The notes under the pieces: model-generated
What the model saw: only the letters and a program-made list of their open reading frames with translations
Told to the model about the DNA's origin: nothing
Databases searched by the model: none
Source: Candidatus Woesebacteria bacterium
GTDB lineage: Bacteria > Patescibacteriota > Microgenomatia > UBA1400 > UBA1396
Assembly (NCBI GenBank): GCA_963749595.1
Contig: CAVVNJ010000003.1
Span: forward strand, 89,532-153,531
Direction of reading: 5' to 3'
Length of the DNA: 64,000 bases
In this document: positions 1 to 64,000 of the stretch, piece by piece
Position numbering within the stretch: position 1 is the first letter of the stretch
Layout of the letters: each line of letters starts with the position of its first letter
Program-made: the position numbers and the translations under genes

Positions 1-483
1 GGCGACCATTGTCCGGGCCAGCTGGGTTTGCAGCCACCACTCATCCCCGTCAGCCACGATTTGTCGGAACAGACGGTGGATCTCCGAGTAGGGCTTAATT
101 TTTAGGCCATCGCAAAAAGCAAAGACTAATTTTGGCAACGTAAAAGATTCAATTTTCCAGATTTTTAGATCAATCGTTTTTTTCAAACCCGCCCCGGGTT
201 CTTTACCAATCGAGACCACTACGTCATCGGTCGATTCGGCCAATGCCTGGATCAAGGTCGCCTGCTGTTTTGGTGAGCGGATTTTCTCCAAGCCACCAAT
301 GGCCCAGACGGTGGGCTGGGCGAACATCGCCTGGGTTCCGAGCTCGGATAATAAGGAGTCAGGATCGTCCTTGCCTAAATTGAAACGCCGGACGGTTCTC
401 CCCTGCCCTTGGATACTATTAACTACGACCTGCTCGCGGGTTGCCCGTCTAACTTCGTCTTCTCCCGCCAGAATGAGTTTCAT
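1..483 (-). CDS. DNA polymerase III delta subunit (HolA)-like protein, N-terminal part; the gene runs off the window
   Basis: Absent from the ORF track because there is no stop inside the window. Reading the reverse strand from the ATG at 483-481 gives an open frame down to position 1: MKLILAGEDEVRRATREQVVVNSIQ...LLSELGTQAMFAQPTVWAIGGLEKIRSPKQQATLIQALAE... The layout resembles HolA N-terminal domains. A TAGAAT -10 box (491-496, reverse strand) lies 7 nt upstream of this ATG. Confidence 0.4.
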   Translation of the reverse strand, partial: MKLILAGEDEVRRATREQVVVNSIQGQGRTVRRFNLGKDDPDSLLSELGTQAMFAQPTVWAIGGLEKIRSPKQQATLIQALAESTDDVVVSIGKEPGAGLKKTIDLKIWKIESFTLPKLVFAFCDGLKIKPYSEIHRLFRQIVADGDEWWLQTQLARTMVA

Positions 484-501
484 CACCATGATTCTATCGC
501 C

Positions 502-510
502 TGGTACAAT
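502..510 (+). promoter_or_regulatory. Extended -10 promoter TGgTACAAT, 8 nt upstream of the ATG at 519
   Basis: TG at 502-503 and TACAAT at 505-510. The identical TGgTACAAT + 8 nt + ATG arrangement recurs in front of metG (25938-25946). Confidence 0.5.
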
Positions 511-518
511 ATAACTCT

Positions 519-911
519 ATGACTGCTGATAGTTCCTCCGAAACTTCCACCCTGACGCTTCAACAAATGATTTCCGATTACCAGGATATTCATTTGTTAC
601 TTAACGCCCAGTGGCCAATCGAGTCCAAAAACGAACGGCTTTTTGCGCGTATGTTGAAATTAACGGAAGAATTGGGCGAATTATCTAATGAAGTCTTAAC
701 GAAATTGGGCTTGCAGCGCAAAGAAAAAGTGGCGGCCTATGAGGAATACCATTTGGAAGATGAACTGGCCGATGTGATTGGTTCGGCGGTTTTATTGGCG
801 ATCGAGTTGGATATTGATCTGGCCGCGATCATGAAGCGCAAGATTGACTTTACGATTGATCGCTTGAGCGCCGAGGCCGAGCGGGGCGAAGCGGCGAGTG
901 CTGATCTGTAA
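519..911 (+). CDS. MazG-like all-alpha nucleotide pyrophosphohydrolase
   Basis: 130 aa. Shows the paired acidic helices typical of the MazG/NTP-PPase fold: LKLTEELGELSNEV and HLEDELADVIGSAVLLAIELDIDL. Confidence 0.6.
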   Translation: MTADSSSETSTLTLQQMISDYQDIHLLLNAQWPIESKNERLFARMLKLTEELGELSNEVLTKLGLQRKEKVAAYEEYHLEDELADVIGSAVLLAIELDIDLAAIMKRKIDFTIDRLSAEAERGEAASADL

Positions 912-930
912 GGTCTGACCTTTGGCCAAC

Positions 931-2082
931 TTAGGCCTGGAGGGTCTGACCTTCAGGAAGTGATTCTGTTTTCCCCTCGTCTAGCATCCCGTGCCGGTAA
1001 TCCTCGATTCGTCGAATGCGAAGATCCATCTGTTTGTAACGAGTGGTGGTGATTTGGTCGTAAGATTTACGCAGCTTGGTAATGTCATCATCAAATTTAT
1101 TAAATTCTCCCTCAAACCTACCCCACTCTTGAATGAAGTCCCCGATATGACGAACAATATCGCGCAGGTGATTTTCCAACATAAAATTGCGATAACTTTC
1201 CAAAACAGTTCGGGCCACGATCAAAAAAGTGAACGGTGAAACGATCATTACCTTTTTAGACATCGCCTCCTCGATCACTTCTGGAGCATTTTGATTGATG
1301 AAAGAAAATAACAATTCATTTGGGACAAACAGAATCGCGTAATCGAGGGTTCCTTTTTCCGGATTGATATATTTGGCGACCTGAGAAATTTTCCCACGAA
1401 CATCTGTGAGAAATTGCTTGCGGGCCAGTCTTTTTTCATCTGTGGTTTCGGCTTCGGCCATTTTTTGTGCGGCGGCATAAGGGAATTTAACATCAACTGC
1501 CACGACACGCTTATTAGGAAGCAAAAGCGTAATATCTGGTTTGTCACCATCATCGAGTTTTTCTTGCCGCACATAGTGGACGCCTGCCACCAAACCAGCT
1601 GAGCGCAGAATATCATCTAGAACCTTCTCACCCCAGCCGCCGCGCTTTTGATTGTTGGAGAGAACAGAACTGAGTTTTTCGGTTGATCCGCGTAGATCTT
1701 TGACGATTTCCTGGTGCTGCTTGATTTGTTCAGCAATTTGGGAGAACTGCTCACCGCGTTTTTGTTCCAACTGTTGCAGCTCAGTGTTGCGTTGATTTAT
1801 TTCCCGTCGTAATTCCCCGACTACTTTCTCAATCTGTTCCTGCTTGTTTTTAAGATCAGTGGTAATGATTTCCTTTTCCCCAGCCAAAACACGTTTGCTT
1901 TGCTCGGTAATCTTGCCCGCCACCTCTCCAAAAACTTCGTTAACCAGACTCTTGAGGATGCTGCGCTGCTCTTCCTCGTCCTTAGCAGGAGTTGCTTTTC
2001 TTAGTTGGCTAGCCAGCCACAGCCCAACGGCGAAGATTGCTATGATGTTCACAACCACAATTAGAAAGAGTTCGAAGTTCAT
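931..2082 (-). CDS. rmuC: DNA recombination protein RmuC
   Basis: N-terminal TM helix, a long coiled coil, then the RmuC nuclease-like core (GGWGEKVLDDILRSAGL, ITLLLPNKRVVAVDVKFP, ILFVPNELLFSF, MIVSPFTFLIVARTV). Start moved to MNFELFL (ATG at 2082) because a TGcCATACT -10 box lies 6 nt upstream on this strand. Confidence 0.85.
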   Translation of the reverse strand: MNFELFLIVVVNIIAIFAVGLWLASQLRKATPAKDEEEQRSILKSLVNEVFGEVAGKITEQSKRVLAGEKEIITTDLKNKQEQIEKVVGELRREINQRNTELQQLEQKRGEQFSQIAEQIKQHQEIVKDLRGSTEKLSSVLSNNQKRGGWGEKVLDDILRSAGLVAGVHYVRQEKLDDGDKPDITLLLPNKRVVAVDVKFPYAAAQKMAEAETTDEKRLARKQFLTDVRGKISQVAKYINPEKGTLDYAILFVPNELLFSFINQNAPEVIEEAMSKKVMIVSPFTFLIVARTVLESYRNFMLENHLRDIVRHIGDFIQEWGRFEGEFNKFDDDITKLRKSYDQITTTRYKQMDLRIRRIEDYRHGMLDEGKTESLPEGQTLQA

Positions 2083-2148
2083 CGCCCCAGTATGGCACAC
2101 CCTCTTGCCAAAACCAACCCGAAACGTTAGTGTGTAACCACTTTCGCT

Positions 2149-2457
2149 ATGAAAAGCCCACTTTCACTGACAAAAGCGCTGTGCGCGGTAATGGTGCGGA
2201 AGCGTCCTCCGGAAGCATTTTCTTTTCTGGCGGCGGTATTCACGGAGAAAGAGTTGGAGCTAGCTGAGAAAAGACTCCGGATTGCAGTTTTGTTAGACGA
2301 GCAACTCCCCTACTCTCAGATTCAAAAAGAACTGAAAGTATCGGCCGCAACGGTGGCGATGGTCTCGGAAATGAAACAAGAGGATATTTTTGCTAAACTA
2401 CTTTTGCAGATTCAGCGTGAGTTATCAAGGTTTCGCTGGTTAAAAGGGAGATCATGA
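2149..2457 (+). CDS. TrpR/YerC-YecD-like helix-turn-helix protein
   Basis: 102 aa. FTEKELELAEKRLRIAVLLDEQLPYSQIQKELKVSAATVAMVS matches the TrpR-like YerC/YecD pattern (xxExxxLxxRlxIaxlLxxxxxYxxIxxxxgvSxATI). Confidence 0.55.
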   Translation: MKSPLSLTKALCAVMVRKRPPEAFSFLAAVFTEKELELAEKRLRIAVLLDEQLPYSQIQKELKVSAATVAMVSEMKQEDIFAKLLLQIQRELSRFRWLKGRS

Positions 2458-2909
2458 TCAGATCGGTCGATAAAGCAAAAAATGAGTTAGTCGATCCAGA
2501 AAAAGTGAATTTTATACTTGAACTTTGCCGTCATTACTTGAATGATTATGTTCAAGCGGTTCCCGATCGAGTCATCTCCGGTGGTTGGGCCATCGATAGT
2601 CAAGGAATCAGAACAAAAGTTTCTGATAAAGCCACCCGTTGGAAAGTCCAGAGAAACTGGCTGGCCGGTGTAGTAACGGTGGCCGGAACGATTAAGCGAA
2701 GTTTTCCCCGAACTTCCTCAATTTGGCAGAAAGCCGATGTCTACGAGAAGAAGATTATTAGCCGGGAGAATATTCCTGAGTCGGAGGATCCGGATCGCCT
2801 AATTGATGTCAATGGCACCGTTCACCGATTAACCACTTCAGCCGAAGTAAATGACTCGGATAAATTCCTGAATGAAGCGGTTGCGTATTTACAATCACAG
2901 TTGACATGA
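2454..2909 (+). CDS. Hypothetical protein (151 aa)
   Basis: ATGA overlap with the upstream TrpR-like gene. No recognisable motifs. It is the last gene before the paralog array. Confidence 0.5.
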   Translation: MIRSVDKAKNELVDPEKVNFILELCRHYLNDYVQAVPDRVISGGWAIDSQGIRTKVSDKATRWKVQRNWLAGVVTVAGTIKRSFPRTSSIWQKADVYEKKIISRENIPESEDPDRLIDVNGTVHRLTTSAEVNDSDKFLNEAVAYLQSQLT

Positions 2910-2951
2910 CTGTTTTCGTTGCCCCCTAGCAGCAAATAGTATTACTTATTG

Positions 2952-2960
2952 TGTTATAAT
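2952..2960 (+). promoter_or_regulatory. Extended -10 promoter TGtTATAAT upstream of array copy 1
   Basis: TG at 2952-2953 and TATAAT at 2955-2960, 20 nt before the ATG at 2981. This is the only array promoter with a leader longer than 9 nt. Confidence 0.4.
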
Positions 2961-2980
2961 CTGGTCCCTGAAACCAAGTT

Positions 2981-3886
2981 ATGCCACGCGCACAAGAGAG
3001 ATTATCAGCCGAGCTATTTACCGTACGGGAAATCGAGATCGAAACGAAACGGGTAATTGCCGATCACCTGCCGACGATCTACGCCACTCGTAGTCGTACC
3101 GGGGATAGATTTTTGGATCCAATTCCACCCAACCAGATTGAATCTCACATCCGGCATTTTTTTTCCGAAGCCGATGAGGCCATTTTGGCTGCTGGCAAGC
3201 TGAGTCGCAGCCCGAGCGAAATTGTCCACCAGTTTCAATTATTTTTCCGTCAGTTGTACACCGTTGCCCAGATCGAAACGCAACTAGGAGCGATCGAAAA
3301 TGGTCGGACTGAGGCCTTAAAATTGACATCCGGATGCGAAGAACAAATTGAATATTTATTCGTCCATAGTGCCTCCGGCAATCTTTTTTCCCGTTGCGCC
3401 GCGATTAATTCCGGTCACAAAGGCTCAATTGGAGTAGTGGTAGTAATCGATGACGTAGCTCATTCTGGATCTCAGATGGGTTATGCTTTTGATCGCGCCA
3501 AGCGCACATATCCAGGGCGTCCGGTCGTGGTTTCGGTGGGGGTGATAACCGAGCGGGCCAAGGAATACATCCAAAGATCGATGGATCGAGATTTTGATAA
3601 ATTGCTTTATGTTGAAAACAGATTTTCTTTGAAGGAAATGATCGAGGCGGTGCCCGGACGAAAGAGGCGGAATGAGCTTACTAAGTTAGCCGAAACTTTC
3701 TTTACCGAGCAGCGCAATTTTGACTTTACCATTTCTGTTCGGGCTACTCACATCATCACCCCTTTTAAATTGCCGGACACCACTTCAAACGGCCCATTGG
3801 CGTTAATTCTCAACAACGATCGGGTTACTACCTTTATTCCTAGCCGTGCACTAACCCCTAATCGCTTGTACCCGACTGTGTTATGA
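2981..3886 (+). CDS. Array paralog 1/24, uncharacterised HSG-Q / THxxTPFKxPD family (short subtype, 301 aa)
   Basis: Motifs in order: IETKRVIADHLPTIYA; HIRHFF; FRQLYTVAQIETQ; VIDDVAHSGSQM; VVVSVGVITERA; ATHIITPFKLPDTTSNG; ends LYPTVL-stop. Confidence 0.9.
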   Translation: MPRAQERLSAELFTVREIEIETKRVIADHLPTIYATRSRTGDRFLDPIPPNQIESHIRHFFSEADEAILAAGKLSRSPSEIVHQFQLFFRQLYTVAQIETQLGAIENGRTEALKLTSGCEEQIEYLFVHSASGNLFSRCAAINSGHKGSIGVVVVIDDVAHSGSQMGYAFDRAKRTYPGRPVVVSVGVITERAKEYIQRSMDRDFDKLLYVENRFSLKEMIEAVPGRKRRNELTKLAETFFTEQRNFDFTISVRATHIITPFKLPDTTSNGPLALILNNDRVTTFIPSRALTPNRLYPTVL

Positions 3887-3895
3887 AATAGGCCT

Positions 3896-4822
3896 ATGAA
3901 AGAATCCCCCGAAATAGTTAGAGATTGTTACCTGGAGGGCCAGATAGAAACCCAAACTCAACGGGTTATTTCCGATCATCTTCCAACCATCTATGCGGTG
4001 GAAAAAGAAAGCGGCAGTTCTTTGGGCGAACCCTATGAATCGGAGAAAGTAGCTAAACATATTAGAAGTTTCTTTTATCAGGTTGACCTGGTGATAGATC
4101 AAGCTGGGAAAATACTTCAATCGCCACCAGAAGTTCAGAATGAATTTCGATTGATGTTTCGCCGTCTCTATACGGTAACCAATATTCAAGCTCACATCAT
4201 GGCAGTTGAGGAGGGTCAAAAAACTGCCCTGAAAATAACGGGCGGCAAACCCGAAAAAATATATGCAACCACTCCCCTGAGTCATTCGGGCCATTTATTT
4301 CTCCGGAACATGAAATTGGGATTTGCCAACTCGCCCTGTGTTAATCTTTGTACCAATAATCAAGGTATTGAGGCGATTTTGATTACCGACGATGTGTCTC
4401 ATTCCGGCTCGCAAATCGCGCAACTAGTATTGAGTCTAAAAGCTGCCCATCCAATGCCGATAGTAATTTCCTTGGGAGCGATTACTACTCGCGCCCAGGA
4501 TTTTATTCGTCAGTATCTTAATCCAAGTCAGGATTTGTTGATCGCCCAGGAATTAAAGTTAAGTTTAGAAGACATGATTGGCAAAATTAAACCGGAAAAA
4601 AAACACGAACAGCTACTACGGTTGGCTCAGGCATATTTCCAACGTCAAGGAGTGGACGTCGCCAAAGGAATGCAGGCTACCCACGTCATCACCCCGTTCA
4701 AATTACCAGATGATTTTTCCAACGGTGAGCTCTCTGTGGTCAAATCAAAAAGTGGGGAAATAACATTTGCTCTACGGCGGGTGAATACGTATCGCGACCG
4801 TTACTACCCAGAAGTATTTTAG
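3896..4822 (+). CDS. Array paralog 2/24 (short subtype, 308 aa)
   Basis: TQTQRVISDHLPTIYA; HIRSFF; FRRLYTVTNIQAH; ITDDVSHSGSQI; IVISLGAITTRA; ATHVITPFKLPDDFSNG; ends YYPEVF-stop. Confidence 0.9.
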   Translation: MKESPEIVRDCYLEGQIETQTQRVISDHLPTIYAVEKESGSSLGEPYESEKVAKHIRSFFYQVDLVIDQAGKILQSPPEVQNEFRLMFRRLYTVTNIQAHIMAVEEGQKTALKITGGKPEKIYATTPLSHSGHLFLRNMKLGFANSPCVNLCTNNQGIEAILITDDVSHSGSQIAQLVLSLKAAHPMPIVISLGAITTRAQDFIRQYLNPSQDLLIAQELKLSLEDMIGKIKPEKKHEQLLRLAQAYFQRQGVDVAKGMQATHVITPFKLPDDFSNGELSVVKSKSGEITFALRRVNTYRDRYYPEVF

Positions 4823-4827
4823 GACTT

Positions 4828-5754
4828 ATGGCTAATCGAGAAACCAACAATATCAAATCCGGGGAATTTAAAAGTCTCGCCGAAAGGATCGAACAGGAAA
4901 CCCGGCGAATTATTAACGAGCATCTGCCCACGGTTTATTCCATTAAGCCCAATGTCGATCCGACCAAGCGGTTGTTGTATTCTTCCCAGGAAGTTGAGTG
5001 TCACATCCGTTTCTTTTTTGATCAGGTTGATAAAGTTATTGAACAAGCGGGTTTAGAATTACTTTCTCCCAAGTCAGTTATGGGCGAGTTTAAATTAATG
5101 GTTCGTCGGTTGTATACCGTTGTGGGAGTTGAGTGTCAGACCAGAGCCATTGAAGCCGGAATGGCGGCGGCGCTGAAAATAGCCAAGCATCCGGAAAAAA
5201 TTTGGACGGTCGTTCCCAGTAGCCAGTCTGGTTGCTTATTTTCCCGTAGTGCTCCTCTTGCCTCAGTATTGCCGCAAGAAATTGAACCCAGCTTCGAGAT
5301 TAGAGTAATTCTAATTTTGGACGACGTCACTCATTCCGGATCCCAACTGGCCGGTTTGATTGGGACCTATAAAGCGGCCAACTCAACTTGGCCGATTGTT
5401 GTTTCCGTGGGCGCAGTTACGGAGCGGGCCAGGAGAAGGCTGGGATCCATACTTGGACCCGCCGATCAGCTGCTAGCGCAAGAACACCCCCTGTCTCTTG
5501 CGGAAATGATTGACCAGGTAAGCTTCATCCAGCGCCGGAATAGGCTGAGACAATTAGCAGTTCGTTATTTTGAGTTGCAAGAATGCAGTCCGATTGGAGC
5601 CATGGAAGCTACCCATATCATTACACCCTTCAAATTGCCGGACTATCTCTCTAACGGTGAATTAGGTGGCGTGGTTTGTGACAAAGTTGAAACCAATTTT
5701 ACCTTGTTGCCAGCTTATGTTGGGGATTTGAAGCTTTATCCATCAATCCTATAA
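4828..5754 (+). CDS. Array paralog 3/24 (short subtype, 308 aa)
   Basis: QETRRIINEHLPTVYS; HIRFFF; VRRLYTVVGVECQ; ILDDVTHSGSQL; IVVSVGAVTERA; ATHIITPFKLPDYLSNG; ends LYPSIL-stop. Confidence 0.9.
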   Translation: MANRETNNIKSGEFKSLAERIEQETRRIINEHLPTVYSIKPNVDPTKRLLYSSQEVECHIRFFFDQVDKVIEQAGLELLSPKSVMGEFKLMVRRLYTVVGVECQTRAIEAGMAAALKIAKHPEKIWTVVPSSQSGCLFSRSAPLASVLPQEIEPSFEIRVILILDDVTHSGSQLAGLIGTYKAANSTWPIVVSVGAVTERARRRLGSILGPADQLLAQEHPLSLAEMIDQVSFIQRRNRLRQLAVRYFELQECSPIGAMEATHIITPFKLPDYLSNGELGGVVCDKVETNFTLLPAYVGDLKLYPSIL

Positions 5755-5761
5755 GGGAATT

Positions 5762-6680
5762 ATGACCACTAAAGAACGAAAAATTCCAATTGAGATTGGG
5801 CCGCAAAAAGAAATTGAGCGGGAAACGCGGCGGATTATTGATGAGCATTTGCCAACCGTTTATTCTTTGCGCGGTGTCCCGGGGACTAATCGGGCCCCCT
5901 ACTCTCCGAAAACGGTTGAAAGACATCTTTTTCATTTTTTTGCTATCGCCGACAAAATTATTGAAAGTTCAGCCAGTGAGTTGCGGCTGGATCCAATGTA
6001 TATTACTATCTTTAAATTGATGTATCGCCAGTTATTTAGCGTGGCCGCGGTGGAGACTCAGATTAAAGCGATCGAACAAGGGAAAGCGGTGGCCCTGAAA
6101 CTGGCGGGACAGGACAGCGCTATCGGCTTTCCCATTCCAACCAGCGAATCTGCCAGGCTGTTTATTGAGAGCTCAAAATTAATTTTCCTAAATAGCCAAA
6201 AAAGGAAGAAGCCACGCGTTTCTCTCTTGGTGGACGATGTGGCTCATTCGGGGTCGCAGATGGCGGTAAAAATATATCGGGCAAAAAAAAAAGAATCCAG
6301 ACGCTCCAGTGGTAGTTTCGGTTGGAGTAATCACTGATCGGGCGATCGTGAAAATTAGAGAGGACATGACCGTCAACGATATTCTACTTTACCAAGAGAA
6401 GAAGCTTTGTCTAGAAGAGATGATTGCCAGGTTTCCCGACTACAACGGTCGGCAAAAATTGCTGGCTTTGGCCAAACGATTTTTTCATTCTCAGGGGTTG
6501 GACGCAGAGGGTGAGGAAAATGGCGGTTTACGGGCTACCCATATCATTACCCCCTTTAAGCTGCCTGATCGTTGTTCCAATGGCACATTAAGAGGCGTTA
6601 GATACCAAGATGAGTACGTCTTATTTACCCTTTTTGACGTTGATGTTAGCCTTGATAGCTTTTATCCCAAAGTGATTTGA
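5762..6680 (+). pseudogene. Array paralog 4/24, frameshifted in an A10 homopolymer
   Basis: ORF 5762-6337 carries RETRRIIDEHLPTVYS, FKLMYRQLFSVAAVETQ and LVDDVAHSGSQM, then reads YRAKKKESRRSSGSFGWSNH-stop. After the A10 run (6283-6292) the next frame reads NPDAPVVVSVGVITDRA...ATHIITPFKLPDRCSNG...FYPKVI-stop (ORF 6309-6680). A single 1-nt change in the run would restore a full-length copy. Confidence 0.85.
6283..6292 (+). repeat. A10 homopolymer at the frameshift site of copy 4
   Basis: Counted directly: gc + aaaaaaaaaa + g at 6281-6293. Confidence 0.95.
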
Positions 6681-6689
6681 AAGACCCCT

Positions 6690-7688
6690 ATGTTCCGTCG
6701 CTCCGCTGAAAATTCCTATTATTCTGAAATTAATCTTGACCGGCAGATTGAGCGGGAAACACAGCGGGTAATTGCCGATCATGTACCGACGATCTATGCC
6801 GTTCAAGGTTGGGCCTCGTCAGAATATGGCTACCCATTTTCGATTGCGACCGTTGATTCAGTTTGTGAGCAAGCCGCCGCCGCCCCGCAAAAAGTTGAGC
6901 AGCAAATTCGAAATTTTTTTGCGGCGGCGGACGAACTAATCGTCGAATCCGGCGCGCGACGCCAGATATCCCCGGATTCGGTTGAACGGTTTAAAATATT
7001 CTTCCGTCGACTTTACACGGTTGCTACGCCCGAGCTTCTTATTGGTGCGATTGAATCCGGTCAGACGACGGCTCGGAAACTTGTTGGTGGTGAGGAAAAT
7101 CGAGTTCTCTACTGGCAATCAGCCGGAAAATCGGGTGAATTGTTTCGCCACAACCTAGATTCGCGCTTCTATAATCCAAGTGGAGTGCTTACTCAGCCAG
7201 ATTATTCGCTAATTGATAAGCGATATCCTAAAGTGGCACTAATAGTGGATGATGTTATTCATTCTGGAGACCAGATCTGGAGATCGATCCGGGATGCCCG
7301 GGATTACCTGCCCCGCTCGGTGTCAATTGTGGTTTCGGTTGGTGCGACCACCACGCGAGGGTTGGAATCGGTTCGGAAGGTCTTGCGATCCAAAGACATT
7401 CTTATTTTTCAAGAAAAAAGATTGGGGTTAGGTGAGCTGATCGCCACTGCCCAAGTTTCGAAAAAACAGAAAAAGGAGTTATTAAAATTAGCGGCCGATT
7501 TTTTTTCTACCCAGGGATATGAGGTAAAAGTTGGTTTGTCAGCCACCCACATTATCACTACCTTTAAACTTCCCGATCGGCTTTCCAATGGCTGCTTGCG
7601 AAGTTTGACTGTCCAGGGACAACGAGTAGAATTCACACCCAAACCAGTATCACCTAAAATTCACCGTCTTTATCCCCAGGCGCTATAA
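6690..7688 (+). CDS. Array paralog 5/24 (QGWAS-insert subtype, 332 aa)
   Basis: RETQRVIADHVPTIYAVQGWASSEYGYPF; QIRNFF; FRRLYTVATPE; IVDDVIHSGDQI; IVVSVGATTTRG; ATHIITTFKLPDRLSNG; ends LYPQAL-stop. Confidence 0.9.
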   Translation: MFRRSAENSYYSEINLDRQIERETQRVIADHVPTIYAVQGWASSEYGYPFSIATVDSVCEQAAAAPQKVEQQIRNFFAAADELIVESGARRQISPDSVERFKIFFRRLYTVATPELLIGAIESGQTTARKLVGGEENRVLYWQSAGKSGELFRHNLDSRFYNPSGVLTQPDYSLIDKRYPKVALIVDDVIHSGDQIWRSIRDARDYLPRSVSIVVSVGATTTRGLESVRKVLRSKDILIFQEKRLGLGELIATAQVSKKQKKELLKLAADFFSTQGYEVKVGLSATHIITTFKLPDRLSNGCLRSLTVQGQRVEFTPKPVSPKIHRLYPQAL

Positions 7689-7696
7689 GGAAAAAC

Positions 7697-8623
7697 ATGA
7701 GAATTCGAACGGAAAGAAATCACGAAAGACAGTTGATTGGCGCCCAAATCGAAGCGGAAACGCAGCGGATTATTGATACTCACTGGCCAACGATCTATTC
7801 GCTGCAAGGAACGGAAATCGCGAATCGGAGGCAGTTTACTCCTGAGGAAATGGCCGAACACGTTCGTCATTTTTTCTCTCAAGTGGACCAAGTGATTAGA
7901 CAGCAGGCCAAGACCCATCATATCTCCTGCCCGATCGCTGATGAACTATCCCTTGCGATGCGCCAACTCTATACCGTGGCTTCAATTGATTCTCAGATTA
8001 ACGCGGTGCAACAAGGAAAAGAGATGGCTCTAAGCTTGGCTGGTGGAAACAACGAGGCTGTCTACTATGATCGCTTGTTAACCGAATCTGGAAGGCTTTT
8101 CAGTCGGACTCAACACGGAGTATTAGGCAATGATATCTTTCAGCATCCGATTGATCGTCGAGGAAAGAATGTCGTGCTTGTTACCGACGATGTGGCCCAC
8201 TCCGGATCACAAATGGCGATTCATATTGATGCTCTGCAGAGTATTTTTCCGACCACGCCGGTCGTAGCTTCGGTAGGAGTGATTACTAATCGCGGACGGA
8301 AAGTAATTGAGCAGGTTCTAAGAGGCCGAGACCAATTAATATTTCAAGAGAAGCGCCCTGATTTGGTCGAGCTGATCAGTCAGTCACAACATGACCATCG
8401 ACGAGCGGAATTACTGAAGCTGGCATGGCATTTTTTCCGCAGTCAAGGTCAGAATCCGGACGATGGTTTTAAGGCCACGCACATCATCACGCCTTTCAAA
8501 TTGCCTGACGGTGCCTCCAATGGAATCTTGGCAAAGATTTTTTTTTCCGAAAAAATTACCCATTTTACGATGTTTTCCCGGGTCCGTGCCAACCGCGATT
8601 TTATCTATCCGGGCGCGTTATAA
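7697..8623 (+). CDS. Array paralog 6/24 (short subtype, 308 aa)
   Basis: AETQRIIDTHWPTIYS; HVRHFF; MRQLYTVASIDSQ; VTDDVAHSGSQM; VVASVGVITNRG; ATHIITPFKLPDGASNG; ends IYPGAL-stop. Confidence 0.9.
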   Translation: MRIRTERNHERQLIGAQIEAETQRIIDTHWPTIYSLQGTEIANRRQFTPEEMAEHVRHFFSQVDQVIRQQAKTHHISCPIADELSLAMRQLYTVASIDSQINAVQQGKEMALSLAGGNNEAVYYDRLLTESGRLFSRTQHGVLGNDIFQHPIDRRGKNVVLVTDDVAHSGSQMAIHIDALQSIFPTTPVVASVGVITNRGRKVIEQVLRGRDQLIFQEKRPDLVELISQSQHDHRRAELLKLAWHFFRSQGQNPDDGFKATHIITPFKLPDGASNGILAKIFFSEKITHFTMFSRVRANRDFIYPGAL

Positions 8624-8655
8624 CAACCAATATGGTATGCTATCGGTCCTAAATT

Positions 8656-9648
8656 ATGCCAGCACGTCCGGAAAAAGCGATCATTAAAAAAATTGAGGCG
8701 GAAACTCACCGAGTTGTGGCGGATCATCAACCGACGATTTATGCATTGCAGGGGTGGGCTTCCGCTCAGAATGATTTCCCCTATACCAAATATGGGGTCG
8801 GCCTGAAAAATATGTGCGATCAAATCGCGGCCTCCCCGGATCAAGTAGATCAGCACATTCGTAGCTTTTTCAGCCGAGTGGATACAACGATTGACGATGC
8901 CGGCAAAAAAATTAACTCCCCCAACGAAATCATCGCTACGCTGAAGTTGTTTTTACGCCAGCTCTACACGGTTGCTTCGATTGAAAGCCACGTCAAAGCG
9001 GTTGAAGCTGGAGCAGTCGCTGCCCGCAAGCGGGCGGGTGGAAAGAGTGAGAAAGTGTTATTGTATGAAGCCAAGGGTCTATCCGGAGGGGTGTTTCAAA
9101 AAGATCTCGCTCTGATTCCTGCCGGACGGCGGCCCGAGGTGCCGTTGGGTGAAATACCGGACTGGGAACGAGGTCAATACAAAGTAATCCTCGTTGTGGA
9201 TGATGTAGCTCATTCCGGTGAGAATATGTCCCTCAACCTATTACGAGTACGGAACGTCTTTCCGAAAACCCCGGTAATTATTTCGGTGGGCGTAGTCACG
9301 ACGCGAGCACTGGAATGTATTCACACTGACAATCGATTTGACAAGACCGGGGACCAAATAATTTGGCAAGAAAAGCGTCTCAGTCTCGGGGAAATGATTG
9401 CGAAAGTAGAGCCCGAACCCAAACGGCAGGCCCTGCTTGATTTGGCATATGAATATTTTGGCCGTCAATCCCATGGGACTGAATTTGCCTTAAAGGCCAC
9501 CCACATCATTACGCCCTTTAAACTACCCGATCGAACCTCGAACGGTCCGTTGAGCAGGGTTTGTGCCCATCTTAACGACGATGGAGTCACGTTCGCGATG
9601 CATGAGGTGCAGTCAAAAAAGAATAGCTTGTACCCATCGTCTTTTTAA
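8656..9648 (+). CDS. Array paralog 7/24 (QGWAS-insert subtype, 330 aa)
   Basis: AETHRVVADHQPTIYALQGWASAQNDFPY; HIRSFF; LRQLYTVASIESH; VVDDVAHSGENM (N replaces Q); IIISVGVVTTRA; ATHIITPFKLPDRTSNG; ends LYPSSF-stop. Confidence 0.9.
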   Translation: MPARPEKAIIKKIEAETHRVVADHQPTIYALQGWASAQNDFPYTKYGVGLKNMCDQIAASPDQVDQHIRSFFSRVDTTIDDAGKKINSPNEIIATLKLFLRQLYTVASIESHVKAVEAGAVAARKRAGGKSEKVLLYEAKGLSGGVFQKDLALIPAGRRPEVPLGEIPDWERGQYKVILVVDDVAHSGENMSLNLLRVRNVFPKTPVIISVGVVTTRALECIHTDNRFDKTGDQIIWQEKRLSLGEMIAKVEPEPKRQALLDLAYEYFGRQSHGTEFALKATHIITPFKLPDRTSNGPLSRVCAHLNDDGVTFAMHEVQSKKNSLYPSSF

Positions 9649-10604
9649 TGGATTGTGATCTTATGCCCAGAAATAACCCGGAACGACTATCATCAGCTGA
9701 ACAGGCTATTGAGCAAGAAACGTTGCGGATCATTCGCGATCACCTGCCGACGGTCTATTCAATAAGTCTCAAGCGCAAGCCTGAGCTTTGTTGCCTTGAT
9801 GACGAGAAAGAAGTCGATCAGCATATTCGCTATTTTTTTTCCTGCGCCGATCAAGTAATTGGCAGAGTTGGACAAGAATTAGAGTTGCCTAAATCGGTTA
9901 TTAATGAGTTTAAGCTGGATTTTCGTAAACTCTATACCGTGGCTTCAATCGAGTCGCATCTTAAAGCTATCGAACTCGGTCGCGCTAAGGCGTTGCGAAT
10001 GGCCGGCGGTGACGAAAACGGAATTCTGGCGATGTCGACCCCAAGTAATTCCGGCCGGTTGATGAAAGACAGCGCAAAACTGGCTTTTACCACCAACCCT
10101 TACGAGAGATTTGGGCGGAAGATTAAAGTCATTTTATTGACCGACGATGCTTCGCACTCCGGGGCACATTTGGTGAACAAGCTTTGGAATATTCGTGATG
10201 ATTGGCCATATACGCCGATTGTGGTAGCGGTAGGGACAATTACCAAGCGAGCTCTGGAGCGTTTTTCTGATTCACCGGAAACTAATTGGGGAAGCGGCAG
10301 TCTCCGACCGATTGATGCGCTGGTTTATTCTGAACTGAGACTTTCTCTCCGGGACATGTTTGAACAAATCCCCAGTTTATCTAAGCGCCAACAAATGTAC
10401 AGCTTGGCGGAAAAATTTTTCGCTTCGCAAAATCAGCTTTTGCGCCGGGGCCTTAAAGCAACCCATCTCATTACGCCCTTTAAATTACCGGATTTTGTTT
10501 CTAATGGCGAGTTGGCCCAAATTCTGCTGAACGGGGAAAAAGTGTGTTTCACCATGAGGGCGGTGGAGACTCTTCCCGACTCACTTTATCCTCGAGTTTT
10601 GTAG
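9648..10604 (+). CDS. Array paralog 8/24 (short subtype, 318 aa)
   Basis: The ATG overlaps the TAA of copy 7 by 1 nt (TAATG). QETLRIIRDHLPTVYS; HIRYFF; FRKLYTVASIESH; LTDDASHSGAHL (H replaces Q); IVVAVGTITKRA; ATHLITPFKLPDFVSNG; ends LYPRVL-stop. Confidence 0.88.
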   Translation: MDCDLMPRNNPERLSSAEQAIEQETLRIIRDHLPTVYSISLKRKPELCCLDDEKEVDQHIRYFFSCADQVIGRVGQELELPKSVINEFKLDFRKLYTVASIESHLKAIELGRAKALRMAGGDENGILAMSTPSNSGRLMKDSAKLAFTTNPYERFGRKIKVILLTDDASHSGAHLVNKLWNIRDDWPYTPIVVAVGTITKRALERFSDSPETNWGSGSLRPIDALVYSELRLSLRDMFEQIPSLSKRQQMYSLAEKFFASQNQLLRRGLKATHLITPFKLPDFVSNGELAQILLNGEKVCFTMRAVETLPDSLYPRVL

Positions 10605-10610
10605 GTCGTT

Positions 10611-11615
10611 ATGAAGTTAAAAGAACAATTTCGTCATTTAGAAACTAAGCTTCCCTCTGCTTTGGAGCTTGAGACTCGACGGATCATTGCTGACCATCTA
10701 CCGACGATTTATGCCTCGGAATATTATGTTGGCGCTGCGGTGGATCCTAGATCAGATCAACAAATTCCCAATTTTGGCGAAGTGGCTTATCTTCCGGAGC
10801 GCCGGGATTTTCCACCAGTGATGGTCGAAGCCTATTTGCGTTTCTTTTTTTCTCAAGTCAACCGCGCCGTGGAGTATTCCGGACAACGAATTAATATTTC
10901 CAGCGAGGCGCGCGATCATTTTAAGCTTTTACTGCGGAAGCTTTACACCGTGGTCTCCACTGAGCAGCAAATAAAAGCAGTAGAGGCTGGGACGCAAGCA
11001 GCGCTTAAAGTTGCCGGAAATAATCCCAGGAGAGTTGTTTTTTGGCGGGTCGATAGCGATTCGGGTAAATTATTCGAGCGCAGCACCGGCCTGGCTTTAT
11101 TTTTTGCCTCAGCTCAAGAAACCCGTCCTTGTCCGAAAGCGCTCCTAATCATCGATGATGTTTCCCATTCCGGTTCGCAACTGGTGAGCACGATTCATTC
11201 CGCTCAGATAAAATTTCCCAAAGTTCCGTTGGTTATCTCTCTTGGTGCCATTACGGCTCGGGCTGAGATTTTGGTTAATGCCGTGCTCAGAAAACAAGAC
11301 AAGTTGATTTTTCAAGAGAAAAAACTGAATACGGAAGAGCTAATCGAATCCGTTAAGTCCGCACCAATGCGAAAGCAGTTGACACAACTAGCCGGGGCCT
11401 ATTTTCGGGATCAGTGTTCGCTCAGGGATCCGGCTGCATTTGTCAATTATTTACCCGGGTATTTTCAGGCAACGCACATCGTTACTCCGTTCAAGTTGCC
11501 AGACTTGGTCTCGAACGGATTTTTGAGTAAGGTTCTTTTTAATGGCACCACTACCTATTTTGATTTAACCAGTGAGCCTGCCAGGAGAAATAAGCTGTAT
11601 CCCACCGTGCTCTAG
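10611..11615 (+). CDS. Array paralog 9/24 (EYY-insert subtype, 334 aa)
   Basis: LETRRIIADHLPTIYASEYYVGAAVDP...YLPERRDFPP; YLRFFF; LRKLYTVVSTEQQ; IIDDVSHSGSQL; LVISLGAITARA; ATHIVTPFKLPDLVSNG; ends LYPTVL-stop. Confidence 0.9.
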   Translation: MKLKEQFRHLETKLPSALELETRRIIADHLPTIYASEYYVGAAVDPRSDQQIPNFGEVAYLPERRDFPPVMVEAYLRFFFSQVNRAVEYSGQRINISSEARDHFKLLLRKLYTVVSTEQQIKAVEAGTQAALKVAGNNPRRVVFWRVDSDSGKLFERSTGLALFFASAQETRPCPKALLIIDDVSHSGSQLVSTIHSAQIKFPKVPLVISLGAITARAEILVNAVLRKQDKLIFQEKKLNTEELIESVKSAPMRKQLTQLAGAYFRDQCSLRDPAAFVNYLPGYFQATHIVTPFKLPDLVSNGFLSKVLFNGTTTYFDLTSEPARRNKLYPTVL

Positions 11616-11631
11616 TATTGATAGCTTATTA

Positions 11632-11660
11632 TTGAATAATAATTAATTATGAGATATAAT
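11632..11660 (+). promoter_or_regulatory. Internal array promoter TTGAAT-N17-TATAAT, 8 nt upstream of the ATG at 11669
   Basis: TTGAAT at 11632-11637, 17-nt spacer, TATAAT at 11655-11660. It lies in an AT-rich 53-nt gap between copies 9 and 10. Confidence 0.6.
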
Positions 11661-11668
11661 TTCACGCT

Positions 11669-12673
11669 ATGAATCACGCGGAAAGATTAGAATCGCCGGA
11701 AGTTGGTTGGTCCGCGGCAATAGAGGCGGAAACTAAGCGCATCATTCGCGAGCACCTGCCCACGATTTATGCGACGGAATATTATGATGGCGATCAAGTT
11801 GACACTACTTCAAATCTCCATATTTGTTATGGCAAGAGATACCTCCCTAAGCGCCGTTCGGTTCCGGAGAAAAAGGTGGAGCAGCATCTCCGCGACTTTT
11901 TCTCTCTGGCGGATTGCTCTATTGAACTGGTTGCTATCAGTTTAGGGTTGAGCCAAGAGGTTGCGAGTAAGTTCAAGGTACTGTTTCGAAAACTCTATAC
12001 CGTGGTTTCAGTCGAGCTCCATATTAGGACAGTTGAAGTGGGACTGGCAGCGGCGGTTGAGCTGGCGGGCGGCAAAATCGATCAGGTGGGTCTTCTTTCA
12101 GTTTCCAGTTATTCCGGAGAGCTTTTTGAACGCAGCCTGTTTTCGTTGAAACCCTTGGATCCGGCCCAGGCATCAATGAGCAATCTGCCGCTAAAGGCAA
12201 TCTTAATTGCAGATGACGCGGCCCACTCCGGATTGCAGATGGCCGGCCGTGTCCGAACGGCTAAGAAATTGTATCCCAAGATCCCCGTTGTCGTTTCGGT
12301 TGGCGCAATGACCGCTCGGGCGAAAAAAACTATTTCGGCTGAGATGGGCAAAAAAGACAAATTGTTGTTTCAAGACGAGCGATTGTCGATGTCAGAATTA
12401 ATTGGTCAGGTGAGCTCTGCAGAGAAGCGCCAACAAATAAACCAACTTGCAAGGGGTTATTTTGCCTCCCAGAGTATAATTACCAGCCCTGAAATCAGGG
12501 ATTTCTTTATTGACGAATGTTTGCGAGCGACCCACATTGTGACGCCGTTCAAGCTGCCGGATTCCACCTCCAATGGTTATCTGAACTCGATATTAATTGA
12601 TGGTGTCAGCAATTACTTCAGTCTGTCTGTCCAACCTTCCTTTCTCAATATGCTCTATCCCGGTAGAATCTAG
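11669..12673 (+). CDS. Array paralog 10/24 (EYY-insert subtype, 334 aa)
   Basis: AETKRIIREHLPTIYATEYYDGDQVD...YLPKRRSVPE; HLRDFF; FRKLYTVVSVELH; IADDAAHSGLQM; VVVSVGAMTARA; ATHIVTPFKLPDSTSNG; ends LYPGRI-stop. Confidence 0.9.
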   Translation: MNHAERLESPEVGWSAAIEAETKRIIREHLPTIYATEYYDGDQVDTTSNLHICYGKRYLPKRRSVPEKKVEQHLRDFFSLADCSIELVAISLGLSQEVASKFKVLFRKLYTVVSVELHIRTVEVGLAAAVELAGGKIDQVGLLSVSSYSGELFERSLFSLKPLDPAQASMSNLPLKAILIADDAAHSGLQMAGRVRTAKKLYPKIPVVVSVGAMTARAKKTISAEMGKKDKLLFQDERLSMSELIGQVSSAEKRQQINQLARGYFASQSIITSPEIRDFFIDECLRATHIVTPFKLPDSTSNGYLNSILIDGVSNYFSLSVQPSFLNMLYPGRI

Positions 12674-12682
12674 GAGACCGAC

Positions 12683-13642
12683 ATGGCAAAAAAAGAAATC
12701 TTTAGCTCGCCTGAAATAACGGCCATCGAAGAAGAAACCCAGCGGGTAATTGCCGACCATCTGCCGACTATTTATGCGGCGATCTACTACAACGGCCGAG
12801 TGGTGGCCCCTGGCACGAATTTGGAAATTGACAAGATCAATCGAAAATTCATACCCAAGTATTTGCCAGTGAATGCGGAGCAGGTTGAGTCACACATTCG
12901 TGATTTTTTTGCCAAGGCGGACTCAATGGTCGATCTCTATGGTGCACAGCTTAAGATTAGTCAGGCCGCCGTTGATCGATTTAAGGTGTTATTTCGTCAG
13001 CTGTATACGGTGGTTCCCACCGACCTGCACATTGCGGCGGTAGAAGATGGCTATGCAGCGGCTATGAAGATAGCCGGGAGCGATGAACAAATTGGCTACT
13101 TCACTGGATATCATCGATCTGGTCGGCTATTGACGCTAGGCGCCAATCCGAGCGCAGAAGATGAATCTAAGTTTGACCTGGCTAAAGTTAAAGCAGTCCT
13201 ATTAATTGATGATGTGGCTCACTCCGGATGGCAAATGGCTGGTATGATTGCTCGGGCCGAAAAAAAATACCCTGGTACACCGATTATCGTTTCGCTGGCG
13301 GCAGTTACTAGCCGGGCTGAATTATGTCTCGGACATGAGTGCGGCTCGCAAACCTACCGCTTGATGTATCAGCGGCGGGTGCTCAGCTTATCTGAGCTGA
13401 TTGACCAAATTAAATCATACAAATTGCAACAGGAACTGCTGACTTTAGCGCGCGAATTTTTTGCCCAGCAAGGAATTTTGCACCAGGAGGGATTGTCAGC
13501 CACCCACATCATTACTGCCTATAAAATGCCAGATGGAACCTCAAATGGGACATTGGGGAAATTAGAATTTCCTGGTTTGAGCGCGCGTTTTGCTATGGAT
13601 ACGCTTGATGAGCGCGATAGTCTCTACCCCTCTTCGCTTTAG
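12683..13642 (+). CDS. Array paralog 11/24 (EYY-insert subtype, 319 aa)
   Basis: EETQRVIADHLPTIYAAIYYNGRVVAP...YLPVNAEQ; HIRDFF; FRQLYTVVPTDLH; LIDDVAHSGWQM; IIVSLAAVTSRA; ATHIITAYKMPDGTSNG; ends LYPSSL-stop. Confidence 0.9.
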   Translation: MAKKEIFSSPEITAIEEETQRVIADHLPTIYAAIYYNGRVVAPGTNLEIDKINRKFIPKYLPVNAEQVESHIRDFFAKADSMVDLYGAQLKISQAAVDRFKVLFRQLYTVVPTDLHIAAVEDGYAAAMKIAGSDEQIGYFTGYHRSGRLLTLGANPSAEDESKFDLAKVKAVLLIDDVAHSGWQMAGMIARAEKKYPGTPIIVSLAAVTSRAELCLGHECGSQTYRLMYQRRVLSLSELIDQIKSYKLQQELLTLAREFFAQQGILHQEGLSATHIITAYKMPDGTSNGTLGKLEFPGLSARFAMDTLDERDSLYPSSL

Positions 13643-13663
13643 TAGATCACCAAGTCTAATAAC

Positions 13664-13692
13664 TTGATTTCTTGCTGTTATAAGTCTATAAT
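13664..13692 (+). promoter_or_regulatory. Internal array promoter TTGATT-N17-TATAAT, 8 nt upstream of the ATG at 13701
   Basis: TTGATT at 13664-13669, 17-nt spacer, TATAAT at 13687-13692, in the 58-nt gap between copies 11 and 12. Confidence 0.6.
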
Positions 13693-13700
13693 ATCCGCCC

Positions 13701-14636
13701 ATGGCAAAAAAAGAGTCCATTTTATCACCAGAAATTTTCATCAACGCGGCTATTGAAAAAGAAACTTGCCGGGTAATTTCCGAACATCTACCTACTATTT
13801 ACTCTGTCAAAGTGACAATTCAAGACGGCAAAAATGAGCTGGAACTATTTAGCCCTCGAGAAGTTGAGCGGCACATCAGGCATTTTTTTGCTGTATCCGA
13901 CAAGGTAATCGAAAGCTGCGCGCGTGGGCTTAATGTCAAAAAAAATACTCTTCAAACCTTCCAGTTATTTTTCCGCCGGTTGTATACCGTAACCACAATC
14001 GAGTCTCAAATCAGTGCCGTCGAACAGGGAATTGAATTGGCCCGGCAAATGGCTGGAGGTGAAGAGTCTGGAATTCTCCATCGTCACAGTGGCGGTGAGT
14101 CGGGCCGGCTATTTACTCGAACGGCGCGGTTAACCTCTCCTACCGATCTATCTCAGCAGAAATCACCAAAAGTAATTTTATTCACCGATGACGCTGCTCA
14201 TTCTGGTGAGCAAATGCGGATAAACACTATAATTACCAAAGATTTTTTTCCTAAGGTTCCGATCATCATTTCGGTGGGGGCGATCAGCGATCGGGCGCAA
14301 GCAACTATTCGTCGTGGTCTTAGTTCAAAGGATTGCTTAATTTTTCAGGAAGTAAAACCTTGCTTGAAGACCATGATTGACGAACTGCCTGTAGAGGAAA
14401 TGCGACAAGAAATGATGGCGTTTGCGAATTGTTTTTTTGCCAATCATATGAAAAATGCGAATAGCATGGAGAGCGGTTTGTTGTCCACACACATTGTTAC
14501 CCCGTTCAAATTGCCGGATTTGACCTCAAATGGACGTTTGGGCTCAATCCGCTCTTTGTTCTCCAAAAAAGAGGTATATTTCACTATGCGTTCCGCTGAT
14601 TCGATGCGAGATCGCTGTTACCCACAAGTGTTATGA
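13701..14636 (+). CDS. Array paralog 12/24 (short subtype, 311 aa)
   Basis: EKETCRVISEHLPTIYS; HIRHFF; FRRLYTVTTIESQ; FTDDAAHSGEQM; IIISVGAISDRA; STHIVTPFKLPDLTSNG; ends CYPQVL-stop. Confidence 0.9.
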   Translation: MAKKESILSPEIFINAAIEKETCRVISEHLPTIYSVKVTIQDGKNELELFSPREVERHIRHFFAVSDKVIESCARGLNVKKNTLQTFQLFFRRLYTVTTIESQISAVEQGIELARQMAGGEESGILHRHSGGESGRLFTRTARLTSPTDLSQQKSPKVILFTDDAAHSGEQMRINTIITKDFFPKVPIIISVGAISDRAQATIRRGLSSKDCLIFQEVKPCLKTMIDELPVEEMRQEMMAFANCFFANHMKNANSMESGLLSTHIVTPFKLPDLTSNGRLGSIRSLFSKKEVYFTMRSADSMRDRCYPQVL

Positions 14637-15565
14637 CCAAACTAGAAATTAGATCGGCGGAAAATTCAGTTAACTTGTTGATCGAACAAGAAACGCAGCG
14701 GGTAATCGCCGATCACCTGCCAACCATCTATTCCGTAAAGCAAACCCTAAGTAAGGACATTAAAACCTACAAGTTTTATTCTCCTGAAGAAGTAGAGACT
14801 CACATTCGCGAGTTTTTTGCCGCGATTGATGAGGCGATTGAAACTTGTGGCCGGCAACGTCGGGCCAAGAAAAAGACGGTACAAACTCTACAATTATTTC
14901 TTCGTCGGCTATATACCGTGGCCTCGATTGAGTCGCACATCAGGGCAGCGGAACAAGGTTTGAAAGCCGCTTTAGCCATTGCCGGTGGCCGGGAGGAACT
15001 AATTCTTCAGCGGCATGGTGAGGGTCAGTCTGGTCGTCTTTTTATCCGCACCCTACACTTGCTTACAACCGGAGATTTATCCGCCAATTCTTTCCCTAGG
15101 GTAATTTTATTTGTCGATGATGTGGCTCATTCCGGTTATCAAATGTGGACCAATGTCCATCTTATCCGAGATGCCTACCCCACTCTTCCCGTGGTGGTTT
15201 CGGTGGGGACGATCACTGATCGGGCCTTAACTAATATTCGCCTCGGTCTAAGCGGAAATGATCAATTGTTATTCCAAGAAAAAAAACCTTGTATTGAAAC
15301 GATGGTCAGTGAGATTCAATCCCCTGCCCTGCGCCAGGAATTAACGGCGCTGGCGGCTGAGTTCTTCACTCAACGCATGTCGAACTCTGATTTTGATACG
15401 ACCGGCCGATTATCTACTCACATCACCACACCCTTCAAATTGCCGGATGAAACCTCAAACGGGCGCCTCGCCTCAATCTTTTCCGATCGGTTGAATAAAA
15501 GGGTCTACTTTAATTTACGTCCCGTCGATTCACAGCGCGACCGTTATTACCCCAACGTATTATGA
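14633..15565 (+). CDS. Array paralog 13/24 (short subtype, 310 aa)
   Basis: ATGA overlap with copy 12. EQETQRVIADHLPTIYS; HIREFF; LRRLYTVASIESH; FVDDVAHSGYQM; VVVSVGTITDRA; STHITTPFKLPDETSNG; ends YYPNVL-stop. By eye, copy 12 is its closest relative. Confidence 0.9.
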   Translation: MTKLEIRSAENSVNLLIEQETQRVIADHLPTIYSVKQTLSKDIKTYKFYSPEEVETHIREFFAAIDEAIETCGRQRRAKKKTVQTLQLFLRRLYTVASIESHIRAAEQGLKAALAIAGGREELILQRHGEGQSGRLFIRTLHLLTTGDLSANSFPRVILFVDDVAHSGYQMWTNVHLIRDAYPTLPVVVSVGTITDRALTNIRLGLSGNDQLLFQEKKPCIETMVSEIQSPALRQELTALAAEFFTQRMSNSDFDTTGRLSTHITTPFKLPDETSNGRLASIFSDRLNKRVYFNLRPVDSQRDRYYPNVL

Positions 15566-16491
15566 CCAGACGCAAGATTGAATTCGCCGAAAGATTGCCG
15601 ACTTCTACCATTGAGCGTGAAACTCAACGCGTAGTCGATGAACATTTGCCGACAGTGTTTGCGACGCAAAAATTTTTCAGCGAAACGTTGGGCCAACCCT
15701 ATCCGCCGGAAAAAGTGATTGTTCATATTCGAAAATATTTTTCTTTAGTTGACCGGTGTATTGACGAGGCCGCCGAACCCTTAAATTCGCCTCCGGAAAT
15801 TAAGAATGACTTTAAGTTATTATTCCGCCAGCTTTACACCGTCGCTTCGATCGAGTCTCACTTGGCGGCAATCGAGCGCGGTCGGGAGGAAGTGTTAAAA
15901 ATTACCAAAGGAAAACCGGAAAACATACGCTTCCGTCCGTTCGATTCTCAGTCGGGAAAATTGTTCCGTACGAGCGTGGGTCTGTTGTCCCAGCCGATCC
16001 GTGTAGATTCCTGGGAGAGCTATCATCCTGATGTGGAGGCGGTCTTGATTGCCGATGATGTAACCCATTCTGGTGTCCAACTCTGGTCCACCATTATGGT
16101 AGCACGAGCGCAATTTCCTCAGGCCAAGATCGTGGCCTCGGTCGGTGTGGCTACCAGTCGGGCTCTGGATTATCTTCAGGAATTTCTCAATCCTAAGGTT
16201 GGTGCCAGGGTGATTTATCAGCGGAAAGCACTGTGTCTCAGTGAATTAATTAAACAATGTCCGCTGGAGAAACGTGAACCCCTGCGCAAGCTGGCCCGCA
16301 ATTATTTTCGGTTGCAGCTGGAAGATGTCGCTGGCTGTCTGAGAGCCACGCATATCATTACTCCCTTCAAGATGCCGGATAGTGTTTCTAACGGTCCCTT
16401 GAGCTCAGTAGTCTATCAGGGAAAACGACTCCCTTTTGCCATGGAATATATTGATTCCCAGCGTGATCGGCAATATCCGGCAGCGCTGTGA
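15562..16491 (+). CDS. Array paralog 14/24 (short subtype, 309 aa)
   Basis: ATGA overlap with copy 13. ERETQRVVDEHLPTVFA; HIRKYF; FRQLYTVASIESH; IADDVTHSGVQL; IVASVGVATSRA; ATHIITPFKMPDSVSNG; ends QYPAAL-stop. Confidence 0.9.
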   Translation: MTRRKIEFAERLPTSTIERETQRVVDEHLPTVFATQKFFSETLGQPYPPEKVIVHIRKYFSLVDRCIDEAAEPLNSPPEIKNDFKLLFRQLYTVASIESHLAAIERGREEVLKITKGKPENIRFRPFDSQSGKLFRTSVGLLSQPIRVDSWESYHPDVEAVLIADDVTHSGVQLWSTIMVARAQFPQAKIVASVGVATSRALDYLQEFLNPKVGARVIYQRKALCLSELIKQCPLEKREPLRKLARNYFRLQLEDVAGCLRATHIITPFKMPDSVSNGPLSSVVYQGKRLPFAMEYIDSQRDRQYPAAL

Positions 16492-16500
16492 TCACCAGAC

Positions 16501-16529
16501 TTGAAAAATATCATGTTATAAGATAAAAT
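16501..16529 (+). promoter_or_regulatory. Internal array promoter TTGAAA-N17-TAAAAT, 9 nt upstream of the ATG at 16539
   Basis: TTGAAA at 16501-16506, 17-nt spacer, TAAAAT at 16524-16529, in the 47-nt gap between copies 14 and 15. Confidence 0.6.
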
Positions 16530-16538
16530 CTTGGACCT

Positions 16539-17498
16539 ATGTCAAGGTCACTGGAAAAAGCCAGTCGCAAGGTTCAGCAGGAAACCCAACGGGTGATCAC
16601 CGATCATTTGCCGACGATTTTTGCGACCGCCTTTTTTCAAAGTCCCGAGGTTGATCTCAATTCAAAGCAGGAAATTGCTATCAGCTTGGGAAAGCAGTAT
16701 CTTCCGGTTCGCCGACCTATTCCTCCCGAGGAGGTGGCGAATCATATCAAGGTTTTTTTTGCCAAGGCGGACGAGGTCATTGAACAAATCGGCCGGGGCC
16801 AGAAGCTTAGACCAAGCTCGGTGGATAAATTTAAGTTGCTCTTTCGAAAACTTTATACTGTCGCCTCAATTGAGTCTCACGTTGCCGCCATCGAGTCTGG
16901 CCGCGCGGTGGCAATTAATTTGGCCGGCGGTGACGAGGCAGCGGTATTATGCCCTCATCGGGACCGACGATCAGCCGAGTTATTTGAACGAAGTGCCAGA
17001 TTGGCCTTTACGGAGGATCCCTACGAATCTAAACAAAAGCCTCAGCACCGCGTGGTCCTTTTGATCGATGATGTGGCTCACTCCGGCGATCAAATTACTG
17101 CTCATCTTCACGGCGCTCACTTGAATCATCCTGGATTGCCGGTAGTAATTTCATTGGGCACCGTCACTGACCGGGCAATGGCGAGGTTGCGCGAAGAGAT
17201 GGAGTCCCATGACGTTCTAATTTTCCAAGAGAAAAAACTTTCCTTAGCGGAAATGATCGACCAAATCAAATCTCCTTCTGTACGAAAAGAGTTAAGAATG
17301 CTGGCCGAAGATTTTTTTGATCGTCACACCCTGATGCTTGATGGCATTAACGCAACGCATATTATCACCAGCTTCAAACTCCCTGACGGGGTATCGAACG
17401 GTTGTTTGGGAACGCTTTCGATTCAGGGAATTTGCCATCATTTTTCTGTTAAGCCAGTTGAGCCTTCCAGAGACCGCCTGTATCCGGAGGTGATATGA
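16539..17498 (+). CDS. Array paralog 15/24 (EYY-like insert subtype, 319 aa)
   Basis: QETQRVITDHLPTIFATAFFQSPEVD...YLPVRRPIPP; HIKVFF; FRKLYTVASIESH; LIDDVAHSGDQI; VVISLGTVTDRA; ATHIITSFKLPDGVSNG; ends LYPEVI-stop. Confidence 0.9.
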   Translation: MSRSLEKASRKVQQETQRVITDHLPTIFATAFFQSPEVDLNSKQEIAISLGKQYLPVRRPIPPEEVANHIKVFFAKADEVIEQIGRGQKLRPSSVDKFKLLFRKLYTVASIESHVAAIESGRAVAINLAGGDEAAVLCPHRDRRSAELFERSARLAFTEDPYESKQKPQHRVVLLIDDVAHSGDQITAHLHGAHLNHPGLPVVISLGTVTDRAMARLREEMESHDVLIFQEKKLSLAEMIDQIKSPSVRKELRMLAEDFFDRHTLMLDGINATHIITSFKLPDGVSNGCLGTLSIQGICHHFSVKPVEPSRDRLYPEVI

Positions 17499-18409
17499 GT
17501 ATGACCAAAGTCGAGTTCAGTCCAACGGAAAATATCAGCGCGGCTATTCAACGCGAAACCAAGCGAGTAATCGACGACCATTTGCCGACAATTTATTCGG
17601 TTGATATTGCCGAAGAAAACGAACTCTATTCTCAGGAGGAGGTTGCTCGTCACATTCAAGAATATTTTTCTGTGGCTGATACAGCAATTCAGGCCGCAGG
17701 TAATGATCTTCAGATTCATATTCATTCGATTGAGTTATTTAAATTACTTTTCCGCAAGCTACATACGGTTGTTTCAATCGAATCACATCTGGCTGCGATC
17801 AGCCAAGGTTGGGCAGTGGCAACTCAGTTGGCCGGTGGTCACGCGGAAGATGTCTTGCTCTGCAGTAAGAGTATTCGAAAATCGGCCCAGCTTTTTCAAA
17901 ATAGCGCCAAACTTGGTATGGGGCGAGAATCATTGTATCCAAGTCACAATCATTACCAAGTACTGCTGATGATTGACGATGTCTCCCACTCCGGTGAACA
18001 GATGTCCGATGCCTTATATGGTGCCAAAATAGCATACCCCAAGTTGAAAATTGTTATTTCTTTGGGCGCAGTTACCAGGCGAGCCTTATCCCAAATCCAA
18101 AATAATCAGGAGTCCGGCGACAAAGTTATTTATCAGGAAAAAAAGTTGGCGCTTGATGAAATGATTGCCCAGATAAAATCAGCCTCGACTAGGAATGAAC
18201 TGGAGCGATTAGCTGAAGTATTTCTTCTCCGTCATACTTACGCTGTTGCGGCGGCGATGACAGCTACCCACATCATTACCCCTTTTAAAATGCCGGATGG
18301 AGTTTCCAATGGTCTGTTGAGTGGGTTGAAGATTAACGGTATTTTCCACAGTTTTGCTATGAAAGAAGTTTATGCCCTAAGAGATCGTCTATATCCCGAG
18401 GTACTTTAA
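17495..18409 (+). CDS. Array paralog 16/24 (short subtype, 304 aa)
   Basis: ATGA overlap with copy 15. QRETKRVIDDHLPTIYS; HIQEYF; FRKLHTVVSIESH; MIDDVSHSGEQM; IVISLGAVTRRA; ATHIITPFKMPDGVSNG; ends LYPEVL-stop. Confidence 0.9.
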   Translation: MSMTKVEFSPTENISAAIQRETKRVIDDHLPTIYSVDIAEENELYSQEEVARHIQEYFSVADTAIQAAGNDLQIHIHSIELFKLLFRKLHTVVSIESHLAAISQGWAVATQLAGGHAEDVLLCSKSIRKSAQLFQNSAKLGMGRESLYPSHNHYQVLLMIDDVSHSGEQMSDALYGAKIAYPKLKIVISLGAVTRRALSQIQNNQESGDKVIYQEKKLALDEMIAQIKSASTRNELERLAEVFLLRHTYAVAAAMTATHIITPFKMPDGVSNGLLSGLKINGIFHSFAMKEVYALRDRLYPEVL

Positions 18410-18411
18410 AT

Positions 18412-19335
18412 ATGAAGAAACTTGAAACCAGATCAGCGGAAAGAATAGCCAATTTTGAACTGGAGTTGGAAACCCGGCGGGTAATTGCCGATCATCTGCC
18501 GACGTTGTACGCGGTATTCGGTAAACATCCAGCCAAGAACGGCGAGCCGATAAATCCTGAGATCGCGGAAATGTGGTTGCGGTCATTCTTCCAGCTAGTT
18601 GACGAAACCATTGAGCGAGCCGGAAAAAAAGTGGACTCCAACCGACCAACGATCAATCAATTTAAAATATTCTACCGCCGGCTTTATACGGTGGCTCCAA
18701 TCAAGGCGCAGATTGCCGCTCTGGAGGATGGAAAGACGGCGGCCATCAAAATGGCCGGATCTGAAGACCGAGTGCGTTTTTATATGGTGGATAGTAGTTC
18801 CGGCCGTTTTTTTGCCAAAAATGCCGCCCTGATTATGAGCGATCCAGCGGTGTTCACCTATGGTCCGGTCAAGGAAACCGGGGCGCTGTTAATTGTGGAT
18901 GATGCGGCTCATTCCGGAATACAACTGGCTTGTGTGATCAGTGACGCTCTTCAGAAATATCCAGGGGTGCCGGTCGTGGCTTCCGTCGGTGTCATCACGC
19001 GCCGCGCTGAGTCTGCGCTGCACAATCGGTACCCTTCCCAGGCGAAAATAATTTATCAGCAGCGAGCTTTGGATTTGTCCGAGATGATTGGACAGGTCAA
19101 GTCCCTGGTCAGGCAGGCAGACTTGCGAATTTTGGCAGAGGAATTTTTCCGTTCTCAGGGTTGTTCGGTCGTTGTCGGCATGAGACTGACGCACATTATT
19201 ACGCCATTTAAAATGCCGGATGGCATTTCCAACGGAGGTTTAAATATCATCCGGCATCATAATAAAACGCTCAGATTTGACTTAGAAAACTATGATCTCA
19301 ACGATCGGGACGGATGTTATCCGGATTCGTTATGA
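18412..19335 (+). CDS. Array paralog 17/24 (short subtype, 307 aa)
   Basis: ELETRRVIADHLPTLYA; WLRSFF; YRRLYTVAPIKAQ; IVDDAAHSGIQL; VVASVGVITRRA; LTHIITPFKMPDGISNG; ends CYPDSL-stop. Confidence 0.9.
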   Translation: MKKLETRSAERIANFELELETRRVIADHLPTLYAVFGKHPAKNGEPINPEIAEMWLRSFFQLVDETIERAGKKVDSNRPTINQFKIFYRRLYTVAPIKAQIAALEDGKTAAIKMAGSEDRVRFYMVDSSSGRFFAKNAALIMSDPAVFTYGPVKETGALLIVDDAAHSGIQLACVISDALQKYPGVPVVASVGVITRRAESALHNRYPSQAKIIYQQRALDLSEMIGQVKSLVRQADLRILAEEFFRSQGCSVVVGMRLTHIITPFKMPDGISNGGLNIIRHHNKTLRFDLENYDLNDRDGCYPDSL

Positions 19336-20249
19336 AAAATTGCGAAAAACTACCGGCGGATATTGCTATTGAGCGGGAAACCAAGCGGGTTATTACCGAT
19401 CATCTTTCAACCATCTATGCCACCAGTCCAGGACGGGCGATCAAAGCTGGTCGCGGTGTGATCGAATGCGAGCCGGCGAGTCCAGTGGAAGTATCACGAC
19501 ACATCCATGATTTTTTTCGTCAGGTCGATAGACTGTTGACGCAGATCGGTCTGGATTATCATCTACCACTCTCCTGCGTTAAACAGGGAAAATTATTATT
19601 CCGCCAGCTTTACACCACGGTCTCGGTGGAGTCGCAAGTTGGCGCGATTATCCAGGGTGAAGAGGCGGCACGGCAAATAGCTGATGGTAAGGTTGAGAAT
19701 ATTATGACTTTTCCGGTCGACACCAGTTCCGGTTCCCTATTTAAAAAAAGCTGTAACTTGATTTTGGCGCAAAAAAACCGCCGCACTACCGATCCGACGG
19801 TAATCTTGGTCGTTGATGACGTTGCCCATTCCGGTGCGCAAATGGCGAGCGTGGTGGAAATGTTGCATTTCAATTATGGCAAGATTCCGGTGGTAATTTC
19901 TGTCGGAGCAGTTTCAATGCGGGCCGTAGATCGAATCAGCCCGAAATTTGGACCCAGCGATCAACTGCTTTACCAGGAGAAAAAACTCTGTTTGCTGGAA
20001 TTAATCGCTAGGCTCCCCAGCCAAGAACAACGCGACCAGCTGACCAAATTGATGGATCGGTATTGGTGTTACCAAAATCGCAATAATTCCATTGGTATGA
20101 ACGCCACGCATATTGTTACCGCTTTTAAAATGCCGGATAGCATGTCTAACGGCCCACTCGGACGAATCGACTATGAGGGTGAAAGGGTGACTTTTTCCTT
20201 GGGTAAAATTGCTCGTGAACAATCAAGTCTGTACCCGTCAGCAATTTAA
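19332..20249 (+). CDS. Array paralog 18/24 (short subtype, 305 aa from the ATG at 19332)
   Basis: The track ORF starts at 19314. I prefer the ATG at 19332 because it forms the same ATGA stop/start overlap seen at three other junctions. ERETKRVITDHLSTIYA; HIHDFF; FRQLYTTVSVESQ; VVDDVAHSGAQM; VVISVGAVSMRA; ATHIVTAFKMPDSMSNG; ends LYPSAI-stop. Confidence 0.88.
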   Translation: MKNCEKLPADIAIERETKRVITDHLSTIYATSPGRAIKAGRGVIECEPASPVEVSRHIHDFFRQVDRLLTQIGLDYHLPLSCVKQGKLLFRQLYTTVSVESQVGAIIQGEEAARQIADGKVENIMTFPVDTSSGSLFKKSCNLILAQKNRRTTDPTVILVVDDVAHSGAQMASVVEMLHFNYGKIPVVISVGAVSMRAVDRISPKFGPSDQLLYQEKKLCLLELIARLPSQEQRDQLTKLMDRYWCYQNRNNSIGMNATHIVTAFKMPDSMSNGPLGRIDYEGERVTFSLGKIAREQSSLYPSAI

Positions 20250-20257
20250 GGACTTCT

Positions 20258-21172
20258 ATGAAAAATGTCGAAAAGAAAATTCGTTGGGAAAGAGAGGTTT
20301 CAAAAGATAAAATCGATTGGGAAACGCAGCGGGTAATCAACGATCACCTACCCACTATTTTTGCGGTCAACAGTCGGGAATCTGATGGACGGACTCTCTA
20401 TCCGCCAGAAGCGGTTGCGGCTCACATTCGGAGTTTTTTTGCTCTGGCTGATGCCAGTATTGACGAGGCAGGACGGGATTTGAGTTCACCGCCGCTAGTA
20501 GTTAAAACCTTCAAAATTATGTTTCGCCAACTGTTTACCGTGGCCACTATCGAGTCTCATCTCAAAGCCATTCAAGTTGGAAGAAAAACGGCACTAACTT
20601 TAGCCAGTGGGGACGCCAAAAAAGTTTTGATTTATCCCATCTGCGGTGGCTCCGGTACTATGTTTGTTGCCAGTGCCGAATTAGTTAAGCACCGCAAGGT
20701 AGCGGTTGACGAAGACAATCCGAAGGTTATTCTGTTGCTTGATGACGTTGCTCATTCCGGCAAGCAGATGCGTGAGGAAGTGGAAGACGTAATAAAACTT
20801 CATGATGTTCCAATTGTTGTTTCGGTTGGGGTGGCGACTAATCGTGCGTTGCAGCAATTATCGGAAGTCCTGACCTTACGAGACAAAATTATTTTTCAGA
20901 AAAAGGCATTGGATTTGACAGCGATGATCGCTCGGGAACGGATAGAATCTCGCCGCAGGGGTCTGAACGCTTTGGCTGAAGCCTTTTTTTATTCCCAATC
21001 AAGGAAAATCGAAAGGGCAATGCAAGCTACTCACATTATTACTCCTTTCAAATTGCCGGATATTGTTTCCAACGGTGAGCTTTGCATTATTCTTCATCAT
21101 GGTCGGTCACTGAGTTTCGCCATGAAGTATGACGATCCAGATTATAATGGCTTGTACCCCGCTGCTCTCTAA
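20258..21172 (+). CDS. Array paralog 19/24 (short subtype, 304 aa)
   Basis: DWETQRVINDHLPTIFA; HIRSFF; FRQLFTVATIESH; LLDDVAHSGKQM; IVVSVGVATNRA; ATHIITPFKLPDIVSNG; ends LYPAAL-stop. Confidence 0.9.
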   Translation: MKNVEKKIRWEREVSKDKIDWETQRVINDHLPTIFAVNSRESDGRTLYPPEAVAAHIRSFFALADASIDEAGRDLSSPPLVVKTFKIMFRQLFTVATIESHLKAIQVGRKTALTLASGDAKKVLIYPICGGSGTMFVASAELVKHRKVAVDEDNPKVILLLDDVAHSGKQMREEVEDVIKLHDVPIVVSVGVATNRALQQLSEVLTLRDKIIFQKKALDLTAMIARERIESRRRGLNALAEAFFYSQSRKIERAMQATHIITPFKLPDIVSNGELCIILHHGRSLSFAMKYDDPDYNGLYPAAL

Positions 21173-21178
21173 TATAGC

Positions 21179-21207
21179 TTGAAAAATTAAGTCTATAGGC
21201 TTATAAT
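21179..21207 (+). promoter_or_regulatory. Internal array promoter TTGAAA-N17-TATAAT, 9 nt upstream of the ATG at 21217
   Basis: TTGAAA at 21179-21184, 17-nt spacer, TATAAT at 21202-21207, in the 44-nt gap between copies 19 and 20. Confidence 0.65.
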
Positions 21208-21216
21208 CCCCCGTCT

Positions 21217-22152
21217 ATGACCAAAAAAGAAAATCCGGTTTTTTCCCGAGAGGATCAGCTGGAATTGGCTATTGAGCAAGAAACCCAACGGGTAATTGCC
21301 GATCACCTACCCACCATTTTTTCGGTCAGGAACCGTGAGACTGGAAAATTATATCAACCTCAAGACGTTGAAAAACACATTCGTTATTTTTTTTCGCAGG
21401 TGGATATGTCCATTGAACAGGCAGCGGGACGTCTATCCAATAGTTCGTTAATTCCAGAGACGGTAGTTAGACAACTGCAATTATTCTTCCGCCAACTTTA
21501 CACTGTGGCGTCAATCGAGTCTCATTACCGGGCAATTGAGGCTGGCCGGGACGCGGCTTTAAAAATGGTGGAGGGTGAGGAAAGTAGAATCGCCTGTTAT
21601 TCCGCTTCTACTATGTCAGGTCGCCTTTTCTATGAGAGCGCTAGATTGTTGTACGCTTGGGATCCATACGAAGTTCCAAAAGAAAGGCCGTCCCGAGACG
21701 TTGGTGTCATGCTGATCACTGATGACGTGGCTCATTCCGGAAAGCAGCTGCGCAGTCTGGCCAGCAATGTTCGGCACTATCACGATGTTCCGCTCATTAT
21801 TTCGGTTGGAGTAGTTACAACCCGCGGAAGAGAAAAAATCAATGAAGTGCTGGGTCGGAAAGATCTCCTAATTGCCCAGGAGGGTAGGCCTTGTCTCAAA
21901 GAGCTGATTTCCCAGGATCCTTCGACTCGGCGGCGGGAACAACTAACTCAGTTGGCCGAACAATTTTTTCGTTTCCAGTTGGAAGATCCGGAGGTCTGTT
22001 TGCGGGCGACACATATCATCACGCCCTTCAAACAGCCAGATGCTTGTTCCAATGGCAAGCTGGCTGGAGTTGTGGAAGACGGCGGCTATACCTATTTTGC
22101 GATGCGACCGGTTGATTCATATCAGGATCGTCTTTACCCAAAAGCACTGTAA
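21217..22152 (+). CDS. Array paralog 20/24 (short subtype, 311 aa)
   Basis: EQETQRVIADHLPTIFS; HIRYFF; FRQLYTVASIESH; ITDDVAHSGKQL; LIISVGVVTTRG; ATHIITPFKQPDACSNG; ends LYPKAL-stop. Confidence 0.9.
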   Translation: MTKKENPVFSREDQLELAIEQETQRVIADHLPTIFSVRNRETGKLYQPQDVEKHIRYFFSQVDMSIEQAAGRLSNSSLIPETVVRQLQLFFRQLYTVASIESHYRAIEAGRDAALKMVEGEESRIACYSASTMSGRLFYESARLLYAWDPYEVPKERPSRDVGVMLITDDVAHSGKQLRSLASNVRHYHDVPLIISVGVVTTRGREKINEVLGRKDLLIAQEGRPCLKELISQDPSTRRREQLTQLAEQFFRFQLEDPEVCLRATHIITPFKQPDACSNGKLAGVVEDGGYTYFAMRPVDSYQDRLYPKAL

Positions 22153-22158
22153 GAAGAT

Positions 22159-23055
22159 ATGAGACGACTTGAACAACTACCACCACTAACCGATCTGGAA
22201 AAAGAGACCGAGCGGGTTATCGCTGAGCACTATCCAACGATCTATTCCTTGCGCGGTATGTCCGAACGTGACTACCAGACCCCAGAAACGGTGGCCGGAC
22301 ATATTCGTTATTTCTTCAGCCAAGTTGATGAGGGCATTGACCAAGTAGGGAAGTTTATAAATTCACCGGCTCCGGTTCGCGAGCAACTTAAACTGATGTT
22401 TCGCCGCCTCTATCACGTGGCCTCAATTAAATCTCAAGTTAAGGCAATGAAAGCCGGGCATGCCGAAGCTCTCGGTCGCACTGGAGGGCAAGAAGACAAG
22501 ATATTGATTGACCGGGTTGATAGTCAATCCGGTCGTCTTTTCAAGAGTTGCCAGAGGTTGGCTTTTGGCCCATCTTCTCCGGTTTTTGGTCTCCATATTA
22601 ACCCTAAGGTTGTTTTAATCTGTGATGATGTTGCCCACTCCGGTCAGCAAATGTGCGGTACAGTTCGGCGGGTGCATCGAAGTTATCCCAATGCCGAATT
22701 AGTAATTTCGTTGGGGACCATTACCAGCCGCGCGGAGGAAAAGATTGAGGGAAACCTACTTGCAAGGGATGCGCTTATTTATCAGCAAAAAGTTTCTGAT
22801 TTATCCGAGATGATCAGTCAGGTTCGGAGTGCCAATGCCAGGGAGCAATTGCGCAGTCTAGCCGAAAAGTTTTTCCAGGTATTTGGCAAAGCACCGTGCC
22901 GCCCGATGCGGGCCACCCACATTATCACGCCTTTTAAGTTGCCGGATGGCGTATCCAATGGTTCCTTGACGAGTTTTTTTATTAATGGTCGAGATGTCAA
23001 TTTCTTGATGAGCGACTCGGTATCTGAGGACTATCTTTATCCGGAAGCTTTATAG
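22159..23055 (+). CDS. Array paralog 21/24 (short subtype, 298 aa)
   Basis: EKETERVIAEHYPTIYS; HIRYFF; FRRLYHVASIKSQ; ICDDVAHSGQQM; LVISLGTITSRA; ATHIITPFKLPDGVSNG; ends LYPEAL-stop. Confidence 0.9.
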   Translation: MRRLEQLPPLTDLEKETERVIAEHYPTIYSLRGMSERDYQTPETVAGHIRYFFSQVDEGIDQVGKFINSPAPVREQLKLMFRRLYHVASIKSQVKAMKAGHAEALGRTGGQEDKILIDRVDSQSGRLFKSCQRLAFGPSSPVFGLHINPKVVLICDDVAHSGQQMCGTVRRVHRSYPNAELVISLGTITSRAEEKIEGNLLARDALIYQQKVSDLSEMISQVRSANAREQLRSLAEKFFQVFGKAPCRPMRATHIITPFKLPDGVSNGSLTSFFINGRDVNFLMSDSVSEDYLYPEAL

Positions 23056-23067
23056 GAGCAACTCTTT

Positions 23068-24051
23068 ATGTCCAAATTTGAGTTAACCCGACGATCCGAA
23101 GCATCACTCGCCCAACAAATTGCGGCGGAAACCCAGCGTGTCATCGATGATCACGTTGGAACGATTTATGCCCTGCAACCTTGGGCCTCCGGTTCCCGCC
23201 AATACCCTTTTACTGGATTAACGCCGGAAAAATTGGCGGAGAAGCTCGCCGCCGGTCCTCAGGAAGTGGCGGCTCAGATTACTAAGTTTTTTGCCAAAGC
23301 TGATTCATTGGTGGAAAAAGTCGCTCGTGGTTTGGTCTTAAGCCCGGGAGTGACCGACCACTTTAAATTAATGTTGCGTCGGCTTTATACAGTAGCCTCG
23401 ATTGAGTCACAGATCGCGGCCATTGAAACCGGCCGTGCCGCGGCCCTCCAAATAACCAAGGGAAGAGAATCAGGAATTGGCTATTTTCCGGTTGAAAGTA
23501 AATCGGGAGAGCTTTTCAAACGCAACGTCCAATTAATTTTTACAGAGAAAATGGCGGTTTTCGACTACGACAACTGCCACGCTTTGCCCAGAATAAAAAC
23601 TATTTTAGTTATTGATGACGTAGCTCATTCGGGAAAACAAATGTTTGAACATTTAAATTACCTTCATCATCAATTTCCAAACGTGCCAGTAGTACTTTCT
23701 TTGGCGGTGATTACTAATCGCGCGGAAAAAGAGATTGTCACCCAGCTGCGCCCCGTCGACAAATTTATTTTTCAGGAAAAGCGTCCGGATCTACGGGCGA
23801 TGATTAATGAAATCGGATCAGAGAAAATTCGTTGGGAATTAACGAGATTAGCTGAGAAATTTTTTATTGCCCAGGGCCATCATTCGGCTTCTGGTCTAAG
23901 AGCCACTCATATTACAACCCCCTTTAAGCTGCCTGACATTGTTTCCAACAATATTTTAGACCAGGTTGGCGCCTGCGGCGAAGTGACTGTACCTTTTACT
24001 TTTCGCGAGGTGGTGGGAAGACGCGACCGCTTGTACCCAACGGCAATCTAG
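23068..24051 (+). CDS. Array paralog 22/24 (QGWAS-like insert subtype, 327 aa)
   Basis: AAETQRVIDDHVGTIYALQPWASGSRQYPF; QITKFF; LRRLYTVASIESQ; VIDDVAHSGKQM; VVLSLAVITNRA; ATHITTPFKLPDIVSNN; ends LYPTAI-stop. Confidence 0.9.
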   Translation: MSKFELTRRSEASLAQQIAAETQRVIDDHVGTIYALQPWASGSRQYPFTGLTPEKLAEKLAAGPQEVAAQITKFFAKADSLVEKVARGLVLSPGVTDHFKLMLRRLYTVASIESQIAAIETGRAAALQITKGRESGIGYFPVESKSGELFKRNVQLIFTEKMAVFDYDNCHALPRIKTILVIDDVAHSGKQMFEHLNYLHHQFPNVPVVLSLAVITNRAEKEIVTQLRPVDKFIFQEKRPDLRAMINEIGSEKIRWELTRLAEKFFIAQGHHSASGLRATHITTPFKLPDIVSNNILDQVGACGEVTVPFTFREVVGRRDRLYPTAI

Positions 24052-24063
24052 AGATGAGGGCAG

Positions 24064-24969
24064 ATGATGAGTCGTAAAAAAATCGAATCTGAAACCAAGC
24101 GCGTGATCGTTGATCATTTGCCAACGGTATTTGCTGCGAAAGGTTGGGTGTCTGTTGACAATATTGATCCGCACGAACTTGCCGAACGTTTAGATCAACT
24201 ACCGAAAAAAATATCTGAGCAGATAAACAAATATTTTGCCCTCGCCGACAGCTTGATTGAGCAGGCGGGCAAAACAGTTGGTGCTCAAAAAAATAACATC
24301 GAGACTTTTAAATTATTTTTCCGCCAACTTTACACCGTGGCCTCCATTGAATCCCACATTGCGGCAATTGAATCAGGAAGAAACGCGGCCTTAAAAATTA
24401 CCGGCAGTCAGGAAGAAGCAATAATTGTTTGGTCGGTTACCAGTCGTTCCGGTGGCGTGTTTTTCCGTAATTTCCAACGTTTGTCTGGCGAAGTTCAGTC
24501 TGAGGGAGTTCAAGTTAAGCCGAGGGTGATTCTCATCTTGGACGACGTTGCCCACAGTGGCGATCAAATGAGGTTGACCATTCATGACGCCAAGCAGGCC
24601 TACGCGTCACTGCCAGTGGTTGTCTCATTGGGTGTCACCACCACGCGGGCTCTCGAGGCCATGTCGCCCGCGCTAGGTCCAAGCGATCAGATTATCTATC
24701 ACTCCAAGCGACCTTGCCTTAAAGAGCTGATTGCCGATGTCCCCTCCCCGGTTGCACGAATGGAACTAATCGATCTGGCCAGAAATTTTTTCACCTTGCA
24801 AGGTTATAAGAGCATTGAAAATGCCATGATGGCTACACACATTATTACACCCTTTAAATTACCTGACTCCACTTCCAACGGGGTGCTGGGGCAGTTGTAC
24901 TTCGATCAAGATTACTTGTCATTTACCGGAGTAGGCAGTAAAGACAGAATCTACCCTTGGAGTTTCTGA
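24064..24969 (+). CDS. Array paralog 23/24 (QGWAS-like insert subtype, 301 aa)
   Basis: ESETKRVIVDHLPTVFAAKGWVSVDNIDP; QINKYF; FRQLYTVASIESH; ILDDVAHSGDQM; VVVSLGVTTTRA; ATHIITPFKLPDSTSNG; ends IYPWSF-stop. Confidence 0.9.
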   Translation: MMSRKKIESETKRVIVDHLPTVFAAKGWVSVDNIDPHELAERLDQLPKKISEQINKYFALADSLIEQAGKTVGAQKNNIETFKLFFRQLYTVASIESHIAAIESGRNAALKITGSQEEAIIVWSVTSRSGGVFFRNFQRLSGEVQSEGVQVKPRVILILDDVAHSGDQMRLTIHDAKQAYASLPVVVSLGVTTTRALEAMSPALGPSDQIIYHSKRPCLKELIADVPSPVARMELIDLARNFFTLQGYKSIENAMMATHIITPFKLPDSTSNGVLGQLYFDQDYLSFTGVGSKDRIYPWSF

Positions 24970-25931
24970 TGAAGAGTTCTGAAAAATTGTCGGCTGAAAA
25001 AAGTATTGATTGCCGAATCGCCGCCGAAACAGAGCGGGTTGTCCGCGACCATGTGTCAACTATTTTTGCGGTGCAGGGAATTATCTCCGATGATCAACCT
25101 TTTCCCTACACCAAGCTCAAGGCCTACCAGATTGTCGATGCGGTCACCACGGCTCCAGAGAGGGCAGAAAAACATATCCGCGAGTTTTTTGCCAAAGCCG
25201 ATTTGATGATTGATCAAGAGGCCGCAGCCTTATCTCTTGATCCAGCGGTAGCTGGCGAATTAAAACTCATGTTCCGGCGATTGTATACGGTTGTTGATAT
25301 TGAATTGCAGATTAAGGCGATGATGAAGGGTAGGTCCTTGGCCCTGAAGATGGTTGGTGGAAAAGAAAAAAATTTACTCTGTTTCGCGATCAGTTCACGA
25401 TCTGGTAATTTATTTAGGCGCAGCCAACAGTTGCTATTCCGCAGCGATCCTTTCGCCAATGCCGAGGCCGATATTAAAGCTTTGCTAGTAACGGACGATG
25501 TCTCCCACTCTGGGGACCAGATGGAGGGGGTAATTGGGGTGCTCAAGGCGGCCTATCCCACCATCCCAATTGTTGTTTCGTTGTCCGCGATTACGACCCG
25601 AGCCAAAACTCGTCTTGCCGACAGACTTAGTGGCGGCCAAGATAGGCTGTTATTCCAAGCCCATCGGCTTTGTCTGAGCGAAATGATTAAGCAGGTAAAA
25701 TCTGAAGCAAAAAGGGATAAATTAACGAATTTAGCGCGCGCCTTTATTAATCGTCAGGGAAAAGTTTTTGACGAAGTAATGGAGGCCACTCATATCATTA
25801 CCCCTTTCAAGCTACCGGACGAGCTGTCCAATGGTGAGCTGGCGACCATTGATGAAGGTGGGTACCCGATTTATTTCACTTTTTGCTGTGTCGGCTATCC
25901 CAATGATCGTCTTTATCCCAAGGCAATCTGA
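24969..25931 (+). CDS. Array paralog 24/24 (QGWAS-like insert subtype, 320 aa from the ATG at 24969)
   Basis: The track ORF starts at a TTG (24957). I prefer the ATG at 24969, which overlaps the TGA of copy 23 by 1 nt (TGATG). AAETERVVRDHVSTIFAVQGIISDDQPFPY; HIREFF; FRRLYTVVDIELQ; VTDDVSHSGDQM; IVVSLSAITTRA; ATHIITPFKLPDELSNG; ends LYPKAI-stop. Confidence 0.88.
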   Translation: MKSSEKLSAEKSIDCRIAAETERVVRDHVSTIFAVQGIISDDQPFPYTKLKAYQIVDAVTTAPERAEKHIREFFAKADLMIDQEAAALSLDPAVAGELKLMFRRLYTVVDIELQIKAMMKGRSLALKMVGGKEKNLLCFAISSRSGNLFRRSQQLLFRSDPFANAEADIKALLVTDDVSHSGDQMEGVIGVLKAAYPTIPIVVSLSAITTRAKTRLADRLSGGQDRLLFQAHRLCLSEMIKQVKSEAKRDKLTNLARAFINRQGKVFDEVMEATHIITPFKLPDELSNGELATIDEGGYPIYFTFCCVGYPNDRLYPKAI

Positions 25932-25937
25932 TTTTTT

Positions 25938-25946
25938 TGGTACAAT
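25938..25946 (+). promoter_or_regulatory. Extended -10 promoter TGgTACAAT, 8 nt upstream of the metG ATG
   Basis: TG at 25938-25939, TACAAT at 25941-25946, ATG at 25955. It lies in the 23-nt gap after the last array copy. Confidence 0.5.
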
Positions 25947-25954
25947 AGCCTCTC

Positions 25955-27382
25955 ATGGGAAAATTCTATATCACTACGGCCATCCCCTACGTTAACGCCC
26001 GGCCGCATATTGGGCACGCGCTGGAATTCGTACAGGCTGATGTGCTGGCTCGTTTCCATCGTTTGTCTGGTGACGAAACGATGTTATTGTCGGGTGCGGA
26101 CGAGAATTCCCTGAAAAATGTTCAGGCGGCGGAAAAAGAGGGTTTGCCGATTCAAGAATTTCTCGACAAATACTCGCAAATATTCCGTGATTTTGGTAGT
26201 TTGTTAAACACGCAGATCGATCTCTTCCAGCGCGGTTCCGATCAGCAGAGTCATTGGCCGGGAGTACAAAAGTTTTGGCAGCGCTGCCAGGAATCCGGTG
26301 ACTTGTATAAAAAAAGCTATAGCGGTTTGTATTGTGTGGGTTGTGAGTTGTTTTATACTCCGGAGGAATTAATCGACGGTAAATGTCCGATTCACTTACG
26401 CGAACTAGACCGAGTGACCGAAGAAAATTATTTTTTCCGCTTAAGTCGTTATCAGGAGCGGATTAAGCAAGCGATTGAAACCGACGAAGTGCGGATTGTT
26501 CCCGAAAATCGCAAAACGGAAATGCTCCGCTTTATCGAAAAAGGATTGGAAGATTTTTCCGTCTCGCGCACTAAGGAACGGGCGCGCGGAGTGGGTGTGC
26601 CAATACCCGGTGACGACATGCAAGTGATGTACGTCTGGTTCGACGCGCTAAATATTTATTTGACTGGTTTGGGTTTTGGGCAGACTGATGAATCGCGCTG
26701 GCAGAAATTTTGGCCGGCCGACGTCCATGCGATCGGTAAGGATATTCTCCGTTTTCACGCGGTTTATTGGCTGGGCATGTTACTGTCGGCCGGCCTCCCC
26801 TTGCCGAAAATTATTCTCACCCACGGTTTCATTACTAGCGGCGGCCATAAGATGTCCAAGTCCTTGGGAAACGTGATTGATCCCTTCGCGATGGTCGAAA
26901 AGTATGGTGTCGATCCCATTCGTTACTATCTCTTGCGGGAAATCCCAACGCTCGATGATGGTGATTTTTCGGAAACTCGGTTTGTTGAACTTTATACTGC
27001 TGAATTAGCCAATTCTTTGGGTAACACCGCCAGTCGGATTGCTAAGATGGCGGCGAATGTCGGTTATTCTCAATCCTCACCGTCGCTTGACTGGAAATAT
27101 TGGTATCCGGAAGTAAAGACTGCCTTAAACGATACACTCGATATTCGGGCTGGCATCAGTCATATTGTTTCGGTCTTAGCCGATCTTGAGAAGCAAATTG
27201 CGATCGAGAAGCCTTGGACCTGGAAAATCGAAGATGCTCAGAAATTGGAGAAATTTGTCGGCGCTATTTACACTATCGCGTGGAACCTACAACCCTATTT
27301 ACCGTCAACTGCGGAAAAATTACTGGCCCATTTTTCGGAGGGAAAAATTGAACCTTTGACTCCTCTGTTTCCCAGGATGTAA
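25955..27382 (+). CDS. metG: Methionine--tRNA ligase (short form, no C-terminal tRNA-binding domain)
   Basis: 475 aa. FYITTAIPYVNARPHIGHALE (HIGH motif), CVGCELFYTPEEL...GKCPIH knuckle, HKMSKSLGNVIDP (KMSKS motif). Confidence 0.9.
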   Translation: MGKFYITTAIPYVNARPHIGHALEFVQADVLARFHRLSGDETMLLSGADENSLKNVQAAEKEGLPIQEFLDKYSQIFRDFGSLLNTQIDLFQRGSDQQSHWPGVQKFWQRCQESGDLYKKSYSGLYCVGCELFYTPEELIDGKCPIHLRELDRVTEENYFFRLSRYQERIKQAIETDEVRIVPENRKTEMLRFIEKGLEDFSVSRTKERARGVGVPIPGDDMQVMYVWFDALNIYLTGLGFGQTDESRWQKFWPADVHAIGKDILRFHAVYWLGMLLSAGLPLPKIILTHGFITSGGHKMSKSLGNVIDPFAMVEKYGVDPIRYYLLREIPTLDDGDFSETRFVELYTAELANSLGNTASRIAKMAANVGYSQSSPSLDWKYWYPEVKTALNDTLDIRAGISHIVSVLADLEKQIAIEKPWTWKIEDAQKLEKFVGAIYTIAWNLQPYLPSTAEKLLAHFSEGKIEPLTPLFPRM

Positions 27383-27384
27383 CC

Positions 27385-27810
27385 ATGTCGAAAATTGAGA
27401 AAGCCAAAAAGTTCATTGCCGACCCGCTTTATCCGATCAAAGATCGGGCGAACTCTACGAAAGAATTAATCGGCCAATCCCAGACCCTTTTTCTGTGCCA
27501 GGAAAATCCGGAAGCTGAGCTGGTTCTATCAACTATTCCATCGGGTTTTATTCACGCTAGGCTTGATTGTATGGTGACTCACGATGTTAACGGCGAGTTG
27601 AGGTTGGTCGGTGTCAAATATATTGAGATCAATCGTCAAAGCCGACATGCAATCCACCTCTACCGAGATTTTGGGGCGATAAAATGCCGTTTGATCAATG
27701 AAAATCAAAGTTCTTTAACGAAACCGTTTAACGAACTGGAAGAAAAATACCATGTCGCGCGGTTGTTGCCCTGGGCACTTTTAGTTGGCCAATGGGACAG
27801 AATCGACTAG
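27385..27810 (+). CDS. Hypothetical protein (141 aa)
   Basis: Starts 2 nt after the metG stop. No recognisable motifs. Confidence 0.45.
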   Translation: MSKIEKAKKFIADPLYPIKDRANSTKELIGQSQTLFLCQENPEAELVLSTIPSGFIHARLDCMVTHDVNGELRLVGVKYIEINRQSRHAIHLYRDFGAIKCRLINENQSSLTKPFNELEEKYHVARLLPWALLVGQWDRID

Positions 27811-27814
27811 GAAT

Positions 27815-28183
27815 TTAGCGATAATTGGGTTTAACGCCATCATATAAATAAAGATACCGTTCCCAGGCGTCATCGTTCTCGAGGGTGTACCGCAAGGTTA
27901 AAGGACCGCCGCCGACGGCTGTTTCTCCGCTGACCACCAAGTGAGAGGCGTTGGCCAAAGTAAGTATCCGAGTTCCCTTTACCTGGCGACGATCAAGAAG
28001 GTCGAGAATCTCGACCCCAAAAGTGCGAATTACGGCGAATAAAATGCCATAGGCATCAGGAATCCCTTCTCCCATCGGCAGAACCCGATCCTGAAAAATT
28101 TTTGGGGAAATCGTGTCCCAACCGCTGCCGGGTTCATTTTTCCGGGGTAGCGATTTTTCATGATAAGAACAAGTGGCTGCCAT
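27815..28183 (-). CDS. Hypothetical protein (122 aa)
   Basis: Fills the gap convergent with 27385-27810. A weak SD-like AAAGGGG lies upstream of the ATG. Confidence 0.4.
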   Translation of the reverse strand: MAATCSYHEKSLPRKNEPGSGWDTISPKIFQDRVLPMGEGIPDAYGILFAVIRTFGVEILDLLDRRQVKGTRILTLANASHLVVSGETAVGGGPLTLRYTLENDDAWERYLYLYDGVKPNYR

Positions 28184-28241
28184 GATTCACCCCTTTCCGA
28201 GTGCTCTTCCGCTTGGCTCATTATAAACATATAATCCAGTT

Positions 28242-29057
28242 ATGCACCTCGATGAAGCGATTTTTTTGGGATCGGAACGGATTGTGGACACTCATTGTCA
28301 TTACAATCTTGATTCCCTATTTTCTGATTGGCGCGCTCACTGGCAAAAAGCCCAGAAAAATGGGGTGGTGGCCAGCTGGATACCGGGGACCTCGCTCGAG
28401 ACTTCCCGACGGGCGGTCCAGATAGCGGAACAGGATCCCAATCTTTGGGCATTAATTGGTGTTCACCCCGCTGATGAGGAAACCGAACGTGGTTTGATTA
28501 GTTCCACTCTTTCCGAGCTGGAAACCATGATCGAACGGGATCGACTCTGTCCCGATCCGAAGATTATTGGCCTTGGGGAAATCGGTTTGGATTATTTTCG
28601 AATCAGTGCTGACGATCAAGTGGAAAGGGAGCGGCAGCGAGTTTGGTTTAAGGCCCAGTTGGCGCTGGCGAAAAAACATAACCTTTATATTTCCCTGCAC
28701 GTACGCGATAAAACTATTCCCGATCAACCAACATTCGATAATGCCTACTGGGACGTGGTTGAGATTATTCGAAATAGTGAGCCCTTGCCGCCGTTTATTC
28801 TGCACTGTGTGAGCGGCTCCCGCGATTACCTGAAGGCGATGTTGGCGATGGGCGCGTTCGTGGGTTTTGCCGGCAACGTGACTTATCCGAAAGCCGATTC
28901 GATTCGGGAAATTTGGCGAGCCACGCCCGCCGAGCGCCGCCTGATCGAGACCGATGCGCCCTTTTTGGCACCGCAGGCCTATCGCGGCCAACCCTGCGAA
29001 CCATGGATGATTTCCGTCACTGCGGAGTACCTGGCTATGCCAGCCAATCTGGGGTAA
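28242..29057 (+). CDS. tatD: TatD-family metal-dependent hydrolase/DNase
   Basis: VDTHCHYNL, GEIGLDYFR, ISLHVRD, ILHCVSGS, IETDAPFLAP are the canonical TatD metal-ligand motifs. TATAAT at 28230-28235 lies 6 nt upstream of the ATG. Confidence 0.85.
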   Translation: MHLDEAIFLGSERIVDTHCHYNLDSLFSDWRAHWQKAQKNGVVASWIPGTSLETSRRAVQIAEQDPNLWALIGVHPADEETERGLISSTLSELETMIERDRLCPDPKIIGLGEIGLDYFRISADDQVERERQRVWFKAQLALAKKHNLYISLHVRDKTIPDQPTFDNAYWDVVEIIRNSEPLPPFILHCVSGSRDYLKAMLAMGAFVGFAGNVTYPKADSIREIWRATPAERRLIETDAPFLAPQAYRGQPCEPWMISVTAEYLAMPANLG

Positions 29058-29067
29058 AATAACGCTT

Positions 29068-30558
29068 ATGCTGCAACGCTACGTTCGGCGGCACCCGGTG
29101 CGGACTCAACGCTTTTTAGAAATCTTGCCGGGCTTCGTCTCTTGGTCGCTAATTCTTTTCCCATTTTGGGGGTCGCTCTTGATTCCGGCGATTGTGTCTT
29201 ACTATGTCCTGGCCTTCTCGGTTTACTGGCTTTATCGTTCACTAACCATGGCAGTTCTTTCCTTGATGGCCCATTTCCGTATCCGGGCTTCCGAGCGCTA
29301 TCATTGGCTAGCCGATGCGGAGAAGTTGTCGGAGTTCGATCTTGTCCACCACATCATCATTATTCCTACCTACAAAGAGCCGGTCACGACCCTGGAGCGC
29401 ACGTTGGAAGGTTTACTCAAACAGACCTTTCCCCATACACGTTTGCACATCATGATGTCGTTTGAAGAACGCGAGGGTGAAGCGGCCAGGGAGAAGGCCC
29501 GTCATTTGCAGGAGAAGTATGGCTCGGAGTTCGGTGATCTCTGGGCAACTTATCATCCGGACATTGAGGGCGAGGTTAAAGGCAAATCCTCCAATACTTC
29601 TTGGGGAGCAAAGCAGGCCAAGCGGTTGCTGATTGATGACCAGGGTCAGGATATTGCGTACGTGACCATTAGTTCGGAAGACGCCGATGTCATTTTTGAT
29701 CCCCAATATTTTGCCGCCTTAAGTTATGAGTTTCTCACCAATCCCAAGCGGCACAATCGTATTTGGCAGGGTTCGATTCGTTTCTATAATAATATTTGGC
29801 GGGTACCGGCGCCGATCCGAGTTTTGGCCTCGGTTTTTTCGGTCAACCAGATGTTCGTTTTGATGCGCCGCGATCGTATGATTAATTTTTCGTCTTACTC
29901 GGCTTCCCTAAAATTAGTCGATGAGATCGGATATTGGGATACAGATGTAATTCCGGAAGACTACCGACTTTTCTTCAAAGCCTATTTTGCGAAAAAGGGC
30001 GACCTGGAAGTGGAGCCGATCTTCCTGCCAATTCTGGCTGATGCCGCTGAGTCGCATGGCTGGTGGGCCTCGATGCAGAACCAGTATGAACAAATTAAGC
30101 GTTGGGCCTGGGGCGTTTCCGATGACGCCTATATTATTCGGCAATATATTCTGGCCGAGGGGATTCCTTTTTGGGATAAAACAATTCGGGTCATTAAATT
30201 AGTTGAAGATCATTTTTTGTGGCCGGTAAACTGGTTCGCCATCACGATTGGAGCGTTGTTGCCTCCCCTGCTTAATCCGGAATTCAGCCGGACGATCATG
30301 GGTAAGACCTTGCCCCAGGTGACCTCGGCGATTATGACCACGTCTTTGGTGTCATTATTGGTCATTTTCTTTATCGATGCTCAGGCCCGCCCACCCCGTC
30401 CGGCGGATATTCGGTTATGGCGGCGCTGGGTGCAACCGTTGGAGTTTGTGATGCTGCCAGTGATTGGATTCTTCTTTTCTGCCCTACCGGGGATCGATGC
30501 CCATACGCGATTAATGCTCGGCAAGTATATAGAGTACAAAGTGACTGAGAAGGTTTGA
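29068..30558 (+). CDS. Membrane-bound family 2 glycosyltransferase (cellulose-synthase-like architecture)
   Basis: 496 aa. N-terminal TM helices, then HIIIIPTYKEPVTTLERTLEGLLKQTFP (GT-A start), SSEDADVIFDPQYF (DxD region), RWAWGVSDD (QxxRW-like) and C-terminal TM helices. Confidence 0.7.
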   Translation: MLQRYVRRHPVRTQRFLEILPGFVSWSLILFPFWGSLLIPAIVSYYVLAFSVYWLYRSLTMAVLSLMAHFRIRASERYHWLADAEKLSEFDLVHHIIIIPTYKEPVTTLERTLEGLLKQTFPHTRLHIMMSFEEREGEAAREKARHLQEKYGSEFGDLWATYHPDIEGEVKGKSSNTSWGAKQAKRLLIDDQGQDIAYVTISSEDADVIFDPQYFAALSYEFLTNPKRHNRIWQGSIRFYNNIWRVPAPIRVLASVFSVNQMFVLMRRDRMINFSSYSASLKLVDEIGYWDTDVIPEDYRLFFKAYFAKKGDLEVEPIFLPILADAAESHGWWASMQNQYEQIKRWAWGVSDDAYIIRQYILAEGIPFWDKTIRVIKLVEDHFLWPVNWFAITIGALLPPLLNPEFSRTIMGKTLPQVTSAIMTTSLVSLLVIFFIDAQARPPRPADIRLWRRWVQPLEFVMLPVIGFFFSALPGIDAHTRLMLGKYIEYKVTEKV

Positions 30559-30576
30559 TTTTCATAAAATAAAGAT

Positions 30577-30822
30577 ATGTCTGAAAAAGTTTTCGGAACC
30601 CAGGAACACAGTGTGGATCCAAATTTGGAGAGGGATAAGATATTCATAGAGGCATCGGTTCAAATCGGGAATATAGTCGAAAAGCTTGTCGAGAGATACG
30701 CTCAAGAACCAGAAGTGAAGCTTTCTGATGCGGAGATTGGTTTTGCCATTTACCGGGCTCTTCAGAGCTTGCCATTGACCACTATTTTGAGTGAGGTTAA
30801 ACTTTGCCGGAAAAGCAGATAA
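30577..30822 (+). CDS. Hypothetical protein (81 aa)
   Basis: TAAAAT at 30565-30570 lies 6 nt upstream of the ATG. No motifs. Confidence 0.4.
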   Translation: MSEKVFGTQEHSVDPNLERDKIFIEASVQIGNIVEKLVERYAQEPEVKLSDAEIGFAIYRALQSLPLTTILSEVKLCRKSR

Positions 30823-30861
30823 AACTTGATCTAGTGTAATTTACCGAGTTTTTCTAGCTGG

Positions 30862-31428
30862 TTAGCTGGCGCGAGAAACGTAACTGCCGTCTTCGGTATC
30901 GACGATCACTAAGTCGCCTTCTTTGACGAACAATGGGACCATGATTTCGGCCCCCGTTTCAATTGTCGCTGGTTTCTTGGGCGCATTGGCCCGATCGCCA
31001 GCGGTTGCATCTTCGGTGTAGGTAACTTTTAGAGTCACTTTTTTGGGTGGGAAAACACCAATCGGTACTTCGTTAAACATCTGGATATAGCAAGTCATTT
31101 CTTCTTTGAGGAACTTGGCGTAGTCGCCAACCAAATCCGCCTCCACCTCGATTTGTTCAAAAGTGCGTGGGTTCATGAAGACGTAGTTGGTGCCGTCGAA
31201 GTATAGATATTGCATTTCAATCGATTCAATGTCGGCAATTTCCACTTTTTCCGTGGTCTTAAAAGTGAACTCGACCGTTGCGCCAGTTTTAATGCTCTTC
31301 AGCCGTGAACGCGTGAAAGCCGAGCCTTTGCCTGGGCTAACGAAATCGGCCATCATGACCTGATGCGGCGTGCCATGAAAAATAATGTACATGCCCTTTT
31401 TGAGGTTTCCACCGTTCGTGTATGACAT
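30862..31428 (-). CDS. efp: Elongation factor P
   Basis: 188 aa. GMYIIFHGTPHQVMMADFVSPGKGSAFTRSRLKSIKTG contains the modifiable Lys34 loop (PGKGSAF). Three-domain EF-P length. TATAAT (31437-31442, reverse strand) lies 8 nt upstream of the ATG. Confidence 0.92.
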   Translation of the reverse strand: MSYTNGGNLKKGMYIIFHGTPHQVMMADFVSPGKGSAFTRSRLKSIKTGATVEFTFKTTEKVEIADIESIEMQYLYFDGTNYVFMNPRTFEQIEVEADLVGDYAKFLKEEMTCYIQMFNEVPIGVFPPKKVTLKVTYTEDATAGDRANAPKKPATIETGAEIMVPLFVKEGDLVIVDTEDGSYVSRAS

Positions 31429-31451
31429 AGAGGCCTATTATACTCCTCAGG

Positions 31452-32495
31452 TTAACTGGCTTGGGGCGCCCACATTTCCGTGGCCGGAAAGAACAAAGTT
31501 TCTTGAATGGTTTTAGCGTCCAAGAACAACATTACCAAGCGGTCGACTCCGACGGCGATACCGGCACAAGGTGGGAGGCCTGAGCGTAAAGCGGCAATAA
31601 AATCCTGATCAATGTCAAAAAGGGTCCGACCAAGCCTCTCTTTTTCTTTCCGATCCGCTTGCAAGCGGCGCAACTGTTCGTCTGCATCGGTCAGCTCGCT
31701 GAAGGCATTGCCCAGCTCCAAACCAGCGACGTAAAATTCGAATCGTTCGGCAAAGCGCGAATCAGACGCTTTCCGTCGCGAAAGCGCTGCCATTTCGGCG
31801 GGATACTCGTACAAAATGGTCGGTTTCCCTTGTCCCAATTTCGGCTCGATTTCGTTGAGAAAAATTTGGTCGAAGGCTTGTTCCCAAGTCGTATTTTGGT
31901 CAATGGCATAACCTTTTTCACTAGCTTTAGCCAAGAGTTTTTTGGGGTGGAGCATGGTTTCGACATCGATGTCGGCAAAACGAGCAAAAGCTTCCGTCAT
32001 AGTGAGTCGTTCCCACGGTCCGGTTATATCGATTAATTGTCCGCGAAAATGGAGCTCTGTTTGTCCCAAGCGCTGCGCAATAAAACGGAATAAATTTTCA
32101 CAATCAGCCATGATCTGGGTGTAGTCGGCATGAGTGCGATACCACTCGATAATGGTGAACTCGGGATTATGGCGGCTGCTCCACCCCTCCTGGTTGCGAT
32201 AGCTTTTGCAGATCTGAAAAATGTTTTCGTAGCCGGCAGCCAGTAACTTTTTCAGGGAAAATTCAGGACTGGAGGTTAAGAAAGCGCGGTACGAATTTTG
32301 TTGTTCGTCAAGTAAGGTTGTTTCAAAAACCTCAAGGTAAGGTTCCATGCTGGGTAGGCTAACCAATTGTGGCGTTTCGACTTCGAGAAAATCCTGCTCC
32401 CAAAAGAAATCACGGATCGCTTTGATTATTAGCGATCGTTGCGCCATCTTCTGACGCAGTTTTGGATCATCGCGAAGTTTTTCCCAGGTTTTCAT
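31452..32495 (-). CDS. epmA: EF-P lysine-34 lysyltransferase EpmA (GenX/PoxA, class II LysRS paralog)
   Basis: 347 aa. FLEVETPQLV, SSPEFSLKKLLAAGYENIFQICKSYRNQEG, HNPEFTIIEWYR, RFEFYVAGLELGNAFSELTD, GIAVGVDRLVML are class II aaRS core motifs without an anticodon domain. It sits directly upstream of efp. Confidence 0.8.
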   Translation of the reverse strand: MKTWEKLRDDPKLRQKMAQRSLIIKAIRDFFWEQDFLEVETPQLVSLPSMEPYLEVFETTLLDEQQNSYRAFLTSSPEFSLKKLLAAGYENIFQICKSYRNQEGWSSRHNPEFTIIEWYRTHADYTQIMADCENLFRFIAQRLGQTELHFRGQLIDITGPWERLTMTEAFARFADIDVETMLHPKKLLAKASEKGYAIDQNTTWEQAFDQIFLNEIEPKLGQGKPTILYEYPAEMAALSRRKASDSRFAERFEFYVAGLELGNAFSELTDADEQLRRLQADRKEKERLGRTLFDIDQDFIAALRSGLPPCAGIAVGVDRLVMLFLDAKTIQETLFFPATEMWAPQAS

Positions 32496-32540
32496 CCCCA
32501 GTATTGTAATACAATATCCGCATAAATCGGGATCGACCTT

Positions 32541-33398
32541 ATGATGGACTACGCATTTTTAGATAGTGGCGACGGCCGCAAATTGGAACGTTTTGGCGCC
32601 TACGTACTTGATCGGCCGGAAATAAAGACCTCCCGTTGGCGGCCCAAGTTATCGGCGCAAGAATGGGCCCAAGCCGATGCGCGCTTTGAGGAGAAGTCAA
32701 AGGATCGGGGTGAGTGGAAATTAAATCACCCGATTCCGGAAGAATGGACGATTCTTGGGGAAGGTCTGACCTTAGCCTTAAAACTGACGCCGTTCAAGCA
32801 CGTGGGGATTTTTCCGGAACAGCTTGAGCAATGGGCCTGGTTGAAGACGACAATTCAGGCCGCGCAAGCCGAGCGGAGTGAGCCGATCAAGGTTTTGAAT
32901 CTTTTCGCCTATACAGGCGCGGCGACCCTGGTTTGCGCCGCGGCGGGGGCGGCGGTGACGCACGTTGAAGCCTCCCGCTCTACCCTTTCCTGGGCGCGCC
33001 ACAATGCTGAGCTGAGCGGCCTCGCCGCGGCGCCGATCCGCTGGATTCCGGAGGACGCGCTAACCTTTTTACGTCGGCTGAAAAAACGGGGCGAAAAATA
33101 TGATGGGATTATTCTCGACCCGCCACTCTATGGTATCGGACCGGGTGGGCAGCGCTGGCAGTTTGCCAAAAACATCGACGAAACCCTGAAACTGTGCCAG
33201 GGAATATTGTCGGATCAGCCCCTATTTTTGCTGCTCAACGACTATGCGGAAAGTCGCTTGCCGGAGAGATGGTCAAAAGATCTGAGTAATCTGTTTTCTG
33301 GCTTGGGTAACGTCGATGCCGGTCGCCTTAAGTTGATCTCCGAATCTGGCACGGCTGACCTACAGACCGGAACCTGGGTGCGTTGGAGCCAAACTTGA
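32541..33398 (+). CDS. Class I SAM-dependent methyltransferase (RlmI/YccW-like)
   Basis: VLNLFAYTGAATLVCAAAGAAVTHVEASRSTLSWARHNAELSGL and YDGIILDPPLYG are typical of this methyltransferase group. Confidence 0.65.
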   Translation: MMDYAFLDSGDGRKLERFGAYVLDRPEIKTSRWRPKLSAQEWAQADARFEEKSKDRGEWKLNHPIPEEWTILGEGLTLALKLTPFKHVGIFPEQLEQWAWLKTTIQAAQAERSEPIKVLNLFAYTGAATLVCAAAGAAVTHVEASRSTLSWARHNAELSGLAAAPIRWIPEDALTFLRRLKKRGEKYDGIILDPPLYGIGPGGQRWQFAKNIDETLKLCQGILSDQPLFLLLNDYAESRLPERWSKDLSNLFSGLGNVDAGRLKLISESGTADLQTGTWVRWSQT

Positions 33399-34036
33399 AG
33401 CCATTGCCAGCCTATTACTCCCTGGTGCGGACCGAATTATTCGATTTCATTCCGAAAGGCACGAAATCAATTCTCGAAGTTGGTTGTGGTAGCGGCGCTA
33501 CGCTGGCGCAGCTAAAACGGATTGGCAAGGCTAAGCGGGTGGTGGGTATTGAAATCAGCCCGATTGCGGCGCAACGGGCCAGAAAAATGTTGGATGCCGT
33601 TTATCAAGGTGATATTGAACGCGACTCTTTTCCGTTGCGCCGCGGCCAGTTCAACATTATTCTTTTTCCCGATGTTTTAGAGCATCTAATCGACCCCTGG
33701 TCAGTACTAAAAAAAATGCGCTCGTACTTAAAGCCTGGTGGAAAAATCATTGTCAGTGTTCCCAATATCCGCCATTTCACCGTTCTCCGCGATCTAATTT
33801 GGCACGGTGATTGGCGGTATTCCGACGCCGGCATTATGGATCGGACGCACTTGCGTTTCTTTACCCGTCGGACGATTATCGAAGCGTTGGAATTGGCTGG
33901 TTATGAAGTGGAGCAAAGTAAAACTAACGGCGGCGAACTAACTGGTTGGAAGCGCTGGCTGGATCGGCTTTCCGGCGGCCGGTTGGCTCCATGGTTTGTC
34001 GCCCAGTATCTTCTCTTGGCAAAGGTTAAACCTTAG
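33383..34036 (+). CDS. Class I SAM-dependent methyltransferase
   Basis: SILEVGCGSGATLAQLK (motif I), FNIILFPDVLEHL, GGKIIVSVPN. Confidence 0.7.
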   Translation: MEPNLKPLPAYYSLVRTELFDFIPKGTKSILEVGCGSGATLAQLKRIGKAKRVVGIEISPIAAQRARKMLDAVYQGDIERDSFPLRRGQFNIILFPDVLEHLIDPWSVLKKMRSYLKPGGKIIVSVPNIRHFTVLRDLIWHGDWRYSDAGIMDRTHLRFFTRRTIIEALELAGYEVEQSKTNGGELTGWKRWLDRLSGGRLAPWFVAQYLLLAKVKP

Positions 34037-34045
34037 CCTGGTGAT

Positions 34046-34642
34046 TTATCCCAGTCGTTGCTCGACCTCGGCCCAATTTATCACGTTCCACCAGGCGGTA
34101 ATGTACTCCGGCCGACGGTTCTGGTATTTCAGATAATAGGCATGTTCCCAAACGTCTAGTCCTAGTAACGGCACTAGTCCTTGCATCAACGGACTGTCTT
34201 GATTGGGAGTCGTGACGATTTTCAGTGTGCCGCTTTCATTGACCAGCCAGGCCCAGCCCGAGCCGAATACCCCGGTCGCCGTTTCAGTAAATTTGGTTTG
34301 GAAAGCTGACCAATCGCCAAAGTGTTGCTCGATTTCTTGTTTAATTTTCTCACCGGGAGGTGTGATTTTTGGCGTCAAGCTTTCCCAGAACAGCGAATGA
34401 TTATGGTGGCCACCGCCATGATTGCGTACCGCGGTCCGAATATCTTCCGGCACCAGATTGAGATTGCCCAGCAGCTCTGTCAATGGCTTTTCCGCAATCT
34501 CCGGATGTTTGGCCAGCGCCTCATTGAGCTTGGTCACATAAGTCTGATGATGCTTAGTGTGATGAATTTCCATCGTTGGCGCATCGAAATGCGGTTCTAA
34601 CGCCGAATATTCAAATGGCAGCTGCGGTAAGGTATAGGTCAT
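34046..34642 (-). CDS. Fe/Mn superoxide dismutase
   Basis: [66 protein letters not shown] strong SD (AAAGGAGAG) lies upstream. Confidence 0.93.
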
Positions 34643-34731
34643 CGTCTCTCCTTTGGATAACTGGATCGATTAGCTCATCATTAAAGATAAGCTACTTCAC
34701 TAACTCACTATAACCCGAAACCGATAAAAAC

Positions 34732-35037
34732 TCAACCCAGCATCGCTTTGAGCTGAGTGGCACCGCGACTCATGGCTGCGGTTTGGTCGGCGACCATGTT
34801 TTCGTAGTTGTCGACTAGGCCGTCAGTCAAACGGTCAACGGCCGTTGCGGCCTGAGCGTAAGCATCGGCGAAGAAGGCTTCTTCGATTTGGAGGCTGGCC
34901 AGAAAGGTATCGAACTCGACCAGATCTTCCTTAGACAATGCTTCCGGCAGGTTGCCAAGATGTTCCTGAATGGTTTGCATTAGTTCGGCGCTAAGGCCGG
35001 AGCTTTGAAGTGAAGAAAGGATTTCGTGTTTGTTCAT
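34732..35037 (-). CDS. Hypothetical protein (101 aa)
   Basis: SD AAGGAG lies 5 nt upstream of the ATG. Acidic and helical. Confidence 0.45.
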   Translation of the reverse strand: MNKHEILSSLQSSGLSAELMQTIQEHLGNLPEALSKEDLVEFDTFLASLQIEEAFFADAYAQAATAVDRLTDGLVDNYENMVADQTAAMSRGATQLKAMLG

Positions 35038-35046
35038 GCTTACTCC

Positions 35047-35829
35047 TTATTTTTTCATCAATTCTTGACCGGCAATGGCGTTAACCAGACGGCGACGAAA
35101 ACCAGATAAAACATTACTATTTTCAGATGCTTTCTTCCCATCATTAAGCGTTTCCTGTTTTTCTTGTTCTAGTTCATCAATCACCTCTTGCCGTTTTCCT
35201 GCAAGTCGACTATCGGTTTCGCGAATGCCCTTGGCTTTCTCGGCTGCCTTCCTAGCCTTATCCTCTAGTTTGCTGGCGCGCATCTTGTTAAATGCCGATC
35301 GCTTTTCACCCACAAGCTCTATCGTCTTGATTTCCGTAGACGTAATTTTTGCCGCCAGATCAAAAAGTGAAAAATGCAGTTCTTTAATCACTAGATCCAT
35401 GTTGTCATGGAAGCTCTCCGCCCAGCGCTCGTCGCGTTCTGTCATGTTGATACGTGCTTGAGCGATGGTATTATCTACCTTATCGGCAATGATAATCGCG
35501 CCTTCAGCGAGTCGTGCCGGAGACTCAAGCGTTCTTTGGATGGTGGTGTCGACAACGTTGTCCACTTTTCGCAAGGCATTATCAAACCAGCCCTTAACTG
35601 CTGCCCAAGAATCACTGCCTCTTGTAGCACTGCTTTCGGCAGCCTTTACCACAGCTACCTTTTTTTCACCTAGTGATTTAGCCCGTGCTTCTCTGCTGGC
35701 TTGAATTTGTTCAGATTTGGTTTTTGGAACTGGCGGTTTTGTTTCCACCGGCGCATCTCCGGCATCAAAACCTACCTGGTTAAAATCTGTATATTCCGTA
35801 AAATCATGATCAGATTTGGTTGCTTCCAT
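35047..35829 (-). CDS. Hypothetical coiled-coil protein (260 aa)
   Basis: SD AAGGAGAG upstream. Charged, low-complexity helical sequence. Confidence 0.5.
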   Translation of the reverse strand: MEATKSDHDFTEYTDFNQVGFDAGDAPVETKPPVPKTKSEQIQASREARAKSLGEKKVAVVKAAESSATRGSDSWAAVKGWFDNALRKVDNVVDTTIQRTLESPARLAEGAIIIADKVDNTIAQARINMTERDERWAESFHDNMDLVIKELHFSLFDLAAKITSTEIKTIELVGEKRSAFNKMRASKLEDKARKAAEKAKGIRETDSRLAGKRQEVIDELEQEKQETLNDGKKASENSNVLSGFRRRLVNAIAGQELMKK

Positions 35830-36274
35830 AACTCTCCTTCGAGTTTCTGTTTATTATTCTTTGCAATAAAGATCGCGCGTAGTTAATGTTCGATTGAGCC
35901 GGAGCAATTTGGCCGCGTTCTTGAACAATGTTGCGCAATTCCTGCAACTGTTCATCAATGTGGCGCGAACGCTCTTCCCGCAGAGAGCGAGGTTGAAACT
36001 CCGAAAGAACCGTAAAGTATTCATCTAGACTGGTTTCTGGCGTCAAATCCATTAGAGTCCGCAAGTGCTCGCTGATTCGATCCGGTTTCTCCCGATTGCC
36101 TTGGAGTTTTACCAGCTCTCTCAGTTCTTCAATGCGAAAATCAATGTCGTCCATTACTGGTTCGCTGGCGATGGGCTGGCGATTACCCAATTGGCGGGCA
36201 ATCTCCTCGGCGATAAATTCGCGCAACTCCGACTCTAAGGCGGCAAGGGCGGGCGATAAAGTTCCAGCAGGCAT
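35810..36274 (-). CDS. Hypothetical protein (154 aa)
   Basis: On the reverse strand, TTGACG-N17-TACCAT (36281-36309) lies with its -10 box 6 nt upstream of the ATG at 36274. Confidence 0.45.
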   Translation of the reverse strand: MPAGTLSPALAALESELREFIAEEIARQLGNRQPIASEPVMDDIDFRIEELRELVKLQGNREKPDRISEHLRTLMDLTPETSLDEYFTVLSEFQPRSLREERSRHIDEQLQELRNIVQERGQIAPAQSNINYARSLLQRIINRNSKESYGSNQI

Positions 36275-36313
36275 ACCACCATGGTAGAAGTAGACTATAT
36301 CCTCGTCAAGGGA

Positions 36314-37174
36314 TTAACTTTGGCAGTCCGGGCAAAAATGAGTGCCGCGGCCGGCCAGGCGGATCTTCTTAATTGTGCCGCCGCAGCGCAAACACTGCTC
36401 CCCTTCCCGGCCGTAAACTTTCAGTAGTTTGGCATAGCCGCCCGCCCGGCCGGCCGCGTCGCGGTAATCGCGGAAAGTGGTCCCCCGCTCCTCGACCGCT
36501 TTGGTCAAAATTTTCCGGCAGCCGTCAAACAAGTTCCGCACATCGGCCTCGCTTAGACGTCGACATCCGACGGTCAGGTTTTACCTTGGCAAACCAAGCC
36601 ACCTCGTCGGAATAAATATTCCCCAGACCACTGAGCAGCTTCTGGTTCAGTAGAAATGGTTTCAGCGGCCCTTTCCGTTTGGCGAGCAACGCTTGGAAAT
36701 TTGCCAGGGTGAAATCGGGAGTCAATGGTTCCAGTCCAAACTCGCGTAACACTACCTCCCGTTCGGTCGGAGTTACCAAGCGCGCGAAGCCAAACTGGCG
36801 CAGGTCATTGAAATACAGCGTCCCGCCGTCAGAAAATCGCAAAATCAGGTGGGTATATTTGTTAGGCAACTCGACCCCGAATGGCGGCCACGGATGTCCG
36901 CCTGGTACCAGCTCTCCCGCCGTGCTGGTAGATCAACTGGCCAGTCATGCGAAGATGGAAGATCAGTGTGTCGGGAAGTCGGCCAATGAGATCAGAAGCA
37001 GCTTGCCGCGGCGACCGATCGTATCGATGGCTGATTCAACAGGTCCCGAATGAAGCAGTCCGTCGGGTTCCGTACGACCTTGGGTAACCGCACCTCGACC
37101 GCGGTATTCCGCTGCCCGACCAAATATTTTTCCAGATCGCGGCGGATGGTTTCGACCTCAGGTAGTTCCGGCAT
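36314..37174 (-). pseudogene. mutM: Formamidopyrimidine-DNA glycosylase (Fpg/MutM) with multiple frameshifts
   Basis: Fpg signatures are spread over different frames. These are [14 protein letters not shown] (start 37174), [32 protein letters not shown]...LPNKYTHLILRFSDGGTLYFNDLRQFG...LLSGLGNIYSDEVAWFAKV, and RNLFDGCRKILTKAVEERGTTFRDY...CLRCGGTIKKIRLAGRGTHFCPDCQ (zinc finger). At least four frame changes are needed to join them. Confidence 0.75.
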
Positions 37175-37193
37175 AGACTCGATTATACTGCCC

Positions 37194-37222
37194 TTGACAT
37201 AGTTGTGGGTCTTCAGTATATT
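37194..37222 (+). promoter_or_regulatory. Promoter TTGACA-N17-TATATT upstream of the small heat-shock gene
   Basis: TTGACA at 37194-37199, 17-nt spacer, TATATT at 37217-37222. This predicts a leader of about 75 nt ending in SD AAAGGAAG before the ATG at 37304. Confidence 0.5.
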
Positions 37223-37303
37223 AGCAGTTAAGAAGGGCAAGTGCCAGCGGAGTAAAGTTGACGGAAAGGCTGGATATACCCGAATAAATAACGAAAGGAA
37301 GTT

Positions 37304-37717
37304 ATGTCGCTCGTTCGTTGGAGTCCCCTATTTTCCCGCCTGATGACTGATTGGCCGGAGATGATGGGTGACGAGGTGCCGATGGTTTCTCAAGCCGGAT
37401 CGGGTTTGGAAGTCTACGAGGACGAAGGCGAAGTAGTCGTCAAGGCCAACGTCGCCGGGGTGCCGGAAAAGGACATCGACGTCACTTTTGAAAAAGGCGT
37501 CCTAAAGATTTCCGCCAAGGCGGCCAAGGAAGAACAGGACGAGAAGCGCACCCACTACGCCCGCTCTTCCTGGGAATACGCCTACACCGTGGCGGTGCCT
37601 GGGATGATTGATTTCGGGGCCGAACCGAAGGCCGAAGTCGAAAACGGGGTCGTCATGGTCCGCTTCCCCAAGGCCAAGGCAGCGCTGCCGAAGAAACTGC
37701 TGGTCTCCAAGAAATAG
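37304..37717 (+). CDS. Hsp20/alpha-crystallin family small heat-shock protein
   Basis: 137 aa. [38 protein letters not shown] and [14 protein letters not shown] form an alpha-crystallin domain. Confidence 0.9.
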
Positions 37718-37724
37718 GCTTGAT

Positions 37725-38039
37725 CTAAGCCGGCATTGATCTCTTCAGCCGATTAAATAAAACCTCGAGACGGTTATAGAGGTCGCGAGAGATGACCGTA
37801 TCCAGTCCGCTTAATCTGGTTTGATAATCCCGACGGACATCTTCCAGAAACTCAAACGCTTCTTTTCGGCGTTGGGCAATCAGCTCTTCCCGCTCCGCTG
37901 GGTTCAGGTCAGCGTACTGTGGATCGAGTTGGCTGGCTTGGCGGTATTTCATCTCAGCTAGTGTCAAATCACTTAGCCAAAGCTGCTCTCGTTTCTTGAG
38001 ACTTACTTGGTCCAGGCCAAAATTGGAAAGTTTTTCCAT
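37725..38039 (-). CDS. Hypothetical protein (104 aa)
   Basis: SD AAGGAG lies 4 nt upstream of the ATG. Helical, no motifs. Confidence 0.45.
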   Translation of the reverse strand: MEKLSNFGLDQVSLKKREQLWLSDLTLAEMKYRQASQLDPQYADLNPAEREELIAQRRKEAFEFLEDVRRDYQTRLSGLDTVISRDLYNRLEVLFNRLKRSMPA

Positions 38040-38077
38040 GCGACTCCTTATTCATCTTTTAGCTTTATAATACCGTA

Positions 38078-38563
38078 ATGGTTTTCCATCCGGTCGTTGA
38101 CACAATTCTCGATTTATTGCGCCAAAACGGTTGTTGGTTTGAAACCTTTACCCATGAGCCGGTCCGCACTAGCGAGGATGCGGCGAAGTTGCGGACTGGA
38201 TACGTTCTTTCACAAGGGGCCAAGGCTCTGATCCTTAGCATCAAGAAAGAAGGCTCAAAACGCTTCGTGATGGTGGTAATTCCTGGTGACCAGCGCTTTG
38301 ATCCCGAAAAACTCAGGGCCGCGCTGGGCGCCAAATCGACGCGCTTTGCCACGGAAGCCGAAGTCAGCGAAATCACCAACGGTGTTCAGCTTGGCGGAGT
38401 ACCACCGTTTGGGCAGTTGTTTGGCTTAGAGGTCTTGGCCGATCCAAGTCTTCTGAGTCAAGAAAAGATCATCTTTAACGCCGGGGACCGTAGTTTTTCC
38501 GTCGCGATGCAGTCGGAAGATTATCAACGCCTAGTGCAACCAAGGTTAGCTGAGCTCGTCTGA
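38078..38563 (+). CDS. YbaK/EbsC-type aminoacyl-tRNA editing (deacylase) domain protein
   Basis: 161 aa. FETFTHEPVRTSEDAAKLR, KALILSIKK, VMVVIPGDQRFDPEKL, VSEITNGVQLGGVPPFG. Confidence 0.75.
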   Translation: MVFHPVVDTILDLLRQNGCWFETFTHEPVRTSEDAAKLRTGYVLSQGAKALILSIKKEGSKRFVMVVIPGDQRFDPEKLRAALGAKSTRFATEAEVSEITNGVQLGGVPPFGQLFGLEVLADPSLLSQEKIIFNAGDRSFSVAMQSEDYQRLVQPRLAELV

Positions 38564-38571
38564 AGTCTAGA

Positions 38572-39198
38572 TTATAACTTTCTCGCCTTAAGTCCCGGAA
38601 AGTTGTAGGCATTTTCGCCAGCCAGAACCGGATAAAACGATTCTTCATCATCGTCGAATAATTGGAAATTGCGGTAATTCCCGGGTTTTTCAATCCGACC
38701 GTAAACTTCGAATAGCTTGATTGGCTTTCGTATTCCTTTCTCCACCGACTTGATTACCCGTTGGGCAGTCCGGAAAGTTTTGGGATCAGCGTGCTGGCCG
38801 CACTCAACCGAGATGCCAGGGCGAAAGTCGATCAGGGCATGACCGCTTTTAATGCTGTGGCGCATGAAAACCACGCGGGTTAAGCCGGTGGTTTCCGCCA
38901 GCGGCAGTTGGGCTAAGTCGACCAGAATGGCGAACGGCGGGGATTGGGCCGAAAAAGAATGGAGGTCGACTACGGGCCGATCAGGTGGCAGGGCCGCCAG
39001 GAGTTTCCTGGCGGCCCGCTCTTCCAGCGAGTTTCCTTCCGTTCCGAACGAGGCGTTCATGTCTTTATCGACTAGTCGCAGGTTGCGTTGCAGTGCGGTC
39101 GGGTTGGCCACAAACTGTGGTACACCGAGACTGGCCAGCGCCAATACCGGTTGCCGCTCGTTGCCGTGCAAAGCGGTAACAAACGAAAACTTATTCAT
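38572..39198 (-). CDS. Succinylglutamate desuccinylase/aspartoacylase (AstE/AspA)-like zinc hydrolase
   Basis: TALHGNERQPV, DKDMNASF, VVDLHS, SVECGQH follow the order of the family metal and catalytic motifs. Confidence 0.5.
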   Translation of the reverse strand: MNKFSFVTALHGNERQPVLALASLGVPQFVANPTALQRNLRLVDKDMNASFGTEGNSLEERAARKLLAALPPDRPVVDLHSFSAQSPPFAILVDLAQLPLAETTGLTRVVFMRHSIKSGHALIDFRPGISVECGQHADPKTFRTAQRVIKSVEKGIRKPIKLFEVYGRIEKPGNYRNFQLFDDDEESFYPVLAGENAYNFPGLKARKL

Positions 39199-39829
39199 GC
39201 CGACTCCCTTCCGCGGCGTACCGCAGATGGAAAATCAGCAGAAACGCGTCCCCGGCCGCCCGGTCAATAGTATCGTAACGCGCCTGGATTTCCGGATTAT
39301 CGGATCTGGCGGGGATTGTGGTCAGCATCTGCCCATAGACCTTTTCCAACAACCGCCGCTCGATTGTGAATCCAGAAATATCGCCCCTTTTCTTGGCCCT
39401 TTTCAGGTAGCTGGTTATCCCGGCTTCAATCCGCGGGTTTTGGGTGCGCAAGAAAATCAGCGGTATCCGCTCTCTCAGCTTCGGTGTCAATGAGCGATCA
39501 TAGACTTCTTTCGATAATCCATGGCCCTGCTGCCGGGGATCGATTGTCAGGGCGGACAGGTACGTCCCCTTTTCGTCCGTTAACGACTCGTCCCGCAGAT
39601 GTTCTCGCGGCGAAGTATTGTGGAAGGCGCTGTAGTACAACACTACTTTTTCTCCGTCGCCGGCCAATAAGATTTCGTCGCCGTTAAGGTGATCGGGGGT
39701 ATCGGCCGGTGCCTCGCCGAAGGCTTGACGAATACACTCGACAATCGCCAACACCAATAGGCCGTCGATTTGCTCGGACCCTTTTATGTTCTCGAGTTTT
39801 TGGTAGCGCAATTCTTTCTTTAAATTCAT
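39191..39829 (-). CDS. Hypothetical protein, possibly GNAT-like
   Basis: Start moved to MNLKKEL (ATG at 39829, SD AAAGGAA upstream). The track's longer N-terminus overlaps the upstream gene. YLSALTIDPRQQGHGLSKEVY resembles the GNAT acetyl-CoA loop. Confidence 0.4.
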   Translation of the reverse strand: MNLKKELRYQKLENIKGSEQIDGLLVLAIVECIRQAFGEAPADTPDHLNGDEILLAGDGEKVVLYYSAFHNTSPREHLRDESLTDEKGTYLSALTIDPRQQGHGLSKEVYDRSLTPKLRERIPLIFLRTQNPRIEAGITSYLKRAKKRGDISGFTIERRLLEKVYGQMLTTIPARSDNPEIQARYDTIDRAAGDAFLLIFHLRYAAEGSRHE

Positions 39830-39839
39830 ATATTCCTTT

Positions 39840-40142
39840 TTATCTCTGTCCTGCTTGGATCTGAGCTTTTCGTTCCCTCCGCCGTTGGTCTTCGGCCCGC
39901 TTGTCCGATGTTGCGGCGCATTCCTGGCAGCGGGTCTTATAGTCAGCCAGATAAGGCATTGAACCAAACATCGGATGAGTGACATAACTCGACTCGTATC
40001 TTTTATCGAACAACTCGATATCCCGACTCAAAGTGCATCCCGGCAAATGAGGGTGATCTTCAACCCGCTTCCGACGCTCGACTTCCTGTTTTTCTTTTCT
40101 ATTTTCTTGGTATCTTTCGATACTTTTTTTAATTCTTTGCAT
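39840..40142 (-). CDS. Hypothetical basic protein (100 aa)
   Basis: SD AAGGAAA upstream. Lys/Arg/Glu-rich, with cysteines in PGC...CQEC. Confidence 0.4.
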   Translation of the reverse strand: MQRIKKSIERYQENRKEKQEVERRKRVEDHPHLPGCTLSRDIELFDKRYESSYVTHPMFGSMPYLADYKTRCQECAATSDKRAEDQRRRERKAQIQAGQR

Positions 40143-40212
40143 ATTTCCTTTTTTTCTATTTGGTAGCGGGGATTAGTCTCTGCGAGAAAAATCCCCTTAC
40201 GATTTTTAAGTA

Positions 40213-40236
40213 CAAAAAAGCCGCTCTGCGCGGCTT
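40213..40236 (-). terminator. Intrinsic terminator downstream of trpS
   Basis: Reverse strand reads AGCCGC-GCAGA-GCGGCT followed by TTTTTTG (stem halves at 40219-40224 and 40230-35). Confidence 0.55.
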
Positions 40237-40316
40237 TAGGGTTTCGACAGGCAGCAAAAACTACCGCCAGCGAAACCGCCCGGTCCACCACTGCTGCCGA
40301 TTACTGGCTAAATAAA

Positions 40317-41339
40317 TCATGGACGCTCCGCAAAATAATCCATCTTCATCGCTTGCCGAACTTTGGTTAAAGTTTTTTGTGCCTCCAAGCGCGTCACTCG
40401 GCTTCCTTCGGCCAGAATTTCTAAGACCAAAGCCGGATTCTGTTCGTACTTGGCGCGGCGCTCGCGGATCGGCGCGAGGAAATCTTCCAGGCGGCGATTA
40501 ACTTTTGCTTCACCTCCACGTCGCCAACTTTGCCCTGTCGATATCCGGTCTTTCAGGTCCTCGACTTCCGCTTTATTGGGATTAAAAGCGTCGTGATAGG
40601 CAAAAACCGGATTACCCTCCACCCGGCCCGGATCAGTCGGATGCAGGCGATTGGGGTCGGTGTACATGCCCATGACGGCGCGCTTTACCTCTTCGGTGGT
40701 GGCGGACAACATGATGGTGTTGCCCAAACTCTTGCTCATTTTGGGATTGCCGTCGGTGCCGATCAGCTTGCCGACTTCGCCGACTAACCCTTCGGCGCGC
40801 ACTAGGGTTTCGCCATATAAGGAATTGAATTTATCGACGATCTCGTTGGTCATTTCAATGTGCGGCAGTTGGTCCTTGCCGACCGGGATCAGGTTGGCGC
40901 CCACGCAGGTAATGTCCGCCGCCTGGAAAAACGGGTAGTTGATAAAGCCCATGGAATACGTTTCGCCCAGGCCCTTCATCACGATCTCGTCCTTGATAGT
41001 GGGGTTGCGCAGCGCGCGGGCGTGCGAGACCAGCATGCTGTAAATCGCGGCTAATTCGTAGATTTCCGGGATTTCGGACTCGATAAACATATGGATTTTT
41101 TCCGGGTCCAAGCCGACGGCCAGGTTGTCGATGGCCACTTCGATGGTCGACTCGCGCACTTTATCCGGGTACGCCGACAGAGTCGTGAACGCGTGCAGGT
41201 CGGCCAGAATGATGAAGGTTTCGTACTCATCCTGCAAACGCACCCGATTTTTCAGAGTGCCGACGTAATGGCCCAGATGGAGTTTGCCGGTTGGCGTGTC
41301 CCCAGTTAGGATCCGTTTTTTTGGTGGTATGTTTTTCAT
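40317..41339 (-). CDS. trpS: Tryptophan--tRNA ligase, with an internal 18-codon stretch that reads out of frame
   Basis: ILTGDTPTGKLHLGHYVG (HIGH motif), KMSKSLGN (KMSKS motif). Start placed at MKNIPP (41339) because SD AAGGAG lies 5 nt upstream. See the finding on 40491-40544. Confidence 0.9.
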   Translation of the reverse strand: MKNIPPKKRILTGDTPTGKLHLGHYVGTLKNRVRLQDEYETFIILADLHAFTTLSAYPDKVRESTIEVAIDNLAVGLDPEKIHMFIESEIPEIYELAAIYSMLVSHARALRNPTIKDEIVMKGLGETYSMGFINYPFFQAADITCVGANLIPVGKDQLPHIEMTNEIVDKFNSLYGETLVRAEGLVGEVGKLIGTDGNPKMSKSLGNTIMLSATTEEVKRAVMGMYTDPNRLHPTDPGRVEGNPVFAYHDAFNPNKAEVEDLKDRISTGQSWRRGGEAKVNRRLEDFLAPIRERRAKYEQNPALVLEILAEGSRVTRLEAQKTLTKVRQAMKMDYFAERP

Positions 41340-41671
41340 ATTTGCTCCTTTGTCCATTTTGTAGCGGGAAGCCTTCCCTGCGGGAAAGCATCCTAAACAA
41401 AAAGCCCTTGCACATCCACCACAACGTGATGAATAGACAAGGGCCTTATCGGCGGTGCCACCTTGCTTTGCTCTTTCTTACGATCGAGCCTCTGTGACTG
41501 ACTCCTGAGGAAGGTTAAACCTTCGAGGATATCAGCTTGAAGGATGATGACGGTCTTCGACCGGAATCGCTACTTTCGCTCGCGCGATGATTCACGATTC
41601 GCCTCGAGGGGCCCATTCTCCCCTCTCAAACGGCTGTTTAGTCATTATACACACATTTTTTTGCTAGGCAA
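41340..41671 (-). promoter_or_regulatory. T-box riboswitch leader (Trp specifier) with its promoter, controlling trpS
   Basis: All on the reverse strand. Promoter TTGCCT-N16-TATAAT (41644-41671). Hairpin GAGGGG-AGAAUGGG-CCCCUC (41606-41625) presents GAA-UGG-G. T-box core AAGGUGGCACCGCCG (core at 41451-41462). Terminator GCCCUUG...CAAGGGC + UUUUUGUUU (41395-41444). Then SD and the trpS ATG. Confidence 0.7.
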
Positions 41672-41727
41672 CAGTCTTGCTTTCGCCTGGAGAGCGAGTA
41701 GGATCAGCCTCAGAACAGGAGGTGAGT

Positions 41728-42570
41728 ATGGCCAAACATACTACTCCTCAAGAGACTGCCCCCACCCTTGAGGTCATAAAACAGTTCCCGACCCGGGAAC
41801 AGGTTATAAGCGGTTTTCCCGAACGGGAGGGTTATGAAGTCGTCGATTCGCCGCTGCCCTTCGCCGAGAGGTTGACCGCTTTCGTGCTGCTGCGCGATAT
41901 TAACCTGTCGTCCGCCAGCCAGCCGTACGTCCAAGCCTACCGGGGTTGGGACTTCAACCGGCGTGGCGACAACCTGCTGACCAAGCCTGAGTACGGGACC
42001 GGTTTCGAGGGTTATGGGGTTGGGCGTTATGCCAAGGGCGAGGACATGATTCTGGAGATCGCGCAGCGGGGAAAAGACGAGATCGATTTCATCAAACGGC
42101 TTTATCCTGATGTTTACCGGACCGTCCTGAAAGAAATTTGGGACGCGTTGGCTGGCCGCCGCGTTACCAGCCGGGCATTGGAAACGCTGCAGGGCATCTG
42201 GATTAGTAACCTACATCGCTATCAGGAAGAAATCCGGGGAAACCGGGTGGCCGAAAGTTTTCGCGACAACACCAAACTGACGGTTGCCTCCGCGTCCCGC
42301 GTAGGATTTTATTACGAACCAAAGGGGAAAATTATCCACTGTGTTTATTACCGGCCCAAGGCGCGGCGCGGCCTGGCCGGGGTGCAGATTGAACGTTGCG
42401 GCAAAGACCCGGAGAAGTTGCTGGCTGGCGACCCGGGATTGGTTGACGGTTGGCGGCTGATGAGCGAGGTGGGAAAGCTTGGCCAGATGGCCGTGCGGGC
42501 CGCCGGTGAACACGGGTTCTTGCGGGGCAGTATCACCGAAGCGGTGCGGTCAGACAACGGAATGCGTTGA
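41728..42570 (+). CDS. Hypothetical protein (280 aa)
   Basis: Start moved to MAKHTTPQE because a strong SD (AGGAGG, 41717-41722) lies 5 nt upstream. No recognisable motifs. Confidence 0.55.
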   Translation: MAKHTTPQETAPTLEVIKQFPTREQVISGFPEREGYEVVDSPLPFAERLTAFVLLRDINLSSASQPYVQAYRGWDFNRRGDNLLTKPEYGTGFEGYGVGRYAKGEDMILEIAQRGKDEIDFIKRLYPDVYRTVLKEIWDALAGRRVTSRALETLQGIWISNLHRYQEEIRGNRVAESFRDNTKLTVASASRVGFYYEPKGKIIHCVYYRPKARRGLAGVQIERCGKDPEKLLAGDPGLVDGWRLMSEVGKLGQMAVRAAGEHGFLRGSITEAVRSDNGMR

Positions 42571-42613
42571 CGTTTGTTGGTCTCGCGGTTAATTTGCTAC
42601 CATGACGAAGTAG

Positions 42614-43909
42614 ATGCACCAGAAACACCGTCACCTCCACCCACCCAATTCCCTAGAGGGGCGCCACCACCTTCTCTGGCTGGGTTTAGGCAACGGCACA
42701 AAGCTGTTTTTAGCCTATACATCAATCGTTTTCCTTGTAGGCACGGGCGACGCGATACTTTCCTATGCTGCGCCGGTGCACATTGAGTCCCACGTCAACA
42801 GTACTTTGCTGATGGGATTAATCTTGGGATTTTCGTCCCTGGTGGGGATTATGTGCGATCTACTGTTCGCCAGAATATTCCGGGGAAAATCTTTCCGCCA
42901 TTTTCTGGGCTGGTTGTTCGTGGTGGCCTTTGTTTTTCCGGCGACCATTTTACTTTTGCCTCCCCTGCCCGCTTTCTTTTTGCTGGCCATGGCCGCCTGG
43001 GGTATTTACTATGAGTTGTTGCACTTTTCGCATTTTCACTTAATCGAGTCGGTGGTCAAGCGATCCGACCACGCGTTGGCCTGGGGCGTGCTGGAATCAT
43101 TCCGCTCCGCCGCGTATTTTATCGGACCTTTTTTGGCCGGCTGGCTGATCGATCGTCACGTGGACGCACCGTTCTATGGTTCGATTGGTTTTTTTTCCGC
43201 GGGGCTAGTCGGATTTCTATTCTTTCTCAAGGCGACGCGGGCCCATCATGCCCCGGCGGCGGTTAAGAAAGTAGAAAAATCCGAAGGTTTCGTCAAGGAG
43301 TTCAGGGTTTGGGGTGCTCTGCTGCGTCGGGTCTGGCCGTTATTCCTATTCCTGGTGGTTTGTGGATTCGTAGACGCAACTTTCTGGAGTGTGGGGACTT
43401 TGTTTGCCGAAAGTCTGCGGGCCGAGTCGGCGATCGGCAACCTATTGTTCCCGGCTTATACCCTGCCCTCACTGTTTATCGGCCTGGTCGTCGCGCCGGC
43501 AGCGCGTCTGCTGGGCAAGAAACGGGCGGCGTTGTTGGCCGCGGCGGCGGCCGGAGTTTTTCTCACCCTGGTTGGTTTCGTGGCGGCCGCGCTGCCGGTC
43601 GTGGTTTTGGTCTTCCTCTTTTCCCTCTTTTTCTCCCTGACCTTCCCCGAGATTTACGCCACTTTTGAAGATTACGTTACCCGCCTAGGCGAACTGGGCG
43701 ACGACCTGGTCGGTCTGGAGGGATCGGCCGTGTCCTTGGCCTACATTGTTGGTCCAATTTTAGCCGGCGCGATCGCTTCGGTTTTCGGTAACGGAGGCTC
43801 TTTCGCGGTGGCCGGTGTGGGATTAATTCTGGTTTCCCTGCTGGGCCTGGCGGTCGTGCCGCGCAAGATCAAGATGCCTCAGGAACAATTGGCCGCGATC
43901 ATCGAGTAG
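42614..43909 (+). CDS. MFS-type transporter
   Basis: About 12 hydrophobic segments and Gly/Ala-rich helices. The exact start is uncertain. TGcTACCAT (42595-42603) lies 10 nt upstream of the ATG at 42614. Confidence 0.55.
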   Translation: MHQKHRHLHPPNSLEGRHHLLWLGLGNGTKLFLAYTSIVFLVGTGDAILSYAAPVHIESHVNSTLLMGLILGFSSLVGIMCDLLFARIFRGKSFRHFLGWLFVVAFVFPATILLLPPLPAFFLLAMAAWGIYYELLHFSHFHLIESVVKRSDHALAWGVLESFRSAAYFIGPFLAGWLIDRHVDAPFYGSIGFFSAGLVGFLFFLKATRAHHAPAAVKKVEKSEGFVKEFRVWGALLRRVWPLFLFLVVCGFVDATFWSVGTLFAESLRAESAIGNLLFPAYTLPSLFIGLVVAPAARLLGKKRAALLAAAAAGVFLTLVGFVAAALPVVVLVFLFSLFFSLTFPEIYATFEDYVTRLGELGDDLVGLEGSAVSLAYIVGPILAGAIASVFGNGGSFAVAGVGLILVSLLGLAVVPRKIKMPQEQLAAIIE

Positions 43910-43918
43910 AATAACCTC

Positions 43919-44676
43919 ATGGCAACTTCAACTTCCTGGGAAAAAGTGGGCGCTTGGTATCAGGATGTCGTCGGACCGGCCGGACACTATTACCACCAGC
44001 ACGTGGTTCTTCCCGGTACGCTGCGTTTATTGGATCTCAAGTCCGGTGATCGCCTGCTCGATCTTGGCTGCGGGCAAGGGGTGCTGGCCCGGACGATGCC
44101 CAAAGGGATTGGATATTTGGGAATCGATACTGCCAAAAATCTTATCGAATCAGCAAAAAAACAAGACCATGATCCCGAACATGAATATCTTGTCGCTAAT
44201 GCCGCCGGTCGACTCGATCTTTGGCGTGATTTTACTCATGCGGCTTGTGTGCTCGCCCTGCAGAATGTCGAATCTCCGCAGCGGTTGATTAATAATGCCG
44301 CTCAAGCCTTGGTCGATAATGGTCAGTTAATAGTCGTTATCAATCACCCTTGTTTCCGCATTCCGCGCCAGTCGAGTTGGGAAGTGGATGAAAAAAATAA
44401 GCTGCAGTATCGCCGGATCAATCGTTATCTTTCCCCGCTCAAGGTGCCGATTGCGGCGCATCCGGGGCAAAAAAATTCCGCGGTCACCTGGTCGTTCCAT
44501 TGGCCGTTGCAGGATTTATTTGGTTGGTTGCGCGATTCTGGTTTTGTGGTCGAGTCGCTGGAAGAATGGTCCTCGGACAAGACGAGCGAGGGCAAGCGGC
44601 GAAAATGGAAAATCGGGCGCGGGCGGAATTTCCGCTGTTTTTGGCAATCAGGGCTAAAAAAAGTGATCGCTCATAA
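43919..44676 (+). pseudogene. Class I SAM-dependent methyltransferase with a 1-nt frameshift near the 3' end
   Basis: LLDLGCGQGVLAR (motif I). After ...SDKTSEGK the annotated frame drifts into RRKWKIGRGRNFRCFWQSG...-stop at 44764. From about 44596 the +2 frame reads AAKMENRARAEFPLFLAIRAKKSDRS-stop (44674-44676), which looks like the native tail. Confidence 0.6.
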
Positions 44677-44774
44677 TTCTTTTGTCGGTTACCATCACCG
44701 TCAGCAGTATTGTGATCGAGTGCATCGTGCTGGCAGAAACCGGAAACTATCTCTATCGACCTAATGGCTGGAGG

Positions 44775-45130
44775 AATATCTATCCTCCCAGCGTTTTGCC
44801 TCGCAAATTACCCCTCAAAGTAACCTTAAACTGCTCCCTAAACTAACCTGTTTGAGGTTGCTCTAGGGACTTTTAGGCAGATAGGGTCTATTAGTGGTCC
44901 ATCTTTGGCCAGAGTGGGCAAATAGGGGCGGAAATACTTTGGAAACAATCGCTTATCGACCTGTCGCTAAATTAGCCCCTGCTTGCCCGGATGGACTCAA
45001 ATTAACCTAGCAATGGACCCCTATTGCCCATAAGGTCTGAATTAGGACCTGTTTGGGGTCACCTTTGGGAGTAATTAGAGGTCTCTGGAGGGGACAGTTT
45101 GGGAGGCAAATCGCTGGGGAGATATAGATC
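44775..45130. repeat. MITE-like non-coding repeat, copy A (complete)
   Basis: Stops occur in all frames. Positions 44813-45125 are the reverse complement of 63687-64000 at roughly 85-90 percent identity by eye. Its two ends are imperfect inverted repeats of each other: CCAGCGTTTTGCCTCGCAAATTACCCCTC at the left, versus the reverse complement of the right end, CCAGCGATTTGCCTCCCAAACTGTCCCCTC. Confidence 0.6.
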
Positions 45131-45196
45131 CCAAACTCGTGAAGATGGTCGTGAAAACTGCAAAATGCCGTAAGCAAATCTTACCGGAAAAAGAAT

Positions 45197-46385
45197 TTAT
45201 TTCCGGACAAAAAGTATCACATTGGGCAGATCGCGTCCCGGTCCAAGCTTATAGCCGCCGGACCAAAGCGCCGTCGAGCCGCCATCGTCCAAATTAAGCG
45301 CGCTTTCAATGCCCATCTTATTTACCACCCGCGCCGCCTCCGCCACCGTGGCCGAGCGCACCACGCCGATGTAGACCTTGCTGCCGGTGGCGCCGACAAA
45401 ACTGCGGTTGCCCTTGGAGCCCTTTTTTGGATCATCATCGCCGCCAAAAGCCACCGATCCGCCGAAGGTCAGCAGCGGCTGGTTGGCAATGACTGCGTCC
45501 ACGCCGGTGTCTCTCCCCCATTCCGATGAAGCGCGGACAAAGCGGGAGGAGCTACCGAAGAAAATTGCCGCCGGCACCGCGCTATAGACGTTGTTGGCGG
45601 AGTTGAAATAAACCTTGTTTTTATTCATCAGCAGGGTGTCGAAAGTATTGGTTTTTCCGGCGCAGCTTGGGTAGGAAGCCGGACAAAAATAGGAACCGTT
45701 GATGCCGGCAAACGCGCCGGATCGGGAGACGTAGGTCGCCAGGGGCAGAACCGGACAGTTATTACCGACAGTCGCCATCCGAGGCCGTGTCGACAATCAC
45801 GCGGGTCGAGTTCAGGTCAGCGGTGACGATGTCGACTAAATACTCTCCGATGCCATCCACCACCACTTTTTGCCGACTGTAGCCTGAATCAGGCGGGAGG
45901 ATTTTTCGGGCACATTGGCTGGAATAATCAGAGCGGCGGTCAACTGTTGTTGCAGTTTGCCGATTTCGACGTCCAATTTCTGCAGGGTTTCTTTGGCCGG
46001 GTCGTATTCTCGCCGGGACAACTGAACCAAGTGCTTGGGTAAATAACGCGTCCAAGGCTTGCGTTTTGGTTGTTTGTTCGCGCAGCTTGATCAGGTCTTC
46101 GTATTGATTGACGGATTGCCGGAAAGTGCTCTGAATATTTCTCACCTCTTCCGTCAGATCGCGATTACGCTTGATTTGATCTTCGTTGAGCAGGGCGTCG
46201 AAATCGCTTTGCACTCTGGCCAATTCGCCGCTGACGCTGGCCAGCTGGTCATTCAGACGCAGCCCCTCCGCCTCGCTGAAGGCCAGATTTCCGGACAAAT
46301 CTCGATTAACCGTCTGATGGGTCAACGCGACCAATAATAAGCCAACTGCCAAAGAGGCCAAGACAAATGGAAAGTACGGTTTCAA
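45197..46385 (-). pseudogene. Phosphodiester glycosidase (NAGPA/DUF2233)-like protein with an N-terminal TM anchor, frameshifted
   Basis: The C-terminal ORF (45197-45796) has GAFAGINGSYFCP and ESALNLDDGGSTALW. The N-terminal ORF (45762-46385) has a TM helix plus coiled coil, then a nonsense stretch. A third frame (45836-46030) holds YDPAKETLQKLDVEIGKLQQQLTAALIIPANVPEK. About three frame changes are needed. Confidence 0.6.
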
Positions 46386-46476
46386 CCATGGTTAGCGGCC
46401 GAGGCAGATGAAAGACTTTGGCAATTTTCGCCCCGGCTGGAGCCGAATTTATTTTCATACTTAACAATAATATACA

Positions 46477-46901
46477 ATGAAAAATAATTTTGCTACTATA
46501 CCCGTATGGCTAACGGCGAATATTCCCCCCAAGAAGATTCTGGTCGTGGAGGATGACGGCTCGGTGTTGTCTATTCTTACGAATGCCTTGGGCAAACAAG
46601 GCTTCGTCATGCTCGGTGCCCGCGATGGCGAGGAGGGTCTGCAGACCGCTTTCAAAGAGCGTCCGGACTTGATCCTGCTCGATATCATCATGCCTAAGAT
46701 GGACGGGATCGACATGTTAAAACGTTTGCGCCAGGACTCTGGGGGAAAGAAGTCCCGGTGATTGTCTTGACGAATCTAAACCAGGCGGACAAGGTTTCCA
46801 CCGCTTTGGCCAATGAAGTTTTTGACTATTTCGTCAAAGCGAATACCGGTCTGGACGAAGTGATTGACAAGGTCAAAGACCGGTTGGGCCTGCCGGCGTA
46901 G
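46477..46901 (+). pseudogene. CheY-like response regulator receiver, frameshifted at a G5 run
   Basis: KKILVVEDDGSVLSILTNAL...PDLILLDIIMPKMDGIDMLKRLRQDS, then stop at 46761. After GGGGG (46741-46745) the next frame continues WGKEVPVIVLTNLNQADKVSTALANEVFDYFVKA...LGLPA-stop (46899-46901). Confidence 0.7.
46741..46745 (+). repeat. G5 homopolymer at the response-regulator frameshift
   Basis: Counted directly in ctct-ggggg-aaag. Confidence 0.9.
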
Positions 46902-46922
46902 TCGGTCGGGAGGCAATGTTTC

Positions 46923-48373
46923 TTAGGACCCACTCGATTTCTTGCGGTTGACCGGTCTGCGAGCAACAGAGTAAGCGTTGAGCGACATTATTGGCTGGTG
47001 ATTATTGGTCTGCCGAACCACGACTGGTTTATCCAAGATCGGCTCGCCTTTTCTGAGTTGAGTCAGCAGCTCGCGAATCTTGCCCGGTTGTTCGAACAGT
47101 AATTCAGCCTGGGTGCCAATAAAATCCGTCGGAGGTGGTGGAGATAGTGTTCGGCCGAAGGATTGATGAGTAGGATTTTTCCGGCCAAGTCGGTGTGGAA
47201 GAGGAAATCGCGCAACGAAGTAAAGATGTTGCGGTACTGTTCTTCGCTGGAACGAAGACGATAAGTCATGTGCTTGGCCAGCAAGGTGCCGCTCAAGACT
47301 GAGGAGGAGAGAATGGAGACAATTAGAAATACCAGAAAACTCAGAGCTGAGCCCGTAATCAGAATCAGATATGGGACAAGATGTTCTAAGGAGCGGGGCA
47401 AATTCGGGTTTGGGGTCTGAAAAAAAACTACTTCCCAATGTCGCTGCATTACGGGAATGGTTGATTCGTATTGGAAATACTGTTTCGGAATTGACCGAGG
47501 AGTTAGAAATTTGTGGATTGGTACTATAGAGAACTACTTTGCTGGAAATCGGGTTGGGTTTCGGAGACGATAAAATCGATCGAGTTTGTGAGACTAATCG
47601 ACGCAGTTTGGAAAAATCGATCTACGGGAAAGATGGTTAGTATTATTCCCCGCAAGGCTTGGCGCCGATCGTCGAGGACCTATGACCGGTCGCTGTGATC
47701 ATAAAGGGGCGCATAAAGCAGAAGCCGGGTTGGCCGTCGACAAGTTGGTAATCTTTTCGGGCTGCGGCACTGTGGCCGGTATCCCGAGCCATTTCCAGTG
47801 CTTCACGCTTTGGTTCGGAGCGCAGATCAAAACCAAACGCGCAGATGTTGGCCTTAAAAGGTTCAATGAAAGTTACGACGAAGTACTGTCTCGATCAATA
47901 GTTGGCATAATCTGAAAGTTTCGCAGGGCCTCTGTGTCAGCCATCAGGTCAGTTTTATCAGCCCGAACCTGTTGCTCAAATGCGGCGGCCGGCTCTCGGT
48001 TAACCACGGCGAGTATAGGCCAGCGCACTGACTTAGGAGCGTGTTTCGACGACGATCAAGACTTCGGAATATCGACGCCATTCGCCACGGGTGACCTTTT
48101 CGCTGGCCACAAATAGTCCCTGGATGGCCAGAAGCATTCCGCGGTGTGCTGAGAACTGGGTTGTCAATGTGGTCGATGACGCTGTTGGCGGCTTTGAACT
48201 TGTTCGCGTCTTTTGCACCAAATTGTGGTTGTGTCGGAGAAGATTAGCGGTCGAAACGCCAGAAGGAATATAGTGGCCGCAACCATAGCGACGAACAAAC
48301 ATTGCGCGCCGGCAAAAGGCCTAGTTTGGCCATCCGAAGGTTCACTTCGTTTCTGCTCGGAAAAATTGGCCAC
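46923..48373 (-). pseudogene. Decayed sensor protein (TM - CHASE-like - TM - PAS) with no kinase domain
   Basis: Only fragments in several frames. These are a TM helix (CLFVAMVAATIFLLAF), a CHASE-like LLAIQGLFVASEKVTRGEWRRYSEVL, a TM helix (LVPYLILITGSALSFLVFLIVSIL), and PAS-like EEQYRNIFTSLRDFLFHTDLAGKILLINPSAEHYL / TDFIGTQAELLFEQPGKIRELL. No HisKA/HATPase region follows. Confidence 0.4.
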
Positions 48374-48438
48374 TAATATATTATTATGTTACTTAAGCAA
48401 GTTTGACAAGGCGAAAAGCCTTTTGCTAGGGTTGTAAC

Positions 48439-49536
48439 ATGCCACAAATTGATCTCAAGCCCGCTAAAGACGAAAAAATCACGAAAGAAAAGGAAAGAAA
48501 GCCTGCCAAGCGGCCAAAAATTTCTTTGGCCATTGATAAAACCGCTCTAAAAAAATTGTCCTTGGTGGCCGTGGCCTATTCGCACGTGGAACGGGAGTGG
48601 TTTCCCACGGAAGAATCGTATTTAGCGGAAGTTGAAGTGGAAGAACGGTCCCAGGAAGTGTTGGATGAATTAGAGGATCTCGGTATTCCTGCCCGCGGTT
48701 ATCCGGGCAACCAATATTTTTTAACCAATTTGCTGGTTGACCAACCTAGCTTAGTTTTAAACTTAGTTGATACGTTGCGCGGCAAAGACAAATTACAAAC
48801 TTCGGTTCCGGCGGCCCTTGAGCTGTCCAGCATCCCCTACACCGGCTCCGGCATGGAAGGGCTGGTGATTAGCAACAACCGCAATCTCACCAAGCGGCTA
48901 TTACTGGCCTACGACATCCCTACCCCGGATTTTCAGTTTATCCGCCGGGCGGGAACCAAGGTGAGCGAGGACCTTGGCTTTCCGCTGATCGTCAAATTGA
49001 ACGAAAGTGGCGGCAGTGTTGGGATTGACAACAAAGCGGTAAAGGAGTCGCAAAAGGATGTCCAAAAGAAAGTCGACTTAATGGTTTCTCGGTACAAGCT
49101 GCCGGTGGTGGTGGAGCGCTTTATTGACGGTCCGGAGATTACGGTCGTGGTCTATGATGACGGCGAAAAGAAACAGGTTTTTGCCGGGGAAAAAATCTTT
49201 CGGAGCAAGGCCGATGGCAAGCATTTTTTCACCTCGATTGAGAGCTATGACGATATTAGGGCTTACCGCTACAAGTTCATTGACGACGAACTTGCGGAAA
49301 ACAAGATCGCCCGCTTAGCAATTCGAGCCTTCAATGCCCTTCAGTACAAAGATTATGCCAAGTTTGATGTGCGCGTGGATGAAGCGACCGGCATTCCCTA
49401 TTTTACCGATTGTAACGCCAATACTGCTTTTGGGCCGGACTTGGGTTTGCCAATGACTGAGGTGATGGCTTTGCACGGGGTCTCTTTCTCCGATTTACTG
49501 GCCAGCCTGATGAGCAAATATGCCAAACAACTCTGA
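48439..49536 (+). CDS. ATP-grasp enzyme, D-alanine--D-alanine ligase-like
   Basis: 365 aa. LVLNLVDTLRGKDKLQTSVPAALELSSIPYTGSG, NRNLTKRLLLAYDIPTP, FPLIVKLNESGGSVGI, and a Ddl-like C-terminus (DVRVDEATGIPYFTDCNANTAFG). Confidence 0.65.
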   Translation: MPQIDLKPAKDEKITKEKERKPAKRPKISLAIDKTALKKLSLVAVAYSHVEREWFPTEESYLAEVEVEERSQEVLDELEDLGIPARGYPGNQYFLTNLLVDQPSLVLNLVDTLRGKDKLQTSVPAALELSSIPYTGSGMEGLVISNNRNLTKRLLLAYDIPTPDFQFIRRAGTKVSEDLGFPLIVKLNESGGSVGIDNKAVKESQKDVQKKVDLMVSRYKLPVVVERFIDGPEITVVVYDDGEKKQVFAGEKIFRSKADGKHFFTSIESYDDIRAYRYKFIDDELAENKIARLAIRAFNALQYKDYAKFDVRVDEATGIPYFTDCNANTAFGPDLGLPMTEVMALHGVSFSDLLASLMSKYAKQL

Positions 49537-50155
49537 TCAACCACACCGGATGCAGCGGTTTATGCAAATCAGTGATTCTCACTGCGGGGCGGCGGTGACG
49601 CAGATGCTGCTGTCCAATTTAGGCATCATTGTTTCGCAGGAGGAAATTGTTGAAGCGGCTGGGGTTGAGGAAATGATCGAAGATTATGGCATGAATATTC
49701 CGCAGATGGCTTTGGCAGTACGCCGCTTAGCGCCTCACGCCCAGTTTTGGTACAAGGCAGATTCGGAATTGGAAGATTTAGTTTCACTGGTCAATCAATA
49801 TGGCTTTCCCGTCGGGGTGGAATGGCAAGGTGTTTTTGGCCAGGATGATGATGAAGACGAGGATGAAGACGATGAAGAAAACGATTATGGCCACTATAGC
49901 GTGGCCACCAAGATCGACCTGGAAAATGACACCATTGTAATTGTTGATCCCTATCGCGATTTTGGCTTGAAAGATCGTTATTTTTCCCTGGGAGAGTTTC
50001 TTGGTCGTTGGTGGGACACAAATACGGAATTCGATCGTGCGCAGAAGTATTCTCGTCTAGTGGAAGATTATCACATGCTGTTCATTGTGACGGCCAAAGG
50101 ATCATCTTTCCCCAAATTGTTGGGCATGAAGAATACTTGGCCCGATGAACTTTGA
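49520..50155 (+). CDS. C39-like papain-fold cysteine peptidase domain protein with a poly-acidic insert
   Basis: QISDSHCGAAVTQMLLSNLG (Cys motif), DYGHYSVATKID...VIVDPY (His motif), separated by DDDEDEDEDDEEND. Overlaps the ATP-grasp gene by 17 nt. Confidence 0.5.
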   Translation: MPNNSDQPHRMQRFMQISDSHCGAAVTQMLLSNLGIIVSQEEIVEAAGVEEMIEDYGMNIPQMALAVRRLAPHAQFWYKADSELEDLVSLVNQYGFPVGVEWQGVFGQDDDEDEDEDDEENDYGHYSVATKIDLENDTIVIVDPYRDFGLKDRYFSLGEFLGRWWDTNTEFDRAQKYSRLVEDYHMLFIVTAKGSSFPKLLGMKNTWPDEL

Positions 50156-50193
50156 AGCTGACTTTCTCTATTTTTATAGTAGAATAGCGGTCT

Positions 50194-50613
50194 ATGGCCG
50201 AAGCATATCAAGTTGCTCTTTTACATACCAAAGCTTATCGCATCTTGCGTCAGGAAATTGCGGCGCTGTTAGTCCCCCATCAGGTGACCATGTTGGAGTG
50301 GGTTCTGCTTTGTTCGCTCGATCTGGAGCAAGGAATTCGCCTGTCTCAAGTAGCCGATTATATTGGGGTGGAAGCGCCGCTTATTTCCCAATTGATACGT
50401 TCCCTCCAAAGCAAGGGTTTGGTTAAGCTTTCTCCAGACAAAGATGACAAACGCGCCAAGCGTTTAGTGCTGACGGTTAACGGCTTGAAATTAGTGACCG
50501 AAAGCAACCAGCAATTAGAGGGCGAGCTGGCGGATTGTTTGTCGGGTCTGACCGAGACCGACGTTTCTGCTCATCTGCGGGCTTTGGAAACGATTATTCA
50601 CCACGACGATTAA
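50194..50613 (+). CDS. MarR-family transcriptional regulator
   Basis: 139 aa. Winged HTH: VTMLEWVLLCSLDLEQGIRLSQVADYIGVEAPLISQLIRSLQSKGLVKLSPDKDDKRAKRLVLT. TAGAAT at 50180-50185 lies 8 nt upstream of the ATG. Confidence 0.85.
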   Translation: MAEAYQVALLHTKAYRILRQEIAALLVPHQVTMLEWVLLCSLDLEQGIRLSQVADYIGVEAPLISQLIRSLQSKGLVKLSPDKDDKRAKRLVLTVNGLKLVTESNQQLEGELADCLSGLTETDVSAHLRALETIIHHDD

Positions 50614-51821
50614 CGTCGGTCAAAACGGTAAATTACCCCCGCCCGATCATCGGATAGATATAACCTTCCGGTACTGTCAAATTCTAAATCAACCGGACGA
50701 CCCCAAATTTCACCCTCCCGGTACCAACCGGAAACCACATCTTCAGCTTGCGGCGGGCTATCCCCCAACTTCACCCGGACAACTTTGAAACCAGTCGGAA
50801 CGGAGCGATTCCAAGAACCGTGGTAGGCCACGAGCAGATCCCCTTGCCAGTCGGCGGGAAACAGGGGCGAAGTAATAAAAGTTAAGCCCAACGGTGCCGA
50901 GTGGGCCGGAACGGCGAAAACCGGTGGTTGGGTGTTGGCGCAGAAGCCAGCATCCTTTTGTCCGAATTTTTGGTCAAAAACCTGATTGCCGTAGCAGATC
51001 GGCCAGCCATAATTTTTGCCGTCCTCCAATTGATTTATCTCGTCCGGTGGCAGATTGTCGCCCAGAAAATCCCGGCCCATTTCCGTGCCCCAAAGTTCAT
51101 TGGTATTTGGCCGAAAGCGGATAAAAACCGAGTTGCGCAGGCCGGTGGCGAAAATCCGTGGCCCTGTCCCTTCAAGATCCGTGACGATTACTCCAATCAG
51201 AGGACTTTTTTCCAGACAGACGTCGCAGGTGGAGCCGATGGAAACATAAACTTGCCGGTCCGGGCCAATGGCGATCGTGCGGGTGAAGTGCCGACCTCCG
51301 GATGGAAGATCCGTCAAGATTTTTTCCCGGGTGGCGGTTAGGGAATTCTCTTGCCAACGGTAGCGAACCAAGCGGGTTTCCTCCGCGATCAGTAGGGTGG
51401 TGTCAGCAAAAGCCAAGCCATGGGGGCGGTCGAGGCCGCTGGCGACGACTTTGATTTCATCGGCCCGCCCATCTTGGTCGCGATCCGGCAAGGCAATTAT
51501 GGTTCCGGCTTCAGGTTGCGAGACCAGCAGCGTTCCATCCGGGCTGAAGGCGATATCCCGCGGGCCGCTTAGGTTACGGGCAAAAACAGTGACGGTGAGA
51601 AAATCAGGCAGAGCCAGCGGAACTTCCGGAGCCTGGCCCGTGGAAGCTAACTGCGGTGGCGCCGAGGGCAACGGTGGCACCCTGCTAAACAGTGGGCGCG
51701 CCCCGCGATACAAATTGTACGCGGGGCGCGCCCACCAAACCGTCCCAATAATTACTACGAGCGCCAGCAAAATGCCGGGCAACAAAATCGGATTACGAGC
51801 TGGTCGGAGTTGATTGGCCAT
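50610..51821 (-). CDS. PQQ-dependent sugar (glucose/sorbosone) dehydrogenase, beta-propeller
   Basis: N-terminal TM/signal anchor. GLRNSVFIRFRP, ELWGTEMGRDFLGDNLPPDEINQLEDGKNYGWP, HSAPLGLTF are typical of the soluble aldose sugar dehydrogenase family. Confidence 0.8.
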   Translation of the reverse strand: MANQLRPARNPILLPGILLALVVIIGTVWWARPAYNLYRGARPLFSRVPPLPSAPPQLASTGQAPEVPLALPDFLTVTVFARNLSGPRDIAFSPDGTLLVSQPEAGTIIALPDRDQDGRADEIKVVASGLDRPHGLAFADTTLLIAEETRLVRYRWQENSLTATREKILTDLPSGGRHFTRTIAIGPDRQVYVSIGSTCDVCLEKSPLIGVIVTDLEGTGPRIFATGLRNSVFIRFRPNTNELWGTEMGRDFLGDNLPPDEINQLEDGKNYGWPICYGNQVFDQKFGQKDAGFCANTQPPVFAVPAHSAPLGLTFITSPLFPADWQGDLLVAYHGSWNRSVPTGFKVVRVKLGDSPPQAEDVVSGWYREGEIWGRPVDLEFDSTGRLYLSDDRAGVIYRFDRR

Positions 51822-51832
51822 TAATTAAAACA

Positions 51833-52102
51833 TTACCACTTCTTCCACATCATCATCTTCCATAGATGACCGACGAGGGCGACACCCACCAGGACCCAAC
51901 CCCAAAACATGGTGTCCGCAACACTAAAGTAGCTAACGACGAGTAAGGCAATACCGGCGCCACCTAACAGGTGAATCAAACCAAAGGAACTCCCACAACA
52001 GGACATCCACCCCATACCCATCATCTTGTCATGAGGCATCATCCCCTTTTCCATCATCATTCCTTGATCCATAGTTTTGGCAGGTCGACCGCGGCGCGGC
52101 AT
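51833..52102 (-). CDS. Small Met/Cys-rich membrane protein (89 aa)
   Basis: MDQGMMMEKGMMPHDKMMGMGWMSCCGSSFG, followed by two TM helices and KMMMWKKW. SD AAAGGAG upstream. Confidence 0.45.
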   Translation of the reverse strand: MPRRGRPAKTMDQGMMMEKGMMPHDKMMGMGWMSCCGSSFGLIHLLGGAGIALLVVSYFSVADTMFWGWVLVGVALVGHLWKMMMWKKW

Positions 52103-52177
52103 AGGGCTCCTTTGGCTGTTAAATACTTATGTTGATGAATAATTTAGGAGCTGTCAACCGGTATGTGACTTCCTCCG

Positions 52178-52450
52178 TTAAGTTATTTGCGGGTAAACAT
52201 TTGTTGAACGTGAGCGGGAAAATTCAATCCAGTTTTCTTCGGCGCGGCTGTATTTCTCCGCGAAAGAATCATCAACGATCCAGATTGCCAAGGTAAACAT
52301 GTTGGCCACAATCTCCTGCCGTTCGAGTAGGTACACGCCGATTGTATCCGGAAACATCTGAGCATACTCCAACACTTTTGGTAGATCAAAAGCCAGGATT
52401 TTTGCGACCATCAGCCACAATTTATCCGGCCGTTCTCTCCGGATTTTCAA
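52178..52450 (-). CDS. Hypothetical protein, possibly the detached C-terminal part of the HD-domain protein
   Basis: TTG start overlapping the TGA of 52447-52860 (TTGA). DKLWLMVAKILAFDLPKVLEY resembles the helix that follows the HD motif in YfbR-like enzymes. Confidence 0.35.
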   Translation of the reverse strand: MKIRRERPDKLWLMVAKILAFDLPKVLEYAQMFPDTIGVYLLERQEIVANMFTLAIWIVDDSFAEKYSRAEENWIEFSRSRSTNVYPQIT

Positions 52451-52860
52451 CTGCTGAATAGATGGATTCCGGTCAGAAAGTATTCAGTTTTTTCTATCGC
52501 CCGGAAGAGTGTGTGCAGGGCCAAATTTTCACCCGCCACCACCTGACGGTAGGCCTCGATCAATCGATCGGCATCAGGCAGTGCTTGGATTAGTTTTAGG
52601 GCCGCCCGGTTCTCTTTTTGGTCGTCATTTTGGGTTTTATCCGGAGCGGGAATGTCGCCGTAAGTCATTTCGCCAATATCGTGTACCGCCAATGCCAAAC
52701 AAAACTGGAGAAAAGTATCAGGATTCAGGGAGTCACCCAGAATTTCTTCAGCCACCTGGACCAAGTGTTCCTGATGGGATAAGAACAACCGCGGTTGGAC
52801 CCAGCAATTGCAGCCATTCTTCGGTGGTTTCCTGGCTGCGGAATTTTGACCAACGCTCAA
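52447..52860 (-). CDS. HD-domain phosphohydrolase (YfbR-like)
   Basis: LALAVHDIGEMTYGDIPAPDK is the HD...D motif. The N-terminus (TTG start) is uncertain. Confidence 0.45.
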   Translation of the reverse strand: MSVGQNSAARKPPKNGCNCWVQPRLFLSHQEHLVQVAEEILGDSLNPDTFLQFCLALAVHDIGEMTYGDIPAPDKTQNDDQKENRAALKLIQALPDADRLIEAYRQVVAGENLALHTLFRAIEKTEYFLTGIHLFSS

Positions 52861-52910
52861 GTTTGGCTAAATCAGCGCCGTATTGTCAACTATTTGCTAC
52901 AATCCCCCTC

Positions 52911-54257
52911 ATGTTAAGCCAATATAGCGAGCGCTTACCTCAAGCTCAGGAGGTTTTGGATCAATTAAGAAGTCTCCGCGAATTATTAGCGGCTAATATC
53001 GAGGTGCTGGATTTTAAAAGCTTACCGCTTAAAACGATGAGCTCGTCTGAATTTCTCCTTGCCTTTGGTAAACAGATTGGTTCCAAAAAAGAGCTCGGCC
53101 AATTAATCGATCAACGACCAGATCTACAATTGGGTTCTTTTGTTCACGAGCCAGCGCTTATTTTACTTCCCGATTCGGTCAATCCAATCGGTTTGATCGC
53201 GGTGATCACTAGATTGCAGCGCTCTGAAGACCCCTATACCTTTGGTTGTCGCGATCTGTATGTTCTCAATAGTCGTCGGAAGGCGATCAGTTTCCGCAAC
53301 GTGATACCCAGCGGATATCGGTTGGCCATTAGTCTGACCGAGCAAGCGTCGTTCGATGATGAGTCCTGGCAAGAAGGCGTCATGAGCCGTTTTGCCTTTG
53401 ATCCGCCAGAGCAGAAGATTATTTTAGGGGAAATACGCCAGTTTCAGCATCTAAAAGTCGCTCTTCATGAGTCCGGCCACGCCTGGGCTTTTCACTCAAA
53501 GACTGATCGCTATTCCCCGGATCAGTCTCGCTTGCGGGATAGCGATGTCGATCTTTGGCTCGATCAAAAAAAGGGTGCGCGCAAGTTAAAGTTACCGCCA
53601 ATTTACGCGGTGCAAGAAATTTCCTATTCCGAACGCCTGGCTAGTGTCATTGCGAGGTTGACCATGTCCGGTCTGGAAAAAGTTGGCTTCATAGATCAGG
53701 TTGACGACTCGTTTTTGGAGCCATCATTACAAACTTATGATGTGGCTCATGCGCGTTTCATTTTAGAAAATTATCCCGAAGAGGCTAGCAAGCTCTTTGC
53801 CTCAAAATATGCCCGCTCCCCCAAGGGATTGGCACAGAGTGGAGAGATACTGCAGGCAACGAATTCCCTGGAGCACTCCGTCCTCGCCAAAATTGCCACT
53901 TTGGGTAAGCCGACGCAAACCAAGCGACATTTTTTTGGTAATCGGCGAGAAGAAATTTGGGAGAAAACGATTGGCGATGAGAATTATTTAATTGTTATTT
54001 GGCGAACAAGTGACCGAAAATTTATCTCGGTGGAATTTCAACGGTCGCGGGAGACCGGGGACGAGTACGATCAGCCTTGGAGCAAAGTCGAAGTTAACCA
54101 TTTCTTTGGCGCAACGGTTTATTCGGGTGATGGAGACGAAGATGGTGAATTAATTCTTGAGGTTGCGGCCGGAATGGAAGTGCCGGATTATCGGGTGAAG
54201 CTGGCGCGGGTTCAGGAGTTGCTCCAGCAAATTCTCGCGAAGTTCGAGTTGCGCTAG
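52911..54257 (+). CDS. Uncharacterised HExxH protein, tandem paralog A (448 aa)
   Basis: Start moved to MLSQYSERL. TGcTACAAT (52895-52903) lies 7 nt upstream, and the track's longer N-terminus is antisense to the HD gene. Motifs: ALHESGHAW (HExxH), SERLASVIARL, LGKPTQTKRHFFG. Confidence 0.6.
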   Translation: MLSQYSERLPQAQEVLDQLRSLRELLAANIEVLDFKSLPLKTMSSSEFLLAFGKQIGSKKELGQLIDQRPDLQLGSFVHEPALILLPDSVNPIGLIAVITRLQRSEDPYTFGCRDLYVLNSRRKAISFRNVIPSGYRLAISLTEQASFDDESWQEGVMSRFAFDPPEQKIILGEIRQFQHLKVALHESGHAWAFHSKTDRYSPDQSRLRDSDVDLWLDQKKGARKLKLPPIYAVQEISYSERLASVIARLTMSGLEKVGFIDQVDDSFLEPSLQTYDVAHARFILENYPEEASKLFASKYARSPKGLAQSGEILQATNSLEHSVLAKIATLGKPTQTKRHFFGNRREEIWEKTIGDENYLIVIWRTSDRKFISVEFQRSRETGDEYDQPWSKVEVNHFFGATVYSGDGDEDGELILEVAAGMEVPDYRVKLARVQELLQQILAKFELR

Positions 54258-54272
54258 CGTTATAATCGCCTT

Positions 54273-55619
54273 ATGGATAATCGAGAGAATACCGCTACTA
54301 CCGAGAAGCCAACTATTCTTGAACAGCTCAGAACCCTAAACAGATTATTTCAGGGGAAAATTGAAATTAAGGATCTGGCTGATTTGCCTCTTAAAATTCT
54401 AACTCTAGCGGAATTTCAAAAAGCTTATTGGTTAATTCTAATGTCAAAAAAGAAATGTGCCGCTTTGGCCCTAATGCGACCTGAGCTTCAATTTGGATCC
54501 TATGAAGGGTTTCCAGCCTTGATTTGCTATCCCAATGATAAAAATCCCTTTGGATTTATTGCCGTGTTGGACGAAGACTTATCTCCCAATAAGATTGATG
54601 ATTATCGTTTCCGTTGTTCCCGCCTGTTCCTAATGAATGAGCGCCGGCAAACTGTTCCGCTTCAGAGTTTTCTACCAGCGGGAATAGGGCTTAATTTTTT
54701 CTTGGCCAATGCTACCTGGAAAAATGAGAAGGCCGAAGCCGAAGATGAGGCGATAGGTCATAAATTTGCTTTTGAACTTAAGAGTAAGAAGGTTCGTCTG
54801 GGGGAAATTCACCGATCCAATCATCTTGATTGGGCGTTGCATGAGATTGGCCATTCCTGGTGTTTCGATCAGAATATTGACCCATTCTCCAGAGACCAAA
54901 CAAAACTGAGAAGCGATAGTATGCACTTGATTGAGCCTACAGCCAAAAGGCTATTTTTTCGCCACTTAAAGAGACCTTTAACTGGTGTTGTGCAAGAAAT
55001 GATGACTTCCGAAAGATTAGCAAGCATTATTGCCCGGGTTTTACGAGCAATTTTAGAAAAGAACAACTTTACCGCCCATGCGGGTAATTTGCCGCTTGAG
55101 GAAGCAATTCAATCCTATGACAGCTATATTTCCCGATACGTTTTGGAGAATTTCCCGAATCAAGCAAAAGAATTTTTTGCTTCCCGATGGAGCCGATCGA
55201 CAAAAGGTCTAGAACAAAATCGGGAAATATTGCGAATGACTAGCGATCTAGAGAGATCAACCTTGAAGCGTATTCAGGAATTGGGAAAGCCGACGTCAAC
55301 GCGAAAAAATATTTTCACTGGGAAAGCTGTCGAGACATGGGAAAAACAGAATAACTCTGGTGATTTTTTAGTTGATGTTACCCGAACTATTAACGGTCTA
55401 TTCATTTCCGCCAATATTAGCTGGATGGGACGAGAAAAAGACCAGCCTTGGATTATCGTCAGGATAGGTTCTATTTATGGAGCAGCTATTTCCCAGGGAA
55501 TGGGAAGAGATATAGAAATGCTCAATCGAGTTGTCGCAGGAGTTAAAAATCCGGACTATGCCGAAGTCATGAAAAAAGTCGAAACCCAGGTTGATTTAGT
55601 CCTGTCCCAATTTGTCTAA
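54273..55619 (+). CDS. Uncharacterised HExxH protein, tandem paralog B (448 aa)
   Basis: Same length as paralog A and collinear with it. ALHEIGHSW (HExxH), SERLASIIARV, LGKPTSTRKNIFTG. TATAAT at 54261-54266 lies 6 nt upstream of the ATG. Confidence 0.6.
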   Translation: MDNRENTATTEKPTILEQLRTLNRLFQGKIEIKDLADLPLKILTLAEFQKAYWLILMSKKKCAALALMRPELQFGSYEGFPALICYPNDKNPFGFIAVLDEDLSPNKIDDYRFRCSRLFLMNERRQTVPLQSFLPAGIGLNFFLANATWKNEKAEAEDEAIGHKFAFELKSKKVRLGEIHRSNHLDWALHEIGHSWCFDQNIDPFSRDQTKLRSDSMHLIEPTAKRLFFRHLKRPLTGVVQEMMTSERLASIIARVLRAILEKNNFTAHAGNLPLEEAIQSYDSYISRYVLENFPNQAKEFFASRWSRSTKGLEQNREILRMTSDLERSTLKRIQELGKPTSTRKNIFTGKAVETWEKQNNSGDFLVDVTRTINGLFISANISWMGREKDQPWIIVRIGSIYGAAISQGMGRDIEMLNRVVAGVKNPDYAEVMKKVETQVDLVLSQFV

Positions 55620-55629
55620 TTGAAGCTGA

Positions 55630-56040
55630 TCACAAGCTCAAAGAAAGAATATGATCATTGGGATCGGTGCCGTCGCGGATTACCTGATAGCCCCAATGTT
55701 GATAGATGGTGAACGCGTGGAGATTATCTTTCCGACATTCAATGGTAAGGCGCTGCAGACCACGGCGCTTGGCTTCAGCGACCACCGCGTCGTGAAGTTT
55801 GGTTGAGATGCCCTGCCCCTCCCAATCGCGACTCACTTTTAAGTGCCGGACCAAGCCGACAGTCTGGCCATCCGCCAGATCAGTTTCCGGGAAAGTGAAT
55901 AGTAAGTGGATTATGCCCACCACTTTATTCCCCGCCCAAGCCAGCCAGATTAGACGTTCGGCACCGAGGGCGGCAAAGTTTTTGGGCGCGTCCTCTTGGG
56001 CCTCTTCGACTTCCGGCCAATTTTCTTCCCGCCGGTACAA
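55630..56040 (-). CDS. GNAT-family N-acetyltransferase
   Basis: VRHLKVSRDWEGQGISTKLHDAVVAEAKRRGLQRLTIECRKDNLHAFTIYQHWGY (R/QxxGxG/A acetyl-CoA motif). Confidence 0.8.
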   Translation of the reverse strand: MYRREENWPEVEEAQEDAPKNFAALGAERLIWLAWAGNKVVGIIHLLFTFPETDLADGQTVGLVRHLKVSRDWEGQGISTKLHDAVVAEAKRRGLQRLTIECRKDNLHAFTIYQHWGYQVIRDGTDPNDHILSLSL

Positions 56041-56131
56041 GTCGATGACCTGCGGCCATTGATCAGGTTGGGCCGGATGAATGATTATTTCGGCGCTTTC
56101 TCAGACGAAAGCGGCGAAGAGTGGTTGGACA

Positions 56132-56991
56132 TCATAGGCTTTGACCTCCTCGGTGAGTTCGGTCGTGCACGTTGGCGCGCGGCGGCTGGCGGTCTAAAAA
56201 GGTTGGTTTATCAGGATTTTCATAGAGGACGCCCACGGCAACATGGTTTTCCAAATCTTCCGCCGCCGCGCGCGCCTGATTTAAATCGCGGGAATTGTAA
56301 TCCTCGAACCGTGCTGACATCGTACACCCGCTGTTGATACCATTCGTGTGGTGTTTGCTTGTTGTAGGTTGGGCAGCTTTGATAAATTTCAATAAAGCTA
56401 AAGCCGGGATGGCGAATTCCCCGGCTGGAAAATCTCGGTCATATGTTTAACGTCGCCGGAAAAAGTGCGAGCGGCAAAACTCGGTTCCAAACCCAAGACC
56501 AAGCGCATCGGGTGAAGTGGATCAACCGTGATTCCGTCCGGTGCGGAATTCATCGGCGTACCTGGCTTGGTGGTTGGCGAGGCCTGGCCGGTCGTGAGAC
56601 CGTAATTCAAATTATTGTGCAGCAAGAAAGTGAGGTTGTAATTTCCGCGAATAGCGGCAATGAGGTGGTTGATTCCCTCCCCTAGTGTTCCGCCGTCTCC
56701 ACCAAAGGCAATGGTTTTCACTTGGCGGTTGGCGATCGCCGCGCCGCAGGCGAACGGCAAAATCCGGCCGTGCAGTCCGTGAAAACGATAGCCGTCGATT
56801 TTGTCCGAATGATTGCCGTGGCAGCCGATGTCAAAGGCCAGTAATACCTCGCACGGATTTAGTCCCTCAGCCGGTAGTGCCCGGCGGAGCGCACCGTGAA
56901 TGCCATAGTTGCCGCAGTTGGTGCACCAAGTGAGAATATTAGGCGAAAGATAATCCGCCATCTGAACCGGGGTGTCACACTGACAGCTCAT
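56132..56991 (-). pseudogene. 2-oxoacid:ferredoxin oxidoreductase beta (TPP-binding) subunit, frameshifted
   Basis: The N-terminal 197 aa are intact (WCTNCGNYGI, AFGGDGGTLGEG, LLHNNLNYGLTTGQ). They are followed by a stop, then FIEIYQSCPTYNKQTPHEWYQQRVYDV in a second frame and EDYNSRDLNQARAAAEDLENHVAVGVLYENPDKPTF in a third. Confidence 0.7.
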
Positions 56992-58736
56992 GGCGCTCCT
57001 TTGGCGACAAAATCGAGTATATCCTCGACAAAAAATGGTCGGCCATCATATTTGAGAAGCTTTTCCCAGAACGGAATTTGGGTCTCTTGCGTTAGTAATG
57101 CTCCCAGTTGACCAAAAGCGTTGTTTTCGATGAGCACCAATCGTTTGGCCCGGCTGGCAAAAGTTCGGAAAGTTTCAGTTTTCAGCGGCCAGAGATATTC
57201 GTAATGCAAATAATTGATTTTTGGCCCGCCGGTTTCCGCCAAAATCGTTTGGGCATCAAGAATGGTATTTTTCGTACTCCCCCAGCCAACGAAAGAAATA
57301 TCCGCTTCGACGGGGCCATAAAGAACCGGTTCCGGCAAAGTGGCGGCCAGGGAGTCTAATTTGCGTAGTCGTTTGGCATACATCTGCCGCGTTGGTTCAG
57401 CCTCCTCGGTTAGGGTGCCGTCCTCCAGGTGTTCGTCGCTATTGGCGTCATAAGTGGCGTCCGCCGAACGCGGCAGCCAGCGCGGCGAAACGCCGCTGTC
57501 GGTGACTTTATAGCGATCGGTTTTCTGTAAACCGGCGAGCTGATCTTCCGAGACTAGTCCGCGCTCAATCGGCAGATTGTCGGGCAGCCGATCGACCTGG
57601 AACAATGATTCGCCGATGTTTTTTTCGGTCAACAAGACGACTGGAATTTGAAACTTTTCGGCGATGTTGAGGGCGCTCTGAACCAAAGTATAGGCCGAGG
57701 CGGCATCGCTGAGCGCTAATACACAGCGGGCATATTCCCCGTGTCCGGCATAGATGGCTAAATTCAAATCGGCGGCGCAGGTCCAGGTTGGCAGACCGGT
57801 CGCCGGCCCGGGACGCTGAGCCAGGACGCAGACAAAAGGCGTTTCGGTCATGCCGGCCAGGGAAAATGACTCGGACATCAAATCGAATCCGCCGCCGGAG
57901 GTACCGACCAAGGCGCGAGTGCCCATGAACATACTGCCGATCGCCATTTGGGCCACCGAAATTTCATCATCAATCTGTTTGACTAAAATATTATTTTCTT
58001 TGGCAATCTCGGCAAAGTAAGTGAGGATAGTGCTCGATGGTGTCATGGGGTAGGCATAGTAGGCGCGGACGCCGGCGGCGACCGCGCCCATGACTAGAAG
58101 CTGATTGCCCGGCACCACCGCGTCGTCTTTATTATTTTCCGTGTGCGGGTAAGGCCAGGCGATCGGTTGGATTTTTTCCAACGGCAACTGCCGGCCTTTT
58201 TCCAAACAAGCGATGTTGCCGTCCAGAACTTTTGGTTTGTCAGCAAACACTTGCCGGAGGACGGTCTGCAGCGTTTCGCTGGATAGACCGAGAATTTGCC
58301 AGAGCGTACCGACCAAAACCGTGTTGGACATGATCCGTTTGCCACCCGTCTCGATCGCGATTTTTTCCGAATCAATGAATTCTTCCTGAATCCGGTTTTG
58401 TTCTAACCAGGCTTTTTCGTCCGGCCGCCAGTCCATGCGGGGCACGCCGTTAATCAGCCGGCCGCCCGGTCGCAGATCGCGAAAATAGTGGTGGACCGAA
58501 ACCCGGCTTAAGCCAATCAGAAGATCACAGCCGCGCGAACTGGCACTGACTGGGCGGCCGCTAACTTCAATCTGGTGAAAAGCATGCCCGCCCATAATCA
58601 GGGACGGATACTCGCGGTAGCTATAAGTGAAAGCCCCCTCGCGTTTGAGGGCCCGCGCAATCAACTCACCCATTGAGCTTAGTCCCTGGCCGTTTTCACC
58701 ACAGATCCGAATGGTTAAGCGGTTTAATTCAGCCAT
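56988..58736 (-). CDS. 2-oxoacid:ferredoxin oxidoreductase alpha subunit (fused gamma-alpha type)
   Basis: Start moved to MAELNRLTIRICGENGQG (ATG at 58736). Motifs: YAYPMTPSS, VGTSGGGFDLM, VLLTEKNIGES. ATGA-type overlap with the beta subunit. Confidence 0.85.
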   Translation of the reverse strand: MAELNRLTIRICGENGQGLSSMGELIARALKREGAFTYSYREYPSLIMGGHAFHQIEVSGRPVSASSRGCDLLIGLSRVSVHHYFRDLRPGGRLINGVPRMDWRPDEKAWLEQNRIQEEFIDSEKIAIETGGKRIMSNTVLVGTLWQILGLSSETLQTVLRQVFADKPKVLDGNIACLEKGRQLPLEKIQPIAWPYPHTENNKDDAVVPGNQLLVMGAVAAGVRAYYAYPMTPSSTILTYFAEIAKENNILVKQIDDEISVAQMAIGSMFMGTRALVGTSGGGFDLMSESFSLAGMTETPFVCVLAQRPGPATGLPTWTCAADLNLAIYAGHGEYARCVLALSDAASAYTLVQSALNIAEKFQIPVVLLTEKNIGESLFQVDRLPDNLPIERGLVSEDQLAGLQKTDRYKVTDSGVSPRWLPRSADATYDANSDEHLEDGTLTEEAEPTRQMYAKRLRKLDSLAATLPEPVLYGPVEADISFVGWGSTKNTILDAQTILAETGGPKINYLHYEYLWPLKTETFRTFASRAKRLVLIENNAFGQLGALLTQETQIPFWEKLLKYDGRPFFVEDILDFVAKGAP

Positions 58737-59196
58737 TGGCACCTCGCAACAACGGCGCGATCCCCTCGGCCCAGGGTTTGACCACCGAATCGAGTTGGGC
58801 ATAGGGATCACCATTTAATTTCAATAAACGGAACAAGACTTCACCATGATTGGCTTTCCAAGCGTCATGGATTAAGTCGATGCCGCGGTTAAAGAGGACG
58901 GCTTCGTAGCGAATATCGCCCAAACCAATAAAACCAGCTTTTTTACCGGTAAAATCCGCCTTTTTCATTTCTTCCAGTAACGGCACAAAGAAAGGATTGA
59001 TCGTGCCACGTTCCCAAGTGGAAGTGGCGAAGATAAAGTTTTGGTTATTTTGAATCAAATCGATTTTGGTTTGTTCGGCGCGGTGTAGTTCGGTCTGGAA
59101 GCCTTGAGCCTTGAGAGCTTCAGCCACGGTCTCCACGACGATCTCGACGTTGCCGGAGGTGGAGGCATAGATGCAGTGGATTACTGACTCGGACAT
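58729..59196 (-). CDS. Flavodoxin
   Basis: 155 aa. HCIYASTSGNVEIV (FMN phosphate loop T/S-x-T/S-G-N), IFATSTWERG, GFIGLGD. TATACT (59205-59210, reverse strand) lies 8 nt upstream of the ATG. Confidence 0.8.
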   Translation of the reverse strand: MSESVIHCIYASTSGNVEIVVETVAEALKAQGFQTELHRAEQTKIDLIQNNQNFIFATSTWERGTINPFFVPLLEEMKKADFTGKKAGFIGLGDIRYEAVLFNRGIDLIHDAWKANHGEVLFRLLKLNGDPYAQLDSVVKPWAEGIAPLLRGANG

Positions 59197-59231
59197 GTTT
59201 AATCAGTATATCAGCCGGGCTGACGATGAGG

Positions 59232-59519
59232 TTAAACTAATCTAAGTTCTACTCTTTTTCCCATTGCTTGGGCTAAGGCCATTAAAGTTTGAAGAGTTGC
59301 GTTTCTTGACCCTGATTCAACTTTAGTGATGGTAGTTCGTGGTACGTTAGAGAGGCGTGCTAAGCCCTCTTGAGTGAGACCCATTTTCTTCCGTTTCTCT
59401 CTAAGAGCCACAATAACTTGGTAGTATTTCTTTTCAGCTTCAATAAGTTTTCGATCATCAGGACTAAGACCCCGGTTAAATTCTTTTAAGGTGATGGTAG
59501 TTTTTTTCCCATTATTCAT
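59232..59519 (-). CDS. XRE-family HTH antitoxin (HigA-like)
   Basis: Start moved to MNNGKK (ATG at 59519). GLTQEGLARLSNVPRTTITKVESGSRNATLQTLMALAQAMG is a Cro/C1 HTH. Confidence 0.75.
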   Translation of the reverse strand: MNNGKKTTITLKEFNRGLSPDDRKLIEAEKKYYQVIVALREKRKKMGLTQEGLARLSNVPRTTITKVESGSRNATLQTLMALAQAMGKRVELRLV

Positions 59520-59766
59520 AGTATCTTCTCCTTTCTTTGGCCTTTCTGAGTTCAGAAAGAGGAGTTTGAGGTGTTTTTTTTGGAAAAGCACAAAGAATAA
59601 TAATAAAATCTTGGCCCGAATAGGCGTAGATTGCCCGCCATTGTCCTTGTTGCTTAACCCTTATCTCAAATAAGTTTATCGAACCAGCCAGCTTCTTAGC
59701 AAATGGTTCTTCCAATTTCCCTTTTTCCTCCAAAATTTCAAACAAGGCTCTGAACTCAATAGTCAA
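59512..59766 (-). CDS. RelE/HigB-superfamily (Gp49-like) toxin, short form
   Basis: 84 aa from a TTG start. LFEIRVKQQGQWRAIYAYSGQDFIIILCAFPKKTPQTPLSELRKAKER fits the Gp49/HigB pattern (ELR...yRi.Y...iill..F.KKtqktP). Overlaps the antitoxin by 8 nt. Confidence 0.6.
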   Translation of the reverse strand: MTIEFRALFEILEEKGKLEEPFAKKLAGSINLFEIRVKQQGQWRAIYAYSGQDFIIILCAFPKKTPQTPLSELRKAKERRRYYE

Positions 59767-59809
59767 GATTAATTTGACAATTCATCAGCTAGAGATCATA
59801 AATGCACTT

Positions 59810-60358
59810 ATGACCAAGCAATTGTTCACCAAAATCCTTATCTGGGGCACTGCTCTTTGGGTCCTTGGCTACCTACTGGGGATAATCCTTTTCATGTTCG
59901 TTCCGACTTCTCTGATCGGATGGATTATTACCCCGATTGGCATTACTTTAACCATCTGGGTTTTGCTCAAGAAATTTGATCAAAAAAACTTCCGTGATTA
60001 TTTTGCGATCAGTTTGCTTTGGACTACCGTTGCCATCGTGCTTGATTATTTTTTGCTGGTCCAATTGTTTAAACCGGCCGACGGCTATTACAAACTGGAC
60101 GTCTATTTGTACTATCTAGCAACGTTCACTATTCCCTTGATCGTCGGATGGAAAAAATCGACATTAGTTTCAAAAAAACCCTGGCGGCTTTTTATGCTTT
60201 CACTAATCGTCGCGATTGTTTCTCCAATTTTGCACAATCTGTTTTATGGTTTGACCGGCATTGAGGAGGGAGTGTTTTTCAGCTTAACTTTTATCGCCAT
60301 GGCAATCGCGGTGGGTTCAGCGCTGTGTGGTTGGCTGAAAGCTTCTGTAAGCCGGTAA
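59810..60358 (+). CDS. Hypothetical integral membrane protein
   Basis: Start moved to MTKQLF (ATG at 59810). TTGACA (59774-59779) plus ATAAAT (59798-59803) lie upstream, with the -10 box 6 nt from the ATG. About five TM helices. Confidence 0.5.
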   Translation: MTKQLFTKILIWGTALWVLGYLLGIILFMFVPTSLIGWIITPIGITLTIWVLLKKFDQKNFRDYFAISLLWTTVAIVLDYFLLVQLFKPADGYYKLDVYLYYLATFTIPLIVGWKKSTLVSKKPWRLFMLSLIVAIVSPILHNLFYGLTGIEEGVFFSLTFIAMAIAVGSALCGWLKASVSR

Positions 60359-60638
60359 TTATTTTTTCTTTTTCAGTTTCATCAATCTTGGCTCGAATAT
60401 CAGGCAGTGATCCGCTCGCGGCTTCCGGATCGGCCAAGTCAATCAGGGTGGAACGAATTGATCCGGCTAAGTAGAGCCAAGCCTGATTTTTGCCGGAAAA
60501 AAAACGGATTAAAGTATTCACGGTAAAGTCGAGTAATTCTTGGTCAGAAAGGTCAGTTTTTTCCGGAAAAATATTTCTGGCCTCCTCGCCGTAGTGATGG
60601 AGGGCGATCTTGAGAGCGGTGAGAATTTGATCAGCCAC
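60291..60638 (-). CDS. Hypothetical protein (115 aa)
   Basis: GTG start. Overlaps the 3' end of 59810-60358. No motifs. Confidence 0.3.
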   Translation of the reverse strand: MADQILTALKIALHHYGEEARNIFPEKTDLSDQELLDFTVNTLIRFFSGKNQAWLYLAGSIRSTLIDLADPEAASGSLPDIRAKIDETEKEKIITGLQKLSANHTALNPPRLPWR

Positions 60639-60700
60639 TAACGGCTCTTTCTCAGTCAGCAGAATCCTTTCGCTAGCGGTATCATAGCACTTGAACTAAC

Positions 60701-62794
60701 CTATACGGTGACTTTAAGTCGCGCATCAAGGATCTGAATTCCCTTTCCCTTTGGAAAAACGACGACCGGATTAAGATCCAACTCAGTGATTTCCGGATGG
60801 TCCGCCATTAACTGCGCTACCCGTCCGATCGTCTCAACGACCGCTTTCCGATCAAGCTTTGGCTGGCCACGAATTCCTTGAAATATCGGACTAAATTCGA
60901 CTTCGTCAACCATCCGCTCCGCGTCGCGCCTAGTTAACGGCACTAAACCGAACCGCACATTTTTAAAAACCTCCGCGTAGATCCCACCCAAACCGAAGAC
61001 CAAATAGGCGCCGGTTTGTGGCTCGCGCTTGGCGCCGATAATAGTTTCCAGGCCGTCCGACACCTGTTGCTCAACCAGAAATCCTTCGATCTTGGCTTTT
61101 GGTTTGTGCCGGGCCACTGTTTTTAACAGATTCAACGCGCTGGCGGCCGCATTGGTCGGGGTAACGTTGAGGAGTGTGCCGCCGACCTCCGATTTATGGA
61201 GAATATCCGGCGAGACAATTTTTAACACCGCGGGTGAACCGACCTTTTTCAGTGCCGTGGCCACTTGGTTTTCCGAGTGGATGAATTGGTGGCGAACCGT
61301 TGGCAGACGATACAAACGTAGCAATTCCAAAACGTCCGGTTCGCTGAGCCAACCCTCCGGATTGTGCCTTTTTAGAAGCTTTACCGCTTGCCGCCGATTG
61401 ATGGAATGGAAGCGAAATGGATTAGTGACGTCGGTTTTGCGCCAGACTTTCCAGCGGTTGAGCAATGAAAGTGAATGTGCGCCCGGTTCAGGGAATTCAG
61501 CGGTGGCTACATCCCCGGTTTGTAAGATTTGGCGACCGGTTTCTACCAAATCGTCACCAAGGAAGGCCGCGACTAAAGGCTTGCGGCTGGCGCGTTTTTG
61601 CTCGGTGATCAGGCGCGCGGTTTTGGCTACCTCGGTCATGGTTTGGGGTGTGAGAATGACTAGGACCGCGTCAACGCCCGGGTCGGCCAAAACCGCGCGC
61701 AATGCCGCTCCATAGCGGATCGCGTCCGCATCGCCGAGGATATCGACCGGATTTTTAATCGATGCTGATGGGGGTAAAAATTTCTGCAGTTCCTGGGTAG
61801 TGGCTGGCGAAAGTTGGGCCAGCTTCAATCCGTCCTTGGCTAATTGATCGGCCGCAATCACCCCAGGACCACCGGCATTGGTCACGACCGCCACGCGATT
61901 GCCTTTGGGAAGTCGGTTGTTGGCAAAGCATTCGGCCAGGGAAAACATCTCCTCCAGCGATTCCGCCCGGATCATGCCGCTTTGGGCGAAAAGAGCCTGG
62001 TAAGCGCCATCACTGCCGCCGAGAGCTCCGGTGTGCGATCGGGCCGCGGCCGCCCCAGATTCGGTTCGTCCAGACTTCAATACAATAATCGGTTTCGGCC
62101 GCGGCCCGCGATGCAATTTCTTGGCAGTGCGTAGTAATTCCGGCAGGGCCGTTAATTGTTCAACGTACAGCATGATGACTTGAGTTTTGGGATCTTGGCG
62201 TAGATACTCAAGAATCTCCTGTTCGCCAATTTGCGCTTTATTACCCAGGCTAATGAAGTTGGACATCCCTAAACCACTGCCGCGGGCATAATCCAACACC
62301 GCCGCTCCCAAAGCTCCGCTTTGCGAAACAAAGGCCACGTTTCCCTCACCCGGCATTACCGGTGCGAACGTAGCATTTAAATGCAAAAAAGGACTGATAA
62401 TTCCGAGACAATTTGGGCCAATCAAGGTCAGGTGATATTTTTGGGCGATGGCTAGCAGTTCTTTCTCCCCCGCTTCGTTGCCGGACTCGCGAAAGCCGGA
62501 GCTAATGACCAGGGCCGCGGGAATTTTTTTCCGGCCAACTTCGATTAAAACTTTGGGAACGATTGGCGCCGGAGTAGCGATGATCGCCAAGTCGACGTGC
62601 TGGGGAATCGGTTTGACCGTGGGATAAACTTTCCGGCCAAACAATTCGCCGCCCTTAGGATTGACTGGGAAAATTTTACCCTGATAGCCCTGGGTAACCA
62701 GATTTTTGACCAGATCATTACCCACGCTGCCCGGCTGACTGGAAGCGCCAATCACGGCAATGGAGTGTGGTCGGAAAACAGCGTCTAAGTTCAT
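60701..62794 (-). CDS. ADP-forming acetyl-CoA synthetase (fused alpha-beta, acetate--CoA ligase family)
   Basis: 697 aa. SIAVIGASSQPGSVG (CoA-binding), FVSQSGALG, RSHTGALGG (phosphohistidine loop), then a C-terminal ATP-grasp domain. Confidence 0.9.
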   Translation of the reverse strand: MNLDAVFRPHSIAVIGASSQPGSVGNDLVKNLVTQGYQGKIFPVNPKGGELFGRKVYPTVKPIPQHVDLAIIATPAPIVPKVLIEVGRKKIPAALVISSGFRESGNEAGEKELLAIAQKYHLTLIGPNCLGIISPFLHLNATFAPVMPGEGNVAFVSQSGALGAAVLDYARGSGLGMSNFISLGNKAQIGEQEILEYLRQDPKTQVIMLYVEQLTALPELLRTAKKLHRGPRPKPIIVLKSGRTESGAAAARSHTGALGGSDGAYQALFAQSGMIRAESLEEMFSLAECFANNRLPKGNRVAVVTNAGGPGVIAADQLAKDGLKLAQLSPATTQELQKFLPPSASIKNPVDILGDADAIRYGAALRAVLADPGVDAVLVILTPQTMTEVAKTARLITEQKRASRKPLVAAFLGDDLVETGRQILQTGDVATAEFPEPGAHSLSLLNRWKVWRKTDVTNPFRFHSINRRQAVKLLKRHNPEGWLSEPDVLELLRLYRLPTVRHQFIHSENQVATALKKVGSPAVLKIVSPDILHKSEVGGTLLNVTPTNAAASALNLLKTVARHKPKAKIEGFLVEQQVSDGLETIIGAKREPQTGAYLVFGLGGIYAEVFKNVRFGLVPLTRRDAERMVDEVEFSPIFQGIRGQPKLDRKAVVETIGRVAQLMADHPEITELDLNPVVVFPKGKGIQILDARLKVTV

Positions 62795-62824
62795 GGGTGG
62801 CCTCGAACTCAGTTTAGCAAATTA

Positions 62825-63637
62825 TCAATCGATTAAGGACTCGATGATCTTTTTAGCATCGGCCGCAAAGATATCACGCGGTAGAGCTCCGGGAACGATC
62901 ACTGCTTCATTATCCGACGGGCGCACGAAGATGGTGGTTGGCACGCCGGTCACGCTAAACATTGACATCCGGACTTGGCTACCATGCACCGTTTGGTCAA
63001 AATAGGTTTCGTTTTGATTAATTTCGGTCAGGCAGGTGACATATTCTTCCCGACTTGACACGTCATAGCGATAGCTCGAATCGCCATTTTCCCGAACTAG
63101 ATCAGCCATATTTTCCCAAACGCGATTTTGTTGGTTCAAGCAATAAAGCGAGGCAATCGCCACCCGCAGGCTAGGGTTGTCTCGGTACGGTAGGACCGTA
63201 TGCAGATACCAAATCCGCAGTTGATCGGGATATTTTTGGCGCAGATCAGCAATATTTTCGGTCAGTGTCCGGCCGCTAAACCCTTCTTCGGTCAAATCGG
63301 CAAAAACAAAAACTTCCAGATCAGGGTTGCTTGGTCCGGTCGAGTAACCTTGGCGTAACTCATCAGTAATAGAGACTTTTTTGCGCGGGTAAGTGCTACC
63401 CGTTGAGCTGGGGAATTCGGTCTCAGGTAGATTAGCAGATGGAGTCGCGGTTGGTATTGGCGAGGATACCAGCTCATCAGGAATGGAATTGAGACCTCGT
63501 TGTAGACCCCAGAAATATCCAATCACTCCGGCTTCGACAATGAGCATTAAAACTAAAACGATAATTGCCAGTATTAATAGTCGATAACGATGGGGTTGAG
63601 CAGCAGCGGGAGTCGGAAATGGCAAGTGATCTCTCAT
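62825..63637 (-). CDS. DsbA-like thioredoxin-fold protein with N-terminal TM anchor and no CxxC motif
   Basis: Start moved to MRDHLPF (ATG at 63637, with TATAAT 9 nt upstream on this strand). TM helix LLILAIIVLVLMLIV. DsbA-like VFVFADLTEEGFS (where CPxC is expected), LYCLNQQNRVW, VTGVPTTIFV. Confidence 0.5.
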   Translation of the reverse strand: MRDHLPFPTPAAAQPHRYRLLILAIIVLVLMLIVEAGVIGYFWGLQRGLNSIPDELVSSPIPTATPSANLPETEFPSSTGSTYPRKKVSITDELRQGYSTGPSNPDLEVFVFADLTEEGFSGRTLTENIADLRQKYPDQLRIWYLHTVLPYRDNPSLRVAIASLYCLNQQNRVWENMADLVRENGDSSYRYDVSSREEYVTCLTEINQNETYFDQTVHGSQVRMSMFSVTGVPTTIFVRPSDNEAVIVPGALPRDIFAADAKKIIESLID

Positions 63638-63683
63638 TTTAAAGAGATTATAGTACTTTTCGTCGTGTTTAGTTCGTCGAGGA

Positions 63684-64000
63684 ATATATATCTCCCCACA
63701 CTTTTGCCTCCCAAACTGTCCCCTCCAGAGACCTCTAATTACTCCTAAAGGTGACCCCAAACAGGTCCTAATTCAGACCTTATGGGCAATAGAGGTCCAG
63801 TACTAGGTTAGTTTGAGTCCACCTGGGCAAGCAGGAGGTAATTTGGGGACAGGCCGATAAGCGATTGTTTCCAAAGTATTTCCGCCCCTATTTGCCAGCA
63901 CTGACCAAGGATGGACAACTGTTGGACCCTATCTGTCCAAAAGTCCCTAGAGTAACCCCAAACAGGTTAGTTTAGGGAGCAGTTTAAGGTTACTTTGAGG
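63684..64000. repeat. MITE-like non-coding repeat, copy B (inverted relative to copy A; truncated by the window end)
   Basis: 63687-64000 aligns to the reverse complement of 44813-45125. Stops occur in all frames. The 5' extension of the track ORF 62825-63760 into this element is spurious. Confidence 0.6.

Follow-up and report, generated by a model that had tools for sequence, protein, structure and literature searches.

Hexamers of the -10 type placed 6-9 nt before the ATG suggest leaderless mRNAs for roughly one in three genes of a Woesebacteria-like stretch of Patescibacteria DNA

Introduction

In bacteria, a TA-like signal some 10 bp ahead of the start codon marks a gene as leaderless (Zheng et al., 2011, PMC3160421), and the corresponding group C in GeneMarkS-2 has as its signature a Pribnow box at a distance of 6-8 nt to the start (PMC6028130). 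Experimental cases are M. tuberculosis (PMC3898074) and, by a citation in PMC6028130, D. deserti. In a set of 49 bacteria, transcription starts cluster around a point 7 bp past the -10 element, and the one start-site set for a CPR member that our literature search turned up, for N. lyticus, is inferred from RNA-seq coverage (PMC12641261 for both). In E. coli, the lambda cI mRNA made from PRM has the A of the AUG as its first base and, free of an SD, is translated through direct binding of the ribosome to the 5´ AUG (PMC10491246).

The architecture of the window, the 64,000-nt stretch of DNA analysed here, matches the known TA-led or group C type of Actinobacteria and Deinococcus-Thermus. Shared with these are the Pribnow box 6-8 nt from an AUG start lacking an SD, the large proportion of genes concerned (>20-30%) with SD-led internal or leadered genes alongside, and orthologues whose mode changes as phylogenetic distance grows (in our case efp, sod, trpS and tatD). 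The window differs in belonging to the Patescibacteria/CPR, in a moderate to low GC content (38-55%), in frequent TGn extended -10 elements and in that the arrangement is predicted from sequence, whereas it is experimental in M. tuberculosis and D. deserti. What would be new is the phylum, the mechanism itself being well known elsewhere; our literature search found no paper tying the TA-led or group C architecture to Patescibacteria. The lambda cI transcript resembles the reading proposed here in its start at the A of the AUG and lack of an SD, but is a rarity in E. coli, while the arrangement would be routine for about a third of genes here. Archaeal leaderless genes (GeneMarkS-2 group D) likewise combine leaderless first cistrons with SD-led internal cistrons, but they are transcribed from a TATA box some 26 nt ahead of the start rather than from a bacterial -10 element 6-9 nt upstream, accompanied by a -35 or TGn. 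Genomes with non-SD ribosome-binding sites (group B, mainly the FCB group) share the scarcity of SDs and an A/T-rich motif near the start; that motif, however, precedes all genes, including operon-internal ones, and is itself no promoter, whereas the hexamer described here is missing from most internal genes and promoter features are present.

Results

The preliminary description had reported 24 hexamers, each ending 6-9 nt before the A of an ATG. All 24 match the sequence at the coordinates given, the gaps are as claimed, and ATG is the start codon in every case. One further site, TAGAAT 6 nt before the ATG at 43919, was absent from that list. Across the resulting 25 sites the gap is 6 nt at nine, 7 nt at five, 8 nt at eight and 9 nt at three, the 11 sites with 8-9-nt gaps falling at the limit of the range in which polymerase selects its start. 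The hexamers follow the pattern TAnAAT, in which T1, A2 and T6 do not vary while position 3 is unconstrained; the weakest of the previously listed items are 30577, 51821 (TAATGT, 4/6) and 2082 (CATACT). The sites are as follows (coordinates and strand; element; gap; ATG), with relatives given by locus number.

505..521, plus: extended -10 TGgTACAAT, 8 nt, ATG 519 (MazG-like gene); TACAAT lies 6-8 nt before the ATG in L015, L016 and L022, and also more distally in L016; L001 has lost the equivalent ATG and has a new TATACT-6-ATG further downstream
481..496, minus: TAGAAT, 7 nt, ATG 483 (DNA pol III delta-like gene); TAGAAT-7-ATG in L001; TATACT in L016 and TACAAT in L017 and L022 at 6-7 nt
2080..2094, minus: extended -10 TGcCATACT, 6 nt, ATG 2082 (rmuC); TGnCATACT kept in L001 and L016; TACCAT at 8 nt in L017
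11632..11671, plus: TTGAAT-17-TATAAT, 8 nt, ATG 11669; internal promoter candidate in an array of PRTase-like genes
13664..13703, plus: TTGATT-17-TATAAT, 8 nt, ATG 13701
16501..16541, plus: TTGAAA-17-TAAAAT, 9 nt, ATG 16539; independent gene caller agrees on the start
21179..21219, plus: TTGAAA-17-TATAAT, 9 nt, ATG 21217; gene caller agrees
25938..25957, plus: extended -10 TGgTACAAT, 8 nt, ATG 25955 (metG)
28230..28244, plus: TATAAT, 6 nt, ATG 28242 (tatD); gene caller agrees
29055..29070, plus: TAAAAT, 7 nt, ATG 29068 (glycosyltransferase); TAAAAT or TAGAAT 6-7 nt before the ATG in L001, L014, L016, L017 and L022, independent in relatives of the position of the tatD stop codon
30565..30579, plus: TAAAAT, 6 nt, ATG 30577 (81-aa ORF); a weak case, in which the hexamer doubles as an in-frame stop; not conserved in L001
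31426..31442, minus: TATAAT, 8 nt, ATG 31428 (efp); TATAAT-7-ATG in L014
32493..32508, minus: TACAAT, 7 nt, ATG 32495 (epmA); TATAAT in L016, TACAAT in L017 and L023, TATGAT in L022, all at 6 nt
36272..36309, minus: TTGACG-17-TACCAT, 6 nt, ATG 36274; gene caller agrees
37172..37187, minus: TATAAT, 7 nt, ATG-CCG 37174 (N-terminus of fpg, a gene interrupted downstream); TACAAT-6-ATGCCA before fpg in L022
38066..38080, plus: TATAAT, 6 nt, ATG 38078 (aminoacyl-tRNA editing domain protein)
43907..43921, plus: TAGAAT, 6 nt, ATG 43919; weak, as it overlaps the upstream gene's stop codon and the TAG could give it by chance
48403..48441, plus: TTGACA-18-TGcTAGGGT, 6 nt, ATG 48439 (ddl)
50180..50196, plus: TAGAAT, 8 nt, ATG 50194 (MarR-family regulator)
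51819..51838, minus: TGgTAATGT, 8 nt, ATG 51821; weak hexamer
52895..52913, plus: TGcTACAAT, 7 nt, ATG 52911
54261..54275, plus: TATAAT, 6 nt, ATG 54273; paralogue of the 52911 gene
59194..59213, minus: TGaTATACT, 8 nt, ATG 59196 (flavodoxin)
59774..59812, plus: TTGACA-18-ATAAAT (or -17-CATAAA), 6 nt, ATG 59810
63635..63652, minus: TATAAT, 9 nt, ATG 63637; the ORF reaches back to a TTG at 63760

For the counts, 77 genes were called in the window by ORF length and codon bias, with the start set at the longest ORF or the first ATG; because these starts were chosen blind to the -10 rule, the enrichment is independent of it. At gaps of 6-9 nt, 17-18 strict hexamers (T1, A2, T6 and at least 5/6 of TATAAT) were found against about 1.3-1.8 expected, and 23-27 loose ones (TANNNT) against ~7 expected from gaps of 10-40 nt. 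Among non-start ATGs (n=1532), 4.1% carried a loose and 0.8% a strict hexamer at this distance, and binomial p values for the enrichment at starts ranged from 3e-12 to about 6e-22. The -10 class comprises 24-26 of the 77 genes, or about a third; by our own classification its members begin with ATG in 25 of 26 cases, compared with 42 of 51 other genes. Association with the first position in an operon was weak (15/26 versus 20/51, p=0.15).

The -10 rule had guided the choice of some starts in the preliminary description, a circular step, and these starts were checked here on independent, indirect evidence. Those at 52911, 37174 and 483 were confirmed, while those at 63637 and 59810 are plausible only. 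Position 1 of the Pfam Fapy_DNA_glyco profile falls exactly on the Met-Pro at 37174, the Met-Pro of Fpg being catalytic. The paralogue at 54273-55619, 38% identical and also 448 aa long, aligns from its residue 1 with 52911. The predicted N-terminus of MetRS (MxKFYITT) is anchored by conservation in the family, and an alternative ATG at 489 is missing in L001, which supports the start at 483. For the 59810 gene, the TTG 'start' of the over-extended ORF is the -35 box itself. On identical contigs, the independent gene caller agreed on nine starts.

The surroundings of the hexamers were then compared with background. At a distance of 16-18 nt, 9 of the 25 sites have a -35 element that matches in 4/6 positions or more (12% background, p=0.002); recognisable -35 elements are limited to these. 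Seven of the 25 have a TGn extended -10 (6% background, p=5e-4). Invariant T1, A2 and T6 combined with such a -35 or TGn are the features of a sigma-70-type promoter. Position -1 is a pyrimidine at 19 of 25 sites, purines are depleted between position 6 of the start window and the ATG (14/55, p=2e-4), and no purine precedes the A of the ATG in the start window at 14 of 25 sites. A generic two-hexamer promoter scan showed no overall enrichment (25 found, 27.2 expected); among its five best matches in 1-20000, three are listed sites (11669, 13701 and 16539). By their sequence, the sites resemble promoters rather than ribosome sites.

We also examined SD sequences. It had been claimed that none of the listed -10 genes has an SD. 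This holds within -17 to -4, where GGAG, GAGG and AGGA are lacking, except for 31428, with an AGGAG 14 nt upstream; this AGGAG is directly 5´ of the -10 box and so lies upstream of the predicted transcript. None of the strict-hit genes has any of the three motifs at -17 to -4. Conversely, the genes at 34642, 35037, 35829, 37304, 38039, 41339, 41728 and 52102, previously assigned clear SDs, indeed have AGGAG, GGAGG or AAGGA 4-6 nt before the ATG, whereas 40142, also assigned one, has a weak AAGGA at 3-nt spacing and nothing better. An example of the SD mode, similar to the SD before 56991, is the following.

34643..34656, minus: AAAGGAG SD, 5 nt, ATG 34642 (sod)

The coexistence of two initiation modes was borne out, with 22 genes carrying an SD only and no overlap between the SD and -10 classes. 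A canonical AAGGAG SD is used by genes with regulatory leaders (trpS with a T-box-like leader, hsp20 and sod) and by many genes inside operons. In the 2981-25931 array, the hexamer is missing from most of the closely packed genes, where weak SDs or stop-start overlaps take its place; many tightly packed internal genes show neither signal and are probably served by stop-start coupling.

Finally, we looked at relatives. The window is of Patescibacteria (CPR), Microgenomates/Woesebacteria-like, a placement based on two proteins and synteny: named matches of MetRS are to Daviesbacteria and to Patescibacteria group, EF-P matches Woesebacteria (63%), Cerribacteria (64%) and Microgenomates, and the window is syntenic with the Woesebacteria MAG GCA_021209405.1. 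Close relatives (L001, L014, L016 and L017) gave 19 strict hits where about 1.5 were expected, and in the syntenic Woesebacteria MAG L022 a strict -10 occurs at gaps of 5-9 nt in 12 of 27 independently called genes. Eighty metagenome loci with 545 genes gave 105 hits (23.4 expected), 46 of them at a gap of 6; in relatives and metagenome loci alike the peak is sharply at 6. Of the 82 lineages analysed for metG, 48 show a -10 hexamer with a gap of 4-10 nt to the ATG, and in 24 the gap is exactly 6 nt. In a profile from 45 of the 48, A4 was found in 44/45, position 3 was free, TGn was present in 25/45 and a pyrimidine at -1 in 41/45; T1, A2 and T6, at 45/45, were required by the search filter, whereas A4 and position 3 were not. 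By these comparisons, the arrangement is kept in orthologues over deep divergence. The form, leaderless-type or SD-led, varies among relatives for efp, sod, trpS and tatD: efp is SD-led in L016, L017, L022 and L023, and the tatD site is not conserved, the gene being SD-led in L022 and coupled to the upstream gene in L017.

Discussion

All the sequence-based tests that we ran fit the leaderless reading put forward in the preliminary description, with transcription predicted to begin on the A of the ATG or 1-3 nt ahead of it. We consider it likely, at a probability of roughly 0.85, that about a third of the genes in the window lie directly behind a housekeeping-sigma promoter and have mRNAs that are leaderless or nearly so. 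The TAnAAT -10 often comes with a TGn or a TTGACA-like -35 at 16-18 nt. RNA polymerase would start ~7 nt (range 6-10) past the -10, preferring a purine preceded by a pyrimidine, which would make the first base the A of the ATG or place it at most 1-3 nt upstream. The mRNAs of the -10 class thus probably start at the start codon, and the ribosome (70S, or 30S with IF2 and fMet-tRNA) would bind the 5´-terminal AUG directly. If this is true, about a third of genes would use leaderless initiation routinely, beside the SD-led ones.

The pattern could have come from chance or artefact, through AT-rich intergenic DNA, stop codons or starts picked to suit the rule; some starts had been so picked, and the hexamer coincides with a stop codon at 16539, 29068, 30577, 43919 and 48439. 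This reading is refuted by the controls. Blind start choice gives the same enrichment, and when the 60 nt upstream of the window genes were shuffled 1000 times, the observed count was never equalled (shuffle mean 1.25, maximum 6); positional controls did not reproduce it either. Intergenic DNA is 46.5% GC versus 49.3% for coding DNA, and therefore hardly AT-rich; without stop-like hexamers (TA[AG]NNT), 14 hits remain against 3.1 expected, and orthologues keep the arrangement. It is quite improbable, too, that the hexamers are A/U-rich non-SD ribosome-binding or enhancer elements on leadered transcripts, as the group B motif is. They do occupy the ribosome-binding position, certain sites are within tight operons, and SD usage in the related metagenome loci is low (0-20% of genes). 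However, the fixed T1, A2 and T6 beside a free position 3 are not general A/U richness, TGn and -35 elements are enriched upstream and purines depleted 3´ of the hexamer, and the tightly packed array genes mostly lack a motif that in group B precedes internal and first genes alike.

A refinement, rather than a contradiction, of the leaderless reading is that only the 6-7-nt gaps give true leaderless mRNAs, the 8-9-nt gaps giving 1-3-nt leaders, and, jointly, that sites just behind a co-directional gene yield most of their protein from read-through polycistronic mRNA by termination-reinitiation. As a joint claim this seems rather unlikely. The spread of gaps in the window and the sharp peak at 6 in relatives speak for its first part, and 8-9-nt gaps may indeed yield short leaders rather than strictly leaderless mRNAs. 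For the second part, 11 sites follow a co-directional gene at 25 nt or less, which means that their genes must also be present on read-through transcripts, and the signal-less array genes with ATGA overlaps imply that coupling is in use. Against the first part, mRNAs with 0-5-nt leaders behave as leaderless in other bacteria, as in mycobacteria. Moreover, the 8-9-nt gaps are nearly all pyrimidine from position 6 (TCT, CCC, CTC, TCT, TCT), so that polymerase would meet no good start base before the A of the ATG.

Enrichment of -10 hexamers before start codons

The preliminary description listed 24 genes with a -10 box 6-9 nt before the ATG and read them as leaderless. All 24 hexamers were confirmed at their coordinates, each with an ATG 6-9 nt downstream, and an additional site, absent from that list, was found before the ATG at 43919 (sites are named by the window coordinate of the ATG, and gaps are counted from the end of the hexamer to the ATG). 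Among the listed sites, those at 30577, 51821 and 63637, the last with an unverified start, are weak.

Because the -10 rule had been used to pick some of the listed starts, which is circular, genes were called independently of it: 77 genes were defined in the window by ORF length and codon bias alone, with the start placed either at the longest-ORF start or at the first ATG. For these 77 genes, loose hexamers (TANNNT) ended 6-9 nt before the start 23-27 times, compared with ~7 expected from positions 10-40, while strict hexamers (T1, A2 and T6, with at least 5/6 matches to TATAAT) were found at this distance from 17-18 of the blind starts, compared with ~1.7 expected. Non-start ATGs, used as a control (n = 1532), were preceded by loose hexamers in 4.1% and by strict hexamers in 0.8% of cases, giving binomial p values of 3e-12 to 6e-22. 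The excess also held against shuffled controls: when the upstream 60 nt were shuffled 1000 times, the observed count was never reached (mean 1.25, maximum 6). Intergenic DNA in the window is hardly richer in AT than coding DNA (GC 46.5% versus 49.3%). In-frame stop codons were ruled out as the source of the signal, given that the count without stop-like hexamers was still 14 versus 3.1.

Promoter features at the sites

Matches to TTGACA of at least 4/6 at a 16- to 18-nt spacing were detected at 9/25 sites, compared with 12% for all TANNNT hexamers in the window (p = 0.002). The -35 elements include:

48403 and 59774: perfect TTGACA
36304: TTGACG
before four internal promoters of a gene array: TTGAAA, TTGAAT or TTGATT

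The extended -10 motif TGn lies directly 5´ of the hexamer at 7/25 sites (6% background, p = 5e-4), mainly at sites without a -35 element, which fits the expectation for extended -10 promoters. In E. coli, transcription can start at positions 6-10 after the hexamer, preferably on a purine that follows a pyrimidine; with gaps of 6-9 nt, the A of the ATG falls at positions 7-10. The base preceding the ATG is a pyrimidine at 19/25 sites, purines are scarce from position 6 after the hexamer up to the ATG (14/55 bases, p = 2e-4), and at 14/25 sites no purine precedes the A of the ATG within the start-selection window. Across 49 bacteria, the centre of transcription starts lies 7 bp beyond the -10 element (PMC12641261). 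A generic two-hexamer promoter scan, too noisy for counts, gave no overall enrichment (25 versus 27.2 expected); its five top-scoring matches within 1-20 kb nevertheless include three of the sites, with hexamers ending at 11660, 13692 and 16529.

The four internal predicted leaderless promoters lie in this array:

2981-25931, plus strand: ~25 tandem co-directional paralogues, 23 kb

Its members, of 298-334 aa and ~40% identical to one another, share a conserved DDVxHSGxQ motif (PRPP-binding-like), and 11 of 23 weakly match Pfam PRTase-CE (best E 2.5e-7). In the window the array occupies the interval between a trpR-like gene and metG, from which it is missing in the related loci L001, L014-L017 and L022; it looks like a lineage-specific expansion.

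Start codons

Several of the starts could be anchored independently. The N-terminus of Fpg corresponds to the ORF at 37174, with the Pfam profile starting exactly at its Met-Pro; in the Fpg family, Pro2 serves as the catalytic N-terminal residue, which would leave no room for an alternative start. In the alignment with the 448-aa paralogue (ATG at 54273), the 52911 product is matched from its N-terminal residues onwards, and the MetRS N-terminus, MxKFYITT, is conserved family-wide. Independent gene calls on identical contigs gave the same starts for 16539, 21217, 25955, 28242, 29068, 30577, 31428, 32495 and 36274. The closest related genome (L001, CAZEEI010000001.1) has no ATG at 489, yet retains TAGAAT-7-ATG at the position of 483. 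The longest ORFs at 52509, 59774, 63760, 37240, 2100 and 489 are over-extended. A gene finder tuned to Shine-Dalgarno (SD) sites can set starts wrongly in CPR MAGs, and the -10 rule corrects these over-extended ORFs of the window.

The fpg gene is split, with its fragments in different frames and its predicted leaderless promoter intact, which points to a pseudogene or to a frameshift in the assembly:

36525-37174, minus strand: split fpg, with the N-terminal 60 aa at 37174-36992 and the end of the N-domain plus an H2TH fragment at 36869-36525

Two probable modes of initiation

The 77 window genes comprise 26 with a -10 hexamer at 5-10 nt (two of them doubtful), 22 with an SD site only and 29 with neither. 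About half of these 29 are tightly coupled internal genes (intergenic distance of at most 12 nt or ATGA overlaps), and several others are gene fragments. The -10 class and SD sites are mutually exclusive. Association of the -10 class with the first position in an operon was weak and not significant (15/26 versus 20/51, p = 0.15), so we make no claim that they are confined to operon starts. Many of them closely follow a co-directional gene, so such genes are probably also carried on read-through transcripts.

The -10/ATG juxtaposition, the promoter features, the conservation across relatives and the exclusivity with SD sites all support the leaderless interpretation put forward in the preliminary description. 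We consider it likely (probability about 0.85) that most genes with a -10 site yield leaderless or near-leaderless mRNAs. The predicted first transcribed base is the A of the ATG or, for gaps of 8-9 nt, a base 1-3 nt before it, and the ribosome with initiator tRNA would bind the 5´ AUG of the mRNA directly.

SD-led genes in the window include sod, hsp20, which is SD-led in all relatives examined, and trpS, which has a T-box-like element upstream. SD-dependent leadered genes include those that plausibly need regulatory leaders, and the contrast within one genome between predicted leaderless housekeeping genes and SD-led trpS, hsp20 and sod suggests that leaders are kept mainly at genes whose regulation requires them. 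We infer a canonical anti-SD solely from the AAGGAG sites, as no 16S 3´ end was found in any retrieved locus. Most SD-led genes (sod, hsp20, trpS and neighbours) reside at 36000-44000, where GC is 53-54%, compared with 46-50% elsewhere, and AT skew is strongly negative.

41436-41639, minus strand: T-box-like leader upstream of trpS (start 41339)

This leader matched Rfam RF00230 in a local search with 34.2 bits (E 4.8e-6), far under the gathering score of 93. Stem I is drastically shortened, with AGAAUGGG as its loop (UGG being the Trp codon), and the T-box core is AAGGUGGCACCGC. In L022, a Woesebacteria MAG (GCA_021209405.1), trpS has TATAAT 9 nt before the ATG.

Conservation in relatives

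The best named matches were Daviesbacteria and "Patescibacteria group" for MetRS, and Woesebacteria (63%), Cerribacteria (64%), Microgenomates and Patescibacteria for EF-P. L001 is the closest genome (78% MetRS identity, syntenic, shared genes ~75% identical at the nucleotide level, GC 48.6%); its label "uncultured Pseudomonadales" is probably wrong, given that synteny with the window and best protein matches indicate Patescibacteria. L022 is syntenic with the window over >12 genes. Marker proteins and synteny together assign the window to a Patescibacteria/CPR bacterium of Microgenomates type.

All loci compared were metG or efp neighbourhoods. Four relatives (L001, L014, L016 and L017) together have 19 strict hexamers at gaps of 6-9 nt versus ~1.5 expected, with a peak at 6, and with the database's own gene calls for L022, 12/27 genes have a strict -10 at a gap of 5-9 nt while 7 others are SD-led. 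The arrangement is kept despite diverged flanks for metG, epmA, fpg and the glycosyltransferase, holA-like and MazG-like genes, and rmuC orthologues keep TGnCATACT amid diverging surroundings. For efp, sod, tatD and trpS, some relatives have a leaderless and others an SD-led form; leaderless genes switch mode likewise in Zheng et al. (PMC3160421). In labelled Patescibacteria loci the signal is uneven (6/21 genes in L023, 3/14 in L020, 2/25 in L021). It is also present in Saccharibacteria, Kaiserbacteria and Minisyncoccia loci and is lacking in L082, L094 and L008; L021 was named with these last, but has the 2/25 in one count. None of the proteobacterial control loci showed the signal.

Broader sampling drew on 80 unlabelled metagenome loci whose MetRS is 45-62% identical to that of the window (CPR-like). 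Their 545 genes have 105 strict hexamers at gaps of 5-9 nt versus 23.4 expected, 46 of them at a gap of 6, and SD-like motifs precede 0-20% of genes in most loci and 22-36% in two GC-rich loci. For metG, 48/82 lineages have a -10 hexamer 4-10 nt before the ATG, which was anchored by homology; in 24 of them the distance is exactly 6 nt, and only 6/82 have an SD alone. Among 45 metG hexamers, T1, A2 and T6 are invariant, as demanded by the search filter; of the positions not filtered, the fourth is A in 44 and the third is free. TGn stands in front of 25 hexamers, and a pyrimidine occupies -1 in 41. This profile is that of a classical extended -10 element, and an A/U-rich ribosome site at metG was rejected.

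Relation to known leaderless systems

The architecture in the window is that of the "TA-led" class of Zheng et al. 2011 (PMC3160421) and of GeneMarkS-2 group C, with a Pribnow box 6-8 nt from the start (PMC6028130). The group C pattern is common in Actinobacteria (90%) and Deinococcus-Thermus (97%) (PMC6028130), and is experimentally supported in M. tuberculosis and D. deserti. Among the papers searched, none makes the link between Patescibacteria/CPR and leaderless mRNAs, though GeneMarkS-2 may already class some CPR genomes as group C; the only CPR start-site data cited in them are for N. lyticus and were inferred from coverage (PMC12641261).

The 105 versus ~23 hexamers in the 80 loci and the 48/82 metG genes support a broader reading, towards which we lean slightly, that leaderless starts from an (extended) -10 element at the ATG may be widespread and often dominant across Patescibacteria/CPR, with SD sites in the minority. 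If so, this very large phylum with its reduced ribosomes would join Actinobacteria and Deinococcus-Thermus as a third major bacterial group in which leaderless translation is at home. Leaderless initiation is often regarded as the ancestral mode, and its heavy use in a deep, streamlined lineage would thus bear on the evolution of translation initiation. In CPR bacteria, ribosomes are reduced and ribosome-biogenesis factors few (PMC12641178). Genetic tools under development for cultivated Patescibacteria need the right promoter and 5´-end design, the native form of which would be a TGnTAnAAT-N6-ATG cassette.

Other features of the window

No tRNA genes were found in the window, and an Rfam scan at gathering cut-offs gave no matches. 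Three further regions were noted:

~44800-48438: 3.6 kb without long ORFs, fragments only
52911-55619, plus strand: two adjacent 448-aa paralogues, 38% identical
30862-32495, minus strand: efp and adjoining epmA

The fragments at ~44800-48438, a region without Rfam matches, comprise a partial NAGPA domain, a PAS fragment and a response-regulator receiver cut at 68/111 profile positions, with a 989-nt gap directly before ddl; the region resembles a two-component or cell-wall locus in decay. The 448-aa paralogues have no Pfam or NCBIfam match, and each has its own predicted leaderless promoter. The gene adjoining efp scores 368 bits with the NCBIfam equivalog model of EpmA (EF-P lysine aminoacylase), above its cut-off of 286.9, and the adjacency is kept in the related Patescibacteria loci L016, L017, L022 and L023. 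Together, the match and the conserved adjacency suggest a beta-lysylation-type EF-P modification in the lineage of the window.

Follow-up and report, generated by a model that had tools for sequence, protein, structure and literature searches.

Why should 24 diverged proteins, encoded side by side, all end at exactly the same distance from one dipeptide? The question is raised by a tandem array of paralogous genes in the 64-kb stretch of DNA analysed here (the window; 64,000 nt). A first-pass annotation had noticed that each copy ends three residues after an invariant Tyr-Pro, and had proposed that such a tail inserts into a pocket, located either in the active site of the protein itself, in a partner subunit, or in a recognition site of the PDZ or protease type.

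The array and its surroundings

The 24 paralogs are all carried by the same strand and specify proteins of 298–334 aa, with a mean pairwise identity of 38% and a maximum of 54% between the neighbouring copies 12 and 13. The gene order of copies 1 to 12 is reproduced in an independent Logan assembly. The array, its flanking genes and the elements within it are listed below (the asterisk denotes the stop codon).

2149..2457 (+), Trp_repressor-family (YerC-like) gene, left flank
2454..2909 (+), 151-aa ORF immediately upstream of the array
2981..25931 (+), tandem array of 24 paralogous PRTase-CE-like genes
2981..3886 (+), copy 1; tail YPTVL* at 3869-3886
3896..4822 (+), copy 2; tail YPEVF* at 4805-4822
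4828..5754 (+), copy 3; tail YPSIL* at 5737-5754
5762..6680 (+), copy 4, frameshifted; tail YPKVI* at 6663-6680, +1 frame
6283..6292 (+), A10 homopolymer breaking copy 4
6690..7688 (+), copy 5; tail YPQAL* at 7671-7688
7697..8623 (+), copy 6; tail YPGAL* at 8606-8623
8656..9648 (+), copy 7; tail YPSSF* at 9631-9648
9648..10604 (+), copy 8, start 9648 or 9663; tail YPRVL* at 10587-10604
10611..11615 (+), copy 9; tail YPTVL* at 11598-11615
11632..11660 (+), sigma-70-like site TTGAAT-17-TATAAT, within the 53-nt spacer before copy 10
11669..12673 (+), copy 10; tail YPGRI* at 12656-12673
12683..13642 (+), copy 11; tail YPSSL* at 13625-13642
13664..13692 (+), sigma-70-like site TTGATT-17-TATAAT, within the 58-nt spacer before copy 12
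13701..14636 (+), copy 12; tail YPQVL* at 14619-14636
14633..15565 (+), copy 13; tail YPNVL* at 15548-15565
15562..16491 (+), copy 14; tail YPAAL* at 16474-16491
16501..16529 (+), sigma-70-like site TTGAAA-17-TAAAAT, within the 47-nt spacer before copy 15
16539..17498 (+), copy 15; tail YPEVI* at 17481-17498
17495..18409 (+), copy 16; tail YPEVL* at 18392-18409
18412..19335 (+), copy 17; tail YPDSL* at 19318-19335
19332..20249 (+), copy 18; tail YPSAI* at 20232-20249
20258..21172 (+), copy 19; tail YPAAL* at 21155-21172
21179..21207 (+), sigma-70-like site TTGAAA-17-TATAAT, within the 44-nt spacer before copy 20
21217..22152 (+), copy 20, used for the structure model; tail YPKAL* at 22135-22152
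22159..23055 (+), copy 21; tail YPEAL* at 23038-23055
23068..24051 (+), copy 22; tail YPTAI* at 24034-24051
24064..24969 (+), copy 23; tail YPWSF* at 24952-24969
24969..25931 (+), copy 24; tail YPKAI* at 25914-25931
25955..27382 (+), methionine--tRNA ligase (metG), right flank

The flanking genes are syntenic in two relatives, L007 and L015: the YerC-like gene (80% identity in L007) and metG (87% identity in L007, 78% in L015). The 151-aa ORF matches no family, and the relatives do not conserve it. Gene junctions vary in sequence and distance, from a 4-nt overlap up to a spacer of about 57–58 nt, and several of them overlap (ATGA, TAATG). The ORF of copy 18 opens at 19314, the database protein beginning at 19332, while that of copy 24 opens at a TTG (24957), with an ATG at 24969. 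In copy 4, FYPKVI* is reached only in the +1 frame past the A10 run, and removal of one A yields a protein of 305 aa. An intact protein would be restored by A9 or A12, and the gene call of the other assembly fits A11; copy 4 is either a pseudogene, a phase-variable gene or a sequencing error.

The fixed C-terminus

All 24 copies terminate in YP-x-x-[L/I/F]-stop, 23 of them directly and copy 4 after repair of its frameshift, and the C-termini listed in the first-pass annotation are all found where it had placed them, that of copy 4 only via the +1 frame. The tail consensus is [D/N]-R-[L]-Y-P-x-[V/A/S]-[L/I/F]-COOH. In the 23 other copies (the tail codons of copy 4 are TAT, CCC and TGA), the Tyr is specified by TAT (12) or TAC (11), the Pro by all four CCN codons (7/6/8/2), and the stop by TAA (8), TAG (7) or TGA (8). 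Across the 24 copies, there are nine different lengths from the start Met to TxR, 16 from TxR to DD, seven from DD to PD and five from PD to YP; the distance from YP to the end is three residues in every copy, the sole inter-motif distance without length variation. Because the Tyr, Pro and stop codons are interchangeable and the other inter-motif distances vary, the constraint operates on the protein and not on the DNA, and the description of the tail as a constrained, free C-terminus of fixed length stands. The fixed end is not forced by the sequence downstream, since loss of the stop codon would add no more than 10 residues in 12 of the 24 copies.

This is an extremely rare family, about 10 members of which occur outside the contig among 1.8 billion representative proteins. 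Tyr-Pro is kept in all seven complete outside homologs, and six of these, which come from other samples, share the stop position (IYPAAL, LYPTSL, MYPNSH, LYPHSL, IYPNSL and RYPDAL), as the proposal of a tail of fixed length had led one to expect; the seventh ends in LYPGQLE, one residue further. The tail is retained in homologs as distant as ~25% identity, and single-copy homologs in other gene contexts still carry it.

The 20–30 residues before the tail had been described as very variable and as a possible carrier of the function specific to each copy. Variable they are in sequence, where the commonest residue of a column occurs in about 25–31% of the copies, and several other loops equal or exceed the segment in variability. 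However, the segment is modelled with confidence as a β-hairpin (E284–287 and E290–293 in copy 20; pLDDT about 92) containing a nearly invariant Phe, and a semi-conserved D-R-L comes after it.

Fold, relatives and modelled position of the tail

The array proteins are divergent type I phosphoribosyltransferase (PRTase)-fold proteins, their nearest known relatives being the PRTase-CE “conflict effectors” (Pfam PF24390). The meaning of “CE”, conflict effector, is given in a passage of PMC12871103 that cites Nicastro et al. (2023 NAR 51:11479). PRTase-CE relatives include retron type III-A effectors. The array proteins have an N-terminal part of four helices and three motifs: V-x-L-x-x-DDVAHSG-x-Q at the PRPP loop, S-x-SG-x-LF resembling a PPi loop, and ATHIITPFKLPD-x-x-SNG as the C-terminal one. 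The top hits of Foldseek against the PDB are all type I PRTases, with weak E-values (best E 6e-3, probability 0.98), a sequence search against the PDB gave only weak PRTase matches on the DD..SG loop, and the best fold match in BFVD bears the name PRTase-CE (E 1.3e-5). PF24390 is the best Pfam match (nine of 25 members, best 1.6e-7), copy 5 scoring 31.3 bits where the cutoff is 27 bits, but most copies remain below the gathering score and the aligned part covers only profile positions ~66–173 of 253. PADLOC retron PRTase_III-A models matched several members (seven of 25 by the best model, best 7e-5), and none of the curated NCBIfam enzyme models matched. In contrast to conflict systems, the array has none of their typical sensor or partner genes next to it.

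The classical type I PRTases (OPRT, UPRT, HG(X)PRT, APRT) have the same core fold, with the PRPP loop in the same place, but they are remote (TM 0.28 by query length, 0.46 by target length; 9–17% identity), and the array proteins add an N-terminal helical part of ~120 residues. In the classical enzymes, the C-terminal part forms a “hood” that shapes the site for the base or nucleophile, and its location matches that of the modelled tail. One copy weakly matches ShosT in PADLOC (0.0074), a marginal similarity. ShosT, of the ShosTA defence system, is a noncanonical PRTase-domain toxin, the toxicity of which requires PRPP binding (PMC12961424); its DprA-like partner ShosA is, however, absent here, and a YPxxL tail is not reported for ShosT.

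In an AlphaFold (AF2) monomer model of copy 20 (pLDDT 90.3, pTM 0.88), from which contacts can be read only through DSSP strings and 10-residue pLDDT blocks, the tail blocks are ordered and not disordered (pLDDT 87–88), in keeping with the docking first proposed. Isolated bridges occur at residues 38, 45, 272 and 305. When the tail is deleted, the bridges at 38 and 45 are kept and that at the invariant K272 is gone; the largest drops in pLDDT affect residues 131–140 (92 to 79), 141–150 (89 to 83), 271–280 (82 to 76) and 291–300 (92 to 86), although two outgroup sequences were also missing from the alignment used for the tail-deleted model, and this could explain part of these drops. The sharpest loss of confidence falls at the invariant SxSGxLF motif. 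Because deletion removes the K272 bridge and lowers confidence at SxSGxLF, we infer cis docking of the tail onto both of these invariant motifs, taken as predicted active-site loops; of the pockets first envisaged, the model suggests that of the protein’s own active site.

Possible roles of the tail

The best explanation overall, to which we give about an even chance, is that of a stand-alone protein of the PRTase-CE kind with a C-terminal tail that completes or gates the active site in cis. Each gene would encode one such divergent type I PRTase-fold protein, and the invariant tail would belong to its catalytic domain rather than being a loose appendage. Past the variable β-hairpin, the chain would fold back in cis, the backbone of R305 pairing with the invariant K272 in the FKLPD loop. 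The YP-x-x-hydrophobic end would plug a groove between this loop and the S-x-SG-x-LF motif, beside the PRPP loop. The exact chain end would be required if the terminus is buried or if its α-carboxylate is used; with the chain having to stop precisely there, activity would depend on the tail, through its completing or gating of the active site, just as retron-Eco11 effectors need their similar YYPxxLR peptide. The array may constitute a repertoire of diversified effectors that target nucleotides or PRPP.

A tail peptide closely resembling that of the array has already been described in retron effectors (PMC12746101), a parallel absent from the first-pass annotation, which had not identified the proteins as PRTase-like. 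In the Retron-Eco11-type PRTase-CE effectors (type III-A3, cluster 67_3; PF24390 and PF24409, wHTH-PRTase_assc), a C-terminal hypervariable linker is followed by YYPxxLR, Y405A/Y406A abolishes defence, and the effector lowers PRPP (PMC12746101). The motif is present in all 15 retrieved sequences (of 21 recovered retron-effector homologs) and in a Shigella plasmid copy. Both kinds of protein are of the PRTase fold, with a PRPP loop hhhh-[TD]D-x-x-x-SG-x-Q, a loop that contains glycine (GSEG in retron effectors, SxSG in the array), a strand leading into h-P-[N/D] (MPNNxP and LPDxxSN, respectively), and a variable C-terminal stretch before [Y/L]-Y-P-x-[S/T/A/V]-L. Nevertheless, the two are only marginally similar in sequence (profile–profile hhalign E 0.0018, probability 15%; PADLOC as above). 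No reverse transcriptase, ncRNA or winged-helix domain was detected with the array in the window, and 24 tandem copies stand where a retron system has a single gene. The retron peptide runs on with an invariant Arg and 1–9 residues, whereas the hydrophobic residue is the last one of the array chain. In PMC12746101, the retron tail is reported as disordered in the authors’ own model and is suggested to lie open to other proteins that would bind or modify it, while the array tail is modelled docked; since, moreover, Pfam places the retron peptide at the end of the wHTH-PRTase_assc domain and not of the PRTase domain, the likeness of the tails may be a convergence.

Were the tail instead a true homolog of the retron peptide, it could be a regulated switch, or bind nucleic acid or a trigger, docking or detaching only upon activation rather than belonging permanently to the active site. 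The shared core [aromatic/aliphatic]-Y-P-x-[small]-L behind a variable linker, the match to the same Pfam family, the tyrosines essential to retron defence and the reported contact of the Ec86 effector tail with msr/msd nucleic acid (PMC12746101) agree with such a switch. We nonetheless find it improbable, given that no reverse transcriptase, wHTH or defence-partner family was detected among the scanned ORFs (most of those outside the array in the 64-kb window) and no ncRNA in an Rfam search of the window, that the retron chain always continues where the array chain stops, and that the array linker is a short structured hairpin in the model. It is unlikely too, if less so, that the tail acts in trans, as a handle inserted into a neighbouring subunit (in a homo- or hetero-oligomer) or read by a shared partner (an adaptor or protease of the ClpX, Tsp or PDZ type), by which the 24 copies would be assembled, regulated or degraded via one common site. 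An invariant peptide with a free hydrophobic C-terminus on 24 diverged copies fits a common reader, and C-terminal recognition tails are well known: the ssrA-type ...LAA-COOH read by ClpX, and the ligands of Tsp/Prc and PDZ domains, likewise end in a free, small hydrophobic C-terminus (in the array, xAL, xVL, xAI or xSF). The array tail differs in being modelled as packed and in its invariant Tyr-Pro at -5/-4, a feature not usually required of known degrons or PDZ ligands, and the proposed search for a reader came out empty, with no PDZ, S41/tail-specific protease or Clp gene among the ORFs scanned in the 64-kb window, a weak negative. As to oligomers, many type I PRTases are oligomeric with an active site that borrows a loop of the adjacent subunit (e.g., the fold hit PDB 1oro), and the monomer model is compatible with a domain-swapped or trans arrangement, but it places the tail with confidence, bridged to K272 of the same chain. 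The accessibility proposed for the tail of the related retron effector, reported as disordered (PMC12746101), would also accord with a handle.

Very improbable, in our judgement, is a C-terminal signal for export or sorting, the proteins then being effectors that a symbiotic or episymbiotic bacterium secretes. A large array of diverged paralogs is a typical feature of secreted effectors, and certain secretion systems recognise C-terminal signals with a hydrophobic residue near the end; yet the window contains no secretion-system genes, the modelled tail is packed and not free, and a strict Tyr-Pro with so exact a length does not resemble the degenerate secretion signals that are known. Scarcely credible is a tail without any special role, kept by common descent or by a constraint on DNA or RNA, such as translational coupling or the ribosome-binding site of the next gene. 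The copies are indeed homologous, and coupling is plausible because several gene junctions overlap, but the free use of synonymous codons and of all three stops already largely refutes this reading; in addition, junction spacing varies widely, all other segments change length at equal divergence, none of the 12 copies that are one stop mutation away from a short extension is extended, and the tail persists in single-copy homologs set among other genes.

A tandem array with a fixed C-terminal end

In all, 24 open reading frames of 298–334 codons each, which we number copies 1 to 24, are arranged head-to-tail on the forward strand between positions 2981 and 25931 of the window. The mean identity between pairs of paralogues is 38%; the most similar pairs are copies 12 and 13 (54%) and copies 15 and 16 (50%), and the closest paralogues tend to be neighbours in the array. 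An assembly artefact was ruled out because the copies are only 31–54% identical and because an independent assembly has the same gene order. One copy is interrupted:

5762–6680, forward strand: copy 4, frame broken by an A10 run at 6283–6292, the terminal FYPKVI and stop being reached in the +1 frame

With A9 or A12 at this place, copy 4 would encode an intact protein of 305 or 306 amino acids, and the 184-amino-acid ORF called at copy 4 in the independent Logan assembly (ERR12037366) is exactly the A11 product. The A10 run could reflect slippage-based phase variation, decay of the copy or an error in sequencing the homopolymer. Of the window’s 17 homopolymer runs of at least 8 nt, 11 (spanning 3157–21394) fall within the array, whose 23 kb make up about 36% of the window.

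The first-pass annotation had listed 24 C-termini of the form YP-x-x-[L/I/F]-stop (henceforth, the tail), and all of them are present as listed, that of copy 4 via the +1 frame. The distance from YP to the end of the chain is constantly three residues in the 24 copies, while, at the same divergence, all the distances between other motifs vary, in 9, 16, 7 and 5 lengths. If the stop codon were lost, 12 of the copies would gain at most 10 residues, yet none has drifted. Among the 23 copies other than copy 4, the Tyr of the tail is encoded by TAT (12) or TAC (11), the Pro by all four of its codons, and the stop codon is TAA in eight, TAG in seven and TGA in eight cases; the gene-to-gene junctions extend from an overlap of 4 nt to a spacer of 57 nt. 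A cause at the DNA or RNA level (translational coupling, a ribosome binding site or a repeat element) was ruled out by this variation in codons, in stop codons and in junctions. The constraint acts at the protein level, and the shared tail is real and under selection. An analysis of mutual information (28 sequences) between the variable tail positions and the rest of the protein gave no useful signal: the highest-ranking columns were singletons or reflected sequence kinship.

Genomic setting and distribution of the family

The array is inserted in the following gene order:

2149–2457, forward strand: Trp_repressor-family (YerC-like) gene
2454–2909, forward strand: orphan ORF of 151 amino acids
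2981–25931, forward strand: the 24 copies
25955–27382, forward strand: metG

This slot, flanked by the Trp_repressor-family gene and metG (2149–27382), thus holds 24 copies here, one copy in the syntenic locus L007 of a relative and none in the syntenic locus L015 of another. In L007, where MetRS is 87% identical, the single copy reaches no more than 46% identity with any of the array copies. In L015 (7773–11434), which belongs to the closest GTDB genome (MetRS, 78%), the place of the family copy is taken by an opposite-strand gene for an AAA_14/DUF4143 ATPase. Each of the three loci also has a small ORF immediately before metG or the array, and these ORFs are unrelated to one another. That closest genome is labelled as an “uncultured Pseudomonadales” MAG, and the next relatives by MetRS (about 40%) are mostly Patescibacteria/CPR MAGs. 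As the content of the slot differs between close relatives, the array is accessory and fast-evolving; where close relatives have one copy or none, the 24 old, highly diverged and mostly intact tandem copies are an expansion out of the ordinary for a bacterium with a small genome. Strong diversifying pressure on the array, as in conflict systems, is suggested because the flanks are 78–87% identical to those of the relatives and the copies at most 46% identical to the relative’s single copy. Elsewhere in the window, a gene for a small MazG-like nucleotide pyrophosphohydrolase (519–911, forward strand; 26 bits, just below the Pfam cutoff) lies beside rmuC, and it occurs in the same place in L015.

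The four best forward-strand sigma-70-like sites of the array (11632–11660, 13664–13692, 16501–16529 and 21179–21207) fall in its four long spacers, outside which the genes abut or overlap; array-wide, promoter-like counts are not above those of shuffled controls. This layout suggests several putative transcription units, roughly copies 1–9, 10–11, 12–14, 15–19 and 20–24.

A PADLOC search of the ORFs neighbouring the array gave no match, and the setting of a PRTase-CE (“conflict effector”) protein beside sensor or partner genes was not encountered; nor were secretion or defence-partner genes found among the scanned ORFs of the 64-kb window. Two neighbouring large ORFs, 52509–54257 (forward strand, 582 amino acids) and 54273–55619 (forward strand, 448 amino acids), had no match in Pfam or PADLOC. 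An elongation factor P gene (30862–31428, reverse strand) adjoins a gene for a 347-amino-acid class II aminoacyl-tRNA-synthetase-like protein (31452–32495, reverse strand), a candidate EF-P modifying enzyme of the EpmA/PoxA type.

The family to which the array proteins belong is extremely rare. When the family profile was run against 5.8 billion proteins by a word-indexed method, 18 matched, 16 of them from this contig; among 1.84 billion representatives, a full HMMER search gave 36 matches at E ≤ 1e-3, of which about 25 are this contig’s own genes (the two fragments of copy 4 included). A further search used the profile of a distant subfamily. No member was found in GTDB genomes, IMG/VR, plasmids or phages, and two loci were found in JGI metagenomes. 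All searches together yielded about 10 members outside this contig, none of them annotated. The stop position, described in the first-pass annotation as fixed within the array, is also kept elsewhere: YP is present in all seven complete outside homologues (ends: IYPAAL, LYPTSL, MYPNSH, LYPHSL, IYPNSL, RYPDAL and LYPGQLE), and six of the seven end at the same place, even at about 25% identity. Three marginal matches (P0033–35; E about 1e-4) lack this conserved end. On three short metagenomic contigs with distant members of the family, a second paralogue starts directly 3′ of the first (L008, 1169–2038; L009, 1420–1851; L028, about 1230–1835), and, therefore, tandem multiplicity recurs in the family and is not unique to this genome.

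Predicted fold and packing of the tail

Copy 20 (21217–22152, forward strand) was modelled with AF2 from an alignment of only 25 sequences (pLDDT 90.3; pTM 0.88). The model has a parallel β-sheet core with flanking helices like solved PRTases of the type I fold. In a Foldseek search of the PDB, all best matches were OPRT, UPRT, HGXPRT or APRT with probabilities of 0.9–1.0, at weak E-values (best, 6e-3) and a TM-score of 0.28 (query) or 0.46 (target). Among BFVD models, the closest fold was that of PRTase-CE (PF24390), the top match being a “PRTase-CE domain-containing protein” of Siphoviridae sp. (E 1.3e-5; query TM-score 0.48), followed by giant-virus proteins. A PRPP-binding motif, V-x-L-x-x-D-D-V-A-H-S-G-x-Q, is present, and its D, D, H, S and G residues are the same in every one of the 24 copies; in the model it sits on strand 164–172, followed by helix 176–188. 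The PDB sequence search gave marginal PRTase matches only, in which this motif was aligned with the PRPP loops of OPRT and other PRTases. There are four invariant groups in all: the N-terminal helix ETxRVIxDHLPT, S-x-SG-x-LF after strand 125–128, DDVAHSG (the PRPP loop) and ATHIITPFKLPDxxSNG.

At the level of profiles, PF24390 matches nine of 25 members at E < 0.01 (best, 1.6e-7) and leaves 16 without a match; copy 5 scores 31.3 bits (gathering threshold, 27) and copy 1 19.4 bits, with the alignment confined to the central part of the profile. The PADLOC models for retron PRTase_III-A proteins match several members (best model, seven of 25; best E, 7e-5), and NCBIfam gave no match to the array proteins. 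Weak Pfam matches of four members to Mur_ligase_C were treated as Rossmann-like background, and a match of PDB entry 2n1d to the N-terminal helix (E 0.1) as chance.

A tail of fixed length had been proposed to insert into a pocket, either of the protein itself or of a partner. In the monomer model of copy 20, the last 11 residues have a pLDDT of 87–88, and isolated β-bridge residues occur at 38, 45, 272 and 305. We compared this monomer with one modelled after the last eight residues had been cut from every sequence, the alignment also being reduced by two outgroup sequences. On deletion, the bridge at the invariant K272 is lost while those at 38 and 45 remain, from which R305 would be the partner of K272. 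The largest losses of confidence concern residues 131–140 (from 92 to 79; the SxSGxLF motif), 141–150, 271–280 and 291–300. From these models, we infer that the tail packs in cis on two invariant motifs beside the PRPP loop, motifs which we take to be active-site loops. In classical PRTases, a C-terminal “hood” shapes the substrate site, and the modelled location of the tail corresponds to it.

The best explanation, to which we give an even chance, is that the array products are predicted PRTase-CE-like enzymes in which the tail docks in cis and would complete or gate the active site. The main rival is a tail acting in trans, as a handle. The protein-level constraint on the tail would suit either reading; the well-ordered tail of the monomer model and the loss of confidence in the two motifs upon its deletion point to docking in cis, and the PDZ, S41 or Clp genes that might read such a handle, as the first-pass annotation had envisaged, did not turn up among the scanned ORFs of the 64-kb window.

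Comparison with retron type III-A effectors

The PRTase-like effectors encoded by type III-A retrons have a 24-residue C-terminal tail, composed of a hypervariable linker and a conserved YYPxxLRxx peptide; the substitutions Y405A/Y406A in the Retron-Eco11 effector abolish defence, activation of Retron-Eco11 lowers PRPP, and the role of the peptide was left unexplained (PMC12746101). We recovered the Eco11-like effector from E. coli genomes together with 20 homologues, all of which carry PF24390 and PF24409. The 15 Eco11-like sequences retrieved all end in Y[Y/F]PxxLR followed by one to nine residues, and a copy on a Shigella plasmid has the same type of ending.

The order of motifs matches between the retron effectors and the array proteins: a PRPP loop with SGxQ, GSEG versus SxSG, MPN versus LPD, and YPxxL. 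In the array proteins, a YPxx[L/I/F] core follows a variable stretch; the LR continuation of the retron peptide is absent, and the chain stops. Likewise, the retron motif G-x14-P-N-N-x-P is absent here, although an analogous G-x12-P-D-x-x-S-N (ATHIITPFKLPDxxSN) exists. The winged-helix domain PF24409, though present in the retron effectors, was found in none of 25 array members. No reverse transcriptase family was detected among the scanned ORFs of the window, which comprised most of those beyond the array, and no Rfam match that could mark an msr/msd ncRNA turned up. The array proteins were, therefore, rejected as retron type III-A effectors, lacking a reverse transcriptase, an ncRNA, the wHTH and PNNxP. 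To tell which module bears the YPxxL peptide, we sought retron PRTase effectors lacking a wHTH fusion; every match recovered from plasmids was a fused form, and phages gave none.

The closest known analogue of the array tail is the essential C-terminal peptide of the retron type III-A effectors. Homology of the two is plausible and no more firmly stated because profile–profile support between the array family and the retron effectors is weak (E 0.0018) and because Pfam’s model places the retron peptide at the end of the wHTH module. The tail connects a near-unknown protein family with retron PRTase-CE effectors, in which a near-identical peptide is essential for phage defence without a known mechanism; the array proteins stand alone, with the peptide on a short tether and modelled on two invariant motifs, which provides a testable idea of the role of the peptide in either family.

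A more far-reaching reading, which we regard as improbable, takes the array for a germline-encoded repertoire: the bacterium, uncultured and probably with a reduced genome, would carry 24 diversified sensor-effectors of the PRTase-CE type. Each copy would use its hypervariable loops and hairpin to recognise its own invader-derived trigger or substrate, and all would have in common the YPxx-hydrophobic plug, a constant switch by which the PRPP site is completed or gated. If this were true, the same peptide-in-groove switch would account for the essential YYPxxLR peptide of the retron type III-A effectors, where the tether is a long variable linker and docking would be controlled by the msDNA/wHTH module.

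In the two complete E. coli genomes with this Eco11-like retron (NZ_AP027709.1 and NZ_CP059835.1; loci L012, L013 and L014), an IS3 insertion splits the PRTase effector gene, and the annotation treats the remainder, which bears the tail, as a hypothetical protein of its own.

Follow-up and report, generated by a model that had tools for sequence, protein, structure and literature searches.

The trpS gene in this stretch of DNA is preceded by a leader that has the core of a T-box and very little of the long first stem with which T-boxes are usually drawn. This raises three questions: whether the leader is a T-box at all, where it would read its codon, and whether it would act on transcription or on translation. 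The window (the whole 64-kb stretch of DNA that was analysed) was searched with covariance models and folded around trpS, and 177 loci were fetched as a comparison sample.

Elements of the trpS leader

An earlier note on this DNA had listed, on the minus strand, a promoter, a short first hairpin, further hairpins, a T-box core, a terminator, and an SD ahead of the trpS ATG. All of these elements were found where they had been placed, and they are collected with several additional ones in Table 1. The identity of the downstream open reading frame is clear, as it matches the trpS equivalog TIGR00233 with 239.5 bits against a cutoff of 176.75. Promoter-like sites number two in the 1-kb region, against 0.5 expected from shuffles. 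From the promoter in Table 1, transcription would start near 41637, about 12 nt ahead of the first hairpin. The leader has a folding energy of -103 kcal/mol, with z = -6.65 relative to shuffles, and its structure is beyond chance. Stem II has the GAA and AGUA of the Rfam model, and the minimum free energy fold agrees with it. The GAA loop of Stem IIA may also pair with a UUC at about 41541-41539, which would give the IIB pairing.

Table 1. Elements of the trpS leader in the window, followed by the first hairpins of four related trpS leaders
Feature	Position	Strand	Description
Sigma-70-type promoter	41644..41671	-	TTGCCT (41671-41666), 16-nt spacer, TATAAT (41649-41644); 10 of 12 consensus positions match
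K-turn-like base of Stem I, 5' strand	41626..41633	-	CC (C-stem), GUUU bulge, GA; lies on the Rfam GA motif
Ultrashort Stem I hairpin	41606..41625	-	6-bp helix GAGGGG/CCCCUC, 8-nt apical loop AGAAUGGG
Putative specifier and following purine	41612..41615	-	UGG 41615-41613, G41612; in the Stem I loop
K-turn-like motif, 3' strand	41602..41605	-	GA, then GG closing the C-stem
Stem II	41564..41600	-	GAAUCG...CGAUUC around UCGC-GCGA-GCGA; 5' GAA, 3' purine run GAAAG-UA (S-turn consensus)
Stem IIA	41548..41563	-	hairpin CGGUC-GAA-GACCG (41563-41551), then F-box-like CCGUCA
Linker-insertion hairpin	41498..41535	-	38 nt; outside the Rfam consensus
Stem III	41470..41490	-	GGCUCGAUCGUAAGAAAGAGC, then AAAGC
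T-box core	41451..41464	-	AAGGUGGCACCGCC; UGGC bulge 41460-41457
Antiterminator	41437..41466	-	helix A1 CAAGG/CCUUG, 7-nt bulge UGGCACC, helix A2 GCC-GAUAA-GGC
Intrinsic terminator	41395..41445	-	hairpin GGCCCUUG...CAAGGGC (41445-41404), then UUUUUGUUU tract (41403-41395)
Extra hairpin	41364..41388	-	CUUUCCCGCAGGGAAGGCUUCCCGC; between terminator and SD, no U tract after it
SD and trpS	40317..41351	-	AAAGGAG 41351-41345, ATG 41339, CDS ends 40317, 340 aa
L081	upstream of a racemase gene and a ybaK::trpS fusion		first hairpin CCAG-AUGGUUGGAA-CUGG
L176	upstream of ybaK::trpS-trpEGDC		first hairpin CCAG-AAGGUUGGAA-CUGG
L085	950-kb contig, assembly GCA_964641255.1		first hairpin CCGG-AGGGAUGGAA-CCGG
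L168	trpS leader		first hairpin GUAGAGU-CGGUUGGG-AUUCUAC

The T-box family in Rfam, RF00230, has a gathering score of 93 bits, and a scan of the window at the Rfam gathering thresholds gave no match. When an E-value threshold was used, RF00230 matched 41436-41639 on the minus strand over model positions 1-219, with a score of 34.2 bits and an E-value of 8.4e-6 for an 801-nt region, or 6.7e-4 for the whole window and all 4227 families. Since 34.2 bits is far below 93, a default Rfam scan is silent on this leader. The alignment explains what the score has lost: 72 consecutive positions of Stem I are deleted and 6 nt are left. The K-turn base (CC-GUUU-GA...GA-GG), Stem II, Stem IIA with CCGUCA, Stem III and the antiterminator are all aligned with high posterior. 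Judged from these letters, the K-turn, the Stem II S-turn, IIA/B and Stem III all seem to be present, and the leader is without a long Stem I, including the AG bulge and distal loop that make up the elbow-binding platform. Some 58 nt between Stem IIA/B and Stem III are an insertion outside the Rfam model.

A cmsearch with RF00230 was the check that the earlier note proposed for the ultrashort reading. It gave a significant, though sub-gathering, match and aligned no conventional long Stem I. Two outcomes had been set beforehand as refuting, namely an aligned long Stem I and the lack of a significant T-box match, and neither appeared. The whole-window E-value scan showed no second T-box, and metG (25955-27382) has no such leader in that scan.

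Codon position and expression platform

The earlier note had suggested an ultrashort Stem I whose terminal loop holds the specifier codon, and the distribution of UGG on the leader strand agrees with this. UGG is found at 41615 in the loop, at 41460 in the T-box bulge, at 41421 and 41418 in the upper terminator, and at 41356, which makes the loop copy the sole UGG 5' of the T-box. The companion claim, that no alternative UGG occupies the position expected in a long Stem I, stands as well, as none occurs elsewhere 5' of the T-box and there is no distal motif. The reading that Stem I is long and conventional, with its specifier at another place, was ruled out on the same two grounds. The codon also matches the regulated gene: UGG is complementary to the CCA anticodon of tRNA-Trp, and the loop UGG would pair with that tRNA. 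The codon context had been given as GAA-UGG-G. It is indeed so in the window, but the GAA part is not conserved in the relatives described below, which have GGU or GGA there, and the purine after the codon is alone conserved.

In T-boxes the N of the UGGN bulge pairs with the discriminator base of the tRNA. Bacterial tRNA-Trp carries G73, to which the C of the UGGC bulge would be complementary. ARAGORN found no tRNA genes in the window and no tRNA-Trp among the 20 tRNAs in 171 fetched loci.

Downstream of the T-box, both alternative structures were folded. The fragment GCAAGGUGGCACCGCCGAUAAGGCCCUUGU folds on its own as a canonical antiterminator with the 7-nt bulge UGGCACC at -9.1 kcal/mol, and the antiterminator fold, (((((.......(((.....)))))))), has a range of -7.3 to -9.1 kcal/mol. 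The terminator hairpin has -24.5 kcal/mol and is followed by U5GU3, and the segment from the T-box to the U tract, with the terminator included, folds at -32.6 kcal/mol. Each of the two structures forms in the predictions, and they share GGCCCUUG. This shared strand serves as 5' arm in the terminator and as 3' strand in the antiterminator, which makes the folds mutually exclusive. The SD follows some 50 nt 3' of the terminator stem, and in the fold it forms no pairs with that hairpin. Read from its sequence, the layout is that of a transcription attenuator and not of an SD sequestrator. Coupling to a terminator in place of SD sequestration had been claimed for the window leader, and it is true of all five trpS leaders compared below.

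A simple terminator scan missed the hairpin, which was found by folding; presumably its stem, which has an internal mismatch, is unlike the stem-loop pattern used by the scan. The neighbouring gene (41677-42570) is on the plus strand and divergent from trpS, and the hairpin therefore does not serve to terminate another gene. A role as terminator of a convergent gene was ruled out on this basis, together with the U tract being on the minus strand only.

Short trpS leaders in relatives

A 188,675-bp NCBI/ENA contig encodes a protein with 100% identity to the window's TrpRS. The next relatives are metagenome proteins with 69-80% identity, and the named relatives, at 62-66% identity, are from WWE3, Parcubacteria and Patescibacteria. 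The relatives of the window's MetRS are from Daviesbacteria and Patescibacteria, with 56-59% identity, and the host is on this basis probably one of the Patescibacteria (CPR). The ultrashort plan was found in four more trpS leaders, all from uncultured relatives with a TrpRS close to that of the window: L081, L176, L085 and L168. Together with the window leader they form the trpS set of five full leaders, in which L081, L176 and L085 are related in the 5' domain. One further leader, L169, has its 5' end cut off.

In all five leaders the first hairpin has UGG and then a purine in its loop, and in the relatives the UGG is at the 3' side of the loop. The four relatives have the UGGC bulge and a canonical antiterminator of -8.2 to -9.8 kcal/mol. 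Their terminators are between -21 and -35 kcal/mol and are followed by U6, with the start codon 22-87 nt past the stem. The SD is outside the terminator hairpin in all five trpS leaders. The upper terminator stems have wholly different sequences from leader to leader, with the pairing kept.

Other parts of the plan vary. The K-turn pattern CC-N3-4-GA...GA-GG is also seen in L081, L085 and an aspS leader, L002; in L176, UA replaces the 3' GA, and L168 has no K-turn motif. L085 has neither Stem II nor IIA/B, has 15 nt between Stem I and Stem III with no insert, and gave no Rfam T-box match. Because L168 is without the K-turn and L085 without Stem II, the mechanism is not uniform among the leaders. 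Large structured inserts are found between Stem IIA/B and Stem III in L081, L176 and L168, and across the five leaders the inserts are conserved in neither sequence nor shape. Rfam treats L176 as it treats the window leader (40.3 bits, 74 Stem I positions deleted). Stem II is reduced in two of the relatives, GCACA-AAAGUA-UGUGC in L176 versus AGCA-AAAGUA-UGCU in L081, and RNAalifold shows compensatory changes between them. A long-range pairing that RNAalifold proposed for L081 versus L176 was obtained with a wrong start coordinate for L081; it is unsupported and was disregarded.

The Stem I hairpins of six leaders, three of them related, were aligned by hand and padded with N so that MAFFT would keep the columns. 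All cells (100%) hold standard pairs and 5 of 7 stem pairs are changed on both sides, counts that are biased towards the structure because the alignment was fitted by hand to the structure proposed. Neither the percentage paired nor the covariation score was reached by any of 500 shuffles, and the count of compensatory pairs was reached by 3 of 500. In slid controls 42-60% of cells were paired. The 3' domains can be aligned with one another (local alignment z of 6.8 to 22) and are clearly homologous. The 5' domains of the window leader, of L168 and of the L081/L176/L085 group cannot be aligned (z of -1.4 to 3.1), so the short hairpin with UGG and a purine has been kept through complete sequence turnover. 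By rough arithmetic, the chance of finding a given codon and a purine in a loop of 8-10 nt is about 0.04-0.055 per lineage, which for three independent lineages comes to about 1e-4.

The same sample also contains long leaders. A long Stem I with a distal motif and a terminator is present at 39 trpS loci, mostly from Chloroflexota, and 38 of these 39 have N-A-UGG-R 3' of the distal motif. Their bulges are UGGC in 33 cases and UGGU in 6. Since these leaders were recognised within one and the same sample, the short form is a state in its own right and no alignment artefact.

The short form is not limited to Trp. L002, from a Saccharibacteria MAG, is an aspS leader that begins CC-AAC-GA-A-GCGG-CAGACA-CCGC-U-GA-GG, with GAC-A in the loop, where the codon again matches the regulated gene, and Rfam gives it 38.7 bits with 72 Stem I positions deleted. 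Its SD, GGAG, falls within the 3' arm of the competing hairpin, and there is no U tract behind that hairpin; this is a translational layout. The trpS and aspS cases show that the ultrashort form extends beyond one amino acid and that both types of expression platform occur with it. A second Saccharibacteria MAG has a proS leader (L005) in which Stem I is longer and a terminator is present.

The distribution of these leaders is uneven. The T-box is absent in the close TrpRS relatives L083, L166, L170, L171, L172-174 and L175, and in the closest metagenome loci, L086-L092. A scan of viral contigs for a T-box plus antiterminator pattern gave no match.

Proposed mechanism and place among known T-boxes

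We consider it likely, given the arrangement of these elements, that the leader is a T-box with an ultrashort Stem I which senses tRNA-Trp and controls trpS by transcription attenuation. Transcription would begin near 41637, and the first 35 nt would fold into the K-turn-like base and the 6-bp helix, whose 8-nt loop would offer UGG-G to the CCA anticodon. There is no distal platform to hold the elbow of the tRNA, and the purine run of the Stem II S-turn, with IIA/B, is presumed to dock on the codon-anticodon duplex. The 3' GCCA of an uncharged tRNA would pair with the UGGC bulge and stabilise the weak antiterminator (about -9 kcal/mol). With charged tRNA, the stronger terminator (about -25 kcal/mol, U5GU3) would form, and the polymerase would halt some 55-65 nt short of the trpS start codon. 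Both the docking of Stem II and a stacking of the 3' end of the tRNA against the discriminator are modelled after the Mycobacterium ileS complexes (PMC7583486) and would apply here by analogy. The purine run in question is GAAAG-UA in the window and AAAAG-UA in both L081 and L176. The elements, their mutual exclusion, the agreement of codon with gene, and the conservation with covariation are directly visible in the DNA. The binding of tRNA and termination in vivo are what the proposal would predict.

Ultrashort Stem I ileS T-boxes are reported from Actinobacteria, in Mycobacterium smegmatis and M. tuberculosis (Sherwood, Grundy, Henkin 2015, as cited in PMC7583486 and 10.1101/2023.02.28.530422). 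The US class is described as translational, with ileS as the gene regulated by all of its members (10.1101/2023.02.28.530422). More generally, translational T-boxes mostly have an intermediate or ultrashort Stem I without the elbow-binding motif, and transcriptional T-boxes are argued generally to need a long Stem I, whose platform serves for fast capture of tRNA (PMC7583486). By this kinetic argument, a terminator switch without a platform would be expected to work poorly.

As these sources describe the US ileS T-boxes, the window leader resembles them in its short Stem I, in the specifier in a terminal loop and in the missing distal platform. The K-turn base, the T-box bulge and Stem III are conserved in both. 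The Stem II S-turn and IIA/B of the US ileS T-boxes are retained too, in the window leader as in L081 and L176. The window leader differs from the same description in having UGG and trpS and not an Ile codon and ileS, a terminator with a U tract and not an SD sequestrator, and a host that is probably of Patescibacteria type and not actinobacterial. On this evidence, and by this description of the class, the decoding module of the US class seems to be shared, and three class features (ileS, SD sequestration and Actinobacteria) fail.

The canonical class I T-boxes (RF00230; Bacillus subtilis tyrS; the Chloroflexota trpS leaders L024, L026, L121 and L128) also have a strand shared between antiterminator and terminator. 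Like the window leader, they have the 7-nt UGGNACC bulge, Stem III, the Stem II S-turn, IIA/B and the K-turn. The codon context GAAUGGG is common to the window leader and the Chloroflexota trpS leaders. They differ in that the window leader is without about 72 Stem I model positions (the upper helix, the AG bulge and the distal loop), and in that their codon is in a 3'-side internal loop whereas that of the window leader is in the apical loop. T-boxes of the glyQS type are without Stem II and IIA/B (PMC7583486), as is L085. The glyQS leaders keep the long Stem I platform, whereas L085 has neither platform nor Stem II and the window leader keeps Stem II.

On this evidence, the element seems to work like a T-box and to belong to the T-box superfamily. 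Its features suggest a Trp-specific, terminator-coupled ultrashort variant, probably from Patescibacteria. No description of T-boxes in Patescibacteria or CPR, or of ultrashort trpS T-boxes, was found in the literature searched, and an earlier mention is possible. These leaders are a natural counter-example on which the kinetic argument for a long Stem I can be tested directly. Since they are either far under the Rfam threshold or without a match, routine annotation overlooks them and so probably gives too low a count of T-box regulation in Patescibacteria-like genomes.

How the tRNA would be held without a platform leads to the first of the alternatives, that the linker hairpin or another insert makes the contact with the tRNA elbow. 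The insertion of about 58 nt in the window, and the large structured inserts of L081, L176 and L168, would leave room for such a substitute. We think it unlikely, as the inserts are unlike in sequence and shape from leader to leader, L085 lacks one altogether, and no AGAGA or GGUGNRA platform (T-loop-type) motif was seen by eye in the 41535-41498 hairpin.

It is very unlikely that the leader is a decaying remnant, in which the distal part of Stem I has been deleted, the sensing of tRNA lost, and the terminator left as a constitutive damper. T-boxes are patchy in this lineage, with many close TrpRS relatives having none, the middle regions of the five leaders are very different, and L085 has lost Stem II, all of which a remnant would explain. 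A remnant would, however, be expected to lose the UGG and purine of the loop, which are kept across three unalignable 5' domains with compensatory changes in the stem. Nor would it be expected to retain, as 5 of 5 leaders do, the UGGC bulge and a canonical antiterminator that overlaps with the terminator. A constant terminator of -25 kcal/mol would moreover be costly ahead of what is apparently the sole trpS of the 64-kb window.

Translational control by a large hairpin that hides the ribosome-binding site, as in the actinobacterial ultrashort ileS T-boxes, is highly improbable here: the ultrashort T-boxes in the literature searched are all translational and the aspS leader L002 follows that plan, but the window SD is unpaired and well 3' of the hairpin, whose base is G+C-rich with UUUUUGUUU directly after it, and the relatives are alike in having U6 and a start codon well downstream.

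If tRNA-sensing attenuation is accepted as the preferred reading, the tRNA must occupy the leader in time without help from a platform. The long inserts and long terminator stems may add time, or the polymerase may pause; these are possibilities. A bolder proposal, which we hold tentatively and would sooner doubt than accept, is that terminating T-boxes can work without an elbow platform, and in the extreme case of L085 without Stem II as well, so that a K-turn codon hairpin some 30 nt long would suffice together with Stem III and the discriminator. If this were true, leaders like L085 would be the smallest natural T-boxes, and the kinetic argument for a long Stem I would fail in these bacteria with small genomes. 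Compensation might then come from slow or paused polymerases, for example at internal hairpin-plus-U-run elements.

Two minor observations concern the build of these leaders. Hairpin-plus-U-run elements are present inside several of the ultrashort leaders. The leaders are also very compact, measuring about 110-230 nt between Stem I and the antiterminator with both included, a size that would suit structural studies and the engineering of small tRNA sensors.

Ultrashort Stem I leaders in relatives

The trpS leader of locus L085, one of the fetched relatives that share the window's ultrashort-Stem-I plan, looks from its sequence like a minimal T-box. In its Stem I module the K-turn carries a helix of 4 bp closed by the loop AGGGAUGGAA, and only 15 purine-rich nucleotides, GGAGAAAAUAAUUAA, separate this module from Stem III, which is followed by the T-box and then a terminator. 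The leader has no Stem II, no IIA/B and no distal platform. The Rfam scan returned no T-box match for it even when the threshold was loosened to E<=10, and despite this the 5' part of the leader shares about 80% identity with the corresponding part of the trpS leader in L081. Elsewhere in L085 there is a group I intron match, scoring 77.4 bits and so above its gathering score of 50.

An ultrashort Stem I, GCGG-CAGACA-CCGC with the codon GAC, was also found in an aspS leader from Saccharibacteria (L002), where the SD, GGAG, lies inside a competing hairpin, which is a translational layout. This leader means that the ultrashort class is wider than ileS and Actinobacteria.

Features located in the window and in the fetched loci
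Feature	Locus	Position (strand)	Detail
trpS leader	L085	2830-2990	
aspS leader	L002	4091-4330
Hairpin + U5-7	L081	2130-2160
Hairpin + U5-7	L176	460-500
Hairpin + U5-7	L169	45-70
Hairpin + U5-7	L054, L068, L076, L080, L156, L157, L163
Group I intron match	L085	1236-1443 (-)
Trp_repressor-family gene	L166	2031-2282	PF01371
Trp_repressor-family gene	L171	895-1140	PF01371
Trp_repressor-family gene	L176	86-340	PF01371
YbaK-TrpRS fusions	L081, L166, L169, L176		P0002, P0003, P0004, P0012
Unfused YbaK-like gene	window	38078-38563 (+)
Hairpin CUUUCCCGCAGGGAAGGCUUCCCGC	window	41364-41388 (-)
ORF run	window	2981-25931 (+)
metG	window	25955-27382

Hairpins within the leaders and the trpS start

Several trpS leaders, from Patescibacteria-like and Chloroflexota sequences, carry a G+C-rich hairpin followed by a run of five to seven U within the Stem III region, immediately 5' of the T-box (for example AUCCCUG-GCGA-CAGGGAU-UUUUUU). 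From leader to leader the stems differ through compensatory changes, and the element might serve to pause or terminate transcription within the leader. It is absent from the window's trpS leader.

Between the terminator and the SD, the window's leader forms another stable hairpin, which has no U tract 3' of it. The mechanical ORF call for trpS begins upstream, at an in-frame ATG at 41357 (-), but the true start is likely the ATG at 41339 (-), because an SD is present and this start agrees with the 340-aa database protein and with homologs.

Neighboring genes

TrpRS with a fused N-terminal YbaK-type tRNA-editing domain (PF04073 + PF00579, about 490-508 aa) is encoded by many close relatives; L172 and the window each carry the YbaK-like gene unfused. 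In several relatives the trpS operon is preceded by a small Trp_repressor-family gene (81-84 aa), which occurs together with a T-box in L176 and without one in L166 and L171.

In the window, about 24 ORFs of 298-334 aa lie head-to-tail in what looks like a tandem paralog array. Their Pfam matches are all weak: PRTase-CE scores 30.5 bits, and Mur_ligase_C, with 24 bits, falls short of its cutoff. The run stops 24 nt upstream of metG.
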